A stretch of 64,000 nucleotides of DNA from Squalus acanthias (Eukaryota), in contig CM059432.1 of assembly GCA_030390025.1 (NCBI GenBank), positions 53,136,001 through 53,200,000 on the forward strand, written 5' to 3'. The translations under genes and the position numbers were made by a program. A model generated the notes under the pieces. It saw nothing but the letters and a program-made list of their open reading frames with translations. It had not been told where the DNA came from and searched no databases. Every line of letters begins with the position of its first letter. Position 1 is the first letter of the stretch. Positions 1-64,000 of this stretch are shown here, piece after piece.

Positions 1-1044
1 GGTCCACTATTACAATGGAGAAGTAGTAATAGTAAAAATATCTGGGAGCAGCTTGCTGCTGCTCATTTTGCATCCAGGTCCTCTCACAGCAAAGGCCAGG
101 CAGTCTCTGAAGACCTTCAATGCAGCAGCAATGAGGCGACTTTCAGACTGAAAACACTAATTGGTTCATGGGTTCCCACATGCTGGAACTCAATTGCCCA
201 ATTAGGTGAAAATTGCATCAATCTCCCACATCCATTTGCAGTCGGGTGGATAACACAAAAAGTGGATGACACGACCCCAACCCGCCCCAGTATCAAAATC
301 CAGCCCATTGTGCCTGAGTCCATTTTATCAGTTCAAACTTATCCCAAATCCAAATAGCAGCATTGTTGGACTGACAGGTTTTGTCAATGTTCAATTTTAT
401 TTCCCCACAAACTTTCTTCCTTGATACACAGCAATTGGCAGGACCACCTAGACTGCTCTCAACCAGTTTATTTTAATGAAAATGTAATTATCCCCTTTAA
501 CTTCAAGTAGATTTCCCATTTCTCGTATCAATTTATCTTATTAGCTCTAATTTCAGAAACAAGTGATTCCCAGGCACTGAAAATTATCTATTACAAGTGT
601 GGAGTCTCATTGCTTTAGGTTTTAATTGTTGCTGGAGATTTAAAAAATGTAAAATTTTAAAAAAATTTTTTCACTTGTCCTTTCTGTCTCTTTTTTTTCT
701 CTCTCTTAATCCAATCTTTCTCTTCCTCTCTTTATTCTCTTGCTGTAACTGGTTTGGCGTTGAATTCACCACCCACTCTAATTTATACTTCCTTCTCAGT
801 CCTTGCGCTGTTAATATCACAATCATTCAATCTGATTGATTAAGGAGATACACAGTTGCTTGCTTTGCTCACTCAGGTCCCAGATGCCCTGTTTCCCTCA
901 CTGCACCTTTATCAGCTCGCACTTTCAGCAACTTGCCACACAAAATATTAAAAAACCTAAACATGCAAAGCAAATCTAACTAACGGCAGACGGCGTTACA
1001 TGACCTGCTACAGCAAATTATGGCTCCTTTAAAATAAATAAACT

Positions 1045-2885
1045 GGACTACATTGGTGACTCTTCCGACGCCCTCCACCACTTTAACAGTTTCCAGTTTC
1101 CTGGCCCCAACCGTCTCCTTTTCACTATAGACGTACAATCCCTCTACACCGTCATCCCCCACTGGGACGGCCTGAGGGCGCTCCGCTTCTTCCTTGAACA
1201 GAGGCCTAACCAGTTCCCTTACACCACTACCCTCCTCCGCCTGGCCGAACTTGTTCTCATATTGAACAACTTCTCCTTTGACTCCACTCACTTCCTCCAA
1301 ATTAAAGGTGTTGCTATGGGGACCCGCATAGGCCCTAGCTATGCCTGCCTTTTAGTGGGATACACGGAACATTCTTTGTTCCGGTCCTATTCAGGTCCTC
1401 TCCTTCACCTCTTTTTCCGGTACATTGATGACTGTATTGGTGCCGTTTCCTGCTCTCGCCCTGAACTAGAAAATTTCATTCACTTTGCTTCCAATTTTCA
1501 CCCTTCCCTCACCTTCACATGGTCCATCTCCAACTCTTCCCTTCCCTTCCTCAACTTCTCTGTCTCCATTTTTGGGGATAGGCTATCAACAAACATCCAC
1601 TATAAGCCCACTGACTCCCACAGCTACCTGGACTACACTTCCTCTCATGCCACTCCCTGTAAGGACTCTATTCCACTCTCCCAGTTTCTCCATCTCCAGC
1701 CGCATCTGTTCTGACGATGCCACCTTCCATGCTAGTGCCTCCGATATGTCTTCCTTTTTCCTCAACCAAGGATTCCCCTCTACTGTGGTTGACATGGCCC
1801 TTGACCGTGCCCGTTCCATTTCCCACACTTCTGCTCTCACCCCTTCCCTCCCTCCCAGAACCACGATAGGGTTCCCCATGTCCTCACCTTTCACCCCACC
1901 AGTCTCTACATTCAACGGATCAGCCGCCGCCATTTCCACCACCTCCAGCGTGATCCCACCACGAAACACATCTTTCCCTCCCCTCCCCTTTCAGCATTCT
2001 GAAGGGACTGCTCCCTCCGCGACAACCTGGCCCACTCCTCTATCACCCCCAACACCCCTTCCCCTTCCCATGGCATCTTCCCGTACAAGTGCAGGAGATG
2101 CAACACCTGCTCTTTCACCACCTCCTCCCTTCCCACTGTCCAGGGCCCCAAACACTCCTTCCAGGTGAAACAGTGATTTACTTGTACTTCTTGCAATTTA
2201 GTGTACTGTATTCGCTGCTCACAATGCGGTCTCCTCTACATTGGGGAGACCAAACGCAGATTGGGTGACTGCTTTGCTGAACACCTCCGTTCAGTCCATA
2301 AGCGTGACCCTGATCTTCCGGTCGCCTGTCACTTTAATTCTCCGCTCCACTCGGACTCTAACCTCTCCTTCCTTGGCCTCTTACACTGTTCCAACGAAGC
2401 TCAACATAAGCTTGAGGAACAGCACCTCATCTTTCGATTAGGCACTTTACAGCCTTCTGGACTCAACATCGAGTTCAACAATTTCAGACTATGACCTTGG
2501 CCCCCATGTTTTCTTTGCTCTTTCACATGGCAGCTGTCGATCATTCTGACATTTACACTTCATCTCGAGTCATCTTTTGTTTCTTAACTTGTCCCATTAC
2601 CATCTCCTTTTGCCTTGCACCATCATCCCTTTTGTCTTTCAATTTCTCCTGCTTTCCATCCTATCACAGTCCTTCCCTTTGTTCTTTCCTCCCCTCCTCC
2701 TTTCTCTGCTCCTACACTTGCTTACAAATCTGTTACTTCTCCAACTTTTTCCAGTTCTGATGAAGGGTCATCAACCTGAAACGTTAACTCTGTTTCTCTC
2801 TCCACAAATGCTGCCTGACCTGCTGAGTATTTCCAGCATTTTCTGTTGTTGCTTCAGATTTCCAGCATCCACAGTATTTTGCTAT
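1045..2885 (+). mobile_element. Degraded 5'-truncated Penelope-like element, family B (RT + GIY-YIG + pLTR)
   Basis: ORF fragments carry PLE RT motifs (GVAMGTRIGPSYA, RYIDD) at 1262-1714 and a GIY-YIG endonuclease (YCIRCSQCGLLYIGETKR) at 2201-2494. They are broken by frameshifts and stops. A hammerhead motif lies in the 3' pLTR. Confidence 0.9.
2753..2789 (+). ncRNA. Minimal type I hammerhead ribozyme (PLE family B)
   Basis: AGTT-CTGATGA-AGG..CCT-GAAACGTT-AACT: stem I AGTT/AACT, conserved core and palindromic ACGT stem III. Confidence 0.8.
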
Positions 2886-2909
2886 TGGGCAGCCAGAACA
2901 ACCACTATA

Positions 2910-3445
2910 TCAACAGCAAATGCTGGAAATACTCACCAGGTCAGGCAGCATCTGTGGAGAGAGAAACAGAGTTAATGTTTCAGGTTGATAAACTTTCATC
3001 AGAACTGGAAGAAGTTAGAGATTTAACAGTTTATAAGCAAGTGCAGAGCCAGGGATAAAAGATAAAAGTCAGGGTGGGGTGGAAGGAAAGAACAAAAGGA
3101 AAGGTCTGTGATTAAGGGTGGAGGGCAGGAGTGATTAAATGACAAAATGAATGAAGGTGAAAGGTGAAAGGCAAAAGTGGGCAGTAATGGGACGAGCAAA
3201 GAAACAAAAGATGGGTCGAGAGTAGCTGTAAATGGCAACAGAACTATTACCAGCACCTGCTGTCTGATAAAATGGGAGCAGTAGTTATGATCTAAAGTTG
3301 CTAAACTCAATGTTGAGTCTGGATGGTTATAAAGTGCCTAATTGAAAGATGAGGTGCTGTTCCTCGAGCTTCCATTGAGCTTCATTGGAACGGTGCAGGA
3401 GGCCGAGGACAGAGAGGTCAGAGTGGGACGGAGAATTAAAAATGG
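2910..3445 (-). mobile_element. Inverted 3' fragment/pLTR of PLE family B with decayed hammerhead (2970-3006)
   Basis: Reverse complement of about 2330-2850, including CTGATGA...GAAACATT and the GIY-YIG C-terminus. It lies tail-to-tail with the upstream copy. Confidence 0.8.
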
Positions 3446-3467
3446 CAAGCAACCTACTCCAAAGACT

Positions 3468-3812
3468 TAAGCACATAATCTAGGCTGATATTGAGGAGGT
3501 GCTGCACTGTCGGAGGTGCCATCTTTCAGATGAAATGCTTCAGGTGGACATAAAAGATCCCATGGCACTTTTTGAAGACGAGAAGGGGAGTTCATCTGGT
3601 GGCTTGGCCAGCATTTATCCAACATCCCTAAAACAGATTATCTGGTAATTTATTTCATTACTGTTTGTGGGAGCTTGCTGTGTGCAAATTGGCTGCCACA
3701 TTTCCTATGTTACAACAGTGACTACACTTCAAAAGTACTTCATTGGCTGTAAAGCGCTTTGGGACGTCCTGAGGTTGTTAAAGGCGCTATATAAATGCAA
3801 GTCTTTCTTTCT
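3468..3812 (+). mobile_element. DeuSINE / SacSINE1-like SINE
   Basis: Recognisable Deu-domain-like core and L2-type tail TGTAAAGCGCTTTGGGACGTCC...AAAGGCGCTATATAAATGCAAGTC(TTTC)n. Confidence 0.7.
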
Positions 3813-4524
3813 TTTTACATGACTATAAGAGGGAGGTTAACTAGAAGTCATGCTGTTTATTTACAACATGGCTGTTTAGGAAAGGGTTTATGGACCAGTC
3901 GGTCTTTTCCTGTTCATCTTTTCATATGTTCATGTTTCAATGGGATGAAAATAGGGTGGATTCTACAATGGGTGGGTGATTCGCTCCATGGGGATTAATT
4001 TGAATTTCGATTGCAGAATGAGTAATACAAATCAGAGGCCATTTCACACCCCACATGATTTTCCATTGAAGTAAGAAAATTGAGTGGGGTGTAAAACAGG
4101 CTGCCAATTTCCTTATCATCCGCTTTGCACCACCCCGAAGACCAATTTCACCACCCTCATCAGTTTACCGCCCAGGCGGTGAAGATGAAAATTACCCCCA
4201 AGGTAATTGTTTTGGTACTCAGTACAGAGACTGTGTGGTAACCTTCAACATCTTTAGAGCCTTTAGTGGAGTATGGTCTTAGTGAAAACTGGATTAAAAT
4301 AAAACTTGGCCACTGGAATCATCTATCAAACACTAGAGTCTGCTTCTTTTGTCTCTGGAACTGTCCACCAGACCATACCATTAGTTGGTTCTCTGTCCCT
4401 TGTAAATTAAAATATTGAGTATAGCATTACGTGCTGAACTAGAGTTGCTGAAGCAGCTGTTAGGCTATGAGAAATCTATTACTTGTTTTGGTAGCTCAAA
4501 ATACATTCGCCAGGCCTTTCTAAA

Positions 4525-4860
4525 GGAAAGAAAAGACTTGCATTTATATAGCTCCTTATCTCATCTTTCAGAAATGTCCCAATGCACAATTAATTACTTT
4601 TCAAGTGCAGTAACTGTTGTTATGTCGCCAAATTAGGCAGCCATTTTTCACACGTCAGAAAAATGAATGAGCAGTTAATCTAATTTTGGTGGTGTTAGTT
4701 GAGGAAAGAATGATGACCAGACCATCAAGAGAACTCCCTGCTCTTTGAATAATGCCATGGAATTTTTAACATCCAGAACAGACAGACAGGGCCTCAGTTT
4801 AATATCTCATTTGGAAGTAAGAAAGAAAGAACTTGCATTTATATAGCGCCTTTCACAACT
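4525..4860 (-). mobile_element. Degraded DeuSINE-like fragments
   Basis: Two reverse-complement tails (ACTTGCATTTATATAGC) at about 4537 and 4830, with intervening similarity to 3468-3812. Confidence 0.6.
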
Positions 4861-7219
4861 AGATTTCATGATATGATTATCTCAAAGCAAAATTTACAAT
4901 ATGCATCTTGAACTTGAAAATGATAACACTTTCAAGTAAAGTGTATTGAGGACTTAGAACACTCCAGTAATTATATCAGTTATCTTAATGAAAGCTTAAA
5001 ACTTATTTAGATACAGTTAGATGCTTCAGGGTGTGCAGGTATATTCTGCAGAAGCACCCCGCTATAGGTAACCGGGATGTATAGGATGTGTAAGAGCAGC
5101 CCAGAGTGACTCGCTTGGCCTCCACTCACCACCTCCCCATGAAGACCTGGCTAAATCAGAGCTTTGACATATGCAGAACCACAAATATGAACACCTTGGG
5201 ATGCAATGCATTAGGACACAGCCCACTTCATCCCAGGGATACTCATTGTTTTATTTCTTTAGTTATTATTCTTATTGCTGACTCATGTGAAGTATTAAAT
5301 GTAGAATTCATAAACAAAATAGTTGAATTAAAGTTAGAAATTTAGAATGACAAGGTGTGCATTGCATTAAATTACTATTTTACTGAAATATCAGATTGTA
5401 AGAAAACACAGAACAAGGAAAAGCAATTGAAATAACCCCTTCAACTAGATCATGTAGATCACGATCATATAGCTTGGCAAGGGTTTTCTGACTATCCTTT
5501 TGGCCAGAGGGTAGCATATGGGGGTGGAGAGCTTATATAACTTTAAGAAGTTTGGATAAAGCTATCAAAAGACAAAAGTTAGTTTAGTCATTGTTGGTTT
5601 ATATACTATTGCATTGTATCACCTCTTATATAACATGCATTGTGTATATCTCTCACTATATAAACATCATATAGTGAAAGAAACATCATATAAAACACTC
5701 TCTGCACAATGCGTCCCTTGCTGTAACACACTTTAATATAGTCTCCTATAGAGACTGCTAGAAAAAAGATCTACTCTGTGTCTCTGTTCTCCCTTTCATT
5801 TAAAAGACTGATAAAAGTGTTGTACTGTAATTGATCTTACATTTGATTTTTTCATCAAGGCTGTTGGCTTCACATTTAAACCTGTCAACCTTGTGTGTGC
5901 CAGTGCCCAGCTTCATATTTGTTTGAAAACAACACCAAGTAGTTTTGTCAAACGATCCATAATATCACATCCCCCAGTAGCTGCGTACATGAAGATTACA
6001 CGTTCTCTGTTTTTTAAAGCCTTGATGAAAAGACTTGGAAAATAAAAAACAAATGACTTTTTGAAACTAAGCAGGAGTGAGAGTGCTGCTGCCTGCAGCT
6101 CTCAGTTCACGAATGATTGATAGCATTGACCTGTGCTGTTTCACATGCATTCTAAAAACCCAAATCAGTTTCTGAAATAATTGTTTTCATTTAAAATTGG
6201 ATCACAAATATTTATTCTCAATCCTGCCAGGAATTTTCTTTATTGACAAACTAACTTGAAACCCTTGATTAGTGTTTGTAAGGAACCATACTTCATAATG
6301 CTTACTCTACACAGCGCCCCACCCCCATTAAACCAACAGCTTCACCTATTTATGGAGCTGCAATATTGTGATCTTACATGTCACTGATCACTTGTAAATC
6401 CCAGTGTAATAAAAACAAGAGGTGCTAGGATGTGAATTAATGTTTATCTCCTGTGTTTCCTTGTGTCACTGGAAAGCATTGTGAAATTTACGTAATTTTA
6501 GGGGAGTTTTGTGTTATTTAATTTGAACAATGATCTGCCTAGTGGTAATTTTAACGTACTGCCATGTGCAAAATTGCAGTGTAAGCACCAAGTTGCACTT
6601 GAGCTGTTTTAATACAAATTAACACAGGTTTCCAACAAATTCCAACATAGATTAACATGGTGGTAAACTGTTAAAGTTAAAATTATTATGGGTGGGTCCA
6701 ATTAACTGTAATCAAGTTGAAAATTACAAATATTTACAACATTGTAACCCCGATTCTCTAACCTGCAATTCTGTCCAGCGAAGCTCTTTGATGGGAGCAT
6801 GGACTTGCTGAATTTACCTACAGAAGTTACACTCAGACCAAGCTTTAATTTACAGTAATAGATGGAAGGCAATTGATTGAAGTTGTCTTTTTGATGTCTG
6901 TCAGAATGTTTCAGTTAAATGGAGTGTGCATAGTACATGTCTGATGTATGTATATGATGTGCTATGACTGATGGGTGTCACACATGTACCATTCACACCA
7001 AAGAAGTTAATTTCTCCATGTAAATATTGCACTTGCACTGAAATATGTGCAACTAACCTTTGCATCATGTTACGCCGAATGCACACGTTGGAGATGGATG
7101 CAAATGCAATATATACATGCAGGAATTAATTTATCTGTTGCAAATGTTTCCGGTCAAGAAATCCTCTTTATATATATTACTGCCAATTTGACTGCAAGAG
7201 CAAACCACGTGACTATAAA

Positions 7220-8235
7220 ATTTGACGAGGAAGAGGAGTGGGCAAAGGATCGATCCTTGGGGGACTTAAGAGGTAATGGTGTGCAGTGGGAGGAGAAGCC
7301 ATTGTTGGATATGTTTTGGTTATGATTGGATAGGAACCAAGCAAGGGCAGTCCCACTAAGCTGCACAATAGAAAAAGAAGCATTGGAAAAGGATGGTGTG
7401 GTGGGCTGTGTCAAAGGCTGCAGCAAGATCGAGGAAGACAATAATGCACCACGGTCACCGTCACAGAGGATATCATTTGTGATTTTGGTTAGGGTCACTT
7501 CAGCACTGCGGCAGGGGCTGAAACCTGATTGGAGAGCTTCAAACATTTGTGGGAAAAGTGAGCATGGATTTGGAAGGCGACAACATATTCAAGGACTTTG
7601 AAGAGGAAAAGAAGATTGGAGATGAGGCAGTAGTTTGCAAGGACAGAAAGGTCATGGGTAAATATTTTGCAGAGGGGATAATGATGGCAGTTTTGAAAGG
7701 GAGGGGTAGAGTACCTGAAGAGCAGGAACCATTTACAATGGCAGCTAGCATGGGGGCCAGGGAGGGCAGTTGGGTGGTCAGCAGTTCAGTGGGAATGCAG
7801 TCAAGGAAGTAGGAGATGGGTCTCATGGAGGAGATGAGCTTCGACAGGGCATGAGCAAGATGTGGAAGAGAAACTAGAGAGAGAAACAAGGGTTTAGGAC
7901 AAGGGTGGGGGAAGCCTGGATGGTGAGGGGTCTGATTTAATGGGAAGGGGGGAGAGCAGCAGAGGCAGCTGAATGGAATGTCTCAATTTTAGTGGGAAAG
8001 AAGTACTTGAGCTCCTTGGACTTGTTGCTCTAGGGGAGGGTAGAGGTCGGAGGGGTTTGAGGAGACAGCTGGCAGTGGAGAATGCTATCCAGGTAATCTT
8101 GGAATAATGAGCGATATAGGCAGAAAAAGGTGCTTGATGTGGTCCAGCCAGATCTGGTGATGGATAGCTAAACTAGTTCTGTACCAGATACAATCAAGGC
8201 TGCACCCCTTGGACTTAAGGGAGTGAAGGGGGGGC
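7220..8235 (-). mobile_element. L2-type LINE fragment (RT region)
   Basis: Minus-strand translation LQSGFSPCRSAEVTLTKITNDIL...LSGTALAWFLS is the typical L2 RT N-terminal motif. It is frameshifted. Confidence 0.75.
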
Positions 8236-8714
8236 CAATGTCTTATTAAGATCCGCGCAAGTTATTGAGTGAATGAATTATCCTTTCTTGCCAACTATCA
8301 AAGATGTCAGACAACCAAATCATGAACTAAAAGTACTTAAATATTGAGTATGCAAATTATTAGTAAAGATTAATTAACATAAGCCCTTTCCTTTCCCAAC
8401 GTTCAATCTTAAAACTGACTCCAATTTGAGAACATATTTATGGCAAATCTTAGAGCATTTCTCGTACAACACCACAACCGTGGCGGTTAGGCCAGGGCAG
8501 GCAGTGAAAAGTATAGCCAGACGGAAAGGCTGCAATAAGGGACAAATTGTCACCACCCATAAACCAAGTTTCAGTGAAAGTCAGGATGTCAATACAATCA
8601 TTCACAATAAGTCATGAATGGCAAGGACACTATTTGTAACTGAATGGACATTCTGTATGACATGATTATATGGCATTCCTCTGTCTGTTTTTCAAGTAGG
8701 CATTTTTTAAAATT

Positions 8715-11700
8715 CTTTCATGGGATGTGGGTGTTGCTGGCAAGGCCAGCATTTATTGCCCATCCATAGTTGCCCTTGAGAAGGTGGTGGTGAGCCGCCT
8801 TCTTGAACCGCTGCAGTCCGTGTGGTGAAGGTACTCCCACAGTGCTGTTACGGAGGGAGTTCCAGGATTTTGACCCAGCGACGATGAAGGAACGGCGATA
8901 TACTTCCAAGTCAGTATGGTGTGTGGCTTGGAGGGGAACTTGGAGGTGGTGGTGTTCCCATGCGCCTGCTGCCCTTGTCCTTCTAGGTGGAAGAGGTCTC
9001 GGGTTTGGGAGGTGCTGTCGAAGAAGCCTTGGTGAGTTGCTGCAGTGCATCTTGTAGATGGTACTCACTGCAGCCACAGTACGCCGGTGGTGGAGGGAGT
9101 GAATGTTTAAGGTGGCGGATGGAGTGCCAATCAAGCAGGCTGCTTTGTCTTGGATGGTGTTGAGCTTCTTGAGTGTTGTTGGAGCTGCACTCATCCAGGC
9201 AAGTGGAGAGTAGTCCATCACACTCCTGACTTGTGCCTTGTAGATGGTGGAAAGGATTTGAGGAGTCAGGAGGTGAGAAACTCGCCACAGAATACCCAGC
9301 CTCTGACCTGCTCTTATTGCCACAGTATTTATGTGGCTGGTCCAGTTAAGTTTCTGGTCAATGTTGACCCCCAGGATATTGATGGTGGGGGATTCGGAGA
9401 TGGTAATGCCGTTGAATATCAAGGGGCGGTGGTTAGACTCTCGCTTGTTGGAGATAATCATTGCCTGGCACTTGTGTGGTGCAAATGTTACTTGCCACTT
9501 ATCAGCCGAAGCCTGAATGTCGTCCAGGTCTTGCTGCATGCGGGCAAGGACTGCTTCATTATCTGAGGAGTTGCGAATGGCACTGAACACTGTTCAGTCA
9601 TCAGCAAACATCCCCACTTCTGACCTTACGATGGAGGGAAAGTCATTGATGAAGCAGCTGAAGATGGTTGGGTCTAGGACACTGCCCTGAGGAACTCCTG
9701 CAGCGATGTCCTGGGGCTGTGAAGATTGACCTCCAACCACCACAACCATCTTCCTTTGTGCTAGGTATGACTCCAGCCAGTGGAGAGTTTTCCCCCTGAT
9801 TCCCATTGACTTCAGTTTCACTAAGGCTCCTTGATGCCTCACTCGGTCAAATGCTGCCTTGATGTCTAGGGCAGTCACTCTCACCTCACCTTTGGACTTC
9901 AGCTCTTTTGTCCATGTTTGGACCAAGGCTGTAATGAAGTTGGGAGCCGAGTGGTCTTGGCGGAACCCAAACTGGGCATCAGTGAGCAGGTTATTGGTGA
10001 GTAAGTGCTGCTTGATAGCACTGTCGACGACACCTTCCATCACTTTGCTGATGATTGAGAGTAGACTGATGGGGCGGTAATTGGCCGGATTGGATTTGTC
10101 CTGCTTTTTGTGGACAGGACATTCCTGGGCAGTTTTCCACATTGTCGGGTAGATGCCAATGTTATAGCTGTACTGGAACAGCTTGGCTAGAGGCACGGCT
10201 AGTTCTGGAGCACAAGTCTTCAGCACGATAGCCGGGATGTTGTCGGGGCCCACAGCCTTTGCTGTATCCAGTGCACTCAGCCGTTTCTTGATATCACGTG
10301 GAGTGAATCGAATTGGCTGAAGACTGGCTTCTGTGATGGTGGGGACCTCAGGAGGAGGCCGATATGGATCATCCACTCAGCACGTCTGGCTGAAGATGGT
10401 TGCAAACGCTTCAACTTTGTCCTTTGCACTCACGTGCTGGGCTCCACCATCATTGAGGATGGGGATATTCATGGAGCCTCCTCCTCCTGTTAGTTGTTTA
10501 ATGGTCCACCACCATTCACGACTAGATGTGGCAAAACTGCAGAGCTTTGATCTGATCCGTTGATTGTGAGATCGCTTAGCTCTGTCTCTAGCATGCTGCT
10601 TCTGCTGTTTAGCATGCATGTAGTCCTGTGTTGCAGCTTCCCCAGGTTGGCACCTCATTTTTAGGTACACCTGGTGCTGCTCCTGGCATGCTCTTCTACA
10701 CTCCTTATTGAACCAGGGTTGGTCCCCTGGCTTGATGGCAATGGTAGAGTGAAGGATATGCCGGGCCATGAGGATTCAGATTTTGGTGGAATACAATTCT
10801 GCAGCTGCTGATGGCTCACAGCTACTCATGGATGCCCAGTTTTGAGCTGCTAGATCTGTTCTGAATCTATCCCATTTAGCACGGTGGTAGTGCCACACAA
10901 CACAATGGAGGGTGTCCTCAGTGTGAAGACGGGACTTCGTCTCCACAATGACTGTGCGGTGGTCACTGCTACCAATACTGTCATGGACAGATGCATCTGC
11001 GACAGGTAGATTGGTGAGGATGAGGTCAAGTATGTTTTTCCCTCATGTTGGTTCTCTCACCACCTGTTGTAGGCCCAGGCTGGCAGCTATGTCCTTCAGG
11101 ACTCGGCCAGCTCGGTCACTAGTGTAGAATTCGCAAAATTATCGCGATTTTATAAAAATAAGAAGGAGACATAAAGTTTCGTATAAAACAGCTTTATTTC
11201 AGCAGAATGCTGTCAGGTTTCAAAACGGACACAAACAGCCTGTAAAATGGCCGCCACGCCTCGTGGCAGAAAGTTCTAGACTTTCAGTAGGCAGACAAGA
11301 TGGCGTTCCAATAAACATTTGTGCAAGATCGAAAAGATCCAACATGATGAGATAATGACAAGACGCGATGGGTTTACACTTTAAACATGAATACTGAAAT
11401 CGGTCTCCCAGGTGCAAACAAGGGCTATTGTACTGAGCGATCAAGGACCCATCCAAAGACATTAATATGCAAAATCCCCATGACTCTACGATGAGAGAGC
11501 CGTTTGCGGGTACTCACAGCAAGCATTTGGAAGCCCCAAAACCCCTCCAGGGAGACTACTAGCCGGTTCCACAATGGGAGAAATATTAACGGGTACTCAG
11601 ACAGTTACAAGTGTCACCGAAACCCATTAAAGACTGAGATCACCCCATACAAGAAGTTTGAGCGCCAAAACCCTGACAAAAGATAGACATTAAGATTGGG

Positions 11701-13270
11701 TGGGAAAAGAGGAATTACAGCACTATAACTGTAAGGTACAACCGTCCATCTTTCTCTTGCTGCTTTGACTCGCTGGAAGACTGCTGAACTTTCATTCTCT
11801 TGCCTGACGACTCTGGACTCTGATCCGCTAGGATCAACCTCGTGGCTTGCCGCGAAGATCTGTGGAGAACTGGGCTGTGAGGCCTGGAGGCGGGCGCACC
11901 ATCCCGAGGAGTCGGTAAACGGTGTTGGAACCGAAGGCCCGAGAGGAGATGAGATGAGATGAGATGAGAAGAGAAAAGAAGAAGACGACAATACGCATCG
12001 CCACGGTCAGTAAGCCCCGACCGCGCCTGTAAGTCGAATAAATACTTCTTTGAATTCTATCGGCTACTCCACAACTGGCCCAGGAAGACCCTTCTTCGAG
12101 TTCTATCGAACCGGTGTAGGGCACAGGAAGACTCTTTTTTGAGTAGTATCAGAACTCCGAGGGCAACACAGATCTTCATGACAGCAGACGGTCCAGCCTG
12201 CTAGCTGGAGCAGAAACGAGTAAACAAGTGGGGTACAGAGACCCCTGATCAACATGTGGATAGTCAGGTGCTGCGGTAAAAACATCCGAGCAGAGTTTCG
12301 GAATTCTCCGAGTTATCACGAGTGGTGAGCATGAGTCTCGATCCTACAAATCTAGATTAGGACAGGTATTGATAGGGGAGGGTTTAAGTTTTAAGGATAA
12401 TTATAATGTGTGTCCACTTTTACAATGTGTCGTGCGCTCCTCGTTTCCCTAAAATTAGTTTCATAACTGTGTGTAAGATTGTACTGTCATTAATCTGTGC
12501 TTATGACATGTATCTTGTAATCTTGAATAATATGCAATAAAGATTTTCCATTTCGCACCATTCAACCGGGTCTACCTGAGTTTTCTCTGCATTATTGCTC
12601 TCGCACCTAAGTCCAGTGTCAGAACCGTAAGGGCGAGTGGGTCGAACCACTCACAGGTGTCTAGTGTTACCAGGCTGGCTGGAGACCAGAACAGGCAACA
12701 AGGCCTAACCCCGCACTAGCACTCAGGCTAAGCACAGAGCCACAGGTCACCCCTTACACTAGTGGTGCTACCGAGCCACTCTTGGTGATGGACATTGAAA
12801 TCCCCCTCCGAGAGTACACTCTGTGCCCTTGCTACTCTCAGTGCTTCTTCCAAGTGGTGTTCAACATGGAGAAGTACTGATTCATCAGCTGAGGGAGGGC
12901 GGTAGGTGGTAATCAGCAGGAGGTTTCCTTGCCCATACTTGACCTGAATCCATGAGACTTCATGGGATCTGGAGTCAATGTTGAGGACTCCCAGGACCAC
13001 TCCTTCCCGACTGTATACAGCTGGGACAGGACATATCCAGGGATGGTGATGGAGGAGTTTGGGATATTGGCTGAAAGGTATGATTCTGTGAGTATGACTA
13101 TGTCAGGCTGTTGCTTGACTAGTCTGTGCGACAGCTCTCCCAATTTTGGCACAAGTCCCCAGATGTTTGTGAGGAGGGCTTTGAAGGGCCGACTGAGCTG
13201 GGTGTGCCGTTGTTTTGTCCATAGCCGGTGCCTCGGTCAATGCTGGGTGGTCTGTCCGGTTTTATTCTTA
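8715..13270 (-). mobile_element. CR1/L2-group LINE ORF2 (APE + RT), interrupted by a solo LTR
   Basis: Consecutive minus-strand ORFs: APE (PDIVILTES, YRPPS, GDFNVHH) and RT (NYRPISLL, DIKAAFD, VPQGSVL, FADD), with a few stops. Split at 11123-12758. Confidence 0.9.
11123..12758 (+). mobile_element. Solo LTR (1636 bp) of an ERV/LTR retrotransposon
   Basis: TGTA...TACA termini, perfect 4-bp TSD CTAG (11119-22 / 12759-62) and AATAAA at 12536. Removing it restores the LINE sequence. Confidence 0.85.
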
Positions 13271-14194
13271 TTGACCTTTATTAACTTGTTTATTTTAAAT
13301 GCTGAGTATTATTATACTTGACCTTGCAGGCCATCATATCTAAAACTGATCCTCATCTCAACCAATCATTGCACAAATGCATTTTCTAACAGGTCTCACT
13401 CAATACTGCTCAGAAGTGATTTTTGTTTCCCCTCCCTAGCCTTGGGGCCTTGGGACATTGAGACTAATTAATTTAGCACAGCTAACTCAGCACAGACTTG
13501 GAGCCTTCTCGTCTGTTTAAAATAATTGTAAACTATTTTTCTAGGATTGACGTTACAGTAACAAAGTTACTTGTGACATTTGATGAACCCTCCTGGAATG
13601 TGTCCAACCCTATCTGCGCCAGGAGTGCATATGCAGAAGATCAGCCCTTGAGTCTCCATTTTCTGCCGCTTATGACCAGTGGAGTAAGGCAGCCTTATTT
13701 GCAAAGGTCAAATGGCTCATTTCCAATTGTTAGAATGGTAAATTTGAATAATTTCAATTAACTTTCCATTGCATGATTTAATTTAAGTAGATTCAAATGT
13801 TGTACATTGGTCACTTAGAATTAACTGAGTATAGTTAATGTCAAGCTTCTGTTCAAAGTTCCTTTATCCCCACAAGTTTGAATATAAACTCCCGTAGGGC
13901 AAATTTTTCTGTGCTTTGCACCCCTATTTTTCAGATGCACAGCAGAAGAAAAGTAGGCAGAGATCCATTATGCTAGGTCTCTGCCCTGATTTGGATATGC
14001 CTGGGCTTCTTCTTGGGTTTTGGGTGGGGTGTGCTTCAGTGCACCAGAAGGAGATGTACAGCTATGCTATGTCACAAAGATCTGCAACCAGCATACTTTA
14101 GCGCTCGCAGATCACATGTCAGTGGCAAACTTCCACATTTAAACTCAAGGTTCTTGCGTCCTGCACTGCATTTCAATGGTTGCACAAGTTGCAT

Positions 14195-14493
14195 GAGCGG
14201 AAAAATTGTGTGGCGCCCCCTTTGGGGTGCTAACGTTGCCGGGGTGCTACTGGAAGCGCTGCCCCTCCTTCTTGGGGCTCTACCAGTGAATTTCGCAGTG
14301 CTACGTGCAACAGCGCCACATGCATCGGCACGTAGTGTCGCGTCATTGCAGGCCTCCCTCCCCTGATTAAAGGAGAGGGGCCTAGCGTTGCTCGCACCCC
14401 GGGGCCCTGCTGGACCACTGAGGAGCGGGGTGCCGGGAAAACAACTCAAGAGGAGGCGCTAACGGGAGGCGCAAAGCAACCCAATTTTTCCCC
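14195..14493. mobile_element. Harbinger-type MITE (degraded)
   Basis: Right end GGCGCTAACGGGAGGCGCAAAGCAACCCAATTTTTCCCC matches the termini of the autonomous Harbingers in this window. Confidence 0.55.
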
Positions 14494-14591
14494 AAAAAAG
14501 TTTGAGGGAAGTTTGCTCTGGTACTTATGCACATTTGCTAATTTTGATGAACTCTTTTGTCGAACAGGGCTGCATTGTGAGTTGAAATAAA

Positions 14592-15357
14592 GGGCCAGAA
14601 ATTCGGCTCTCCAGCTTCCTGCGGGTGCAAGGATCGCGCGCGTACTTACCTAGCGCGCCTGCCGTTGTGCTTCGGGCCCGCGAGGAATTCGGCTCCTGGG
14701 CCTCCTGCAGCTGCCGGCGCGCAGTGCTTGCGTATCCCAGGGGCGCAGTTAGTTCGAAGCATCCCCTGGGATCACGTGGGCCATGGAGAGCCAATCGGAG
14801 CAGGGAATCTCCATTCATTGATTTTTGACAGGAAGACCTGTCAAATCTATGAATAGAGATCACCCCCCAAATCCTAACTAAAACTTCAAATAAATTAAAA
14901 AACACATCACATTTTTAAAATAACTATAAATTACATAAATTAACTACTTTAAACAAAAATTTTAATTTTTGAAAAAATTAATTACACTTTTTAACGGTGC
15001 TAAAAATAAACTTACCTTTCTTTAAAGTATGTAAAAAAGATAAACCTGTTGAAAAAATGTTTAAATTGTACTTAATTCACCACTTACCTTGTTAAAAGCA
15101 GGCCTTGCGCCTCCTTTTTTCCTGCGCAGCCTCTCCGTACTTACCCTCACGGAGAAACCTGAAAAAAAAAACGAAGTTCGCTGCGTGCGCGCTGCCTCTC
15201 CGGCGCACGCGGTTGACCCTCGAACCCCTTCTTTCACGAGACCGGAAGTTCCGGTTTCCCGTGCATGCGCAGTGCATGCGCGAAACCGGCACTTCCGGTG
15301 GCCCTACGGGTGAGTACGCAGCGCGTATTCACCCGTGGAGACCCGAATTTCTGCCCC
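14592..15357. mobile_element. MITE with ~22-bp TIR
   Basis: GGGCCAGAAATTCGGCTCTCCA ... TGGAGACCCGAATTTCTGCCCC; GC-rich arms around an AT-rich core. Confidence 0.75.
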
Positions 15358-15846
15358 AATTTAAGCCTAGGGAATGTGTTGCTGCCACCATCTCTTTCTG
15401 CACTGTTGGGGTCCAGTTGACTCCTCTTATACATGGTCTATTTGGAGGAAAAGGAGCAGAATGAACAGGAGGTTATTTTAGGTGCCAAGAAGATGACTCA
15501 TCATAGAAGGAGGAAGGCACCGACCCGGCTTTGCCCAGCACGATGCAATTATCGGCCCTGCAGGAATTTTCCAGACCTGGCAGAGGAGCAGCAATTATGA
15601 AGACTTTGATTTTCCCAGGGACTGATTCAAAGAGCTCTGCAGGAGGTCCTGCAGTCATGCTCCAGGGCAGGTGTGGTCCTGCCATTGGCAGTCAAGATAA
15701 TGACTGCCTTAATTTTTTTTTGCTATGGGGTATGTCAGTCAGCAGTTCATCGCGGCATTCAAGTCACTAGTGCCTTTTTCAGGAAAATCAGCCTTTATAT
15801 CATGTCTTGTGTTCAGAATGCATCCTGCTTTTAAAAGCTAGGGCTA

Positions 15847-16553
15847 GGGGGAGAAATTCCCCTTGAGGGCCGTTTGGGGCGCTAAGTGAAAAATGTTTGG
15901 AAAGCTAGCGCCAGGGCGCTAACCTTTTCAAACATTTGTTAAATTCCCTCATTTTGCTCCAAGAGGGAAGTGGAGCGCTAAATAAAGCACTCCACTTGCC
16001 TCTTGGAACGCAAGAGGCGGAGAATGTCCTGATCCGGGGCGATGTGCTCAGCAGTGTCACGTGTGGCCACGTGTGGTGCTGCCGCATTGCAGTGGCTCTT
16101 CCCTCTGCAGGTTTCATTGTAGATTTCTGGACCACCGGGGGGCGGGAGTGCTGGGCTGAGTGATCGTGGCACGGACGCCGCAACCAGTGACCGAAAATAA
16201 ATCTAAAAGAAAATCGGCACTTTTTTTTGGCCGGCCGCCCACCACGCCTTTAAGTTGTGCCCCGCGAGCGGCTGGCCTCACTGTTCGCGACCCCTGCAGC
16301 AGTCGGTAACATCGCCCGGCGCTGCGGTGGGGCGCGAGGGGGAATTTTTCACCCGTGGCGCTGTGCCTGGAGATGACGTCATGATCTCCGGGTGCAGAAA
16401 ATTGCGTCACTACCCAGTAGCGCCGCCGCTAACCTCCCGCGCAATTTCATGGGAGGCGTGGTTATTGCCTCGGGGGGGGGGGGGCGCGCAAAGCCATTCA
16501 TGCCCCGTTAGCGCCTCCCACCGGAGGCGCAAACGAGGGGAATTTCGCCGCCT
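15847..16553. mobile_element. Harbinger-type MITE
   Basis: TIR GGGGGAGAAATTCCCC / GGGGAATTTCGCCGCC with CTAG context at both ends (3-bp TSD). Subterminal GGCGCTAA motifs. Confidence 0.8.
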
Positions 16554-17049
16554 AGGAGCCTTGTCCTCACCTGATGTGAAGGGAGGTGACCTCATCATTA
16601 GCAAAGGGGCTTCCTACTCCTCTTTTGTCACCTCCATCTGCTCCTGCTCACTTGCAATTTGTACATCATCATACATGCTGCCCTCCAGCTGACTTTCTAA
16701 ATCTCCCAGGATGGATGACTTTGTGCTGGTACTTGGCGAGTGAGATGCAATGATGTGATGCCAGAAGAGGGTGACTGCTACAGAGAGGGCCTCGCTTCAG
16801 CATCTTGTGCCATTCCTGCAAAGACATAAAGAGGCAACTGTTAGGAGAAGGAACTCAGACCTTATTCGTACTAAGCTGCCCTGGGCAATGGGGTGGCATG
16901 GTCCTGCAGATCTTGAGTGTCATTGCTGGTGGGAGGATGTAGGATGGATTGTTGGATGGATCCAAAGGTTGGATCCTTGTCATACCAACCCTTCACTGCT
17001 TCAAGGCTTTATGCTTCCCATCTGCACAGTTCTGGTCTCTATACTATAA

Positions 17050-18010
17050 AAAGGACATAAAAGCACTGGAGAAAGTGCAAAAAAGATTTACAAGATGGTA
17101 CCAGAACTGAGAGATTACAGCTATCAGGAAAGATTGAACAGGTTGGGTCTTTTTTCTTTAGAAAAGAGAAGACGTCGAGGTCACCTGATAGAGGTCTTTA
17201 AAATTATGAATGGGCTGGACAGGGTAGATGTGGAAAGAATGTTTCCACTTGTGGGAGAATAAAAAATATGGGCCATAAATACAAAAATTACTAATAAATC
17301 CAATAGGGAAATAAGGAGAAATTTCATTACTCAGAGAATGGTTAGAATGTGGAACTCGCTACCACAGGAAGTGGTTGAGGCAAATAGCTTAGATGCTTTC
17401 AAAAGGAAACTAGACAAGTACATGAGAGAAAAGGGAATTGAGTAGACTAGGCCTATATTCTCTAGAGTTTAGAAGAATGAGAGGTGATCTCATTGAAACA
17501 TACAAAATTCTTACAGGACTTGACAAGGTAGATGCAGGGAGGATGTTTCCCCTGGCTGGGGAGTCTAGACCCAGGGGTCACAGTCTCAGAATAAGGGGTC
17601 GGCCATTTAGGACTGAGATGAGGAGAAATTTCTTCACTCAGAGGGTGGTGAATCTTTGGAATTCTTTACCCCAGAGGGTTGTGGAGGCTCATTCGTTGAG
17701 TATATTCAAGACAGAGATCGATAGTTTTTTGGATATTAAGGGAATCAAGGGATATGGGGATAGTGCAGGAAAGTGGAGATAAGGTAGAAGATCAGCCATG
17801 ATCTTATTGAATGGCGGAGCGGGCTCGAAGGGCCAAATGGCCTACTCCTGCTCCTATTTCTTATGTTCTTATGAATAGAAAGATATGCTGAAAGGCTGAG
17901 ATGAGGTAGATGGAATGGGAGGAGGCTTGTGTGGAGTATAAACAGCAGCACAGACTAGTTGGGCAGAATAGCCTGTTTCAGTGCCGTATATTCTATGTAA
18001 TTCTATGAAA
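17050..18010 (+). mobile_element. Two nested CR1 3' fragments
   Basis: CR1 ORF2 C-terminus (RRMRGDLIETYKIL...RVVNLWNSLP). An inner copy at about 17439-17871 ends in (TTCTTATG)n. The outer copy ends in TTCTATGTAATTCTATG. Confidence 0.85.
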
Positions 18011-19534
18011 TCTCCAGCCATTTCCTGCAATTCCTGATCCTGAATTTGCAGGGCTTCCTACTTAAATGGAATAATGTCTCAGATTGGAGTTTGGCACCAG
18101 ACATTTCTCTTTTGTTTTGCAATGTCTTCTAAAAAAAAGAAGCAGGGTTAGAAGAGGTGATAATGTGTGGGTGGAATCTGCCTAACCCATGTGTGAAGGT
18201 ATCTCAATAGGATAATAAAGACAGAGATGTGCAGCATGCAGATGGTGGGAATGGCAAGCTTGTCATTGGGGTTGTGCTGGGCATGCATGTGCTGAAACAA
18301 GGTATACAGGACAAGGGAAGTAATGAAAATAGATCAGGGAGAGGAGGGACAACTGTGGGAAGGAGAGATTGTGAAGGAAGGCATGGATAGGAGATCAGAG
18401 ATCACGTTTCTGTTAATTGGTTGTAGAGCATAGAGAAGAGGTGCCCATGCATCTGCCTACCTTTCCACTCCAGGTGAGGTCATCACAATTTGTTTGCTGC
18501 ACTACAATCAGTTCCTCTGCCAAAGATTGCTGTCCTAATCACTCTCCAGAACATTCAGTAAAGTTCTCCAACAATGTCTTCCTCTGCATGATATTGTTTC
18601 AGGTATACTGCTGTGCTGCTCCTGCCACTTCTTTTATAATGGCTCTATTTCCTGATGTCAGGTGAGGGTGCTAATCGAAGGAAATTGTTGGCTGGCCTGG
18701 TTATGCCCACCCACCCATATTTACATGCAGTGGGACAGGCTCAGGGCGGATGGCAATCATGAATGTCAGTGGTCATTTGTTGGGGTCAGATTGCGGTGTT
18801 AAGACACACCGCTCTATTTTTCTCTTTTTATTACCCTAAAAATCGCCTACGGATGGGTATTTTGGAGAAGGAAAATCCAGCCTGCTATTTCTCACTTTTT
18901 CTGTGCCTCTTTGTAATATCATGGTATAATTTTGACTTTCTCTGTGCTCCTTTTGAAACTCTCATATCCAGCTTGGCACCTTCTTTGTCTCTTTTCTCCT
19001 ATGATGTTTACATTTACATACAATGAATATGTTGATGTATTTCCCACATCTCTACTGTGTTAAAAAATAAACATTCATTGTCAAATGTTTTTGCTTGGAT
19101 TCTACTCAAACTGATTGCTATATTGCAATATTCTATAGTAATATTTAAAATGTATGCAAATCCTTTAATATGCTGTGGTTGCCACATCTTCCATAACCGA
19201 TCATGGAACTTAAAAAGCCAACTTCTGTCAGGTAGCTTGAAGGTTTAAGGGCAATTTTTTTCCCCTTTTTCTATGAAAATGAATGTTTAAGCATAGTGCA
19301 AATATATTAAATTTAAAGTATGGTTTGAAGCAGTCACTGAATATAAATCATACAATAAGTGTTCACACGTTTCTCGCTTTTCCTGTGCCTTATGTTTCTT
19401 TCACTTTACATCCAACCGCCCCAGAACTTGCAAAAACAATTTACAATTGAAGTAATATTAATGTGTCTGACAGTAAAATATTGAGGAGAGAGAATGAATT
19501 TCTGACTGCGAGCCTGGGATTCAAAATCAGTCAT

Positions 19535-19860
19535 GGGCGAAGAGGTACAGAATATAAAAGCCAAAGGGTAATGATGAGCCCATACAAAACATTAATAAGA
19601 CCTCAGTTAGAGTGCAGTATTGGGCTCCACACTATAGGAAGGATATTGAGATTTCAGTGAGGGTACAATGTAGATTTACTAGGATGCTGTCTGGTATGAG
19701 GAAGACTTGAAAAATTGGGTCTTTTTTCATTAGGAGAATGCAGATTATGGGGCGATACGATAGAAGTGTTTCAAATTATGAAACGATGGGATAGGGTAGA
19801 GAGACGCAGACTGTTTCCAGCAGTTAAGGGGTCAAGAATGAGGAGCCATAGATACAAGAG
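19535..19860 (+). mobile_element. CR1 fragment
   Basis: Degraded ORF2 C-terminus (YKTLIRPQLE; LFSL...LWGDTIEVFQIMK). Confidence 0.7.
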
Positions 19861-20158
19861 TTCATTTCTGTGTATGCTTTTATTGGAAATGTACTCAGGA
19901 CCTAAATTTATAGACCCTTTGACACTCCAGTCTGGGCATGTCAGAAAAGATCTATTTTTGCTGCTTCCACTTCACTAGAGAGGTTGTATTGAAGTTTTGC
20001 TATCTGCTCAGGCTGACATGCAGACAATCTCTATCACAGGGACTCGACATTCGATCGTGCCCAAAAACGGGAGCACAGTGGGGCGGGGCGCACGCTGCAC
20101 GCACCTGTTCATGTGGATGCAGAGATCACAGGAAATTTGTGATGGCAGCTTATCATCA

Positions 20159-20319
20159 TTGTGAATTCTGGGAGATTCTCTCACAGCTACCTTACCTGAA
20201 GAAGGAGCGAACAGCTCCGAAAGCTTGTAAAATTAAATAAATCTGTTGGACTATAACCTGGGTGTTGTGCGACTTCTGATTTTTGTCCACCCCAGTCCAA
20301 CGCCGGCATCTCCACATCA
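20159..20319 (+). mobile_element. Solo 161-bp pLTR fragment of PLE family A
   Basis: Near-identical to 37208-37327 plus the 3' tail. Flanked by an 8-bp duplication TATCATCA (20151-58 / 20320-27). Confidence 0.9.
20192..20230 (+). ncRNA. Minimal type I hammerhead ribozyme (PLE family A)
   Basis: TTAC-CTGAAGA-A-GGAGC gaaca GCTCC-GAAAGCTT-GTAA. Confidence 0.85.
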
Positions 20320-22019
20320 TATCATCACGAGACAGCTGAGCAGCCAATGCTACTCGTGCTGCTTATTGGCTGCGCACCTGTTTGCGAGGGGGTGGGGGGT
20401 GGGGTGGGGGGGATATTGGGCGTCATTGATGCCACTTAAAGGCAACCTGCACCCCTTAAAGGGGAAGCGCACTGTGGCTGCAGGCTGCAGGAAAGGCTTG
20501 AAACTGAGTGACATGTCTGGAAGAGCTGCGGATAGGTCCCTCCGATTCTCAACTGCAGCAAGCACATTCTCAAAATAGCTCACAAGGCTACTGCTAACAC
20601 ACTCCCTTCATTCTTGCAGAAGGTGCCACTTAATTTGAGAGAGCAGACAGGAGGAGGGAAAAGCCGCCTACACATCATGTCGCCACTGGAGGAGCAGGTC
20701 CTGGAGATGACGGGCATGGGACGAGTCATGGCTGTAGCTAGTGACAATGCTGGAGGAGAGGTCCTGCATGGTTTCTTCACACCTTACCCTCTTTTTCCTT
20801 TTATACTTCGCTCACCCTGCACACTCTGCATGACAAACTGAAGCTGCTAACCCTTGACACTAAAAAGCTAACCTTTGTCCTCCTCTTTCTTCTCAGGTGC
20901 AGACAATGTAGAGGTTCCCTGTACAGTTGAGAAAGAGGAGGCCAGCCTTCCTGAAAATGTAACCTCACTCAATCTGACCATAGCAAGCATCAGTGCAGAG
21001 ACTGGCACCAAGCATTCTTCAGAGAGTAGGTAAGAGCATGGTCACCGGCCCCAATTGTGCAGGAGCTAGGGCAGGGGGATGAGATGGCACAGGATCCAGC
21101 TCACTGGAGGGCGAGATCACATCCTAGCCTTGCTTCAGAAGACTCAGATGTTGACTGTGAAGACCTAGACTATTGAAGAAGGCTAGTGGCGATACACCAG
21201 GTAATGCTAGATGCACTGTCATCCTGCCAGCGAGCTTGCATGCAATGTCACAGAGCATGAGGAGTCCAGTCAGAAATTACAAAAAATTCTTCCCAGAACT
21301 CACAATTCAGTTGCCCAATGGAGAAAATAGCCAAAAAAAAGGCCAAAAAATTGACCAGCACCCTAAATGGAGACACCAGCAACTAACCTGTATTGAGGGG
21401 ATGAGGCCTGTAAATAGCATTCCCATAGTGTCCTTTTAGATCATTAGTGGCAAGATTTGCTGGGCAAGTTTATCATGTGGTGACTCAGACACTAGGCAGA
21501 CCAATTTCACAAAAAGTGTCCTACAACTAGCGTAAGACTCTTATTTAAATATTATAATGAAGTTTCTGCATGCTTCCTGTGTGTACCCTGCGTCTACGGG
21601 GTGGCTAATCGAAAATGTCAGGCGGCGCACTTGTAGTGTGCATTGCCTGCAATATTGAACCCCTAGCTGCCCATTTCATGACTGAGAAACGGGCACAGCG
21701 CGATCGAATTTCTAGGTCAGTGAATGTTGCTACACCATTAAACTTTTATGCTACTGGATCCTTCCAAACTACTGCAAAGGATATCTTCTTGATCCACCAG
21801 TCTGTAGTCCATAGATGTATCAAGAAAGTAACAGATGCTATGTTTGCAAGGGACAAAACCGTCATCTCTTGGCTGTGGAAAGGTAGCATCAGCCAAGCAG
21901 AACACAGAACTTTACTGGGTGGCAGGGTTTCTAAGAGCCAGGGCATATAGGTACCACCATTGCAGCTATCAGGGCTTCACACATCAACCACACTACCTGT
22001 ATGAACAGAAAGGGCTTCC

Positions 22020-23413
22020 TTCTTCTACTTCTTCTTCTTCTTCTTAGGCAGTCCCTCAGAACCGAGGATGACTTGCTTCCATGCTAAAAATGAGTTCTCA
22101 GGTGACTGATGAGTCCAATGCGGGACCTACAGTCTCTGTCACAGGTGGGGCAGACGGTGGTTGAAGGGGCAGGTGGGTGGGGTGCTTGGGTTGACGTGCG
22201 CTCCTTCCGCTGTTTGTGCTTGGCTTCCGCTTGCTCCCGGCAAAGAGACTTGAGGTGTTCGGCGCCTTCCCGGATGCTTCTCCTCCACTTTGTGCAGTCT
22301 TGGGCCAGGGATTCCCAGGTGTCAGAGGGGATGTTGCACTTTTTCAAGGAGGCTTTGAGGGTGTCCTTGAAGTGATTCCTCTGCCCACCTGGGGCTCTCC
22401 TGCCATGTCGGAGCTCCGAGTAGAGCGCTTGTTTTGGGAGCCTCGTATCGGGCATGCGGACGAAGTGGCCCGTCCATCGGAGCTGATCGAGCGTGGTCAA
22501 AGCTTCGATGCTGGGTATGTTGGCCTGAGCGAGAACACTGACGTTGGTGCGCCTATCCTGCCAATGGATTTGCAGGATCTTGCAGAGGCAGCGTTGGTGG
22601 TACCTCTCCAATGCTTTGAGGTGCCTGCTGTACATGGTCCATGTCTCTGAAGCATACAGGAGGGCAGGAATCACTACTGCTCTGTAGACCATGAGCTTGG
22701 TGCTGGGTTTGAGGTCCTGGTCTTCAAACACTCTCTTCCTCAGGTGACCGAAGGCTGCACTGGCACACTGAAGGCGGTATTGGACTTCATCATCGACATC
22801 TGCCCTTGTTGACAGGAGGCTCCCGAGGTATGGAAAGTGGTCAACGTTGTCCAAGACCTCGTCATGGATTTTGATAATCGGGGGGCAGTACTGTGTGGCG
22901 GGGGCAGGTTGGTAGAGGACCTTTGTCTTATGAATGTTTAGTGTAAGGCCCATGCTCTTGTACGCTTCAGTGAAGTTGTTGACGATAGTTTGGAATTCGA
23001 CCTCCAAGTGTGCGCAGACGCAAGCGTCGTCTGCATACTGTAATTCGATGACAGAGGATGGGACGACCTTGGATCTGGACTGGAGGATACGGAGGTTGAA
23101 CAGTTTCCCGTTTGTTCTGTAAATTAGCTCCACTCCAGCGGGGAGCTTACTGAGGGTTAGATGGGGCACTGCAGTAAGGGAGATCGAGAAGAGCGTTGGT
23201 GCGATGACACAGCCTTGCTTGACCCTGGTCCGTACGTGAATTGGGTCTGTGGTGGATCCATTGGTCAGGATCACGGCTTGCATGTCATCGTGAAGCATGC
23301 GGAGGATGGTGACAAACTTTTGGGAGCAGCCGAATTTGAGGAGGACACTCCATAATCCCTCACGGTTGACGGTGTCGAAGGCCTTTGTGAGGTCAAAGAA
23401 GGCCATGTACAGC
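22020..23413 (-). mobile_element. 5'-truncated RTE LINE
   Basis: Uninterrupted ~440-codon RT C-terminal ORF (DLTKAFD, KQGCVIAP, YADD, C-terminal CPTC...HLRTH finger). (GAA)n 3' tail. GCTTCC duplicated at 22014-19 / 23414-19. Confidence 0.92.
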
Positions 23414-26197
23414 GCTTCCATTCAATTGCTGTCTGACCACAGAAACATCATAACACAGGTAATTGTCCATTCTCCCAGAATGCCTTTATTATGTGGCAAT
23501 CCACACATTATTTGAAGGCTCAAGTAGGCAGAATAGAAAACTGCTCAGAGATCAGGGCTACCCTCTACAGCTATAGCAAATGATGGCACTGAGAAGATCC
23601 TGAACAATAACAGTGTACATCTGTCAACTAAAATTATAGGAAATCATTAGGATACTTAAGCAAAGATTCTGTTGATTGCACTGTTCAAATGGAGTGCCCC
23701 ATTACAACCCAGCAAAGGTGTCCAAAATAATTGTGCTTGTTGCACAAATTCACAATACAAAGAAAAACAAGACGAAGAGGATGCCAATAGTGCTACAGCA
23801 GAGAGGGTGAGGAGGAAGAAAGGGAGGATGCAGAGGTGCTGTCAGGAAGATTGATAGGCAAGCAGTTCAACAACAAAGTTGCTACATTGCGCTTGGTACA
23901 CTGCAATATGTAAATCCATCATACATTGCTGCTGAGAGGTTAGAAGTGCGCTGCTGCATATTCTCCTATAACCCTTGCAGAATGTTCAGCACAGCCTCAG
24001 AAGATGTCATGAAGACTTTTACACAGTGGTTATTTGTATTCTGAAGGCAGATCCAGTAGGGTCTTAGTCCCTTGCCCCTGCAGCAGAGGGACATCTGAGG
24101 CTGCTGCTTGCTATTCTTCCACTGCCATCTTGCTCCTTCTCACTTGTGAGGGTTCAAATTTGTTATGAAAATGTTGTGGCATGTGTGGATGTGTGGTGGT
24201 GCTTGCAGGAGGTGGAGTGTGTGGCACAGGCTTCTGTGCAGAGGTCGGGTCCTAGTTTCTATCAGTGGCTGCTCTGTCATCTTGGGACGACCCTATAGAA
24301 AGGTAAAAAGATGGGTGTGGGGGGGGGGGGGGTGAAATTAGATTTGGCATGAAAATGAGCGTGGGGATTGCGATGCACGATTTGGCCGTGCCCGTTGAAA
24401 GTGGTGCAGGCAGCACTCAAAATTCGTGCTGCCTGCTCATTATAATGATTGGAGCGCTGAGCTCAGCGCAAAATGTGCTGCTGGTTGGATCACCCAAGCA
24501 CATTGCAACACACTCACTAACACACTTCATCTTCTCTTGCAGGCCAAGGTGGCTCACAACCGTTGTGAGCAGCAGCAGCGGTGCTGCATGTCAGCACAAC
24601 CTTACTGTGCTAGAGGAGACTGTGCTTGAGATAGGGGCCATCACTGAGGCCGTGGCGAGCAGCGAGGTTGAAAGAATTGATGATGACAGTATGCTCATAT
24701 CTAATCCTTCTTCTCACATCCCACTTTCCCCTCATCGCATAATCTCTTCTCACTTACAAGCTGCTGATGGTGTAAGCATGTACATCTTGCTTTCCCCCCC
24801 CCATCTCCCCTCACCACAACCTGATCCTTGTGCCTTTCTCCTTTCAGATACCCAAGAACTGCCAGCAGCCCAGCCTGTCAACGATCTAGTAGAGGAGGAG
24901 AGTGAGGGAGAAGTAGAGGCACCATCATTCAATCTGACACTCCCAGGCACCAGCTCAGAAAATGGCACTGTGTGGTGTGAACGTTAGACGGTAGTATAGA
25001 GGCAGGATCTGCACGTAGTGAGTCACCTGGCACAAATGGACTGCAGCCAGGCCAGAGGGAAAGGCTAGCTCAGGTGCCACCTCCCCGGAGGGCGAGTTTG
25101 CATACGAATTCTGCTGCACAGGACTCAGATGAGGACTTTGATGGGGCGGCCTTCAGAAGAAGGGTGGTGGGCATGCACACAGAAATGCTTGGTGCAATGG
25201 CAAGTCTGCCAGAGAGCCTCTTGTCAGTGTCAAGGAGCATGGAGGAGTCTGGCTCCAATATTGCACAGAGCTTTGCGCAGAGCTTGGAGCCCATGATTTC
25301 CAGGATGGAAGTGATGGGCAACTCTATTAGAGCAGTTGTGAACCCAACCATGATGCAGGATGTGATGGACGATGTCTCAGCTTCCATTGCAGCACAAGCG
25401 GAAGTGACCCAATGTCTGAGTGCTGCAGTGGAAGCTCAGACTTCTGTCAGGTAGGCCCAGCTTGCTGCTACACAAGCTCAGACCCCTCTCATGCAGTCTG
25501 AACTTGGGTTTACAAGTGTGGAAAGGGGCTTGCAGGGTCTCACAGCAGACCAGCAATCTGTCCTCCAACAGATAGCTAGGAATCCTGAGGCACCGCACCG
25601 GGGGAGTGTCAGTGGCTCCATGGAGCAAGAACCTGCTGTCCTCTCTCAGGATGACAGCATTCATACTCCCACCGCTACCACTCTGCCAGTGTCCTTGCTG
25701 GTGCCTGTCAGCCAGCCAGCCCTGACTGCTGCCAGCCATTCCTAGGGGAGCAGTCTACAGCCGGGCCTTCTAGGCCCAGAGCTGGTCGAGGTTGTCCTGC
25801 AAGGCCATTTGCAGTGACCCCATGGAATATCAGCAGCCATGCCGCAGCCACTGGGGTAGCACTGCCTAGGAGCACTAGAATAGGCACAGGAACACGAAAG
25901 ACAGATACTAAGGAAATGCACAAGGGTGATTAGTTGACTTTGTTATGAAAAATTCAAAATAATCGTTTATAAATTATGTTTGGAATGTTTGTTTTGCGGT
26001 GGCTTTCATTTCAACTTCGTGCCCAAGAGGATGTTGTGATGTTCCGTGACAGAGGGATGGTAAGCTGGGGAAGTGTTGAGCAATGGGGATCTGGGGTTTC
26101 ATTCACTGGAACGGAGTCTGATCATGTATTCATGGACAGCTGCTCCTCTTTCTCCTCCTCCTCCTCCTGAGGTGGTGGCAGAACCTGTGTTGGCAAG

Positions 26198-26370
26198 CAA
26201 TGTTCCCTGTAAGCAGCGCTTTATTCACCGCGGCCTGTTTCTTAATGCCTGGTCCCTTTAAATTTCTGCGCATGCGTGGTATTTACAATGTAAATGTCGG
26301 TGAGTGGCCTGCGCGGGACCTTGCAGATTACTGCACGGCTGGGTGCGTATGCAGCTTAGGGGAAACATTG
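26198..26370. mobile_element. 173-bp hAT-like MITE
   Basis: TIR CAATGTTCCCTGTAAGC / GCTTAGGGGAAACATTG; 8-bp TSD TTGGCAAG / GTGGCAAG (7/8). Confidence 0.75.
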
Positions 26371-26379
26371 GTGGCAAGG

Positions 26380-27305
26380 GCTATACCCTCATGATGGCCA
26401 AATTGTGGAGGATGCAGCAGACTACCATGAAATGGGACACCCGCTCCGGCGAGTACTGGAGGGCTCCTCCCGAGCAGTCAAGGCAGCAGAACCATTGCTT
26501 CAGCAGCTCGATGGGCTGCTCGATGAGGTTCCTCATGGCAGCATGGCTGTCATTATATGACTGCTGGCCACGAGTGGTGGGTTGCAGAGGGGGTCATCAG
26601 CCAGGTACAGAGTGGATAGCCCTTGTCTCCGAGCAACCACCCTTGGGTTTGATGTGGTGGCTGGAAGATTGCTGGCACAGCAGACTGGCGCAGGATGAAG
26701 GCATCATGACTGCTGCCAGGATACCCGGCATTCACCATGATGTGCTGGCTGTGGTCACACACCAAATGCACATTAAGAGAGTGGTAGCCTTTGTGGTTGC
26801 GGTACATCTCAGCTATCCTGGCAAAGCCACATGTGTGCTCCTCCTGCTTCTCTCTGTTCAGAGAGAAGACAATGAAGTCCCTTCTCCTGGTGTACAGAGC
26901 CGCTGTGACCTCCCAGATGCAACGGTGGACGGGGAACTGGGAGGTGTTAGCTAAGTCGCCTGATCCAGAGTAGAAGGATCCGATGGTGATAAAATTCAGA
27001 GCCACACTCAACTTGAAGGCCACTGGAAATGCCGTCATGGCCCTGCTCTGAGGCTGCAGGTCTGGTTCCAAGAGGTTGCAGAGTTCTGTGACCACTTCCT
27101 TGCTGAAGCGGAGCCTCTGAATACACTGCTCCACAGGTGGAAGAAGTGCTTTCGGACGACCCTAGGTGGGTAAGGCCAACTACTGAGAGCCTTCCTGCCC
27201 CTCCTCCTCCTCCCTCTGTGAGCAATTTGTCCTCTTCTTTGCTGCCTCTGCTCCATCTCCCTGTCAAGCTGCAGCACGAGGGGGACTGCAAATAGAGCCC
27301 CCATG
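26380..27305 (-). pseudogene. Harbinger (HARBI1-like) DDE transposase pseudogene
   Basis: Homologous to 51052-52212, with an internal deletion of the IDCTH region and frameshifts. Confidence 0.8.
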
Positions 27306-28817
27306 ACTGGGAGCAAGTGGTCTGACCAGAACCCTTCAATTCAGAAGCAAGGCCTTTTCCACTTTCACTCCCTGTCACCTCACCAACTTTAAATAACTCT
27401 AGATAGCTTGAAACTGTTATACAAATGATCGTTTTAATTATCGCTGGTGTGGGGTCCCTTGTGCAGCTGAACGCACGCTCAGCTGTGTATGCTGTGGAGA
27501 GGGCGTACAGTCTAATGGCGACATCCAAATCAGCAGGCCGTGCGTTATATCAGTGTTCCACGCTGATTGACATCACAATCTCCCTGATTTGCATTCTTCT
27601 GCCGAACACAGGCAATGGCTGTGCTACCGACCTGCCCTAAATGGCGACTGCCACGGCCCTCACTGGAAGTGGCCGGAAGCGAGGTGGCCGCCATTTCTCT
27701 GCCGAAACCAGCTTTAAACGCCGGCACTAAGAGGGGAAATTTTGCTGCCGAGTTATAAGTGTTTCAGGATGGAAAACCTTCTAAAGAGAAGTAAGATGCC
27801 AAGATATTGGTCCAATTCCCAGCTCCCCACTCCATCTGGGTGCATATTAGGCAGAGCGCTACTGGTGTGCACTCTGCCTGATATGACCTGGATTCCTGGG
27901 GTCAGGTCATTAATGTTAGTTAGCCTGACATACTATGCCATAGCCCTACTCCTTGGCAGGGGCTTTCACGCAAAATCAGAGAGGGAAATCTAGCCACTGC
28001 TACAGGCATAGGCCTACAGCAGCAGTAATTACACCTGTCTATGATGCCTTCTAGCTACTGTTTTCCCTTTGTCCCCAAGTCCTAACTAGTATATTACTTC
28101 TTAATGCTATTAGAGTGTTGGAATTAGCATCCAAGACCTAGAGAGATGCCTATTCATGCAACATGATGAGAGATTCTTGTTGATCAGTCCACTACATGTG
28201 TCCATGAAATGGCCTCTTACAGCAGGGAGATCCAGTGTTTTGAATTTCTACTGGACTTCTGATTCTGAAAATTTGCCGTTTCTCCACAGATGTTTATTGG
28301 TCGCTGGGGGGTGGGTGGGGGGTGGGGGTGGGGAAGGCGGTGGAGTCTGAGGAGATTGGCGGTATGTTAAAGTGAGCATACTTCCCCTTCATATGTAAGC
28401 AACATATTAAGAGACCAAGACAATGAAACATTTCTTTACTTGTCCATCACTCTAATCCATGGAATGGGACATTTCTCAAAACTTCATACATGCTAATAAA
28501 GTAACTGAGTAAAAGAAAAAGTAACTGAATATAAATTGTATATTTTATCCATGAAACCGTATTGTAATTTTTGCAGCAACCACAATGTTGATGCATTCTT
28601 TTAAAATTCACAAGGGCTGGTTTTCTGTCGGCGGAGAACCTTGCCTATCAGCTGCACAGATCAAGAACAATTGCATGAAGTATTACCACTTGGGTGAGGT
28701 ACTAAAAGGTGTTTGTACTGATGGCACTGGATCCCAGGAGAGGGGAGTAAACTGGTGAAAAAAGAAAAAAATATCGCTTATTTTTTTCTGACTTCAAAGC
28801 AATAAAATTTATTTACG

Positions 28818-31031
28818 GGGCTAAAAATTCAAGGGCTTTACACCACCTGTTACTGGCAAAATATGGCGAAAAGACGGCCGCCGCCGCTCTTTCGCCAGCT
28901 GGTGGCGGGTCCCGTGGCGTCTGCCATTTTACGAGGTTCAGCAGTGCTCCTGGTAAGAGCGATGGCCCTGCAAATTTATTTTAGGGAGAGGTGATGTCAC
29001 GCTGACTTAAAATCACCTCGGTAAACTTGAACCTTAGCGCTGAGTTCAGCGCTGGGTCCTAAGGTTGCCATGAAAACCCAGTGTTCAGCAGACTGACAGA
29101 GACGCTGTCAGCACCTCTTAAAGGGACACACACATCTTTCAGGTAAGTTTGCATTTAAGCTTTTGGACTGGATTTTATTGAAGTAGTGGCTTGGTGCAAT
29201 ACATGCTAAAAAGGTTTTTAAGTGTGCATGGAATGCTGGTGGATGCTTGCAAGGCCTTGGATGCTAAAGGAAGGCCTCTGAGAAAACAGAAAATGCTGCA
29301 AATACTCAGCTGGTCAGGCAGCATCCGTGGAGAGAGAAACAAAGCTCACGTCTCAGGTCAAGATGCTGCCTGATCTGTTGAGTATTTCCAGCATTTTATG
29401 CTTTTATTTTAGATTTCCAGCATCCACTCGCAGAGGGAAGAGAAAGCTACAGAAGAGGAAGATGCAGAAGAGGAAGAAACAGAAGAGGAGGAAATAGAAG
29501 GAAGGATGCAACACACACCCCCCCTTTTGGCCGGGATATTGGGGATGGAATCATCCATCTGCGGTACCAGTGAACGCAACCCCAATTCCCCATTCAACAT
29601 TAGTCCCACACCTTACCTTCCCTCTGTTACTGACCATCATAGCATCCTCTTGGCCACAATGCTGAAATAAAATCCACCACAAAGCAAACTTTCCAATCTG
29701 ACTGTATACATCGATCCATCCAATATGGCATCAAGAATCAACTCATCACCCTTTTGCATTCACTAATGCCTGTCTTGTGTGTGCCTTTGCCTATCCTACT
29801 GATGTCACGCAGTCCTACCCCAGTGGCTGCAGCATGGCTGGTGGAAGGCTGCTAATTTTCAGTGGGGGACACTGCAAATGGCCTTGCTGGTTGACAATGA
29901 GGAGCTGGTGGCTGGGAGTGCGAAATTGAGTGACTGTTTCTTCTTCTTCTTCTTCACTCTCCTCTCTCTCTTCTTGGTCAACCACTGGCTGGGTAGGCTG
30001 CATTTCTTGGGTGTGTGAAATGAGGAAGGCATAAGGGTGGAGTTGTGGTGAGGGGAGGGTGGGCAAGCATGAGGTGCATGCCAGAAGGAGGATAACGTAT
30101 GAGGATACCAGCATCTTGTATCCTTTCAGCCCCGCCGCTGGCCAAAGGCTCAGCCATGCCCCTGCCCAGAATGGCCAGCACCATCTCCTCCAAGGGGGTG
30201 AGGTGAAGCTAGGAATGGGAGGTGTGCCTCGTGATTGGTACAGTTTGTTGGTAGGTGAGTGATTGGTGGGGGTGGGGGGCCGGTGGGGGAAGTCGTGCAT
30301 TGTACAGTGTGTGAGGCAAGTGATTCAGTTGGTAGGAGACGGCTTTTGAAGATACATTCACTGATCTTGACCAGTGGTCTGAGGTCATGAAGCTTCTTTG
30401 GGCACTGGAGCCAAGTGGTGGGGGCCACACTGCCGGCAGTGACGACCTCGGTGATGTGGTCCCACATTGTTCTTTCTGGATGGCCTCCTGGCCCCTGTGG
30501 GTAGAGGATCTCTCTTGCAGTGTTGACCTCCTGCACAAAGCTGGAGTGCTGAGTGCGAGATTTGTGTTAGTGCTGAAGAACATTCCCATTTTTTGAGGTG
30601 TGGAAGGGAATTCAACTTTAAGAGCTGAAGACTCCCATTTGGGACTTCTTTTTAATGTTAATTTTTTTCTGAAAAGGCAGTGAGGGCTGAAAACTGCATT
30701 TTTAAATTCAATTTTAATTTTTATCAGTTCAGAAGGCCTTGCGCTTTTAATGCATTGCCCTTTTAATGTCCCACAATGGCTAGCAAACTCATTGCCTCAT
30801 TTCCAGAGGCTGTTGGAAGATGGAACGCCGTTTCTGGACACCAGCTTCGCTACTGATGCCTGCGCTATCGCCACCAGGAGGGCGTTACACGGTGAGTTTA
30901 GCGCTGGGCTAAAACTCTTTAATCCCCAGCACAAATGTTTCTCTCCTACTGGTGCGACCATTTTCAGCGGCCATTACCCTGAGGACGCAGTGACACCGGC
31001 GACTTTTGTGGCAGCCATGAATTTCTAGGCC
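28818..31031. mobile_element. Internally deleted Harbinger derivative
   Basis: TIR GGGCTAAAAATTCA / TGAATTTCTAGGCC. Myb remnant on the minus strand (TWLQCPKKLHDL). Similar to 57578-60536. Confidence 0.7.
29283..29425. mobile_element. Old fold-back pLTR mini-insertion of PLE family B
   Basis: Inverted arms AAAATGCTG.AAATACTCAGC.GGTCAGGCAGCATC / GATGCTGCCTGATCTGTTGAGTATTTCCAGCATTTT, plus tail AGATTTCCAGCATCC matching 2805-2870. Confidence 0.75.
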
Positions 31032-31662
31032 ACTGTTTCTTGAATGCACAATGTTATGTAAGAACCTACAAACAGTTTTAAAGTTTTATATCATCTTCTT
31101 GGAATCTTAAGTTGCCTTAACCAAAGGCACTTTTCTCAGATCATTATTGTGATCGTTAATGATGCTTTATTCAGTGAGGTCTTACCAAAGTCTTTAAAAT
31201 GAGCTTCTAGTGCAGCATGCTTTAAGACGATTTTTCTTAATCTTATTTCGAATCATAGGGGGAGAAATTCGATATAGCCCCGTTTGGGGCGCTAAAACTT
31301 TAAGGGGGAATAATTAGGTCGCGCCCCATTTGGGGCGCAAATATCGTCTGGACGCAAATATTAGCGCCTGGCGCTAATTATCGGCACTGACTGGAAACTT
31401 CACTTTACCGCCCCGGGAGGTGAGTGGAGCGCTAAATCAGGCGCTGCACACCTGTCTTAAGGCGCAAAGGCCGAGCAGTGAGGCGCTAACTCAGCGCGCG
31501 AGCGCAGCGCAGCTGCTGCCAGTTAGCGAGGGAACACAGACACACTGGCGCCGGCCACTTCTTAAAGCGGGGGGGGGCCAACTTGCTCCCCAGCCACACC
31601 CTGCTCATTGCAGCCTTGAATCTCGGCCTGGAGAGACCTGTGAATCCATTTTGCTGCCAAGG

Positions 31663-34600
31663 ATGGAGAGGGTGAGAGAACGAGCTCATCGCTTCACCGA
31701 GCGGGCCTTGGATGCTCTGGTTGGCGCGGTGGAGCGCAGAAGATGTATACTCTTCCCTGAGAGTGGCAGGAGGTCTTTGCCACGCGAGTTCAGAAGAGTG
31801 TGGAGGGAGGTGGCTCAGAGCATCTCCTCCAGGAGCATGGTGCCCAGGACCCATACTCAATGCCGCAAAAAGTTCAGTGACCTCACTCGAGTCGTCAGGG
31901 TGAGTGGCTTTTTCTCAATACCTCTCCATCCCTCCATCTCAACCTCACTCTATGGCCAGAGGGTCTTAAAACCCCAATGCACAACACTCATCCAACACCT
32001 ATGGCCCTTTCATGAAACACACACACACATTCCACACTTTGCATACAGTAAGGGCTATTCACCTATGGGAGGCACATCAGGCAAGACCATGGCTGCATAC
32101 AGTAAGGGCTATTCACCTATGGGAGGCACATCAGGCAAGACCATGGCTGTATATTTACTCAGATGCTGTCCTTTTTCTTACATGATGTGGAGATGCCGGC
32201 GTTGGACTGGGGTGGACAAAAATGAGAAGTCGCACAACACCAGGTTATAGTCCAACAGATTTATTTAATTTTACAAGCTTTCGGAACAGTTCGCTCCTTC
32301 GTCAGGTAAGTTAGCAGTGAGAGAATCTCCCAGAATTCACAATTTAAACACAGACAAAATATATTCAAATCTTTCCTACATCAAAGAGCACAGCCAAGAC
32401 AATGAGATGTGTCCCAGGGGGTCCAACGTGTCAAACCACCTGCTGGCTGCATATCCTGTCAATCTGTGTAGGTTCTTGTGTTAGTCTTTTAAAAAAAAAA
32501 ATACCTGGGAAGACCGGCCATGATGTCAAGTCACGTTCTGTATCGTGACATGAACCCGATATCGCGATTGAGGCCATCCTCATGAGTGCGGAACTTGGCT
32601 ATCAGTTTCTGCTCTATGATTTTGCGCTGTCGTGTATCTCGAAGGCCGCCTTGGAGAACGCTTACCCGCATATCCGAGGCTGAATGCCCCTGGCTGCTGA
32701 AGTGTTCCCCGACTGGGAGGCAACCCTCCTGCCTGGCGATTGTTGCGCGGTGTCCGTTCATACGTTGTCTCAGTGTCTGCATGGTCTCGCCGATGTACCA
32801 TGCTCTGGAGCATCCTTTACTGCAACGTATCAGGTAGACAACGTTGGCCGAGTCACATGAGTATGTACCGTGTACCTGGTGGGTAGTGTCCTCACGTGTG
32901 ATGATGGTATCTGTGTCCATGATTTGGCATGCCTTGCAGAGGTTGCCGTGGCAGGGTTGTGTGGTGTCTTGGTTGCTGTTCTCCTGAAAGATGGGTAATC
33001 TGCTGCGAACGATGGTACTTTTGAGGTTAGGCGGCTGCTTGAAGGCGAGTAGTGGAGGCGTGGGGATGGCCTTAGCAAGGTGTTCGTCGTCATCGATGAC
33101 ATGTTGAAGGCTGCGAAGAACATGGCGTAGTTTTTCCGCTCCGGGGAAGTACTGGACGACGTAGGGTACTCTGTTGGTTGTGTCCCGTGTTCGTCTTCTG
33201 AGGAGGTCTATGCGGTTTTTCGCTGTGGCCCGTCGGAACTGTCGATCGACGAGTCGAGCGTCATATCCCGTTCTTACGAGGGCGTCTTTCAGTGTCCGTA
33301 GGTGTCCATCGCGTTCCTCCTCGTCTGAGCAGATCCTGTGTATTCGCAGGGCTTGTCCATAGGGGATGGCTTCTTTAACGTGGTTAGGGTGGAAGCTGGA
33401 GAAGTGGAGCATCGTGAGGTTGTCCGTGGGCTTGCGGTAGAGTGAAGTGCTGAGGCGTCCGTCTTTGATGGAGATTCGTGTGTCCAAGAATGAAACCGAT
33501 TCTGAGGAGTAGTCCATGGTGAGTTTGATGGTGGGATGGAACCTGTTGATGCTATCGTGTAGTCCTTTCAGTGATCCTTCGCTGTGGGTCCAAAGGAAGA
33601 AGATGTCGTCGATGTATCTGGTGTACAGCGTTGGTTGGAGGTCCTGTGCAGCGAAGAAGTCTTGCTCGAACTTGTGCATGAAGATGTTGGCATATTGGGG
33701 TGCGAATTTGGTCCCCATGGCTGTTCCGTGTGTTTGGGTAAAAAAATGGTTGTCGAAGGTGAAGACATTGTGGTCAAGGATGAAGCGGATGAGTTGTAGG
33801 ATGGCGTCCGGAGATTGGCTGTTGTTGGTGTTGAGTACTGAGGCTGTCGCAGCGATGCCGTCATTGTGGGGGATATTGGTGTAGAGTGCCGATACGTCCA
33901 TTGTGACGAGGAGTGTTCCTGGTTCAACTGGTCCATGGGTGCTGAGTTTCTGCAAGAAGTCTGTAGTGTCGCGACAGAAGCTGGGGGTTCCCTGTACGAT
34001 GGGTTTCAGGATGCCCTCGACGTACCCAGAGAGGTTCTCACACAGGGTTCCGTTGCCTGATACGATAGGACGTCCGGGTGTGTTGGCTTTGTGTATCTTT
34101 GGGAGGCAGTAAAAGTCTCCTACGCGGGGAGTACGTGGGATGAGAGCGCGCAGGATGTTTTGAAGGTCTGGATCGAAGGTCTTGATCAGTCTATTGAGTT
34201 GGCGGGTGTGTTCTTTGGTCGGATCTGCGGGTAGCTGTCTGTAGTGTTCCTGGTTGTCCAGTTGTCGGTATGCTTCTTTGCAATAGTCCATTCTGTTCTG
34301 TATGACGATGGCTCCTCCTTTGTCCGCTGATTTGATGACGATGTTGCGGTTGGTCTTGAGTGCGTGGATGGTGTTGCGTTGTGCTCGGGTGACATTCTGG
34401 ACTGTCTTGTGAGTACGGCTGATGAATCTGGCGTTGATGCATTTCCTGACAGCTTGAGCATACATGTCAAGCTTAGGGTTGCGACCCTCCGGAGGGGTCC
34501 AATTTGACTCTTTCTTCCTCGGTTGTAGCACTGCGGTTCCCTCTGTCTGCTGTTCCGGATCATTGATTGTCCCATTAGGAATGTTGCTGACATCTTGGGA

Positions 34601-37600
34601 TTTGTGGTAGTATTCCCGGATCCTCATTCTCCTGATGAATTCCTCTGTGTCCGCCGCGAGACCGATGGGGTCCATTTTGGTGGTGGGGCAGAACTTGAGC
34701 CCTCGGGCGAGAACTTCGATTTCGTCTGGTTGAAGGGTGTGGTCCGACAGGTTGACGATGGACTTCCCTGTGGTTGCAACCGTGGTACCGGGGGAGGCTT
34801 GGTTGTAGCTGGTGGTTACGCCGAGTTTCTCAAGCTTCCTGTTCTTGATGCGCATGTAGGCAGCGTAGTTCCGTTGCCTCGTCTGTTTGGCGGTGTCTCG
34901 TAGCTGGTCTGCTGTGTCCTGAGCACAGGCTGAGAGCATGGACTCTATCTTGGTTTCAAGGTTGCGACGTCTGCTGTAGAGCTGGTGTACGAGATGGTTG
35001 AGGAGTGTGCGACAGGTACGATGGCAAAGTCTCTCAGCGTAGTCTGTGTTGTATGTCGACTTGAGTGGGTTCGTGATCTGTAGTCCTTTCGGAATCTTGT
35101 CTGCTTTCTTGCATCTCTGCAGGTACTTGATGTCTGTGTCAATATGCGCGATCTTCTTGGCGATTCTCTCCACTTTGAGCCGGCAGTTTGCGGTGTCAAT
35201 AGAGGTCATGATGTGGAGATGCCGGCGTTGGACTGGGGTGGACAAAAATGAGAAGTCGCACAACACCAGGTTATAGTCCAACAGATTTATTTAATTTTAC
35301 AAGCTTTCGGAACAGTTCGCTCCTTCGTCAGGTAAGTTAGCAGTGAGAGAATCTCCCAGAATTCACAATTTAAACACAGACAAAATATATTCAAATCTTT
35401 CCTACATCAAAGAGCACAGCCAAGACAATGAGATGTGTCCCAGGGGGTCCAACGTGTCAAACCACCTGCTGGCTGCATATCCTGTCAATCTGTGTAGGTT
35501 CTTGTGTTAGTCTTTTAAAAAAAAAAATACCTGGGAAGACCGGCCATGATGTCAAGTCACGTTCTGTATCGTGACATGAACCCGATATCGCGATTGAGGC
35601 CATCCTCATGAGTGCGGAACTTGGCTATCAGTTTCTGCTCTATGATTTTGCGCTGTCGTGTATCTCGAAGGCCGCCTTGGAGAACGCTTACCCGCATATC
35701 CGAGGCTGAATGCCCCTGGCTGCTGAAGTGTTCCCCGACTGGACGCCATCCTACAACTCATCCGCTTCATCCTTGACCACAATGTCTTCACCTTCGACAA
35801 CCATTTTTTTACCCAAACACACGGAACAGCCATGGGGACCAAATTCGCACCCCAATATGCCAACATCTTCATGCACAAGTTCGAGCAAGACTTCTTCGCT
35901 GCACAGGACCTCCAACCAACGCTGTACACCAGATACATCGACGACATCTTCTTCCTTTGGACCCACGGCGAAGGATCACTGAAAGGACTACACGATAGCA
36001 TCAACAGGTTCCATCCCACCATCAAACTCACCATGGACTACTCCTCAGAATCGGTTTCATTCTTGGACACACGAATCTCCATCAAAGACGGACGCCTCAG
36101 CACTTCACTCTACCGCAAGCCCACGGACAACCTCACGATGCTCCACTTCTCCAGCTTCCACCCTAACCACGTTAAAGAAGCCATCCCCTATGGACAAGCC
36201 CTGCGAATACACAGGATCTGCTCAGATGAGGAGGAACGCGATGGACACCTACGGACACTGAAAGACGCCCTCGTAAGAACGGGATATGACGCTCGACTCG
36301 TCGATCGACAGTTCCGACGGGCCACAGCGAAAAACCGCATAGACCTCCTCAGAAGACGAACACGGGACACAACCAACAGAGTACCCTACGTCGTCCAGTA
36401 CTTCCCCGGAGCGGAAAAACTACGCCATGTTCTTCGCAGCCTTCAACATGTCATCGATGACGACGAACACCTTGCTAAGGCCATCCCCACGCCTCCACTA
36501 CTCGCCTTCAAGCAGCCGCCTAACCTCAAAAGTACCATCGTTCGCAGCAGATTACCCATCTTTCAGGAGAACAGCAACCAAGACACCACACAACCCTGCC
36601 ACGGCAACCTCTGCAAGGCATGCCAAATCATGGACACAGATACCATCATCACACGTGAGGACACTACCCACCAGGTACACGGTACATACTCATGTGACTC
36701 GGCCAACGTTGTCTACCTGATACGTTGCAGTAAAGGATGCTCCAGAGCATGGTACATCGGCGAGACCATGCAGACACTGAGACAACGTATGAACGGACAT
36801 CGCGCAACAATCGCCAGGCAGGAGGGTTGCCTCCCAGTCGGGGAACACTTCAGCAGCCAGGGGCATTCAGCCTCGGATATGCGGGTAAGCGTTCTCCAAG
36901 GCGGCCTTCGAGATACACGACAGCGCAAAATCATAGAGCAGAAACTGATAGCCAAGTTCCGCACTCATGAGGATGGCCTCAATCGCGATATCGGGTTCAT
37001 GTCACGATACAGAACGTGACTTGACATCATGGCCGGTCTTCCCAGGTATTTTTTTTTTTAAAAGACTAACACAAGAACCTACACAGATTGACAGGATATG
37101 CAGCCAGCAGGTGGTTTGACACGTTGGACCCCCTGGGACACATCTCATTGTCTTGGCTGTGCTCTTTGATGTAGGAAAGATTTGAATATATTTTGTCTGT
37201 GTTTAAATTGTGAATTCTGGGAGATTCTCTCACTGCTAACTTACCTGACGAAGGAGCGAACTGTTCCGAAAGCTTGTAAAATTAAATAAATCTGTTGGAC
37301 TATAACCTGGTGTTGTGCGACTTCTCACTTTTTCTTACAGGCCAAGCTGGCGCATAATCGGAGACAGCAGCAACGGACGGGTGGAGGGCGGCCTCAGCTG
37401 CAACCCCTCAGCGATCTTGAGGAGCGCGTCCACAGGATTGTGGCAAGCCGGGTGATCGGTCCTGTCGCCACTGGAGACGCCGACCCCGTTCTGGACAGCA
37501 ATAGTAAGGTCATCACCTTTTTGTCCCCTGTCCTTCCACTTGTCCCTCACAACACCAGCCTTTGACACTTTCAATCCAACTTGCTAACTCGCTGCACTTA

Positions 37601-38465
37601 TTCCTCCCTTACTGCCACCCTGTCCTCACGCTAAAGCCACTCTTGTACCTCCCTGCTTTCAGATGGTGATTCACCAGCTGAGGAGACGGGCCCTGAAGCT
37701 GCCACTGGGAGTGATGCTGCAGCTGAGGAGGAAGAGGAAGCCGGAGCATCAGTGCCACCCTCTCCCGAGGAAGCCCATGCCCACACTGGGAACACGCCTT
37801 CCCTGGAGGGGAGCAGGGGGGAAGGGTCTGATGAGGGTGAAGCTCCAGGACCCAGCGGGCTGCAGCAATGCCATGAGGGTAGGGAAGAACGGGGGCCTTC
37901 TCCCCAGAGGGAGAGTATGCCAGACACTCCTACTGCAATGGACGCAGAGGAGGAGCGGCTGATTGCAGAAATGAACAGCCAGGCGGTGGGCATGCACACT
38001 GAGCTCATGGGTGCAGTGGGAAGGGTGCCCGAATGCATTGAGGCACTGGCAAGGAGTGTGGAGCACTTCGCTGTAGCACAGGCGGATGCCACACTAACGC
38101 TTAGTGCTGCAATTCAGTCACTGGCTGCCGTGATCCCATCTCTGACTGCTCTCATGCAGACTCAGATTGAGGCCACGCGAGCACAGACTGCTGCCAACCT
38201 CGATGGTTCGTTCACATGTCCCTGGGGCTGTCACCGCGCCGCAGCAGGCCAGCAATCTGTTCTCCAGCAGATTGCTCCGGATGCTGAAGTGCTGCCCCGT
38301 GGGAGTGCCAGTGTGTCGGGCGAGCAGGGAGTTGCTGTCCTCTCTCACGATGACAGCATTCCTGCTGCCAACACTGTCACTTCTCCACTGCACTTGCCAC
38401 CGCCTGTAGGACAGACTGCTGCCGCCCATGCAGAGTTGGTGCAGTCTGCAGCCGGGCCCTCTTAG
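31663..38465 (+). CDS. Harbinger Myb/SANT-like DNA-binding protein, 3 exons (31663-31899, 37341-37503, 37663-38465); premature TAG removes the last ~58 codons
   Basis: Myb motif RF...LDAL...W..VA...RTHTQCRKKFSDL. GT-AG junctions give a continuous frame of about 400 aa. The ancestral stop is at 38637-39 by comparison with copy 2. Confidence 0.8.
32041..32148 (+). repeat. 54-bp tandem repeat, 2 units, in Myb intron 1
   Basis: GCATACAGTAAGGGCTATTCACCTATGGGAGGCACATCAGGCAAGACCATGGCT x2. Confidence 0.95.
32271..32309 (-). ncRNA. Hammerhead ribozyme, 3' pLTR
   Basis: TTAC-CTGACGA-A-GGAGC gaact GTTCC-GAAAGCTT-GTAA on the minus strand. Confidence 0.88.
32531..35209 (-). CDS. Intact PLE polyprotein (RT + Cys linker + GIY-YIG endonuclease), ~892 aa from the first ATG
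   Basis: Open frame with KSADKG, LPKIHK, RPIVS, MDVSALYT, GTAMGT, RYIDD, PCHGNLCKAC linker and VVYLIRC...YIGET...R...H...E...GLN. Confidence 0.95.
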   Translation of the reverse strand: MTSIDTANCRLKVERIAKKIAHIDTDIKYLQRCKKADKIPKGLQITNPLKSTYNTDYAERLCHRTCRTLLNHLVHQLYSRRRNLETKIESMLSACAQDTADQLRDTAKQTRQRNYAAYMRIKNRKLEKLGVTTSYNQASPGTTVATTGKSIVNLSDHTLQPDEIEVLARGLKFCPTTKMDPIGLAADTEEFIRRMRIREYYHKSQDVSNIPNGTINDPEQQTEGTAVLQPRKKESNWTPPEGRNPKLDMYAQAVRKCINARFISRTHKTVQNVTRAQRNTIHALKTNRNIVIKSADKGGAIVIQNRMDYCKEAYRQLDNQEHYRQLPADPTKEHTRQLNRLIKTFDPDLQNILRALIPRTPRVGDFYCLPKIHKANTPGRPIVSGNGTLCENLSGYVEGILKPIVQGTPSFCRDTTDFLQKLSTHGPVEPGTLLVTMDVSALYTNIPHNDGIAATASVLNTNNSQSPDAILQLIRFILDHNVFTFDNHFFTQTHGTAMGTKFAPQYANIFMHKFEQDFFAAQDLQPTLYTRYIDDIFFLWTHSEGSLKGLHDSINRFHPTIKLTMDYSSESVSFLDTRISIKDGRLSTSLYRKPTDNLTMLHFSSFHPNHVKEAIPYGQALRIHRICSDEEERDGHLRTLKDALVRTGYDARLVDRQFRRATAKNRIDLLRRRTRDTTNRVPYVVQYFPGAEKLRHVLRSLQHVIDDDEHLAKAIPTPPLLAFKQPPNLKSTIVRSRLPIFQENSNQDTTQPCHGNLCKACQIMDTDTIITREDTTHQVHGTYSCDSANVVYLIRCSKGCSRAWYIGETMQTLRQRMNGHRATIARQEGCLPVGEHFSSQGHSASDMRVSVLQGGLRDTRQRKIIEQKLIAKFRTHEDGLNRDIGFMSRYRT
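35297..35335 (-). ncRNA. Hammerhead ribozyme, 5' pLTR
   Basis: Identical to 32271-32309; lies about 90 nt upstream of the ORF ATG. Confidence 0.88.
35741..37327 (+). mobile_element. Inverted 5'-truncated copy of the PLE (ORF fragment to 37019)
   Basis: Reverse complement of about 32223-33809, with only about 3 substitutions seen by eye. GG microhomology at the junction. Confidence 0.95.
37241..37279 (+). ncRNA. Hammerhead ribozyme, inverted pLTR
   Basis: TTAC-CTGACGA-A-GGAGC gaact GTTCC-GAAAGCTT-GTAA. Confidence 0.88.
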
Positions 38466-38951
38466 CCCAGAACTGGTCGAGGCCGTCCTTCAGGGGCATC
38501 TGCAGTGTCAGGGTCTGACGAGCAGCAGCCTTCCACCAGCCTTGCTGCAGCCACTGAGGTCCCATTACGGAGGAGCAGTAGGGTTAGAAGGGGGGAAGTG
38601 CGCAAGGGAAGGAGATCACCCTCGAAGGGCAAAAAGTAGGAGGTGTGACAAAATGCTGGTCATTTTTTTATTAAAGGTCGAGGTTCATGGTCCATCTTTT
38701 GTTTAGTGTTTTGGACATTATCTCCAGGTTGTGAGAACCAGTTATGTTATTGACTGTTTTTTTGTGTTTATTTCTATGAGTTTGTCATGAGGAATTGACA
38801 CACACAGAGTTTGTAAAATAAATAAGTTTCTGTATTCAAAATATACATGGTTGGTGGTTGGAATTATTGGTGCCTTGGCCGGCTTAGGGGTTGCGTGCTG
38901 GGTTCATTAATGTTGTTAGCAATGGCAGAAGCCATTTCCACAGCAGGGGCC

Positions 38952-40113
38952 CTAGAAGCGGCTTGCTATTAGCCGTTGACGGACGGCCCTTGCAGTTTCA
39001 CCATTGTGTGCCGCCCTCCCGCCTTGGTGCTGCTGATGATCATCCTCCTCGTCCTCTTCCTCCTCTTCCTCCTCCTCCTCTGGTGGTGCTTCAAGTGCCT
39101 GGTGGCATTGGCTTGGTCCTGAGGATTGCCATGTTATGCAACATGCAGCACACGACTACGAAGTTGGATACTCGCTCAGGCGAGTACTGCAGGGCTCCTC
39201 CAGAATGGTCGAGACAGCGGAACCGTTGCTTCAGCACGCCGATTGTGCGCTCAATTATGTTCCTGGTAGCTTGATGGCTCTCATTGTACCGCAGCTCAGC
39301 AGGGGTGTTGGGCGTACGGAGCGGTGTCATCAGCCAGGTGCTCAATGCATACCCCTTGTCCCCGAGAAGCCAACCAACTGGCTGATGCGGTGCCTCGAAA
39401 AGTTCTGCCACAGTAGTCTGGCGCAGGATAAAAGCATCGTGGCAGCTGCCAGGATAGTGGGCATTGACAGCGAGTATCAGCTGTCTGTGGTCACAGACCA
39501 ACTGAACATTCAAGGAATGGAACCCCTTTCTGTTCCGGAATTCCTCGGCATTCTCATGCGGAGCACGCAAAGCCACATGCGTGCAGTCAATGGCGCCCTG
39601 CACCATGGGGAAGCCCGCTACCCTCGCAAAGCCCAGAGCGTGGTCACGCTGCTTGTCTGGGGTCATGGGGAAAGAGATGAACTCTCATCTCCTTTTAAAG
39701 AGGGCATTTGTGACCTGCCGGATGCAGCAATGCACCGCGAACTGGGAGATATTGGCGAGGTCCCCAGCAGCAGCTTGAAATGAGCCAGTAGCGTAAAAGT
39801 TGAGAGCCACTGTGACCTTCACTGCCACCGACAGAGACGTCCTGGACCTCAGTTGAGGCTGCAGATCTGGCTGCAGCAGGTGGCAGAGCTCAGTGACCAC
39901 CTCCTTGCTGAATCGCAGCCTTCGCAAACACAGCTCCTCAGACATATGAATGTAGGAGAGCTGTTCACGATATACCCTGGGAGGGTAAGCTCTCCTGTAC
40001 ATACGCCTGTTGGCCCTCCTCCGTCTGGCCATCATTGCCACTCTCTCTCTGCGTCTCTGTATCCTCCGATTCAGCTGGAGCAGGACGACGCCCCCAATCA
40101 GTGCAGCCCCCAT
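38952..40113 (-). pseudogene. Harbinger DDE transposase of copy 1 (nonsense at 39685-87, frameshift near 39095)
   Basis: IDCTH, HDAF, GDKGY and IERTIG motifs present. CGA>TGA relative to copy 2. Confidence 0.9.
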
Positions 40114-41870
40114 AGTCTCTTTGCAAGCAAAGTAATGAAGGACAGCAACTAAAGTACTAGCGAAGTTAGGATCAATAGGCAAAACTACCTCACAAAGCAT
40201 TGAGTCAATGCAGAAGTCTCTCTTTCTCTCTCTCCGAATCTCTCTCTCTCTCTCAGAACGAGTGGTGCAAAAATGTCGACCACAGAAAAAGACAGGAAGA
40301 GGCCCCCTTTAAATAGCGCCCCCCCCCAGCCCCACAGCGATTGATAGCGTTCCAGTCTTCCGGTCGTTGGATGCGCCAGACGGTAAGGCAGGGGGCTCCA
40401 CTCAATTTCCGCTCCAGGGCGCCACAAGGGCGTTGCACCATGGAATGACGTCACAATCTGCGCGCGCAGGTGGTCGCAGCGGTAAGTTTTAGCGCCGCTG
40501 CACAATCTCTAGTTAAGTTCCCGAGCGGCGCAAACATCGCTGCGCCCGGGCGTTAGCGGCTTTGCGCCCCATTAGCGCCCTCTTAAGGCGCTAACGGGAG
40601 GCGCAACCAACTGAATTTTTACCCCTAATCGTTGAAAAATTAGCATCAGGGGAGTGGAGCGCTAAATCAAGTGCTAACCATTTCTCTTAGGGCGCTAAAG
40701 TGTGTGAGGGGGCAGTAGCGCAGAGCGCTGAAGAACATGCATCAGAGGCTCCTTCCCTCGCTTAAAGGGACAGGCCAATGATGGTTTGCAACATTCTTCT
40801 TCTTAGTTCTGTTGGGCCAGGGGACCTGCGCAACTTCTATTACAGCCCAAATCATTCTCAGAGAGTGGAGGGCTTAGGCATCGTGCAGCAATGAGGCTTC
40901 AAAAACTTTCAGCAGGCACCAGGCTGGTGCGAAGAATAAAGTTTGGCCTATCTGACCACCACTGCCTTTAATTATTGCTCCCCAAGCGGCCAGCTGAGGT
41001 GACAACGCCTCCTGTTGCTGCCGTTGTTGACACCTGGCGATGCAGCAGGGGACGGGAGCAAATTTCACATTCGGGGCGGTAACGGGGCGTTGCGCACTTG
41101 ACGACGTTACGACCTACGGGGCGCTAGAGACTGAGGCGGTAAGTGTTAGCGACAGGGGAGTTCGTGGGCGTCGCTGAATTCGCCGCGCCCGGTCGGTAAC
41201 CCCTTAGCGGCCCATTACCATCACCCGTAGGCAATAACGGGAGGCACAAAGCAGCCGAAGTTCTAGCCCATAGGATCATAGAATGGCTACAGCACAGAAG
41301 GCGGCCATTCGGCCCGTTGAGCCTGTGCCGGCTCTCTGCAAGAGCACTTCAGCTAGTCCCACTCCCCCGCCATTTCCCCGTAGCCTTGCAAATATTTTTC
41401 CTTCAGGTACTTATCCAACTCCCTTTTGAAAGCCATGATTGAGTTTGCCTTCTCCACCTTTTCAGGCAATGCATTCTAGATCCTAACCACTCACTGCATA
41501 AAAAAGTTTTTTCCTCATGTCACCTTTGGTTCTTTTGCCAATCACCTTGAATCTGTGTCCTCTGGTTCGCGACCCTTCCACTAATGGGAACAGTTTCTCT
41601 CTATCTATTCTGTCTAGACTCCTCATGATTTTGACTACCTCTATCAAATCTCCTCTCAACCTTCTCTGCTCTAAGGAGAACAACCCCAGCTTCTCCAGTC
41701 TATCCATGTAAATGAGAAGTCCCTCATCCCTGGAATCATTCTCGTAAATCTTTTATGCACCCTCTCTAAAGCCTTCACATCCTTCCTAAAATGCGATGCC
41801 CAGAATTGGACACAATACTCCAGCTGAGGCCGAACCAGTGTTTTATAACTTCCTTGCTTTTGTACTCTAT

Positions 41871-44226
41871 GGCCGGGATCTTACCTGAAGAGGCGCGTTG
41901 GGGGCGGGACTGGTGCCTTTCGGGTTCTAGTCCAGCCCCCAGTGACGTCCGACGCACAGGTGCTATTTTGCATCAATTGGCCTTGTTAAGCCCGCCCTGC
42001 GGGCTTGCTGGCCAATTAAGAGAAAGCCGGTGTCAGATGACGTCAGTTGATGACACGTCATCTGCCGGTTTTCTTAAAGAGGCCACCACCATTTCTTTTT
42101 AACAGATGATTTTTTTCAGTGTTTTACAGCATTGAGGTGCTGCAAACACTGACAATCACTGTACAAAGGTGAGACCTTGCACCTAGGCTCTCCAGTGACT
42201 CTCTCCTTAGGCTAAAACGGATGGCAGCTGCAGGTGAGGTTACAGAAGCGATCTGTCACTGGTGAGAGACGTTCTCCAAATGAGGTGGGACGACACAAAC
42301 ACTTCAAAGCTTGTTACGTACAGAAAATTCTAAACACATTAAAAATGACTTTCCCAACACTTTCTTACCTCTGCAACTCACCAGTGTCCCATTGGATCCT
42401 TCACACCACTTCTGCAGCTGTCATCTGTACACAAACATTACAGTCAACCCACAGCACACCACACTTACCCTGGCAGGGTTTCCTGACATCGGGAAGCCCG
42501 CAGTAGAAGTGTCAAAATTGGAAAAAGCATCTTAACTGCCTGTTAACTACCTGTTAACAAGCAGTTAAGTGGCTATATTCTTCTTCCCGCCGCTAGGAGT
42601 TGGGTTCCTGTGCAAATCGGGGACCCGATTCCCGGGAAGATTGATTGGAGGCGGGTTGGAAGCAGGTTCGGGACCCGCTGCCAATCATTTTGATTTTGCC
42701 AGCAGTCCAAACCCTGAAGGGATAATTACAAGTCCTAGCCCTTTCGGACTACCCCAGATCAGGCGTATTCCCCAGACGTTCACCTTCAACTAAAGTTAGC
42801 AGTAGCCGGATTCTATAAGATGCTTAATTGGGTCTAAAGGCCAGACTACCTCTCCCTAAAGGAAAGAAACGGTCTGAAGATGTTACCATCCTCCGGATAG
42901 TACTTTTAATAAGTTTAACTAGACTGTAACCTTTCGGATATTATGAGGGTCCGGAATACCCCCCAAAATTCTGCAACTCCTCACTGAAGAGTGTACAGAA
43001 ATTGAGTTCACGAGTTTATGCAGAAATACTCTGTGAGACAATTCTATAAATATATAGATTTATTAAAGAACCGACATTTAGTTAACATTTAGTTATGGCA
43101 ATCGCAACTTTAACAGTTCAAAATACAAATAGCTTACATTTCTTATCAGAGATCCTTATTCTCAAATCTTAACTTCGTTCCATTTCCACACTTCTACTTA
43201 TTTCTTAATCCAGAATATCCACCAAAATCAAATACCTTGATTACCCGAGACTCAGTTAAAAACTTACAGAGCGTGCCTGTGAAGTTGAGAAACGCTTGCC
43301 TTCCCAGCGACTTCTGACTTTTCATCTGAAAAGCTCTTATTTTTATATCTTTTTTTGGTGGTTTATCCTTTGAAGTTTTCCTGCTGATGTAAGCTAATTG
43401 TCTCAAGTCATTCTCTATTGAATTGTTTTCTATTCTTACTGTCGTTTCAGCTGTTAGCTTTTAGACTTGTCTCCTGCTTAGGTGTTTCAAAAACCATCAT
43501 AAAAAATAATATGACAGTAGTATTTATTTGATGTGATTCTTAAGAAGTCTTTCTATTGAATTTCTAATATAATTTAACTACTTATAAGCCAGACGTCATG
43601 TCTCCTAACTATTCCATTTTCAATACAAACACAATGTAATTGCTTGGTGTCATCTATTGATATTATATTTTCAAAGCCTTTCTGTAGGTATATTTTACAA
43701 CTTGTAAATTTAAAACACTTCTCTTAGGGTGTTTACTTGTTTTCTTGCTATCTCAATTGGTTGCATATTTAATCATGTTTCCTGTTTCTAAGTTTAACAT
43801 AAAACTATTTTACGACAGGTATTTCTTTTACCTGATGTCATTTTTTCAAAGGCACTTGGTTTTTTTAATGTTCTGTGCACCTGTTCGACATGTTAGCTTT
43901 CGACACTTTACTTGGGTCACTCCTATTGTCTTGTTCCAAATTCTAGACATTCTGGAAGCACCAATGGTTTGCTTCAATAGGGGCTTTGTCTCTGTCAATA
44001 TCCCATTCCCATTTCAAAGCTTGTTTTCACAGCTTTGTGTTAACAACTGATCTTATCTCATAAGCCTGTATTTCTGTTTTACGGCCTGTGTCGCCGAGGC
44101 TTTCAGATTTTTAACCCCAGTTTGTCATGTTTTAATGTTATCAAATCTGTTTAAAGGATGATATATTTCTTGGAATATGGCTATTTCCTTCACAACCGAC
44201 CCCTGAGCACCGTCAAAATCACCCCC
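41871..44226. mobile_element. Non-autonomous DNA transposon (Harbinger-like) hosting a solo LTR
   Basis: TAT TSD (41868-70 / 44227-29). Removal restores CR1 GTACTCTATGCCTCTATT. Imperfect TIR. Confidence 0.7.
42715..44194 (-). mobile_element. Solo LTR family 2 (1480 bp)
   Basis: TG...CA termini, ACCC/ACCG 4-bp TSD, homologous to 50197-55928 in opposite orientation. TATA-like and AATAAA motifs on the minus strand. Confidence 0.85.
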
Positions 44227-44244
44227 TATGCCTCTATTTATGAA

Positions 44245-44464
44245 AATGAGAAGTCGCACAACACCAGGTTATAGTCCAACAGATTTATTTAATTTTACAA
44301 GCTTTCGGAGCTGTTCGCTCCTTCTTCAGGTAGGGTAGCTGAAGAAGGAGCGAACAGCTCCGAAAGCTTGTAAAATTAAATAAATCTGTTGGACTATAAC
44401 CTGGTGTTGTGCGACTTCTCATTTTTGTCCACCCCAGTCCAACGCCGGCATCTCCACATCATGA
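44245..44464. mobile_element. 220-bp fold-back (hairpin) PLE family A mini-element with two hammerhead cores
   Basis: ~87-bp perfect inverted arms (44243-44329 / 44339-44425). 14-bp duplication CCTCTATTTATGAA (44231-44 / 44465-78). Confidence 0.92.
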
Positions 44465-45829
44465 CCTCTATTTATGAAGCCCAGGATCCTGTATGCTTTT
44501 TTAACCGCTTTCTCAACCTGCCCTGCCACCTTCAATGATTTGTGCACATGTACCCCCAGGTCTCTGTTCATGCACCCCCTTTAGGATTGTACCCCTTAGT
44601 TTTTATTGCCTCTCCTCATTCTTCCTACCAAAATGTATCACTTCGCACTTTTCTGCGTTAAATTTCATCTGCCATGTGTCTGCCCATTTCACCAACCTGT
44701 CTATGTCTTCTTGAAGTCTATCCCTATCCTCCTCACTGTTCACTATACTTCCAAGTTTTGTGTCATCTGCAAATTTTGAAATTGTGCCCTGTACTCCCAA
44801 GTCCAAGTCATTAATATATATTGAGAAAAGCAGTGGTCCTAGTACCGACCCCTGGGGAACACCACTGTATACCTTCCTCCAGTCCGAAAAACAACCATTC
44901 TCCACTACTCTTTGTTTCCTGTCACTTAGCCAATTTGGTATCCATGCTGCCACTGTCCCTTTTATTCCATGGGCTTCAAGTTTGTTGGTAAGCCTATTAT
45001 GTGGTACTTTATCAAACGCCTTTTGGAAGTCCATATACACCACATCAACTGCATTGCCCTCATCAACCCTTTCTGTTACCTCATCAAAAACTCGATTAAG
45101 TTAGTTAAACACGATTTGTCTTTAACAAATCCGTGCTGTCTTTCCTTAATTAATCCACACTTGTCCAAGTGGCTGTTAATTTTGTCCTGGATTATCATTT
45201 TTAAAAGCTTCCCCACTACCAAGGTTAAACTGACTGGCCTGTAGTTGCTGGGTTTATCCTTACACCCTTTTTTGAACAAGGGTGTAACATTTGCAATTCT
45301 CCAGTCCTCTGGCATCACTCCCGTTTCTAAGGAGGATTGGAAGATTATGGCGAGTACCTCCGCGATTTCCTCCTTAACCTCCCTCAGCATCCTAGGATGC
45401 ATCCCATCCGGTCCTGGTGACTTAGCAACTTTAAGTTCAGACAGCCTTTCTAGTACCTCCTCTTTATCAATTCTTATCTCATCCAGTATCTTCATTACTT
45501 CCTCTTTCACTATGACCTCCTCTTTCACTATGACTTATTTGTATGTATGATAGTGCTTTACAATAGGTACACCAGGAGGTTTGAGACAATTCCTTAGTCT
45601 AGCCCATTCCTTGTAACTAACTGGCATGATTACTTGATTGTTCTTTTTGCCTTAAAACTAACGCTGTATCTCTCATCTCATTCTGGGGTTGATTGTGAAG
45701 GGGAGGGCAGGGCAGGGGGGCTCAATATCCCTGAATTAAAATTCAATCTAGTCTAAGGGTTTCTTCGTCACTTACTGATCAGCTAAACTCAGTCCTCCGA
45801 AATACTTTTTGACAGTATAACTCGTACAA

Positions 45830-47570
45830 GCGTCAGAGGTTTTTATGAACACACGAACATACGAAATTGACGACCAGGAAAAGACCAGCTTGTCCACCAA
45901 GCCTGTCCCACACCACGATGGCCAGAGCATCATGACCACCAAACACTTCCTCCCTTCCTCTTTCAACTGCCCCCCCCCCACCCCCCTCCCACCCATCTCC
46001 CCTGCAGCCACGTAGTCTCCTGGGAGAGGCAAAAGAAACTGAAAAACCCAAGGCTAATAGGGTAAAATACTCTGGAAAACTCCTCTCCTAGCCCCTCAGG
46101 CGATCAAAACCAGTCCAGGAGGTCACATGGACCAAGTCTCATCTATAAAGACATTTACCTTCTGTATGGTGCGATCTCTACCCCAGTCAAGAACTGGTCC
46201 AGCTCTCTCTTGAAGGCATTCAGAGAGTCAGCACCCACCGCACCAGCCGGCAATGTATTCCAGGGGCTCACTACTCTCTGGGAAAAGAAGAACCGCCCAA
46301 CGTCCAGTCTATTCCTGCTCTTACATAGTTTAAAAATGTGTCTTCTGGTCCTCCCCAATCTGTTAAACTGGAATAATATATCAATCGGCTCGTTATCCAG
46401 CCCTTTAGTTATTTTATAGACCTCTATCAGGTCACCTCTAAGTCTGCACTGCTCTAAAGTAAATAGACCAAGGTTGTTGAGCCTATCTGAGTAACTGAGG
46501 TTCTTTAAACTAAGAATCATCTTTATAGCTCTCCTCTGGACCTTTTCCAAGACCACTCTATCACCCACCATGTGGGGGAACCAAAGCTGAGCACTGTATT
46601 CCAGATGTAGTCTGACCAGCGACCTGTATAGTAACAAAATGGTGTCCTTTGATTTACACTGAATGGTTCTATTAATACAAACCAATACCCTGTTAGCTTT
46701 AGCTACAGTTTCTCTACATTGGTAAGTACCTTCAGTGATCTGTGCACAGTAACACCAAGATTGTTTTCTCTCTCAACTGCTTTCAGTATTGTTCCCTGCA
46801 AATGATATGTGTATTCTGTGTTGGTCCTACCAACTAGCACAACACTACATTTATCTATATTAAAAGAAATTTGCCATTGTGTGGCCCATGTCCCTAGCAT
46901 ATCTTAATGTTTTTGCATTTGATTGCACTCCTCTACTGTGTAAGTCCTTGCACAGATTTTGGTGTTATCTGCAAATTTACTAACCATACTTTTAATACCA
47001 CTGTCCAGGTCATCAGTAAAGACGGTGAACAGTAACGTGCCCAGGATCGATTCCTGGGGGAAACCACTAGTAACGTACCTCCAGGCTGAACCACATTCGT
47101 TAACTACAGTTTTTTGGTTGCGGGATTGGAGCCAATTCCTAATCCAGCAGTTCAAACCCCTACTGATACTGCATCTTGTGACGTAATCTAGTGTGAGGTA
47201 CCTTATCAAAGTTTTTCTGAAAAACCAGGTAGACAATGTCTACCGGATTTCCCTCATCCATTACCCTAGTGACTTCCTCAAAAAACTCTATATCAAATTT
47301 GAAAGGCGCGACCTATTTTTTTGGAAGCCATATTGTGAATTTCTAATTGTCCCTTCCCCTTGCCAGTGATCATAAAGGCCATCTCTTACGATCCCTTCTA
47401 ACATCTTCCCAATAATGATGTCACACTGTTAGGCCTGTAGTTCCCTGGCTCTGATTTGTCCCCTTTTTAGAAAATAGGAACTATATGAGCTAGCTTTCAG
47501 TCTAAGGGCACTATCCCTGACTCTACTGAACTATTGAAAATATGGGCAAGGGGCTCACAGAGCACCTGTC
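45830..47570 (-). mobile_element. CR1 LINE (second family), degraded
   Basis: LYRSLVRLHLEY...RLRGDLIEVYKI; GFPQESILG; SKFADNTK. Confidence 0.85.
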
Positions 47571-47589
47571 CCAACACTTTAATCACCAT

Positions 47590-49167
47590 TTCATTTTAAT
47601 GGTTGAGGTTACTGGTATCGCTTATGAATAATCTGATCATGTAGAGCCCGTGAAAAAAGGGGCTGACTACGTTGTAGCCTTCCTTCCTCTTCCTGTTGCA
47701 CTTCCTCCTCCTCCACTTCCTCTTCCTCCTTCTCCTCTTCCTCTTGCTCCTGCTCCTCAGCTTCAGACCTGATAGGTGATGGCAAGGGCTGTTCCCTCAT
47801 AATGACAAAGTTGTGCAGCGTGCAGCATAATGTCACAAATCTTGATACCCGCTCTGCTGAGTACTGCAGGGCTCCTCCAGAGTGGTCCAGGCATGTCATG
47901 AGTGGATAACCCTTGTCGCCCAGTAGCCAGCCTTTGGTGGTTCAAATACAGGTGGAACAGAGGACTGCCGCAAAATGAAGGCATCGTGACTACTGCCAGG
48001 GTAATGGGCATTCACCTGCATGATGCGTTGCCTGTGGTCGCACACCAGCTGCACATTGAGGGAGTGAAATCCATTTTGGTTCTTGATAAGTTCACGTGAG
48101 TTGCATGCAAGGCAGTGTGCATGTAGTCAATGGCACCCCACACCATGGGGAAGCCTGCAATGCATGCAAAACTTCATGCTTGCTCCCCCTGCTTGTCTCT
48201 GGCAAGAGGGAATGAGCTGAAAGTGTTTCTCTGTGTATAGAGAGCCTCAGTGACCTCCCTTATACAGCAGTGCACTGCAAACTGCGAGATGTTGCTTATA
48301 TCTCCAGCAGCAGCCTGGAAGGAACCCGCACATAAAAGTTCATAGCCAGGGCCACATTGACAGCCACAGGCCACAGGCTGTCCTTGCCCTGCTTTGACAT
48401 AGCAGCTGTGGCTGCATCTGTTGGCAGATTTCAGACACGACCTCTTTTGTGAAGCAAAGGCGTTGCAAGCATTTGTCTTCACTGAAGTTGAGGTAAGAGA
48501 ATTGCTCCCTAAAGACCCTTGGTGGATATGGCCTCCTACTGAGAGCCCTTCTCCCCCTCTCCTCCTCTCTCTTCTAGCAGCTTGTCCTGTTCTGTGTGGC
48601 CTCTCTTCATTCTCCCAGTCGTATTCAATTCTGAGAGGAAGCCCTACCAGGCCACCCATGTCTGGAAGCAACTTGTTTTAGCACAAGATTTTAAATCAAC
48701 AGAAAAGTGCTTCAGCACCAGCCAGAGCTCTCCCTGTAGACTATTCAAACTTTAGGCAAGTACAGAAAAGTTCCAAAAACATGTACAATTGCACCAGCAG
48801 CCAGAAGAAATAATCTAGCAACTAACCTGTAAGTAGTTCATGACCCATTTAAATAACACCGGTAGTGATCCTTCATTTTGTTTAACGTCGTGTTCAGCTG
48901 TGTGAGGTTAAGGCAGGGCATTGGCAGGAATGTGGACTTCAAAAATGGCAGCGTGGCATCAAATCAGCATTGTACACTGATTTGTGTCATCATCTCGCTG
49001 CTCTACATGTTGCCGACGGTCGTTAGGTGTGCACACGCAAACCCCTTTATCAAGATGGCGTCCTGTGCACTTCCCGCCGAAAGTCAGAAATCTCGGACCC
49101 CATTTTCGATCCTTATGTGGCCGCGTAGTGCCTAAAATATGGGCACCACATGGCCCAATTTAGCCCC
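47590..49167 (-). mobile_element. Truncated Harbinger with transposase pseudogene
   Basis: CLDHSGGALQYSAERV; AGSFQAAAGDISNISQFAVHCCIREVT; terminus CCCAATTTAGCCCC. Confidence 0.75.
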
Positions 49168-51051
49168 ATGAACAATGAGTTCAATGATATCGAGTTCAGT
49201 TGCCTTATTAATCTTTTCCTCTACTGTAACAATTAGCAGTTAAATAACTCAAAACTAAGCTGTTCTCTGTCATTTCAAAAAATGTATTGAGCAAAATGAA
49301 TTGAGACATTTGAGTGTGAAAGGTGCCATATAAATTCAGGTATTATTATTGTACATTCAATAATTTATAAAGTAAGATTAAATAAATCTGTTTACACGTT
49401 AACATTATGGAACATAGGGGGAAAACTTTGGTTGCTTTGCGCCTCCCATTAGTGCCTTAAGAGGGTGCTAATGGGGCGCAAAGCAACTAGCGCCTGGGCG
49501 CGGCGATGTTTGTGCCGCTTGCAAAATTGACCAGACATTTTGTGGCGGCGCTAAACAGTACCGCCACGATCTCCTGTGCCAGCAGATCGTGACGTCAGTC
49601 GAGCGTGCAACGCCCCGGTAGCGCTCCGGACCGGATATTGAGTGGCGCCTCCAGCAACAACAGGTTGAGGGGAGCGTTTTGCAGCCGGGAAGGGACTGGG
49701 GGAGCGCTATTTAAAGGCGACCGCTTCCTGCCGCTTTTTGTCGGCAACATTTTTGCACCACGCATTCTGAGAGAGAGAAAGAGAGAGAGAGAGACTTCTG
49801 GAGAGATTCAACGCTGTGTGAAGGAGTTTTGGGTACTGAACAGCACTTTGCAGGTTCATTTTGATTTGCCCTTCCTTGTATCGATTTAGAAGAGAATGTG
49901 GGGGCTGCACTCTGTGCTCTTTCCCTGGTCTCTCCATTGTTCTTTCCAGCAGATTTGATGTACAGGTCTCTCCAGGCTGAGATTCAAGGCTGCAATGAGC
50001 AGGGTGTGGATGGAGCACAAGATCGACCCTCCCCTTTAAGAACTGGCCGGGGCCATTGTGTGTGTGTTCCATTGCTGACTGACATCACATGAGCTTCGCC
50101 AGCGCTCTGAGGTATCGCCTCGCTCCTCAGCATTAGCGCCTTAAGAGAGGTGTGTAGCGCCTGATTTAGCGCTCCAATCACCTCCAGGGGTGATAGTGTA
50201 AAGGAATAGCCATATTTCAGAAAAATACACCATCCTATGAACAGAATTCTGACATTATTAAAATATAACAAACTGGGTTTAAAAATCTAAAAGCCTCAAC
50301 AACACAAAGCTGTAAATACAGGCTTCTGAGATAAGATGAGCTTGTTAACACAAAGCTGTAAACACCATACAAGCTTTTGAAATGGGAAATGGTTATTGAC
50401 ACTGAGACAATGACCCTATTGAAGAAGCAAAGGCTTGCTTCCAAGGAGTCTGCAGTTTGGAACCAACACAATGCTATACCCAGTTTAAAGTGTTAAAAAA
50501 TAACACTTCGAACAGAAATACAGAACATTAAAAAACCATGGGGGAAAAATTCAGTTGGTTGCGCCTCCCGTTAGCGCCTTAAGAGGGCGCTAATGGTGCG
50601 CAAAGCAACTAGCGCCTGGGCGCAGCGATGTTTGCGCCGCTCGCGAACTTAACTAGACATTTTGCGGCGGCGCTAAACTTTACCGCCGCGATCTCCTGCG
50701 CACGCAGATCTTGACGTCATACGAGGGTGTAACGCCCTTGTGGCGCCCCAGAGCGGAAATTGAGTGGCGCCCCCATCCTTTCCGCCTGGCGCAACCAACG
50801 ACTGGAAGACTGGAACGCTCCCAGTCGCTGTGGGGCTGGGGGGGCGCTATTTAAAGGGGGCCACTTCCTGTCTTTCTCTGTGGTTGACATTTTTGCGCCA
50901 CTCGTTCTGAGAGAGAGAGAGAGAGATTCGGAGAGAGAGAAAGAGAGACTTCTGCATTGAGTCAACGCTGTGTGAGGTAGTTTTGGCTACTGATCATAAC
51001 TTGGCAGGTACTTTGGTTTTTGGCCTTCATAACTTTGATTGCCAAGAGACT

Positions 51052-52212
51052 ATGGGGGCTGCACTGATTGGGGGCGTCGTCCTGCGCCACCAGAATCGGA
51101 GGACACAGAGACGCAGAGAGAGAGTGGCAATCATGGCCAGACGGAGGAGGGCCAATAAGCCTCTGTACAGGAGACCTTACCCTCCCAGGGTATTTCGTCA
51201 ACAGCTCTCCTACATTCATATGTCTGAGGAGCAGTGTTTGCGAAGGCTGCGCTTCAGCAAGGAGTTGGTCACTGAGCTCTGCCACCTGCTGCAGCCAGAT
51301 CTGCAGCCTCAACTGAGGTCCAGGACATCTCTGTCGGTGGCAGTGAAGATCACAGTGGCTCTGAACTTTTATGCCACTGGCTCATTTCAATCTGCTACTG
51401 GGGACATCGCCAATATCTCCCAGTTTGCAGTGTATTGCTGCATCCGTCAGGTCACAAATGCCCTCTTTAAAAGGAGACGAGAGTACATCTCTTTCCCCAT
51501 GACCCCAGACAAGCAGCAAGAACGCGCAATGGGCTTTGCTAGGATAGCGGGCTTCCCCATGGTGCAGGGCGCCATTGACTGCACGCATGTGGCTTTGCGT
51601 GCTCCGCATGAGAATGCCGAGGATTTCCGCAACAGAAAGGGGTTCCATTCCTTGAACGTTCAGTTGGTCTGTGACCACAGACAGCTGATACTCGCTGTCA
51701 GTGCCCACTATCCTGGCAGCTGCCATGATGCATTCATCCTGCGCCAGACTACTGTGGCAGAACTTTTCCAGGCAAGGCATCAGCCAGTTGGTTGGCTTCT
51801 CGAGGACAAGGGATATCCACTGAGCACCTGGCTGGTGACACCGCTCCGTACGCCCAACACCCTTGCTGAGCTGCGGTACAACGAGAGCCATCAAGCTACC
51901 AGGAACATCGTTGAGCACACAATCGGCGTGCTCAAGCAACGGTTCCGCTGTCTGGACCATTCTGGAGGAGCCCTGCAGTACTCGCCTGAGCGAGTTTCCC
52001 ACTTCGTAGTTGTGTGCTGCATGCTGCATAACATGGCAATCCTCAGGACCCAGCCAATGCCACCAGGCCTTGGAGCACCACCAGAGGAGGAGGAGGAAGA
52101 GAAGGAGGAAGAGGAGGAGGACGATCATCAGCAGAACCAAGGCGGGAGGGAGGCCTACAATGTAGAAACTGGAAGGGCCGTCCGTCAACGGCTGATAGCA
52201 AGCCGCTTCTAG
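51052..52212 (+). CDS. Harbinger DDE transposase (HARBI1-like), intact frame, 386 aa
   Basis: LRFSKE, HTH region, IDCTH, HDAF, (E)DKGY, VEHTIG..K.RFRCL and acidic C-terminal tract. Confidence 0.93.
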   Translation: MGAALIGGVVLRHQNRRTQRRRERVAIMARRRRANKPLYRRPYPPRVFRQQLSYIHMSEEQCLRRLRFSKELVTELCHLLQPDLQPQLRSRTSLSVAVKITVALNFYATGSFQSATGDIANISQFAVYCCIRQVTNALFKRRREYISFPMTPDKQQERAMGFARIAGFPMVQGAIDCTHVALRAPHENAEDFRNRKGFHSLNVQLVCDHRQLILAVSAHYPGSCHDAFILRQTTVAELFQARHQPVGWLLEDKGYPLSTWLVTPLRTPNTLAELRYNESHQATRNIVEHTIGVLKQRFRCLDHSGGALQYSPERVSHFVVVCCMLHNMAILRTQPMPPGLGAPPEEEEEEKEEEEEDDHQQNQGGREAYNVETGRAVRQRLIASRF

Positions 52213-52511
52213 GCCCCTGCTGAGGAAATGGCTTCTGCCATTGAGAACAACATGAATGAAACCAACCCGCAACCCCTAAGCCGGCCAAGGCACCAATGAT
52301 TCCAAAGACCAAACATGTATATTTTGAATACAAAAACTTATTTATTTCACAAACTCTGTGTGTGTCATTTCCTCATGACAAACAAATAGAAAGAAACACA
52401 AAAACACAGTCATTAACATAACTGGTTCTCATAACCTGGAGATGATGTTCAAAAGTTTGACCACGAGCCTTAGCCTTTAATAAAAAAATGACCAACATTT
52501 TGTCACACCTC

Positions 52512-54440
52512 CTACTTTTTGCCCTTCGAGGGTGATCTGCTTCCCTTGCGCACTTCCCCCCTTCCCACCCTACTGCTCCTCCGTAATGGGACCTCAGTGG
52601 CTGCAGCAAGGCTGGTGGAAGGCTGCTGATTGTCAGAACCTGAGACTGCAGATGCCCTTGAAGGACGGCCTCGACCAGCTCTGGGCCTGGAGGGCCCGGC
52701 TGCAGACTGCACCAACTCTGCATGGGTGGCAGCAGTCTGTCCTACAGGCAGTGGCAAGTGCAGTGGAGAAGTGACAGTGGTGGCAGCAGGAATGCTGTCA
52801 TCTTGAGAGAGGACAGCAACTCCCTACTCGACCGACACACTGGCACTCCCACGGGGCAGCACTTCAGCATCCGGAGCAATCTGCTGGAGCACAGATTGCT
52901 GGCCTGCTGCGGCGTGGTGAGAGCCCTGGGGAAATGTATACGAACCATCGAGGATGGCAGCAGTCAGTGCTCGCGTGGCCTCAATCTGAGTCTGCATGAG
53001 AGCAGTCAGAGATGGGTTCATGGCAGCCAGTGACTGAATTGCAGCACTAAGCTTTAGTGTGGCATCCGCCTGTGCTACAGCGAAGTGCTCCACACTCCTT
53101 GCCAGTGATTCAATGCATTCGGGCACCCTTCCCACTGCACCCATGAGCTCAGTGTGCATGTCCACCGCCTGGGTGTTCATTTCAGCGATGAGCCGCTCCT
53201 CCTCTGCATCCAGTGCAGTAGGAGTCGCTGGCATACTCTCCCTCCGGGGAGAAGGCCCCCGTTCTTCCCTACCCCCATGGCGTTGCTGCAGCCCGCTGGG
53301 TCCTGGAGCTTCACCCTCATCAGACCCTTCCCCCCTGCTCCCCTCCAGGGAAGGCGTGTTCCCAGTGTGGGCATGGGCTTCCTCGGGAGAGGGTGGCACT
53401 GATGCTCTGCCTTCATCTTCCTCCTCGGCTGCAGCATCACTCCCACTGGCAGCTTGAAGGGCCCGTCTCCTCAGCTGGTGAATCACCATCTGAAAGCAGG
53501 GAGGTACAAGAGTGGCTTTAGCGTGAGGACAGGGTGGCAGTAAGGGAGGAATAAGTGCAGCGATTTAGTAAGTTGGATTGAAAGTGTCAAAGGCTGGTGT
53601 TGTGAGGGACAAGTGGAAGGACAGAGGACAAAAAGGTGCTGACTTTACCATTGCTGTCCAGAACGGGGTCGGCGTCTCCAGTGGCGACGGGACCGATCAC
53701 CCGGCTTGCCACAATCCTCTGGACGCGCGCCTCAAGATCGCTGAGGGGTTGCAGCTGAGGCCGCCCTCCACCCGTCCGTTACTGCTGTCTCCTATTATGA
53801 GATAGCTTGGCCTGCAAGAAAAAGGACGGCGTCTGAGTAAATATACAGCCATGGTCTTGCCTGATGTGCCTCCCATAGGTGAATGGCCCTTACTGTATGC
53901 AGCCATGGTCTTGCCTGATGTGCCCCCCATAGGTGAATGCCCCTTACTGTATGCAGCCATGGTCTTGCCTGATGTGCCTCCCATAGGTGAATGGCCCTTA
54001 CTGTACGCAGCCATGGTCTTGCCTGATGTGCCTCCCATAGGTGAATAGCCCTTACTGTATCCAAAGTGTGGAATGTGCGTGTGTGTTTCATGAGAGGGCC
54101 ATAGGTGTTGGATGAGTGTTGTGCATTGGGGTTTTAAGACCCTCCAGCCATAGAGTGAGGTTGAGATGGAGGGATGGAGAGGTATTGAAAAAAAGCCACG
54201 CACCCTGATGATCCGAGTGAGGTCGTTGAACTTTTTTCGACATTGTACATGGGTCCTGGGCACCATGCTCCCGGAGGAGATGCTCTGAGCCACCTCCCTC
54301 CACACTCTTCTGTACTCGCGCGGCAAAGGCCTCCTGCCACTCTCAGGGAAGAGTATAGATCTTCTGCGCTCCACCGCGCCAACCAGAGTATCCAAGGCCC
54401 GCTCGCTGAAGCGCTGAGCTCGTTCTCTCACCCTCTCCAT
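52512..54440 (-). pseudogene. Myb/SANT gene of Harbinger copy 2 (exons 54440-54204, 53811-53649, 53489-52512), inactivated
   Basis: TAA at 53779-81 in exon 2, +1 frameshift near 53457 and TAG at 52824-26, all relative to copy 1. Confidence 0.85.
53846..54061 (-). repeat. 54-bp tandem repeat, 4 units, in Myb intron 1
   Basis: Same unit as 32041-32148; reads AYSKGHSPMGGTSGKTMA. Confidence 0.95.
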
Positions 54441-57400
54441 AGTCCTTGGCTGGAAGATTTAGGCACAGGTTTCTCCAGGCCGAGATTCAAGGCTCCAATG
54501 AGCAGGGTGTGGCTGGAGTGCAAGATCGACCCTCCCCTTTAAGAACTGTTCGGCGCCAGTGTGTCTGTGTTCCAGCGCTAACTGACAGCACCTGCGCTGC
54601 GCCTGCGCTCTGTGTCAGTGCCTCGCTCCTTGGCCTTTGCGCCTTAAGACAGGTGTGTAACGCCTGATTTAGCGCTCCAATCACCTCCAGGGGCGATAAA
54701 AGTCAAGTTTGCAGTCGGAGGTGATAATTAGCGCCAGGCGCTAATCTTTGCGCCCGGCCGATAATTGCGCCCCAAATGGGGCGATACTGAATTTCTCCCC
54801 CCATGTGCCTTTGTAAAAGTAACATCAAATGAAACAGGAAACACAATTATATATACAACCAATTGAAGTAGCTACGAAATGCATGGAACACCCTGGTTGA
54901 AGTGGTTTTGATTTACATATTGTAAATATGATACCTACAGAACTCTTTGAAGATATAATATCAATATAATAGATGACACCAAGCAATCACATTGTGTTTG
55001 TATTGAAAATGGAACAGTTAGTAGACATAACGTCTGCTAATAACCAATTAAGGGGATATTAAGAATTGAATTGAAGACCTTCGTAAGAATGGCATCAAAG
55101 AGATAAATCTGTAATAACCATTTTATATGATAAGTTATGAAACACCTATACAGCAGACAGGATTCTGAGAGTTAGCAGCTGAACTAACAGTAAGAATAGA
55201 AAGAAGTCAACAGAAAGACTGACTAGAGATAATTAGCTTACATCAGCAGAAAACTTCAAAGGAGATACCACTGCAAAAAGAGTATAAGATATGGGATTTT
55301 CAAATGGGAAAACAGAAGTCGCTGGAACGGCAGGCGATTCTCAGCTTCAGAGGCAGGCTCTGTAAGTTTTTAACTCTTGAGTCTCGGGGATCAAACGGTA
55401 CTTTTATTTGATTTTGGTGGATATTCTGGATTAAGAATATGTAGAAATGTAAAAATGTAACAAAGTTAAGATTTGAGAATAAGGATCTCTGAGAATAAGA
55501 ATTGTAAGCTATTTGTATTTTGAACTGTTAAAGTTGCGATTGACTCACCAGCTGTTAACTAAATGTCGGTTCCTTAATAAATCTATATATTTTTAGAATT
55601 GTCTCACAGAGTATTTCTGTATCAACCTCGCGAACTCAAATCTCTGTACACTCTTTTGTGAGGAGTTGCAGAATTCTGGGGGTTTTCCGGACCCTCATAA
55701 TATCCAGAAGGTTACAGTCTAGTTAAACTTATTAAAAGTGCTATCTGGAGGACGGTAATATCTTCAAGTCATTTCTTTCCTTTAGGGAGAGATAGTCTGG
55801 ACCTTTAGACCCAATTAAGCGTCTTATAGGATTCAACTATCTCTAACTTTAGTTGAAGGGGAACGTCTGGGGAATACGCCTGATCTGGGGTAGCCCGAGA
55901 AGGGCTAGGACTTGTAATTATCCCTTCAATAGAAGCCAAGTTTGCAGTCAGAGGCGATAATTAGCGGCAGGTGCTAAATTTTGCGCCGGCCCATAATTGT
56001 GCCCCAAACAGGGCGATACCGAATTTCTCCCCCATATTTCTTTTAACATATGACCATGATTTGTCAGGTACACTGCTACTGAGTGATTCATGTGCTTGTC
56101 ATTCACTGCTCTAACACAGGCTGCGCTGTGCCCCGCCCCACAGAGCCGGCAATCAGTGTAATCACTCAAATCAGGGAAACTGACGAAAACTTTGGCTCTT
56201 CCACAGTAATTACCCTGTTAATTCCCCACTAAAATTTAGGCTCAAAGGAATTAGGTGTAACTTGCGTTCTAACAGCGTATTGACTGCTAAACAAAGTTTA
56301 ATGCCCTGAAAAAATAATTTTAATTCTGTGCCGTGTGAAATTTGTCCATTTTAATAAAAATTAAACATTTTAAGAAATGTTAAAACATTTTTACATTTAA
56401 AAAAAAAGTTTGTTCATCTTTATTTCAGGTTTGCCTTTTCCCCATGTGAAAGTCCCAATCTTTGTTTCGCTCTCTCTAACATTTTTAAAAAGTGAGACTT
56501 TTAAGAGCTTAGTCACTTCCTTGTTCGCTGTCTGTGAGAATTCTGCATTTTGATTGGCTGCATAGACATCTTATTGATGTCACAGCAGTTCACACTAGGG
56601 GATCCCCATTAACCTCTGTTGATTAGAATCGAGCGTCGGAATACCCGAAGTTCTCGACACAGCGATCGCGAGATCCTTGTGCGAAGCTTACTTCGCGGCC
56701 AACGGCAAACGCCTTTGCTTCACCGCAGACCGCAAATTCTGGGTCAATATATTTTACTTCAACAGAATGTTATGTCTGTTGAGGAGGTGTAAGAGTTTGA
56801 CACTATGGTGGAATTAATTCAATTATTACTCCCTCTATCATTTAAGGGTCAAGAGACAACAGCTTACAACCATCTTCTCCAATAGCGATGTTGAAATAAT
56901 ACAACAAATTAGCTCTGTGCTAACATATTTCATGATAATTGATTAATGAATCTTCTAAGTGACAGGGTAGGTCAACAATTACTGATTGAATTGTACAGTG
57001 AAATTATTACAATCCCCTGCATCATATGTAATGTTGTAAAATTATCCTTGTCTTTTAAAATAAATACGTAACTTAAAAATGTAATGAATTTGTTTCTCTT
57101 AGTGCTTACTATGCCTTACCCAGAGAGAAACCTTTATATTCGTCATTCAATATCAGAAAGATAATGTTGTGAATCCATTTAATTTATCTCAGTATACATT
57201 GAGCTGCTGTTTATGAATTTCAAATAACAGTGGAGTCCAAAAAAACCTTAATAATGCAACGTTAGCTCACAATTTGAAAGAGATTTAGCTAGATGAAAAT
57301 CCATCCTGCTCTCAATTCAGTATATGTCCTGACTCTTCACTTATTAGCATACTTGTATGGAATCCTGGACACAGCTGATTAAGATAAAATCATCTAGACA

Positions 57401-57577
57401 CAGCGAGAGGTGAGCAGAGTTCACTCTGTATATAGCAGCAAAGTAAGTTTTAAAGCAAAACTGAAATCAGACAAATGCTAAGTTTCATATTTGGTAACAC
57501 TTTCAGCTGCCAGAATCAAACATGTTCTCTGTTTCTCATTCAGAAAATCTAACAAGAGAGCGAGAGAGAGAGATGTA

Positions 57578-60536
57578 GGCTGTGAAATTCGACACCTTAG
57601 CGCCAGATGATAAGGTCAATTTCGGGGAAAAAAATGGCGGTTGCTTCCGCCCACTTCCGGTGAGGAACGCATCAGCCATCATTTTGGGCAGGTCGGCAGC
57701 ACTGCCGTTGCCTGTGCTCTCTGCAAATATGGTAATTAGTCAGATTGTGCCGTCAATCAGCGTGCAACACTGAATTGACGCACAACCTGCTGTATTGGAC
57801 GTTGCCACTGCTTTCAATGCCCTCTCCAAAGCACGCACAGCTGAACGTGCATTTGAACGATGGATCCCCCACCAGTGCTTCTTAAATCGACACATGCAAC
57901 TGTGAGGTAAGTTTAGATTTTTGCTTTTGTACTAGTTACTTTGGGGGAAAAATTCAGTATCGCCCCGTTTGGGGCGCAATTATCGGCCGGGCGCAAAGAT
58001 TAGCGCCTGGCGCTAATTATCGCCTCCGACTGCAAACTTGACTTTTATCGCCCCGGAGCTGATTGGAGCGCTAAATCAGGCGCTACACATCTGTCTTAAG
58101 GCGCAAAGGCCGAGGAGCGAGGCGCTAACTCAGAGCGCTGGCGAAGCTCGTGTGATGTCAGTCAGCAATGGAACACAGACACAATGGCCCCGGCCAGTTC
58201 TTAAAGGGGAGGGTTGATCTTGCTTTCCATCCACATCCTGCTCATTGCAGCCTTGAATCTCAGCCTGGAGAGACCTGCACATCAAATCTGCTGGAAAGAA
58301 CAATAGAGACAACCAGGGAAAGAGCTCAGAGTGCAACACCCACAGTCTCTTCTAAATCGATACAAGGAAGGGCAAATCAAAATGAACCTGCAAAGTGCTG
58401 CTCAGTACCCAAAACTCCTTCACACAGTGTTGAATCTCTCCAGAAGTCCCTCTCTCTCTTTCTCAGAATGCGTGGTTCAAAAATATCACCAACAAAAAAA
58501 GGCAGGAAGCGGTCGTCTTTAAATAGTGCTCCCCCAGTCCCTTCCTGACTGCAAAACGCTCCCCTCAACCTGTCGTTGCTAGTGGCAGGCGGTAAGGCAG
58601 GGGGCGCCACTCAATATCCACTCCGGGGCGCTACCGGGGCGTTGTGCACTCGAATGACGTCACGATCTGCCGGCACAGGAGATCGTGGCGGTAGTGTTTA
58701 GCGCCGCCGCAAAATGTCTAGTTAATTTTGCGAGCAGCACAAACATCGCCGCGCCGGGCGCTAGTTGCTTTGCGCCCCATTAGCGCCCTCTTAAGGCGCT
58801 AACGTGAGGCGCAACCAACTGAATTTTCCCCCTTTATATTTTATTGGCGTAGTGGCTTGGTGTAATACATTTAAAAAGTTGTTAATGTGTGAAGGGAGTG
58901 CAGGGAGTGGTGCTGGATGTTTGCAAGGCTTTGGCTCTTAAAAGAAGGCCTCTGAGAACACCACTTGCTCCCAGTCCTCAGAGCTCTTGTTGCAGTCCCC
59001 CTTGGGCTGCAGCACAACATGGAGATGGAGCAGAGGCAGCAAAGAGGGCAAGCTGCTCACAGAGGGAGGAGGAGGAGGAAGAGGAAGAAGCAGAAAAGGA
59101 GGAAGCAAAAGAGGAGGAGGAGGAAGCAGAAGAGGAGGAAGTGGAAGGAAGGAGGCAACCCAGATAACCCTTTCTGGCCGGGATTTCCGGGATCAAATCA
59201 TCCACTTGCAGTACCAGTGAACACAACCCTAATTCCCCTTTCAACATTTGTCCCACACCTTCCCTTCCCTCTGTTACTGACCATTGGCCACAATGCTGAA
59301 ATAAAAGCCACCACAAAGCCATATATACATATACGCAGCCAATATTACTTCAAAAAATCAACTTATCAACCTTGTGCTTTCCTTTAATGAGTGTCTTGTG
59401 TGCGACTTTGCTTATCCTAGTGCTCCTACACAGTGCTACCCCAATGGCTGCAGCATGGCTGGTGGAAGGCTTCTGACTTTCAGTGGGAGAGACTGCAGAT
59501 GGCCTTGCAGGATGACCTCGAGGAGCTGGTGGCTGGGAGTGTGAAATCGAGTGACAGTGTTTCCTCTTCTTCACTCGCCTCTCACTCGTCTTGTTCAACC
59601 ATTGGCTGGACAGGCTGTATTTCTTGGGTGTCTAATGGTGGAGTTGTGGTGAGGGGAGGGGTGTAAAGCCAGAGGTGCATGCTTACATCATGTGCACCTT
59701 GTAAATCAGAAGATATGAGGGGGAAGTGGGATGTGAGAAGGAGGATAACTTACGAGGATACTGGCATTTTGTATTCTTTCAATCCTGCCGCTGGCCAAGG
59801 CTCAATGGCCAGCATCGTCTCCTCCAAGGGGGTGAGGTGAAGCTAGGAATGTGAGGTGTGCCTCGTGTTTGGTAGAGATTGTTGGTAGGTGAGTGATTTG
59901 GGTGGGGGGAGGGGGTCGTGCAATGAGCAGTGTGTGAGGCTAGTGGTGCAGTTGGTAGGAGACGGCTTTTGAAGATGCATTCACTGACCTTGACCAGTGG
60001 TCTGAGGTCATGAAACTCCTTTTGGGCACTGAAGCCACATTCTGGGAGCAACACTGCTGGCAGTGATCGGTTCGGATATCTGGTCCCACATCCTTCCTTC
60101 TGGAGGGCTTTCTGGCCCCCTGTGGGTAGAGGACCACACTTGCAGTTTTGCCCCCCTGCACAAAGGCCTTGAGTGCTACATCCGAGACCCTGGGTGCTCT
60201 TTCCCTGGTCTGTTGAGCCATTTGGGTTAGTGCTGAAGCACTTTCAACATTTTTGATCACCAGAAGGCAGCTCACCTTTAAGAGGTGCAGACTGCCTTTC
60301 AGAGGTGCAGGCTAGCTTTAGGTAAAGCTAGCCTCGCTTGAACATTGAGAACTTCAGCCCACTGCTGAATGCACAGCCTGTCAGCTGTGTGTTCAGCACT
60401 GGACTGTGCACTACAATTGTTTAAAGTAGCAGGCAGCACAAATTTGATGTGCTGCCTGAACTCCTTTCAACGGGCGCGGGCAGATTGCGCTTTGTGGTGC
60501 CGTCGCCCGTATTTGAGCGCTATCGAACTTCACCCC
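57578..60536. mobile_element. Internally deleted Harbinger derivative hosting a MITE
   Basis: GTGAAATTCGA / TCGAACTTCACCCC termini. Myb remnant on the minus strand (MAQQTRERAPRVSDVAL). Transposase N- and C-terminal remnants are fused at about 59000-59220. Confidence 0.7.
57943..58832. mobile_element. 890-bp non-autonomous Harbinger (MITE)
   Basis: TIR GGGGGAAAAATTCAGT / ACTGAATTTTCCCCC; TSD TTT. Confidence 0.9.
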
Positions 60537-61288
60537 TGCTGTTTTTATATTACATAGAATTTACAGTACAGAAGCAGGCCATTTGGCCCAACTGGTTTCT
60601 GTCAGTGTTTATGAGCCACACGACCCTCCTCCCATCCTACGTCATCTAATCCTATCAGCATACCCTTCTATTCCTTTGTTCCTCATGTACTTATTGAGCT
60701 ACCTCTTAAATGCACTAATGCTTTTCACTTTAGCTACTCCATGTGGTAGCAAGTTCCACATTCTAACCATTCTCTGGGTAAAGAAGTTTCTCCTGAATTC
60801 CTTATTGGATTTATTAGTCACAATCTTATATTTATGGCCACTAGTTTTAGACTCCCCCCAAGTGGAAACATCTTCTCTATGTCTACCCTATCAAACCCCT
60901 TCATAATTTTGAAGACCTTTTTTAGTCAACTCTCAGCCTTCTCTATTCTAGAGAAAAGAGCCCCAGCCTGTTCAATCTTTCCAGATAGTTACAACCTCTT
61001 AGTTCTAGTATCATTCTTGTAAATCTTTTTTTCACCTTCGTCATTGCCTCTATATCCTTTTTATAATATGGAGACCAGAACTGTGCACAGTATTCTAAGC
61101 GTGGTCTAACCAAGGTTATATATGAGTTTAACATAACTTCCATTAATTTTCAATTCTATTCCTTTAGAAATGAACCCCAGTGCTTTAGTTAAATTTTCTA
61201 TGGCCTTGTTAACCTGTCTTGCTACTTTTAATGATTTGTGAATCTGTGCCCCAGATCCCTTTGCTCCTCTACCCCATTTAGACTCTTA

Positions 61289-62980
61289 GGGGGAGAAATG
61301 CACTATCGACCCGTTTGGGGTGCTAATTTTATAAGTTTGAAAAGTGAACGCCAGGCGCTAACGATTTCAAACTTTTGAAAAATTTGTCGTGTGCGTGCCA
61401 AGAAGGAAGTGGAGCACTAAATCAAGTACTCCACTTCCTTCTTGGAGTGCAATCGGCAGCAGGCGGGGCGGCGACTTCAGCAGCGCTACACACTGGGCCG
61501 TGCAGCTCTGTTGCATTCAAAGGCTCCTTCCCTCCCTTAAAGGGAAGAGCCATCACTGCAGGCTTTGCAATATAAAAAAGTACCTACCTGGACCACCAAG
61601 GCAGCCACGATCCCGCGCGATCAGCCCGGCACTCAAACAGAGTGCTGGGCTGATCGTTCGCGGGCAGGAACCCGCGAAAAAAACTGCAACAAGAAAGGTA
61701 AATTTTTTTTTACTTACCTCGGCCACCTCACCTTTAATCATCGCCCTTGAATTGGCCGACCACCTGATACACGCCTCCTGCAGCTGTCGGTGTTTTTGAC
61801 CGGCGCTGCTGCAGGAGGTGGAAGTCAATTTGGGGTCTGGGGCGCTACCGGGGTGATGTGCACTGGTGATAACGTCATAATCTCCAGGCGAAGGAGATCG
61901 AGGCGCAATGCTGTAGCGCAGCCGCAAAACTCCCGCCAAATATAGCGGGAGTCGATGTCAGCGCCGTGCCCGGTGGCAAAGCCATTTGCACCTCATTAGC
62001 GCCCCGGGGGCTAATGCATTAGTGATTAAGGTGAAAGGAGGGAATAATGGTAAAAAGTTAAAATTGAAGTCTCTTTATCTGAATGCATGTAGCATTCATA
62101 ACAAGATAGATCAATTAGATGCACAAATAGAAATAAATGGGTTTGATCTAATAGCCATTACAGAGACGTGGTTGCAAAGTGACCAAGGTTGGGAATTAAA
62201 TATACTGGGGTACTTGACGTTTCAAAAAGACAGGCAGAATGGAAAAGGAGGGGTTAGTCCTGATAATAAAGGATGACATAAGGACAATAGTGAGAAAGGA
62301 TATTGGCTCAGAAGATCAGCAAGTAGAATCAGCATGGGTGGAGATAAGAAATAACAAGGGGCAGAAAACATTGGTGGGAGTAGTTTATAGGCCCCAAACA
62401 GTAGCTATACCATTAGACAGAGTATTAATCAACCAATAATAGGAGCTTGTAACAAAATAATACAATAATCATGAGGGACTTAATGCATTCAAGACAGTTT
62501 CCTAGAACAATACGTCATGGAACCAACCAGGGAATATGTTATTTTAGATCTTGTATTGTGTAATGAGACAGGGTTAATTAGTAATCTCATAGCAAAGGAT
62601 CCTCTGGGGAAGAGTGATCATAATATGATAGAATTTCACATTGAGTTTGAGAGTGAAATACTTAATTATGAAATGAATGTCTTAAACTTAAAAAAAAGCC
62701 AATTCCATAGGTATGAGGGGTGAGTTGGCTAAGGTAGATTGGGAATTAGATTAAAAGGTATGATGGTAGATAAACAATGGGAAAAATTTAAAGAAACATT
62801 CCAAAATTCACAACGAATTTACATTCCATTGAGAAATAAAAACTCCACAGGAAAGTGATCCATCTGTGGCTAACTAAATAAGTTAATGATAGTATTATAT
62901 TAAAAGAAGAGGCTTATAATGTTGTGAAGAATAGTAGTAAGCCTAAGGATTGGCACCCAAAGGCACCCAATTTTGCCCCC
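61289..62980. mobile_element. Harbinger-type MITE carrying an internal CR1 fragment
   Basis: GGGGGAGAAAT ... AATTTTGCCCCC; TSD TTA (61286-88 / 62981-83). Confidence 0.75.
62015..62953 (+). mobile_element. Internal CR1 endonuclease fragment
   Basis: LYLNACSI..K; DLIAITETW; VGVVYRP; PTRE..ILDLVL; LGKSDH. No CR1 3' tail. Confidence 0.85.
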
Positions 62981-64000
62981 TTATTTTCCAATGAGTATGT
63001 GGCTTCCTTACTCCACTTATCAATATTGAAATTCATTTTCCATTTATACGCCCATTCTGCAAGGTTATTAACATCTTCTTGCATTTTGTTGTAATCTTCT
63101 TCAGTATTAACTATAGCTCCCAATTTGGTGTCCACCACAAATTTTGAAATTGTATTTCTGACTCCCGAGTGCACTCCCAAATTGCTTACATAAATAGTGT
63201 ACAAAAATGGTCCCAGCACTGATCCCTGTGGAACACAACTTTCCACCTTCCACCAGTCTGTGTAAATACCTTTAACCCCTATTCTCTGTTTTCTGTTTTG
63301 TAGCCAGATTGCTAGCCATTCTGCTACTTGTCCCCTTACTCCACATGGTCAGACCTTAGTCATGAGTCTATTATGCGATACCTTATTAAAGGCCTTTTGA
63401 AAATCCAAGTATATTACATCTCCTACATTACCCTTATCTACTCTTTCTGTTACTACCTCAAAGAAATAAATAAGGTTGGTCAAGCATGACCTTCTCTTTT
63501 GGAATCTGTGCTGACTGCTCTTTATTTTATTATTAGTTTCTCTATTATATCTTTGAGTAAAGATTTCTTTATCTTTCCTACCATTGATGTTAAACTAATT
63601 GGTTTATAGTTCCCTGGACTTGTTCGATCTTCCTTTTTAACTATATGAATAGCATTTGCTGTCCGCCAGTCCTCTGGCACTATTCCCTTTTATAATTAAT
63701 TTTTATACATATATATAATAGTGCCTCTGGGATATCTTTGCTTGCTTCTTTTAATGCGCAGATGCAATCCATCTGGACCAAGGGTCTTATCCTCTCTATG
63801 TTTGATTAGATTATCAATTATCTCCCCCATTTCTATCTTAAATATCTTGATATTTTCTTTGATTTCTTCTTCTAATGCCATGCCAACCCTATTAATCGCC
63901 GTGGTAAATATTGAGGCAAAGTAATTATTCAATATTTCTGCCATTTTGCTGTCATTACCTGTGAGTTTCTCATGTGTATCCCTTAGTGGCCCTATCCCTA

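Follow-up and report, generated by a model that had tools for sequence, protein, structure and literature searches.

Hammerhead motifs with an inserted A in Squalus acanthias: probable minimal type I ribozymes of a young Penelope-like retroelement

The closest described relatives of the motifs analyzed here are the minimal hammerheads of metazoan Penelope-like elements (PLEs). As presented by Cervera and De la Pena (2014, PMC4209133), these belong to type I and have a short stem I, an additional nucleotide that separates position 9 from 10.1, a G10.1-C11.1 pair and a loopless, palindromic 15.1-16.1 segment, and they occur in both pLTRs, about 3 kb apart, as well as in many lone or opposite-strand copies. 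The consensus given in that work is CUGANGAH, and its search descriptor permits “a possible extra N10”, followed by GAAANNUH. Cutting by a dimer of minimal hammerheads was proposed there and weakly demonstrated in vitro, with very low activity. For the Neptune group of PLEs, the description by Craig et al. (2021, PMC8557442) includes a reverse transcriptase (RT), a CX2-5CxxC linker between the RT and the endonuclease (a linker common to Nematis and Naiad), a C-terminal GIY-YIG domain, a partial tandem arrangement, an inverted neighbour copy and a tail of 30-40 bp. A tail of this length at one end of PLEs is likewise described for PAc, a Poseidon element of Anolis, which has a hammerhead near the start of its open reading frame (ORF) and two zones of RT initiation that yield the tail (Frangieh et al. 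2024, PMC11167929). Outside this group of elements, the plus-strand hammerhead of chrysanthemum chlorotic mottle viroid (CChMVd) carries an A between A9 and G10.1 within a full monomeric viroid ribozyme with tertiary loops; in the measurements reported for it, the extra A moderately slows trans cleavage, C and G being worse and U faster (PMC3705267). Among the papers listed by our literature searches, none dealt with hammerheads of shark PLEs; one preprint describes tandem retrozymes in one cartilaginous fish.

Here, we describe six hammerhead motifs in a stretch of 64,000 nucleotides of the Squalus acanthias genome (GCA_030390025.1, contig CM059432.1, positions 53,136,001 to 53,200,000 of the forward strand), hereafter the window, in which position 1 is the first nucleotide. 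These are very probably minimal type I hammerheads borne by the terminal repeats of a Penelope-like retroelement that is young and likely belongs to the Neptune group; the extra A is the nucleotide normally inserted in motifs of this class, and selection on the transposing lineages has likely kept it there. The motif is of a known kind in its known form, and what is new is confined to the family, its intact young copy and the counts across the genome. An intact, very young vertebrate PLE with two identical tandem hammerheads offers a clean substrate for studying the role of weak ribozymes in transposition, and the genome count shows how densely a shark genome can be loaded with such motifs.

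All six motifs of the original prediction are present as CUGANGA-A-stem II-GAAA, but the positions it quoted are motif ends, except for 44339, which is the C3 nucleotide. They are the following:

20192..20230, plus strand: minimal hammerhead, subfamily 2 (N7 = A); C3 at 20196, extra A at 20203, cut predicted to follow 20226; without a neighbouring copy on the same strand
32271..32309, minus strand: minimal hammerhead, subfamily 1 (N7 = C); C3 at 32305, extra A at 32298, predicted cut after 32275
35297..35335, minus strand: minimal hammerhead, subfamily 1; C3 at 35331, extra A at 35324, predicted cut after 35301
37241..37279, plus strand: minimal hammerhead, subfamily 1, within an inverted copy; C3 at 37245, extra A at 37252
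44295..44333, minus strand: minimal hammerhead, subfamily 2; C3 at 44329; stem I of 3 bp with a C-A mismatch at 2.4-1.4; buried in a fold-back hairpin
44339..44373, plus strand: truncated motif that begins at C3, without the 5' arm of stem I

The motif runs from a stem I of 3-4 bp through CUGANGA, the unpaired A and a stem II with G10.1-C11.1 to GAA, AGCU, U17 and the second arm of stem I. Stem II comprises 5 bp, in which it differs from the minimal hammerheads as described in PMC4209133. The main architectural point, omitted from the original prediction, is the absence of loop III, A15.1-U16.1 being a bare palindromic AGCU. Five of the six motifs follow the type I order (stem I, CUGANGA(N), stem II, GAAANNUH, stem I), from which 44339(+), lacking stem I, departs. 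The motifs at 32305, 35331 and 37245 are identical to one another. Between the two subfamilies, the differences previously listed at N7 (C or A), at the last base of loop II and at 10.4-11.4 (G-U versus G-C) are correct, but two more in the 5' flank, at positions -10 and -5 counted from C3, had been overlooked. The motifs are not chance matches, given that a descriptor search of the window together with 99 fetched loci returned 188 motifs, that three simulations of this DNA by an order-2 Markov model yielded none, and that a 32-mer family pattern matched 3,560 genomic sites compared with 0 in the control. The palindromic 15.1-16.1 segment is present in 184 of the 188 descriptor matches.

Because only three insertion events, from two sub-lineages, account for the six motifs, these are not independent of one another. 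Motifs 32305, 35331 and 37245 belong to one insertion, 44329 and 44339 to one fold-back insertion, and 20196 stands alone; each insertion is bounded by its own target-site duplication, of 8, 11 or 14 bp. The insertions and their parts are as follows:

20158..20320, plus strand: insertion 1, a solitary piece of pLTR that is truncated at the 5' end and has a tail; 8-bp target-site duplication 20151-20158 / 20320-20327
32181..37332, no single strand: insertion 2, a full element (32181-35742, minus strand) with an inverted 5'-truncated copy; 11-bp target-site duplication 32171-32181 / 37328-37338
32181..32716, minus strand: downstream pLTR of insertion 2; 0 differences to the upstream pLTR in 536 bp
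32531..35209, minus strand: intact 892-aa ORF with a DKG motif, RT, CX4CX2C linker and GIY-YIG motif
35207..35742, minus strand: upstream pLTR of insertion 2 (end of a truncated upstream copy)
35741..37332, plus strand: tailless inverted copy, truncated at its 5' end, with 4 differences over 1,592 bp
44243..44466, no single strand: insertion 3, two pLTR ends head-to-head in a fold-back; 14-bp target-site duplication 44231-44244 / 44465-44478

A paralogous empty site near 53813-53824 confirms insertion 2 as an event. This insertion landed inside a copy of a Harbinger-like DNA transposon, of which further pieces, coding for a DDE_Tnp_4 nuclease and a Myb/SANT protein, lie at 51052-52209(+) and 53700-54440(-), with related repeats at 31304-32180 and 37328-40254. 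In insertion 3, the segment 44243-44425 folds into one hairpin of -159 kcal/mol. The first 8 bases of its target site (44465-44472) are identical to the element's own continuation beyond the ATG, only one base being common in insertions 1 and 2; judged from the sequence, the match suggests priming that may have proceeded through pairing between target DNA and RNA. An Rfam match to mir-1597 at 44290-44378, which scored 52 bits against a cut-off of 93, corresponds to the fold-back palindrome and was rejected.

The RT domain of the 892-aa ORF was recognized above the cut-off by RVT_1 (E = 1.4e-8), with YIDD at 33605-33619. The CX4CX2C linker follows at 32927-32953 (residues 753-761), and a GIY-YIG motif, VVY..YIG, lies C-terminal to the RT, at 32789-32842. 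The Pfam GIY-YIG model did not match the 892-aa protein; for its C-terminal part, the Atlas neighbours comprise a cluster in which 31% of the members have PF01541, and many homologs of the protein carry PF01541. The closest named proteins are from shark, at 79-93% identity. The layout, with partial tandem pLTRs, an adjoining inverted copy and a tail of 30-40 bp, is that of endonuclease-positive PLEs. Among the fetched copies, the 3' ends cluster at -39 to -32 and at -1 to +5 from the ATG, about 36-40 nt apart, and these two clusters correspond to the published tail, which has been explained by two RT start sites (PMC11167929). The element likely belongs to the Neptune group, a placement based on the linker motif. 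It differs from PAc, as the latter is described, in that the PAc motif overlaps the ORF start whereas the shark motif sits about 90 nt upstream of it, and in the cysteine linker of the shark protein. About half of the element's words were found in five organisms among sequencing runs X1-X21, which points to near-identical elements in several species.

As the original prediction stated, an unpaired A separates A9 from G10.1 in all six motifs. Its description as a non-canonical variant does not stand, since an inserted nucleotide at this place is the published norm for the minimal hammerheads of metazoan PLEs (PMC4209133), and the CChMVd precedent, although correctly cited, is not the nearest comparison. 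The motif fits both the consensus and the descriptor of 2014. By our own count of Fig. S3 in PMC4209133, the extra base is present in 54 of the 56 rows and is an A in 30, including 10 of the 11 vertebrate rows; the turtle row shares the same extra A and the same AGCU-U, and no cartilaginous fish is among the 56. In the present material, the extra base is an A in each of the six window motifs, in 181 of 181 parsed copies selected by their flanks and in 188 of 188 descriptor matches. Genome-wide, a loose pattern gave 143,712 matches with A (803 in the control) and 2,678 with C, G or T (2,369 in the control), and a tight family pattern gave 3,560 matches with A and 4 without it. The loose-pattern matches with A, approximately 144,000, correspond to one per 26 kb and lie far above the 4,000 of coelacanth and 9,000 of Xenopus given in PMC4209133, which were counted differently; for the axolotl, 126,247 canonical hammerheads have been reported (PMC7229834).

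These counts, the shared insertion in CChMVd and the failure of a descriptor without the extra slot to find any of the six motifs are what could be said for the earlier reading of the A as a distinct new variant, akin to that of CChMVd and hidden from motif searches. We regard this reading as scarcely credible: as a novelty it is refuted by the publication in 2014 of the class norm together with a permissive descriptor (PMC4209133). The expectation that strict searches would miss the motif was borne out for the descriptor lacking the slot, but five of the six motifs are found once the slot is included, and the standard 2014 descriptor includes it. The Rfam hammerhead models gave no match at E <= 1 across the window and none at E <= 10 in six short loci, four of them natural copies without the A and two with it. 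Because copies with and without the A were missed alike, the minimal architecture, rather than the extra A, likely explains this blank.

Conservation within the genome was analyzed in 100 copies, all on contig C1, which were the first of 3,774 that a search with two flank anchors had located; as the anchors alone determined the selection, the choice of copies is independent of the ribozyme. The core was defined as 12 sites (the 11 catalytic nucleotides and the extra A), 7 sites were taken as free, and a change was considered shared when present in at least two copies. Shared changes affected 0 of the 12 core sites and 4 of the 7 free sites (p = 0.009), and the counts of shared and private changes were 0 and 5 in the core compared with 6 and 3 at the free sites (p = 0.031), the shared changes being concentrated at N7 and loop II. 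All three shared changes in stem II keep the pairing as G-U, with a chance expectation of 0.17-0.33 each; one shared change disrupts the outer stem I pair 2.4-1.4 in 35 of the 100 copies. In a wider flank-picked set, of which 181 of 192 copies could be parsed, pair 2.3-1.3 is U-A in 168, C-G in 10 and U-G in 3, and G10.1-C11.1 is found in 180 of the 181 copies, all of family A.

Recent common descent of young copies, with no selection on the fold, could also produce such uniformity: the element copies are 98-100% identical, core and 3' flank are equally invariant, and private changes do strike the core (5 in 100 copies). This explanation appears very improbable, given that the shared changes gather at N7 and in loop II, sparing the core, and that the pairing and the palindrome persist between families with about 30% protein identity. 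The comparison of core and flank substitutions originally put forward as a test has no discriminating power here (by sites, p = 0.35; for shared versus private changes, p = 0.13); the core is not significantly quieter than the flanks because the 3' flank is itself nearly invariant. Selection on the fold, the reading we prefer, is supported genome-wide at the level of element lineages, but the three differences between two lineages from which it was originally deduced could not show it. Selection likely acts on the transposing RNAs and probably maintains the extra A in their lineages, with inserted copies decaying at random. In the alignment of flank-picked copies, the N7, loop II and 5'-flank variants are mixed among sub-lineages, a pattern that suggests possible recombination or template switching between RNAs.

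A second PLE family is represented in the window by motifs at 2757(+) and 3002(-, decayed) and by ORF remnants at 1058-2467(+), which are 29-35% identical to the main ORF (28-39% across the examined remnants). The second family has the same extra A, different stems I and II with the pairing kept, and the palindrome ACGU instead of AGCU; at 10.1-11.1 it often has A-U or G-U rather than the usual G-C. The catalytic nucleotides are invariant across both families. Among 23 hand-picked lineage representatives, 8 of the 11 pairs change on both sides, and 97.6% of the cells pair, compared with 17-49% in slid controls; the same number of two-sided pairs was reached in 342 of 500 shuffles. As the rows were chosen by the core pattern and are related, the two-sided changes represent few events, not 62, and are mostly one event between the two families counted many times. 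The A is fixed as such in these two families, about 30% identical in protein, and the inserted base is A, C, U or G in other animals, so that one might think of the extra A as required in vivo, for example as a handle by which the element's protein switches cutting on. We consider this reading, under which the intact and very young copy at 32181-35742 would also be a vertebrate Neptune element that is still active, unlikely.

By analogy with the published systems, a lone motif would be unable to close helix III, and two motifs, held together by AGCU-AGCU pairing, would make up a double hammerhead that cuts slowly after U17. The element's own protein probably assists this step: in the anole element, cutting needs the protein (PMC11167929). 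In the window, only the tandem pair 35331/32305 could form such a dimer from one transcript, because the two motifs lie on the same strand of one unit, 3,026 nt apart; the other four would be passive by-products of truncated and inverted insertion. Two-strand folding does pair the palindromes, with the full double hammerhead at -12 to -18.5 kcal/mol. Of 99 loci of 9 kb, 9 contain two motifs on the same strand; in 51 the only pair is inverted, 35 have one motif, and 4 have none by the strict pattern. Most genomic copies are therefore likely inert.

Traces of cutting were sought among genomic copies beginning at G1.1. The 5' junctions number 21 at G12 (about 9 of them point mutants), 53 at U16.1, 27 at U17, 60 at G1.1 and 38 at U1.2, some rows being duplicates. 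The counts are uneven (chi-square p = 0.002), and there is no single peak at the predicted cut, the 60 junctions at G1.1 comparing with 53 at U16.1 (p = 0.57). This lack of a peak would be expected if the hammerhead-like fold were kept for protein binding or another structural role, with cutting vestigial, and several published observations agree with it: minimal hammerheads are very weakly active in vitro (PMC4209133), catalytic mutants of the anole hammerhead did not impair insertion in the in vitro experiments reported, where no RNA ends map to the cut (PMC11167929), and Naiad elements are described as spreading without the motif (PMC8557442). We nevertheless find vestigial cutting somewhat unlikely, since the catalytic nucleotides are free of shared changes and invariant in two families, and the anole motif does cut in the presence of its protein, with a C3G/G8C rescue that works (PMC11167929).

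No RNA data set appeared among the sequencing runs listed as containing the element. Contigs from presumed-RNA runs cover parts of the repeat and are uninformative on ends, strand and level; no poly(A) end and no splice joint appeared among the rows listed for them. On the minus strand, an AATAAA at 35287-35292 starts 10 bases past the predicted cut and is present in 188 of 192 flank-picked copies. Further along the same strand, 35233-35255 combines a word resembling a branch point with a pyrimidine tract and an AG, 24 nt before the ATG. From these signals, a pLTR intron may end here at its 3' side; its splicing would take the hammerhead out of the mRNA, and such a putative intron end would partly account for the near-invariance of the 3' flank. 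At 22087-23421(-), there is a piece of an unrelated LINE-type reverse transcriptase (RVT_1). In the genome junction listings, many 5' junctions of the element carry a short, repeated, AT-rich filler that is assembled from fragments of the element's own terminus and resembles the outcome of repeated slipping on the template or of untemplated addition.

What the first reader, a model, noticed from the sequence alone, without database searches (positions are those of the whole stretch)
32183..37327. Apparently intact, very recent ribozyme-bracketed Penelope retroelement: a 3026-nt self-cleaving RNA unit
Seen: an intact ~892-aa RT/GIY-YIG ORF, apparently identical tandem pLTRs, a near-identical inverted copy and a perfect 12-bp TSD. 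Two same-strand hammerheads lie exactly 3026 nt apart and bracket the whole ORF, with the ATG about 90 nt after the upstream cleavage site. Known: PLE pLTRs often carry minimal type I hammerheads whose palindromic stem III works as a dimer. Inference: the two tandem hammerheads could pair through AAGCUU in one transcript and excise a unit-length, uncapped, circularisable RNA that is both mRNA and template. This would be a potentially active vertebrate PLE.
Basis: partly seen in the sequence, partly recalled or inferred. Interest (0 to 1): 0.85.

Follow-up and report, generated by a model that had tools for sequence, protein, structure and literature searches.

The report
Young Penelope retroelement, probable circular template
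This is a young, unbroken copy of a known kind of jumping gene (a Penelope-like element) in a shark-like genome, and the ends of its many sister copies suggest that its long copies are likely made from a 3,026-base RNA loop that its predicted self-cutting RNA motifs would cut out, an idea published in 2014 for which I found no in vivo test.

Summary
Observation confirmed: 892-aa RT/GIY-YIG ORF, identical 534-nt pLTRs, two hammerhead motifs 3026 nt apart, inverted arm, 12-bp TSD; 7 of 7 other host-transposon copies show the empty site. The anatomy is textbook, and the dimer-cleavage/circle idea is Cervera & de la Peña 2014. The copy is not unique: 23 of 39 long copies examined have full ORFs, and this one carries private missense changes. 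The family adds evidence on mechanism. The hammerhead varies as if under selection. Arms end at two sites, +52 and +92 past the cut, and 46 of 47 head-to-head pairs carry one of each. Reverse transcription does not stop at the cut (11,034 of 11,733 read through), so a cut linear RNA is not the main template. Likely reading: uncut linear RNA gives stubs, an endless template, probably a circle, gives long copies. No RNA data were obtainable. This scan had already noted the one-sided tail and the stub ends in other genomes, and paired pLTR hammerheads elsewhere in this one.

The parts
32171..32182 (+). Left copy of the 12-bp target-site duplication CTTTTTCTTACA (the splice-acceptor tract of the host Harbinger Myb/SANT gene)
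   Evidence: empty site in 7 of 7 other host copies
32183..35743 (-). Main arm, 1.18 units: 5'-truncated upstream unit, full unit, ending at the long (L) end, +92
32183..32222 (-). 40-nt 'tail' (+53 to +92), present at this end only
32183..32716 (-). Downstream pLTR, identical to 35209-35742
32260..32265 (-). AATAAA at +10 after the downstream hammerhead, followed by a GU-rich stretch; candidate poly(A) signal (untested)
   Evidence: sequence
32271..32309 (-). Downstream minimal type I hammerhead motif; predicted cut between 32275 and 32274
32531..35209 (-). 892-aa ORF: N-terminal helices, DKG (296), telomerase-like RT with YIDD (532), CX4CXXC linker (753-761), GIY-YIG endonuclease with two Cys inside the core (790-807) and His 820/836
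35209..35742 (-). Upstream pLTR (3' part of a truncated upstream unit plus the 91-nt leader)
35297..35335 (-). Upstream minimal type I hammerhead motif; predicted cut between 35301 and 35300
35342..35374 (-). Candidate core promoter: TATA-like TTTAAAT at 35374 and initiator-like CTCACT with A at 35344, 44 nt upstream of the cut (inferred; untested)
   Evidence: pile-up of 5' ends at 31-55 nt upstream
35741..35743 (.). Head-to-head junction of the two arms, 2-3 nt of overlap
35741..37327 (+). Inverted 5'-truncated arm, 0.52 unit, ending at the short (S) end, +52
37241..37279 (+). Third hammerhead motif, in the inverted arm
37328..37339 (+). Right copy of the TSD; with the following G it restores the host splice acceptor

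Best explanation
This is a young, full-length Penelope-like retroelement, likely of the Neptune type, inserted in an intron of a Harbinger transposon, and its long copies are likely reverse-transcribed from a ligated 3026-nt RNA circle that its two predicted hammerheads would excise. Shown: the anatomy; two fixed arm ends at +52 and +92 past the cut; one of each in head-to-head insertions with a TSD of about 12 bp; read-through of the cut site; repeats within a locus that share one haplotype. Inferred steps: (1) transcription starts about 44 nt upstream of the first cut and ends at the AATAAA just past the second, so the precursor holds two hammerheads and one leader; (2) the hammerheads cut as a dimer through AGCU, probably with protein help, and a host ligase closes the unit; (3) the protein, probably as a dimer, cuts both target strands about 12 nt apart leaving 3' overhangs, and each 3' end primes in the leader, one at +52 and one at +92; (4) on uncut linear RNA both cDNAs run off at the RNA start and give stubs; on the circle they pass the junction and go round more than once, which rebuilds the upstream pLTR; (5) the two cDNAs join head to head by microhomology.
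For: Hammerhead under selection: in 289 motifs N7 takes four states (159 C, 92 G, 36 A, 2 U) while the other core positions are at least 285/289 constant (residue 17: 277 U, 12 C); helix I pair 3 shows U-A to C-G 13 times; helix II pairs hold in 286-289 of 289. No run-off at the cut: 11,034 of 11,733 exact +1..+22 matches continue into GAAAGCTT; 4 insertions end within 3 nt of the cut against 2.9 expected. First pass: 21 of 104 insertions stop 31-55 nt upstream, 6.5 expected, p 5e-6; second pass: 0 of 33 (Fisher p 0.004). Arms reach 1.67, 1.97 and over 2.2 units. At 37 diagnostic sites tandem repeats disagree in 14 of 832 comparisons (313 expected for unrelated copies) and the two arms in 6 of 454 (175 expected); no disagreement recurs in the same direction in two loci. 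46 of 47 unselected head-to-head pairs are S+L; TSD 12 nt in 21 of 44, range 10-14. The S arm reaches further in 22 of 46 pairs, which a fold-back of one L-primed cDNA cannot give. In vitro, an Anolis PLE protein cuts and extends both strands, starts at two internal sites that define the tail, is predicted to be a dimer, and its hammerhead cuts only with protein (PMC11167929, main text read). The circle model is in PMC4209133.
Against: In PMC11167929 hammerhead mutants did not affect insertion in vitro, unprocessed RNA was the main substrate, no RNA-seq reads ended at the cut site, and the two start sites did not differ between strands. Naiad/Chlamys PLEs form pLTRs, inversions and tails without canonical hammerheads (PMC8557442 section 15). 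Folding does not favour the active dimer: -14.1 kcal/mol against 2 x -7.5 for monomers and -20.3 for another duplex (no tertiary contacts or Mg modelled). The triplet is CUU, a weak one (recalled). Helix I pair 4 is broken in 73 of 289 motifs. Same-haplotype arms show one donor, not one RNA molecule. Dimer formation of this protein could not be tested.
Confidence: 0.55

Rival explanations
1. Long copies come from uncut RNA without a circle: the RT jumps from the RNA 5' end to a 3' end using the roughly 75-nt terminal redundancy, or copies read-through transcripts of multi-unit donors. The hammerhead does something else (trimming, translation) or is a passenger.
For: [quoted passage not shown] PMC8557442: hammerhead-less PLE clades have the same anatomy. 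A jump would also homogenise the pLTRs. Multi-unit donors exist (L066, L054).
Against: Plain read-through from a start at -44 would stop every long copy there; 33 of 33 go on. The core is conserved as for catalysis across subfamilies.
Confidence: 0.27
2. The template is always endless (circle or long tandem) and the first-pass stops at 31-55 nt upstream mark a barrier to early synthesis, such as the folded ribozyme or a bound protein, not an RNA 5' end; on the second pass the template is already paired with cDNA, so the barrier is gone.
For: Explains the first-pass/second-pass contrast with one template. The peak is 25 nt wide and arm lengths are correlated at all sizes (Spearman 0.83).
Against: The stops lie just beyond the 5' edge of the ribozyme, not at its 3' edge where a barrier would first be met (hazard 0.010/nt at 31-50, 0.001-0.005 at -8 to 30, 0.002 at 61-80). 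A TATA-like and an initiator-like motif sit 30 nt apart at the right place.
Confidence: 0.12
3. One reading: the cut, linear, uncapped 3026-nt RNA is itself both mRNA and template.
For: The ATG is the first after the cut. Self-cleavage can drive cap-independent translation in other systems (PMC13725137, passages read).
Against: RT starts at +52 or +92, so a linear cut RNA would give only 52- or 92-nt products ending at +1; these are not enriched. This speaks to the template role only; the mRNA role is untested.
Confidence: 0.04
4. The structure is an assembly artefact or a later recombination product.
For: Near-identical direct and inverted repeats can mislead assemblers (PMC8557442 passage). 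One long locus, L038, does look recombined (L+L ends, mixed haplotypes).
Against: Both flanks match the empty host site with an exact TSD; the arms differ at 3 sites; the same architecture recurs in dozens of loci.
Confidence: 0.02

Closest known systems
EN+ Penelope-like elements, Neptune/Nematis type (Craig et al. 2021, PMC8557442; Arkhipova et al. 2013, PMC3846280)
   Same: Single RT + C-terminal GIY-YIG ORF, CX2-5CXXC linker, partial tandem forming pLTRs, adjacent inverted truncated copy, 30-40-nt tail often at one end only, TSD.
   Different: No difference in kind. Here the one-sided tail is close to a rule (46 of 47) and the TSD centres on 12 nt; the papers say 'often' or 'optionally'. 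No microsatellite bias was evident in the TSDs seen (74-77% A+T).
Minimal hammerheads in metazoan pLTRs (Cervera & de la Pena 2014, PMC4209133; review PMC6765202)
   Same: Type I core, extra base after A9, G10.1-C11.1 pair, palindromic 15.2-16.2 with no loop III, tandem motifs about 3 kb apart around the ORF; dimer cleavage and circle proposed.
   Different: Their circle was a hypothesis without genomic tests; here read-through, second-pass and homogenisation counts bear on it.
PAc, Poseidon element of Anolis carolinensis (Frangieh et al. 2024, PMC11167929)
   Same: Two internal RT start sites that define the tail, both DNA strands cut and extended, AT-rich targets, protein-assisted hammerhead, predicted dimer.
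   Different: Poseidon clade without the Cys linker; its ORF starts inside the hammerhead and the start sites lie inside the ORF, whereas here both lie in the leader. They saw no strand difference in start sites; here the two ends of one insertion almost always use different sites.
Drosophila virilis Penelope (Schostak et al. 2008, PMC2377424)
   Same: Transcript of about unit length (2947 nt) starting in the upstream pLTR; tandem plus inverted structure; 34-37-bp repeat.
   Different: TATA-less promoter and a 75-nt intron there; no intron was identified here. [quoted passage not shown]
L1 twin priming (recalled, not read here)
   Same: Both target 3' ends prime cDNA; head-to-head join by microhomology.
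   Different: L1 arms copy different parts of the RNA; here both start 40 nt apart in the leader and overlap.

Membership tests
EN+ Penelope-like element | Single ORF with telomerase-like RT | tested here: met
   Pfam RVT_1 E 1.4e-8; model pLDDT 91.8, top structural matches are TERTs
EN+ Penelope-like element | C-terminal GIY-YIG endonuclease with CCHH motif | tested here: met
   VVYLIRCSKGCSRAWYIG at 790-807, His 820 and 836. The protein itself misses Pfam GIY-YIG at E 0.1; 12 of 22 aligned members match it
EN+ Penelope-like element | DKG motif upstream of the RT core | tested here: met
   DKG at 296, D and K in 110 of 111 homologues
EN+ Penelope-like element | pLTRs from a partial tandem, inverted truncated copy, one-sided tail, TSD | tested here: met
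Neptune clade | CX2-5CXXC linker between RT and EN (shared with Nematis, absent from Penelope/Poseidon) | tested here: met
   CHGNLCKAC at 753-761; the three Cys in 99-103 of 111 homologues; feature from PMC8557442
Neptune clade | RT phylogeny with named Neptune and Nematis references | not tested
   No named reference elements were available; homologues are unnamed or 'uncharacterized'. Neptune rather than Nematis rests on recalled host range
Minimal type I hammerhead of PLEs | Conserved core, helices I and II, palindromic stem III | tested here: met
   no Rfam match at gathering
Minimal type I hammerhead of PLEs | Self-cleavage as a dimer | not testable with these tools
   Folding energies do not favour the active dimer
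Active retrotransposon copy | Expression, progeny or insertion polymorphism | tested here: inconclusive

The most novel reading that the evidence does not exclude
The genome records a two-state RNA cycle: a hammerhead-cut, ligated 3026-nt protein-coding circle is the real replication template of a vertebrate retrotransposon, the uncut precursor yields only stubs, and a protein dimer primes both strands of a 12-nt staggered cut at two sites 40 nt apart on one RNA. That would account for pLTR regeneration, the inverted arm and the one-sided tail in a single mechanism.
Probability: 0.4. Interest if true: 0.75.

Novelty: new member of a known kind. Interest (0 to 1): 0.42.

Why it matters
How Penelope-like elements rebuild their upstream repeat, and what their hammerheads do, are stated as open in the papers read (PMC2377424 Discussion; PMC8557442 section 15; PMC11167929). 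This family has over 22,000 ends and many intact ORFs, so its copies act as a record of reverse transcription. They give exact predictions: start near -44, cut at a known base, circle of 3026 nt, priming at +52 and +92, 12-nt stagger. The element itself is ordinary.

Tried and rejected
Rfam at gathering threshold: no match. PDB by sequence: no match at E 1. The first comparison of repeats was inflated by gap placement and was redone. The all-against-all 5'-end mapping overran through other fold-backs and showed no peak; it was redone with non-fold-back references and per insertion. The first-pass estimate used few references and is superseded. Separate donors for the two arms: rejected (6 of 454 discordant). 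Fold-back of one cDNA as the general source of the inverted arm: rejected. Back-splicing to an exact unit: no AG|GT in the redundant stretch; weak evidence only. A donor or sister copy: L281 shares one private allele but has another pLTR haplotype. Predicted accessibility of the two start sites is mixed (A52 0.95 unpaired, A92 0.26) and was not used. Two papers were not held (Lunse 2017; Pyatkov 2004).
Full report
Observation. The insertion spans 32183-37327 between two copies of CTTTTTCTTACA, which occurs only there in the window. The minus strand holds an 892-aa ORF, 35209 to 32531, flanked by repeats that are identical over 534 nt. A plus-strand arm, 35741-37327, differs from the main arm at three sites. 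Hammerhead cores lie at 35331-35301 and 32305-32275, 3026 nt apart, with a third in the inverted arm; Rfam has no match. Below, +1 is the first base after the predicted cut. The ATG is at +92. The host is a Harbinger transposon: a Myb/SANT exon to the left and a DDE_Tnp_4 frame to the right. Seven of seven other copies fetched show the empty site with one copy of the 12-mer.

Protein. Pfam finds RVT_1. DKG, YIDD, a CX4CXXC linker and a GIY-YIG core with two cysteines and two downstream histidines are present and conserved in homologues. The AlphaFold model (pLDDT 91.8) matches telomerase RTs best. The nearest named homologues are shark proteins at 79-93% identity, hence a shark-like host. The linker places it with Neptune/Nematis, not Penelope/Poseidon (PMC8557442, passages read); no tree was built.

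Age and activity. Within-locus divergence is 3 of 1,997 sites, joint third lowest of 32 loci. The three arm differences are private or nearly so, and two are at CpG sites (from the sequence). The genome holds 22,244 exact matches to a leader 30-mer and 165 to a 29-mer across the ATG. Of 39 long loci (36 best BLAST hits plus 3, so not a random sample) 23 have an ORF of at least 880 aa from the same start. This copy has five residues found in none of those 24 ORFs; two are serines where most homologues have proline (76 of 111) or glycine (72 of 111), although serine occurs there in 7 and 12. No identical copy was among 40 scored hits. The family may be active; this copy is not singled out.

Ribozyme. 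Among 334 leader contexts, 289 carried both core halves under a search that allowed 3 mismatches per half (long and unselected loci pooled, so related copies count many times). N7 varies freely, loop II has 24 forms, the other core positions are nearly fixed, helix II changes are mostly to G-U, and helix I has a U-A to C-G change in 13 motifs. That is the pattern expected of a selected hammerhead. Against efficient spontaneous cleavage: stem III is a single pair without a loop, so only a dimer through AGCU can form it, and ViennaRNA does not favour that dimer. Low dimer activity (PMC4209133) and protein dependence (PMC11167929) are reported for other PLEs.

Two ends. Arms end at +52 (S) or +92 (L), give or take microhomology. 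In the unselected sample (first matches on the largest contig; 113 loci) 46 of 47 head-to-head pairs are S+L; the exception joins arms of two subfamilies. Shared TSDs are 10-14 nt, 12 in 21 of 44. In the long set one search listed 20 pairs: 17 S+L (16 with a TSD of 10 nt or more, one a cross-pair), 2 S+S and 1 L+L. One S+S (L046) resolves to S+L with a 12-nt TSD and a captured 100-nt flank, the other is a cross-pair of separate insertions, and the L+L locus (L038) has mixed haplotypes and no TSD that I could see. Because both outer ends are element 3' ends, both target 3' ends were used as primers, which implies a staggered cut with 3' overhangs (inference). Either arm can be the longer: S in 22, L in 9, 15 ties. 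That excludes copy-back of a single L-primed cDNA as the general route. Arm lengths are correlated (Spearman 0.83), and the two arms share a haplotype (6 of 454 discordant, 175 expected).

Template. A linear RNA cut at +1 and primed at +52 or +92 would yield products ending at +1. They are not enriched: 11,034 of 11,733 matches read through (these cover the GTAAAAT subfamilies only), and 4 insertions end within 3 nt of the cut against 2.9 expected. Earlier notes from other genomes suggested looking just upstream of the hammerhead. Here 34 of 140 arms, or 21 of 104 insertions counted by the longest arm, stop 31-55 nt upstream, against 6.5 expected. A TATA-like and an initiator-like motif lie at -74 and -44. 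For the second pass I took 70 of the 165 ATG-spanning places; 69 arms were recovered, 20 lacked the leader anchor (most end inside the leader) and were dropped, 8 more did not continue into the ORF, 8 stopped within 30 nt of the cut, and 0 of the remaining 33 stop at 31-55 (two look like one duplicated locus). Tandem repeats within a locus share subfamily alleles (14 of 832 discordant, 313 expected; L037, L047, L048, L049 and two stray segments left out), so pLTRs are rebuilt from one template. Arms reach more than two units.

Mechanism. The simplest reading is two RNA states. An uncut precursor, starting near -44 and ending near the AATAAA at +10 of the second repeat, has only one leader; primed there, RT runs off the 5' end and gives stubs. 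Cutting at both hammerheads and ligation gives a seamless 3026-nt circle on which both RTs can pass the junction and continue. Shown: ends, pairing rule, read-through, homogenisation. Inferred: start site, poly(A) site, cleavage, ligation, protein dimer, single RNA per event. I put 0.55 on this, 0.27 on uncut RNA with template jumping, 0.12 on a synthesis barrier instead of an RNA start, 0.04 on a cut linear template and 0.02 on artefact.

Comparison with print. PMC4209133 (parts 1-2 of 4: Results and Discussion) reports minimal hammerheads in tandem about 3 kb apart around PLE ORFs, in Neptune elements among others, and proposes dimer cleavage, ligation and more-than-unit reverse transcription. 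PMC8557442 (passages and section 15) and PMC3846280 (passages) describe the same anatomy, with the tail often at one end. PMC11167929 (parts 1-2 of 4, the whole Results text) explains the tail by two internal start sites and finds the hammerhead dispensable in vitro. PMC2377424, PMC6765202 and PMC13725137 were read as passages; bioRxiv 10.64898/2026.07.22.740005 as abstract, introduction and part of the methods. Eight searches found no paper that states a strict one-S-one-L rule or tests the circle on genomic ends. I read no supplements, and Lunse 2017, Pyatkov 2004 and Arkhipova 2006 were not seen; these may bear on that claim. Earlier notes of this scan report the one-sided tail rule and the stub ends in other genomes and an intact copy with paired hammerheads elsewhere in this one; they are unchecked AI notes and were used as leads only.

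Verdict. A real, young, textbook PLE: a new member of a known kind. The added value is the family-level evidence and the exact predictions it gives. Interest 0.42.

Noticed in passing
window 44243-44472: A second, tiny two-armed insertion of the same family (S and L ends, TSD TTCATAAATAGAGG, 14 nt with microhomology); both arms stop just upstream of the hammerhead core.
   Followed up: yes
window 20158-20320: Single-armed L-ended stub of the family with its own hammerhead motif.
   Followed up: partly
window 2757-2785 (+) and 3002-2974 (-): An inverted pair of hammerhead-like cores of another repeat family (CTGATGAA...GAAACGTT), arranged tail to tail.
   Followed up: no
window 31663-31899, 37341 onward, 39091-40200: Host Harbinger transposon with at least 40 copies at 98-99% identity. 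The insertion duplicated the Myb gene's splice acceptor, so exon 2 keeps one. The transposase appears as two frames (39685-40200 and 39091-39666); not examined.
   Followed up: partly
window 32300-32312 (+) and 35326-35338 (+): The antisense of hammerhead helix I and core reads CAG/GTAAGT, a perfect 5' splice donor; antisense insertions in host introns could be spliced.
   Followed up: no
L055, L061, L062, L072, L083, L142, L156, L166, window 44243: Many independent insertions share a target of the form CTCTATTTAT(A/G)AAGCCCAGGATCCC in another repeat; other targets also recur (L053/L054; L092/L179; L096/L097/L139). Suggests sequence preference.
   Followed up: no
L046:600-780: The L arm carries about 100 nt copied from the flank beyond the S end, inserted in its tail: a template switch between the two ends of one insertion.
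   Followed up: partly
L038: Two-armed locus with two L ends, no evident TSD and mixed subfamily alleles; duplicated on another contig (L047). Probably recombined.
   Followed up: partly
window 32040-32147: 54-nt tandem duplication in the host intron, present in 5 of 7 other host copies.
   Followed up: partly
table: Many homologues come from contigs of 2.7-3.1 kb, about one unit; either a circle or a collapsed tandem would assemble so.
   Followed up: no
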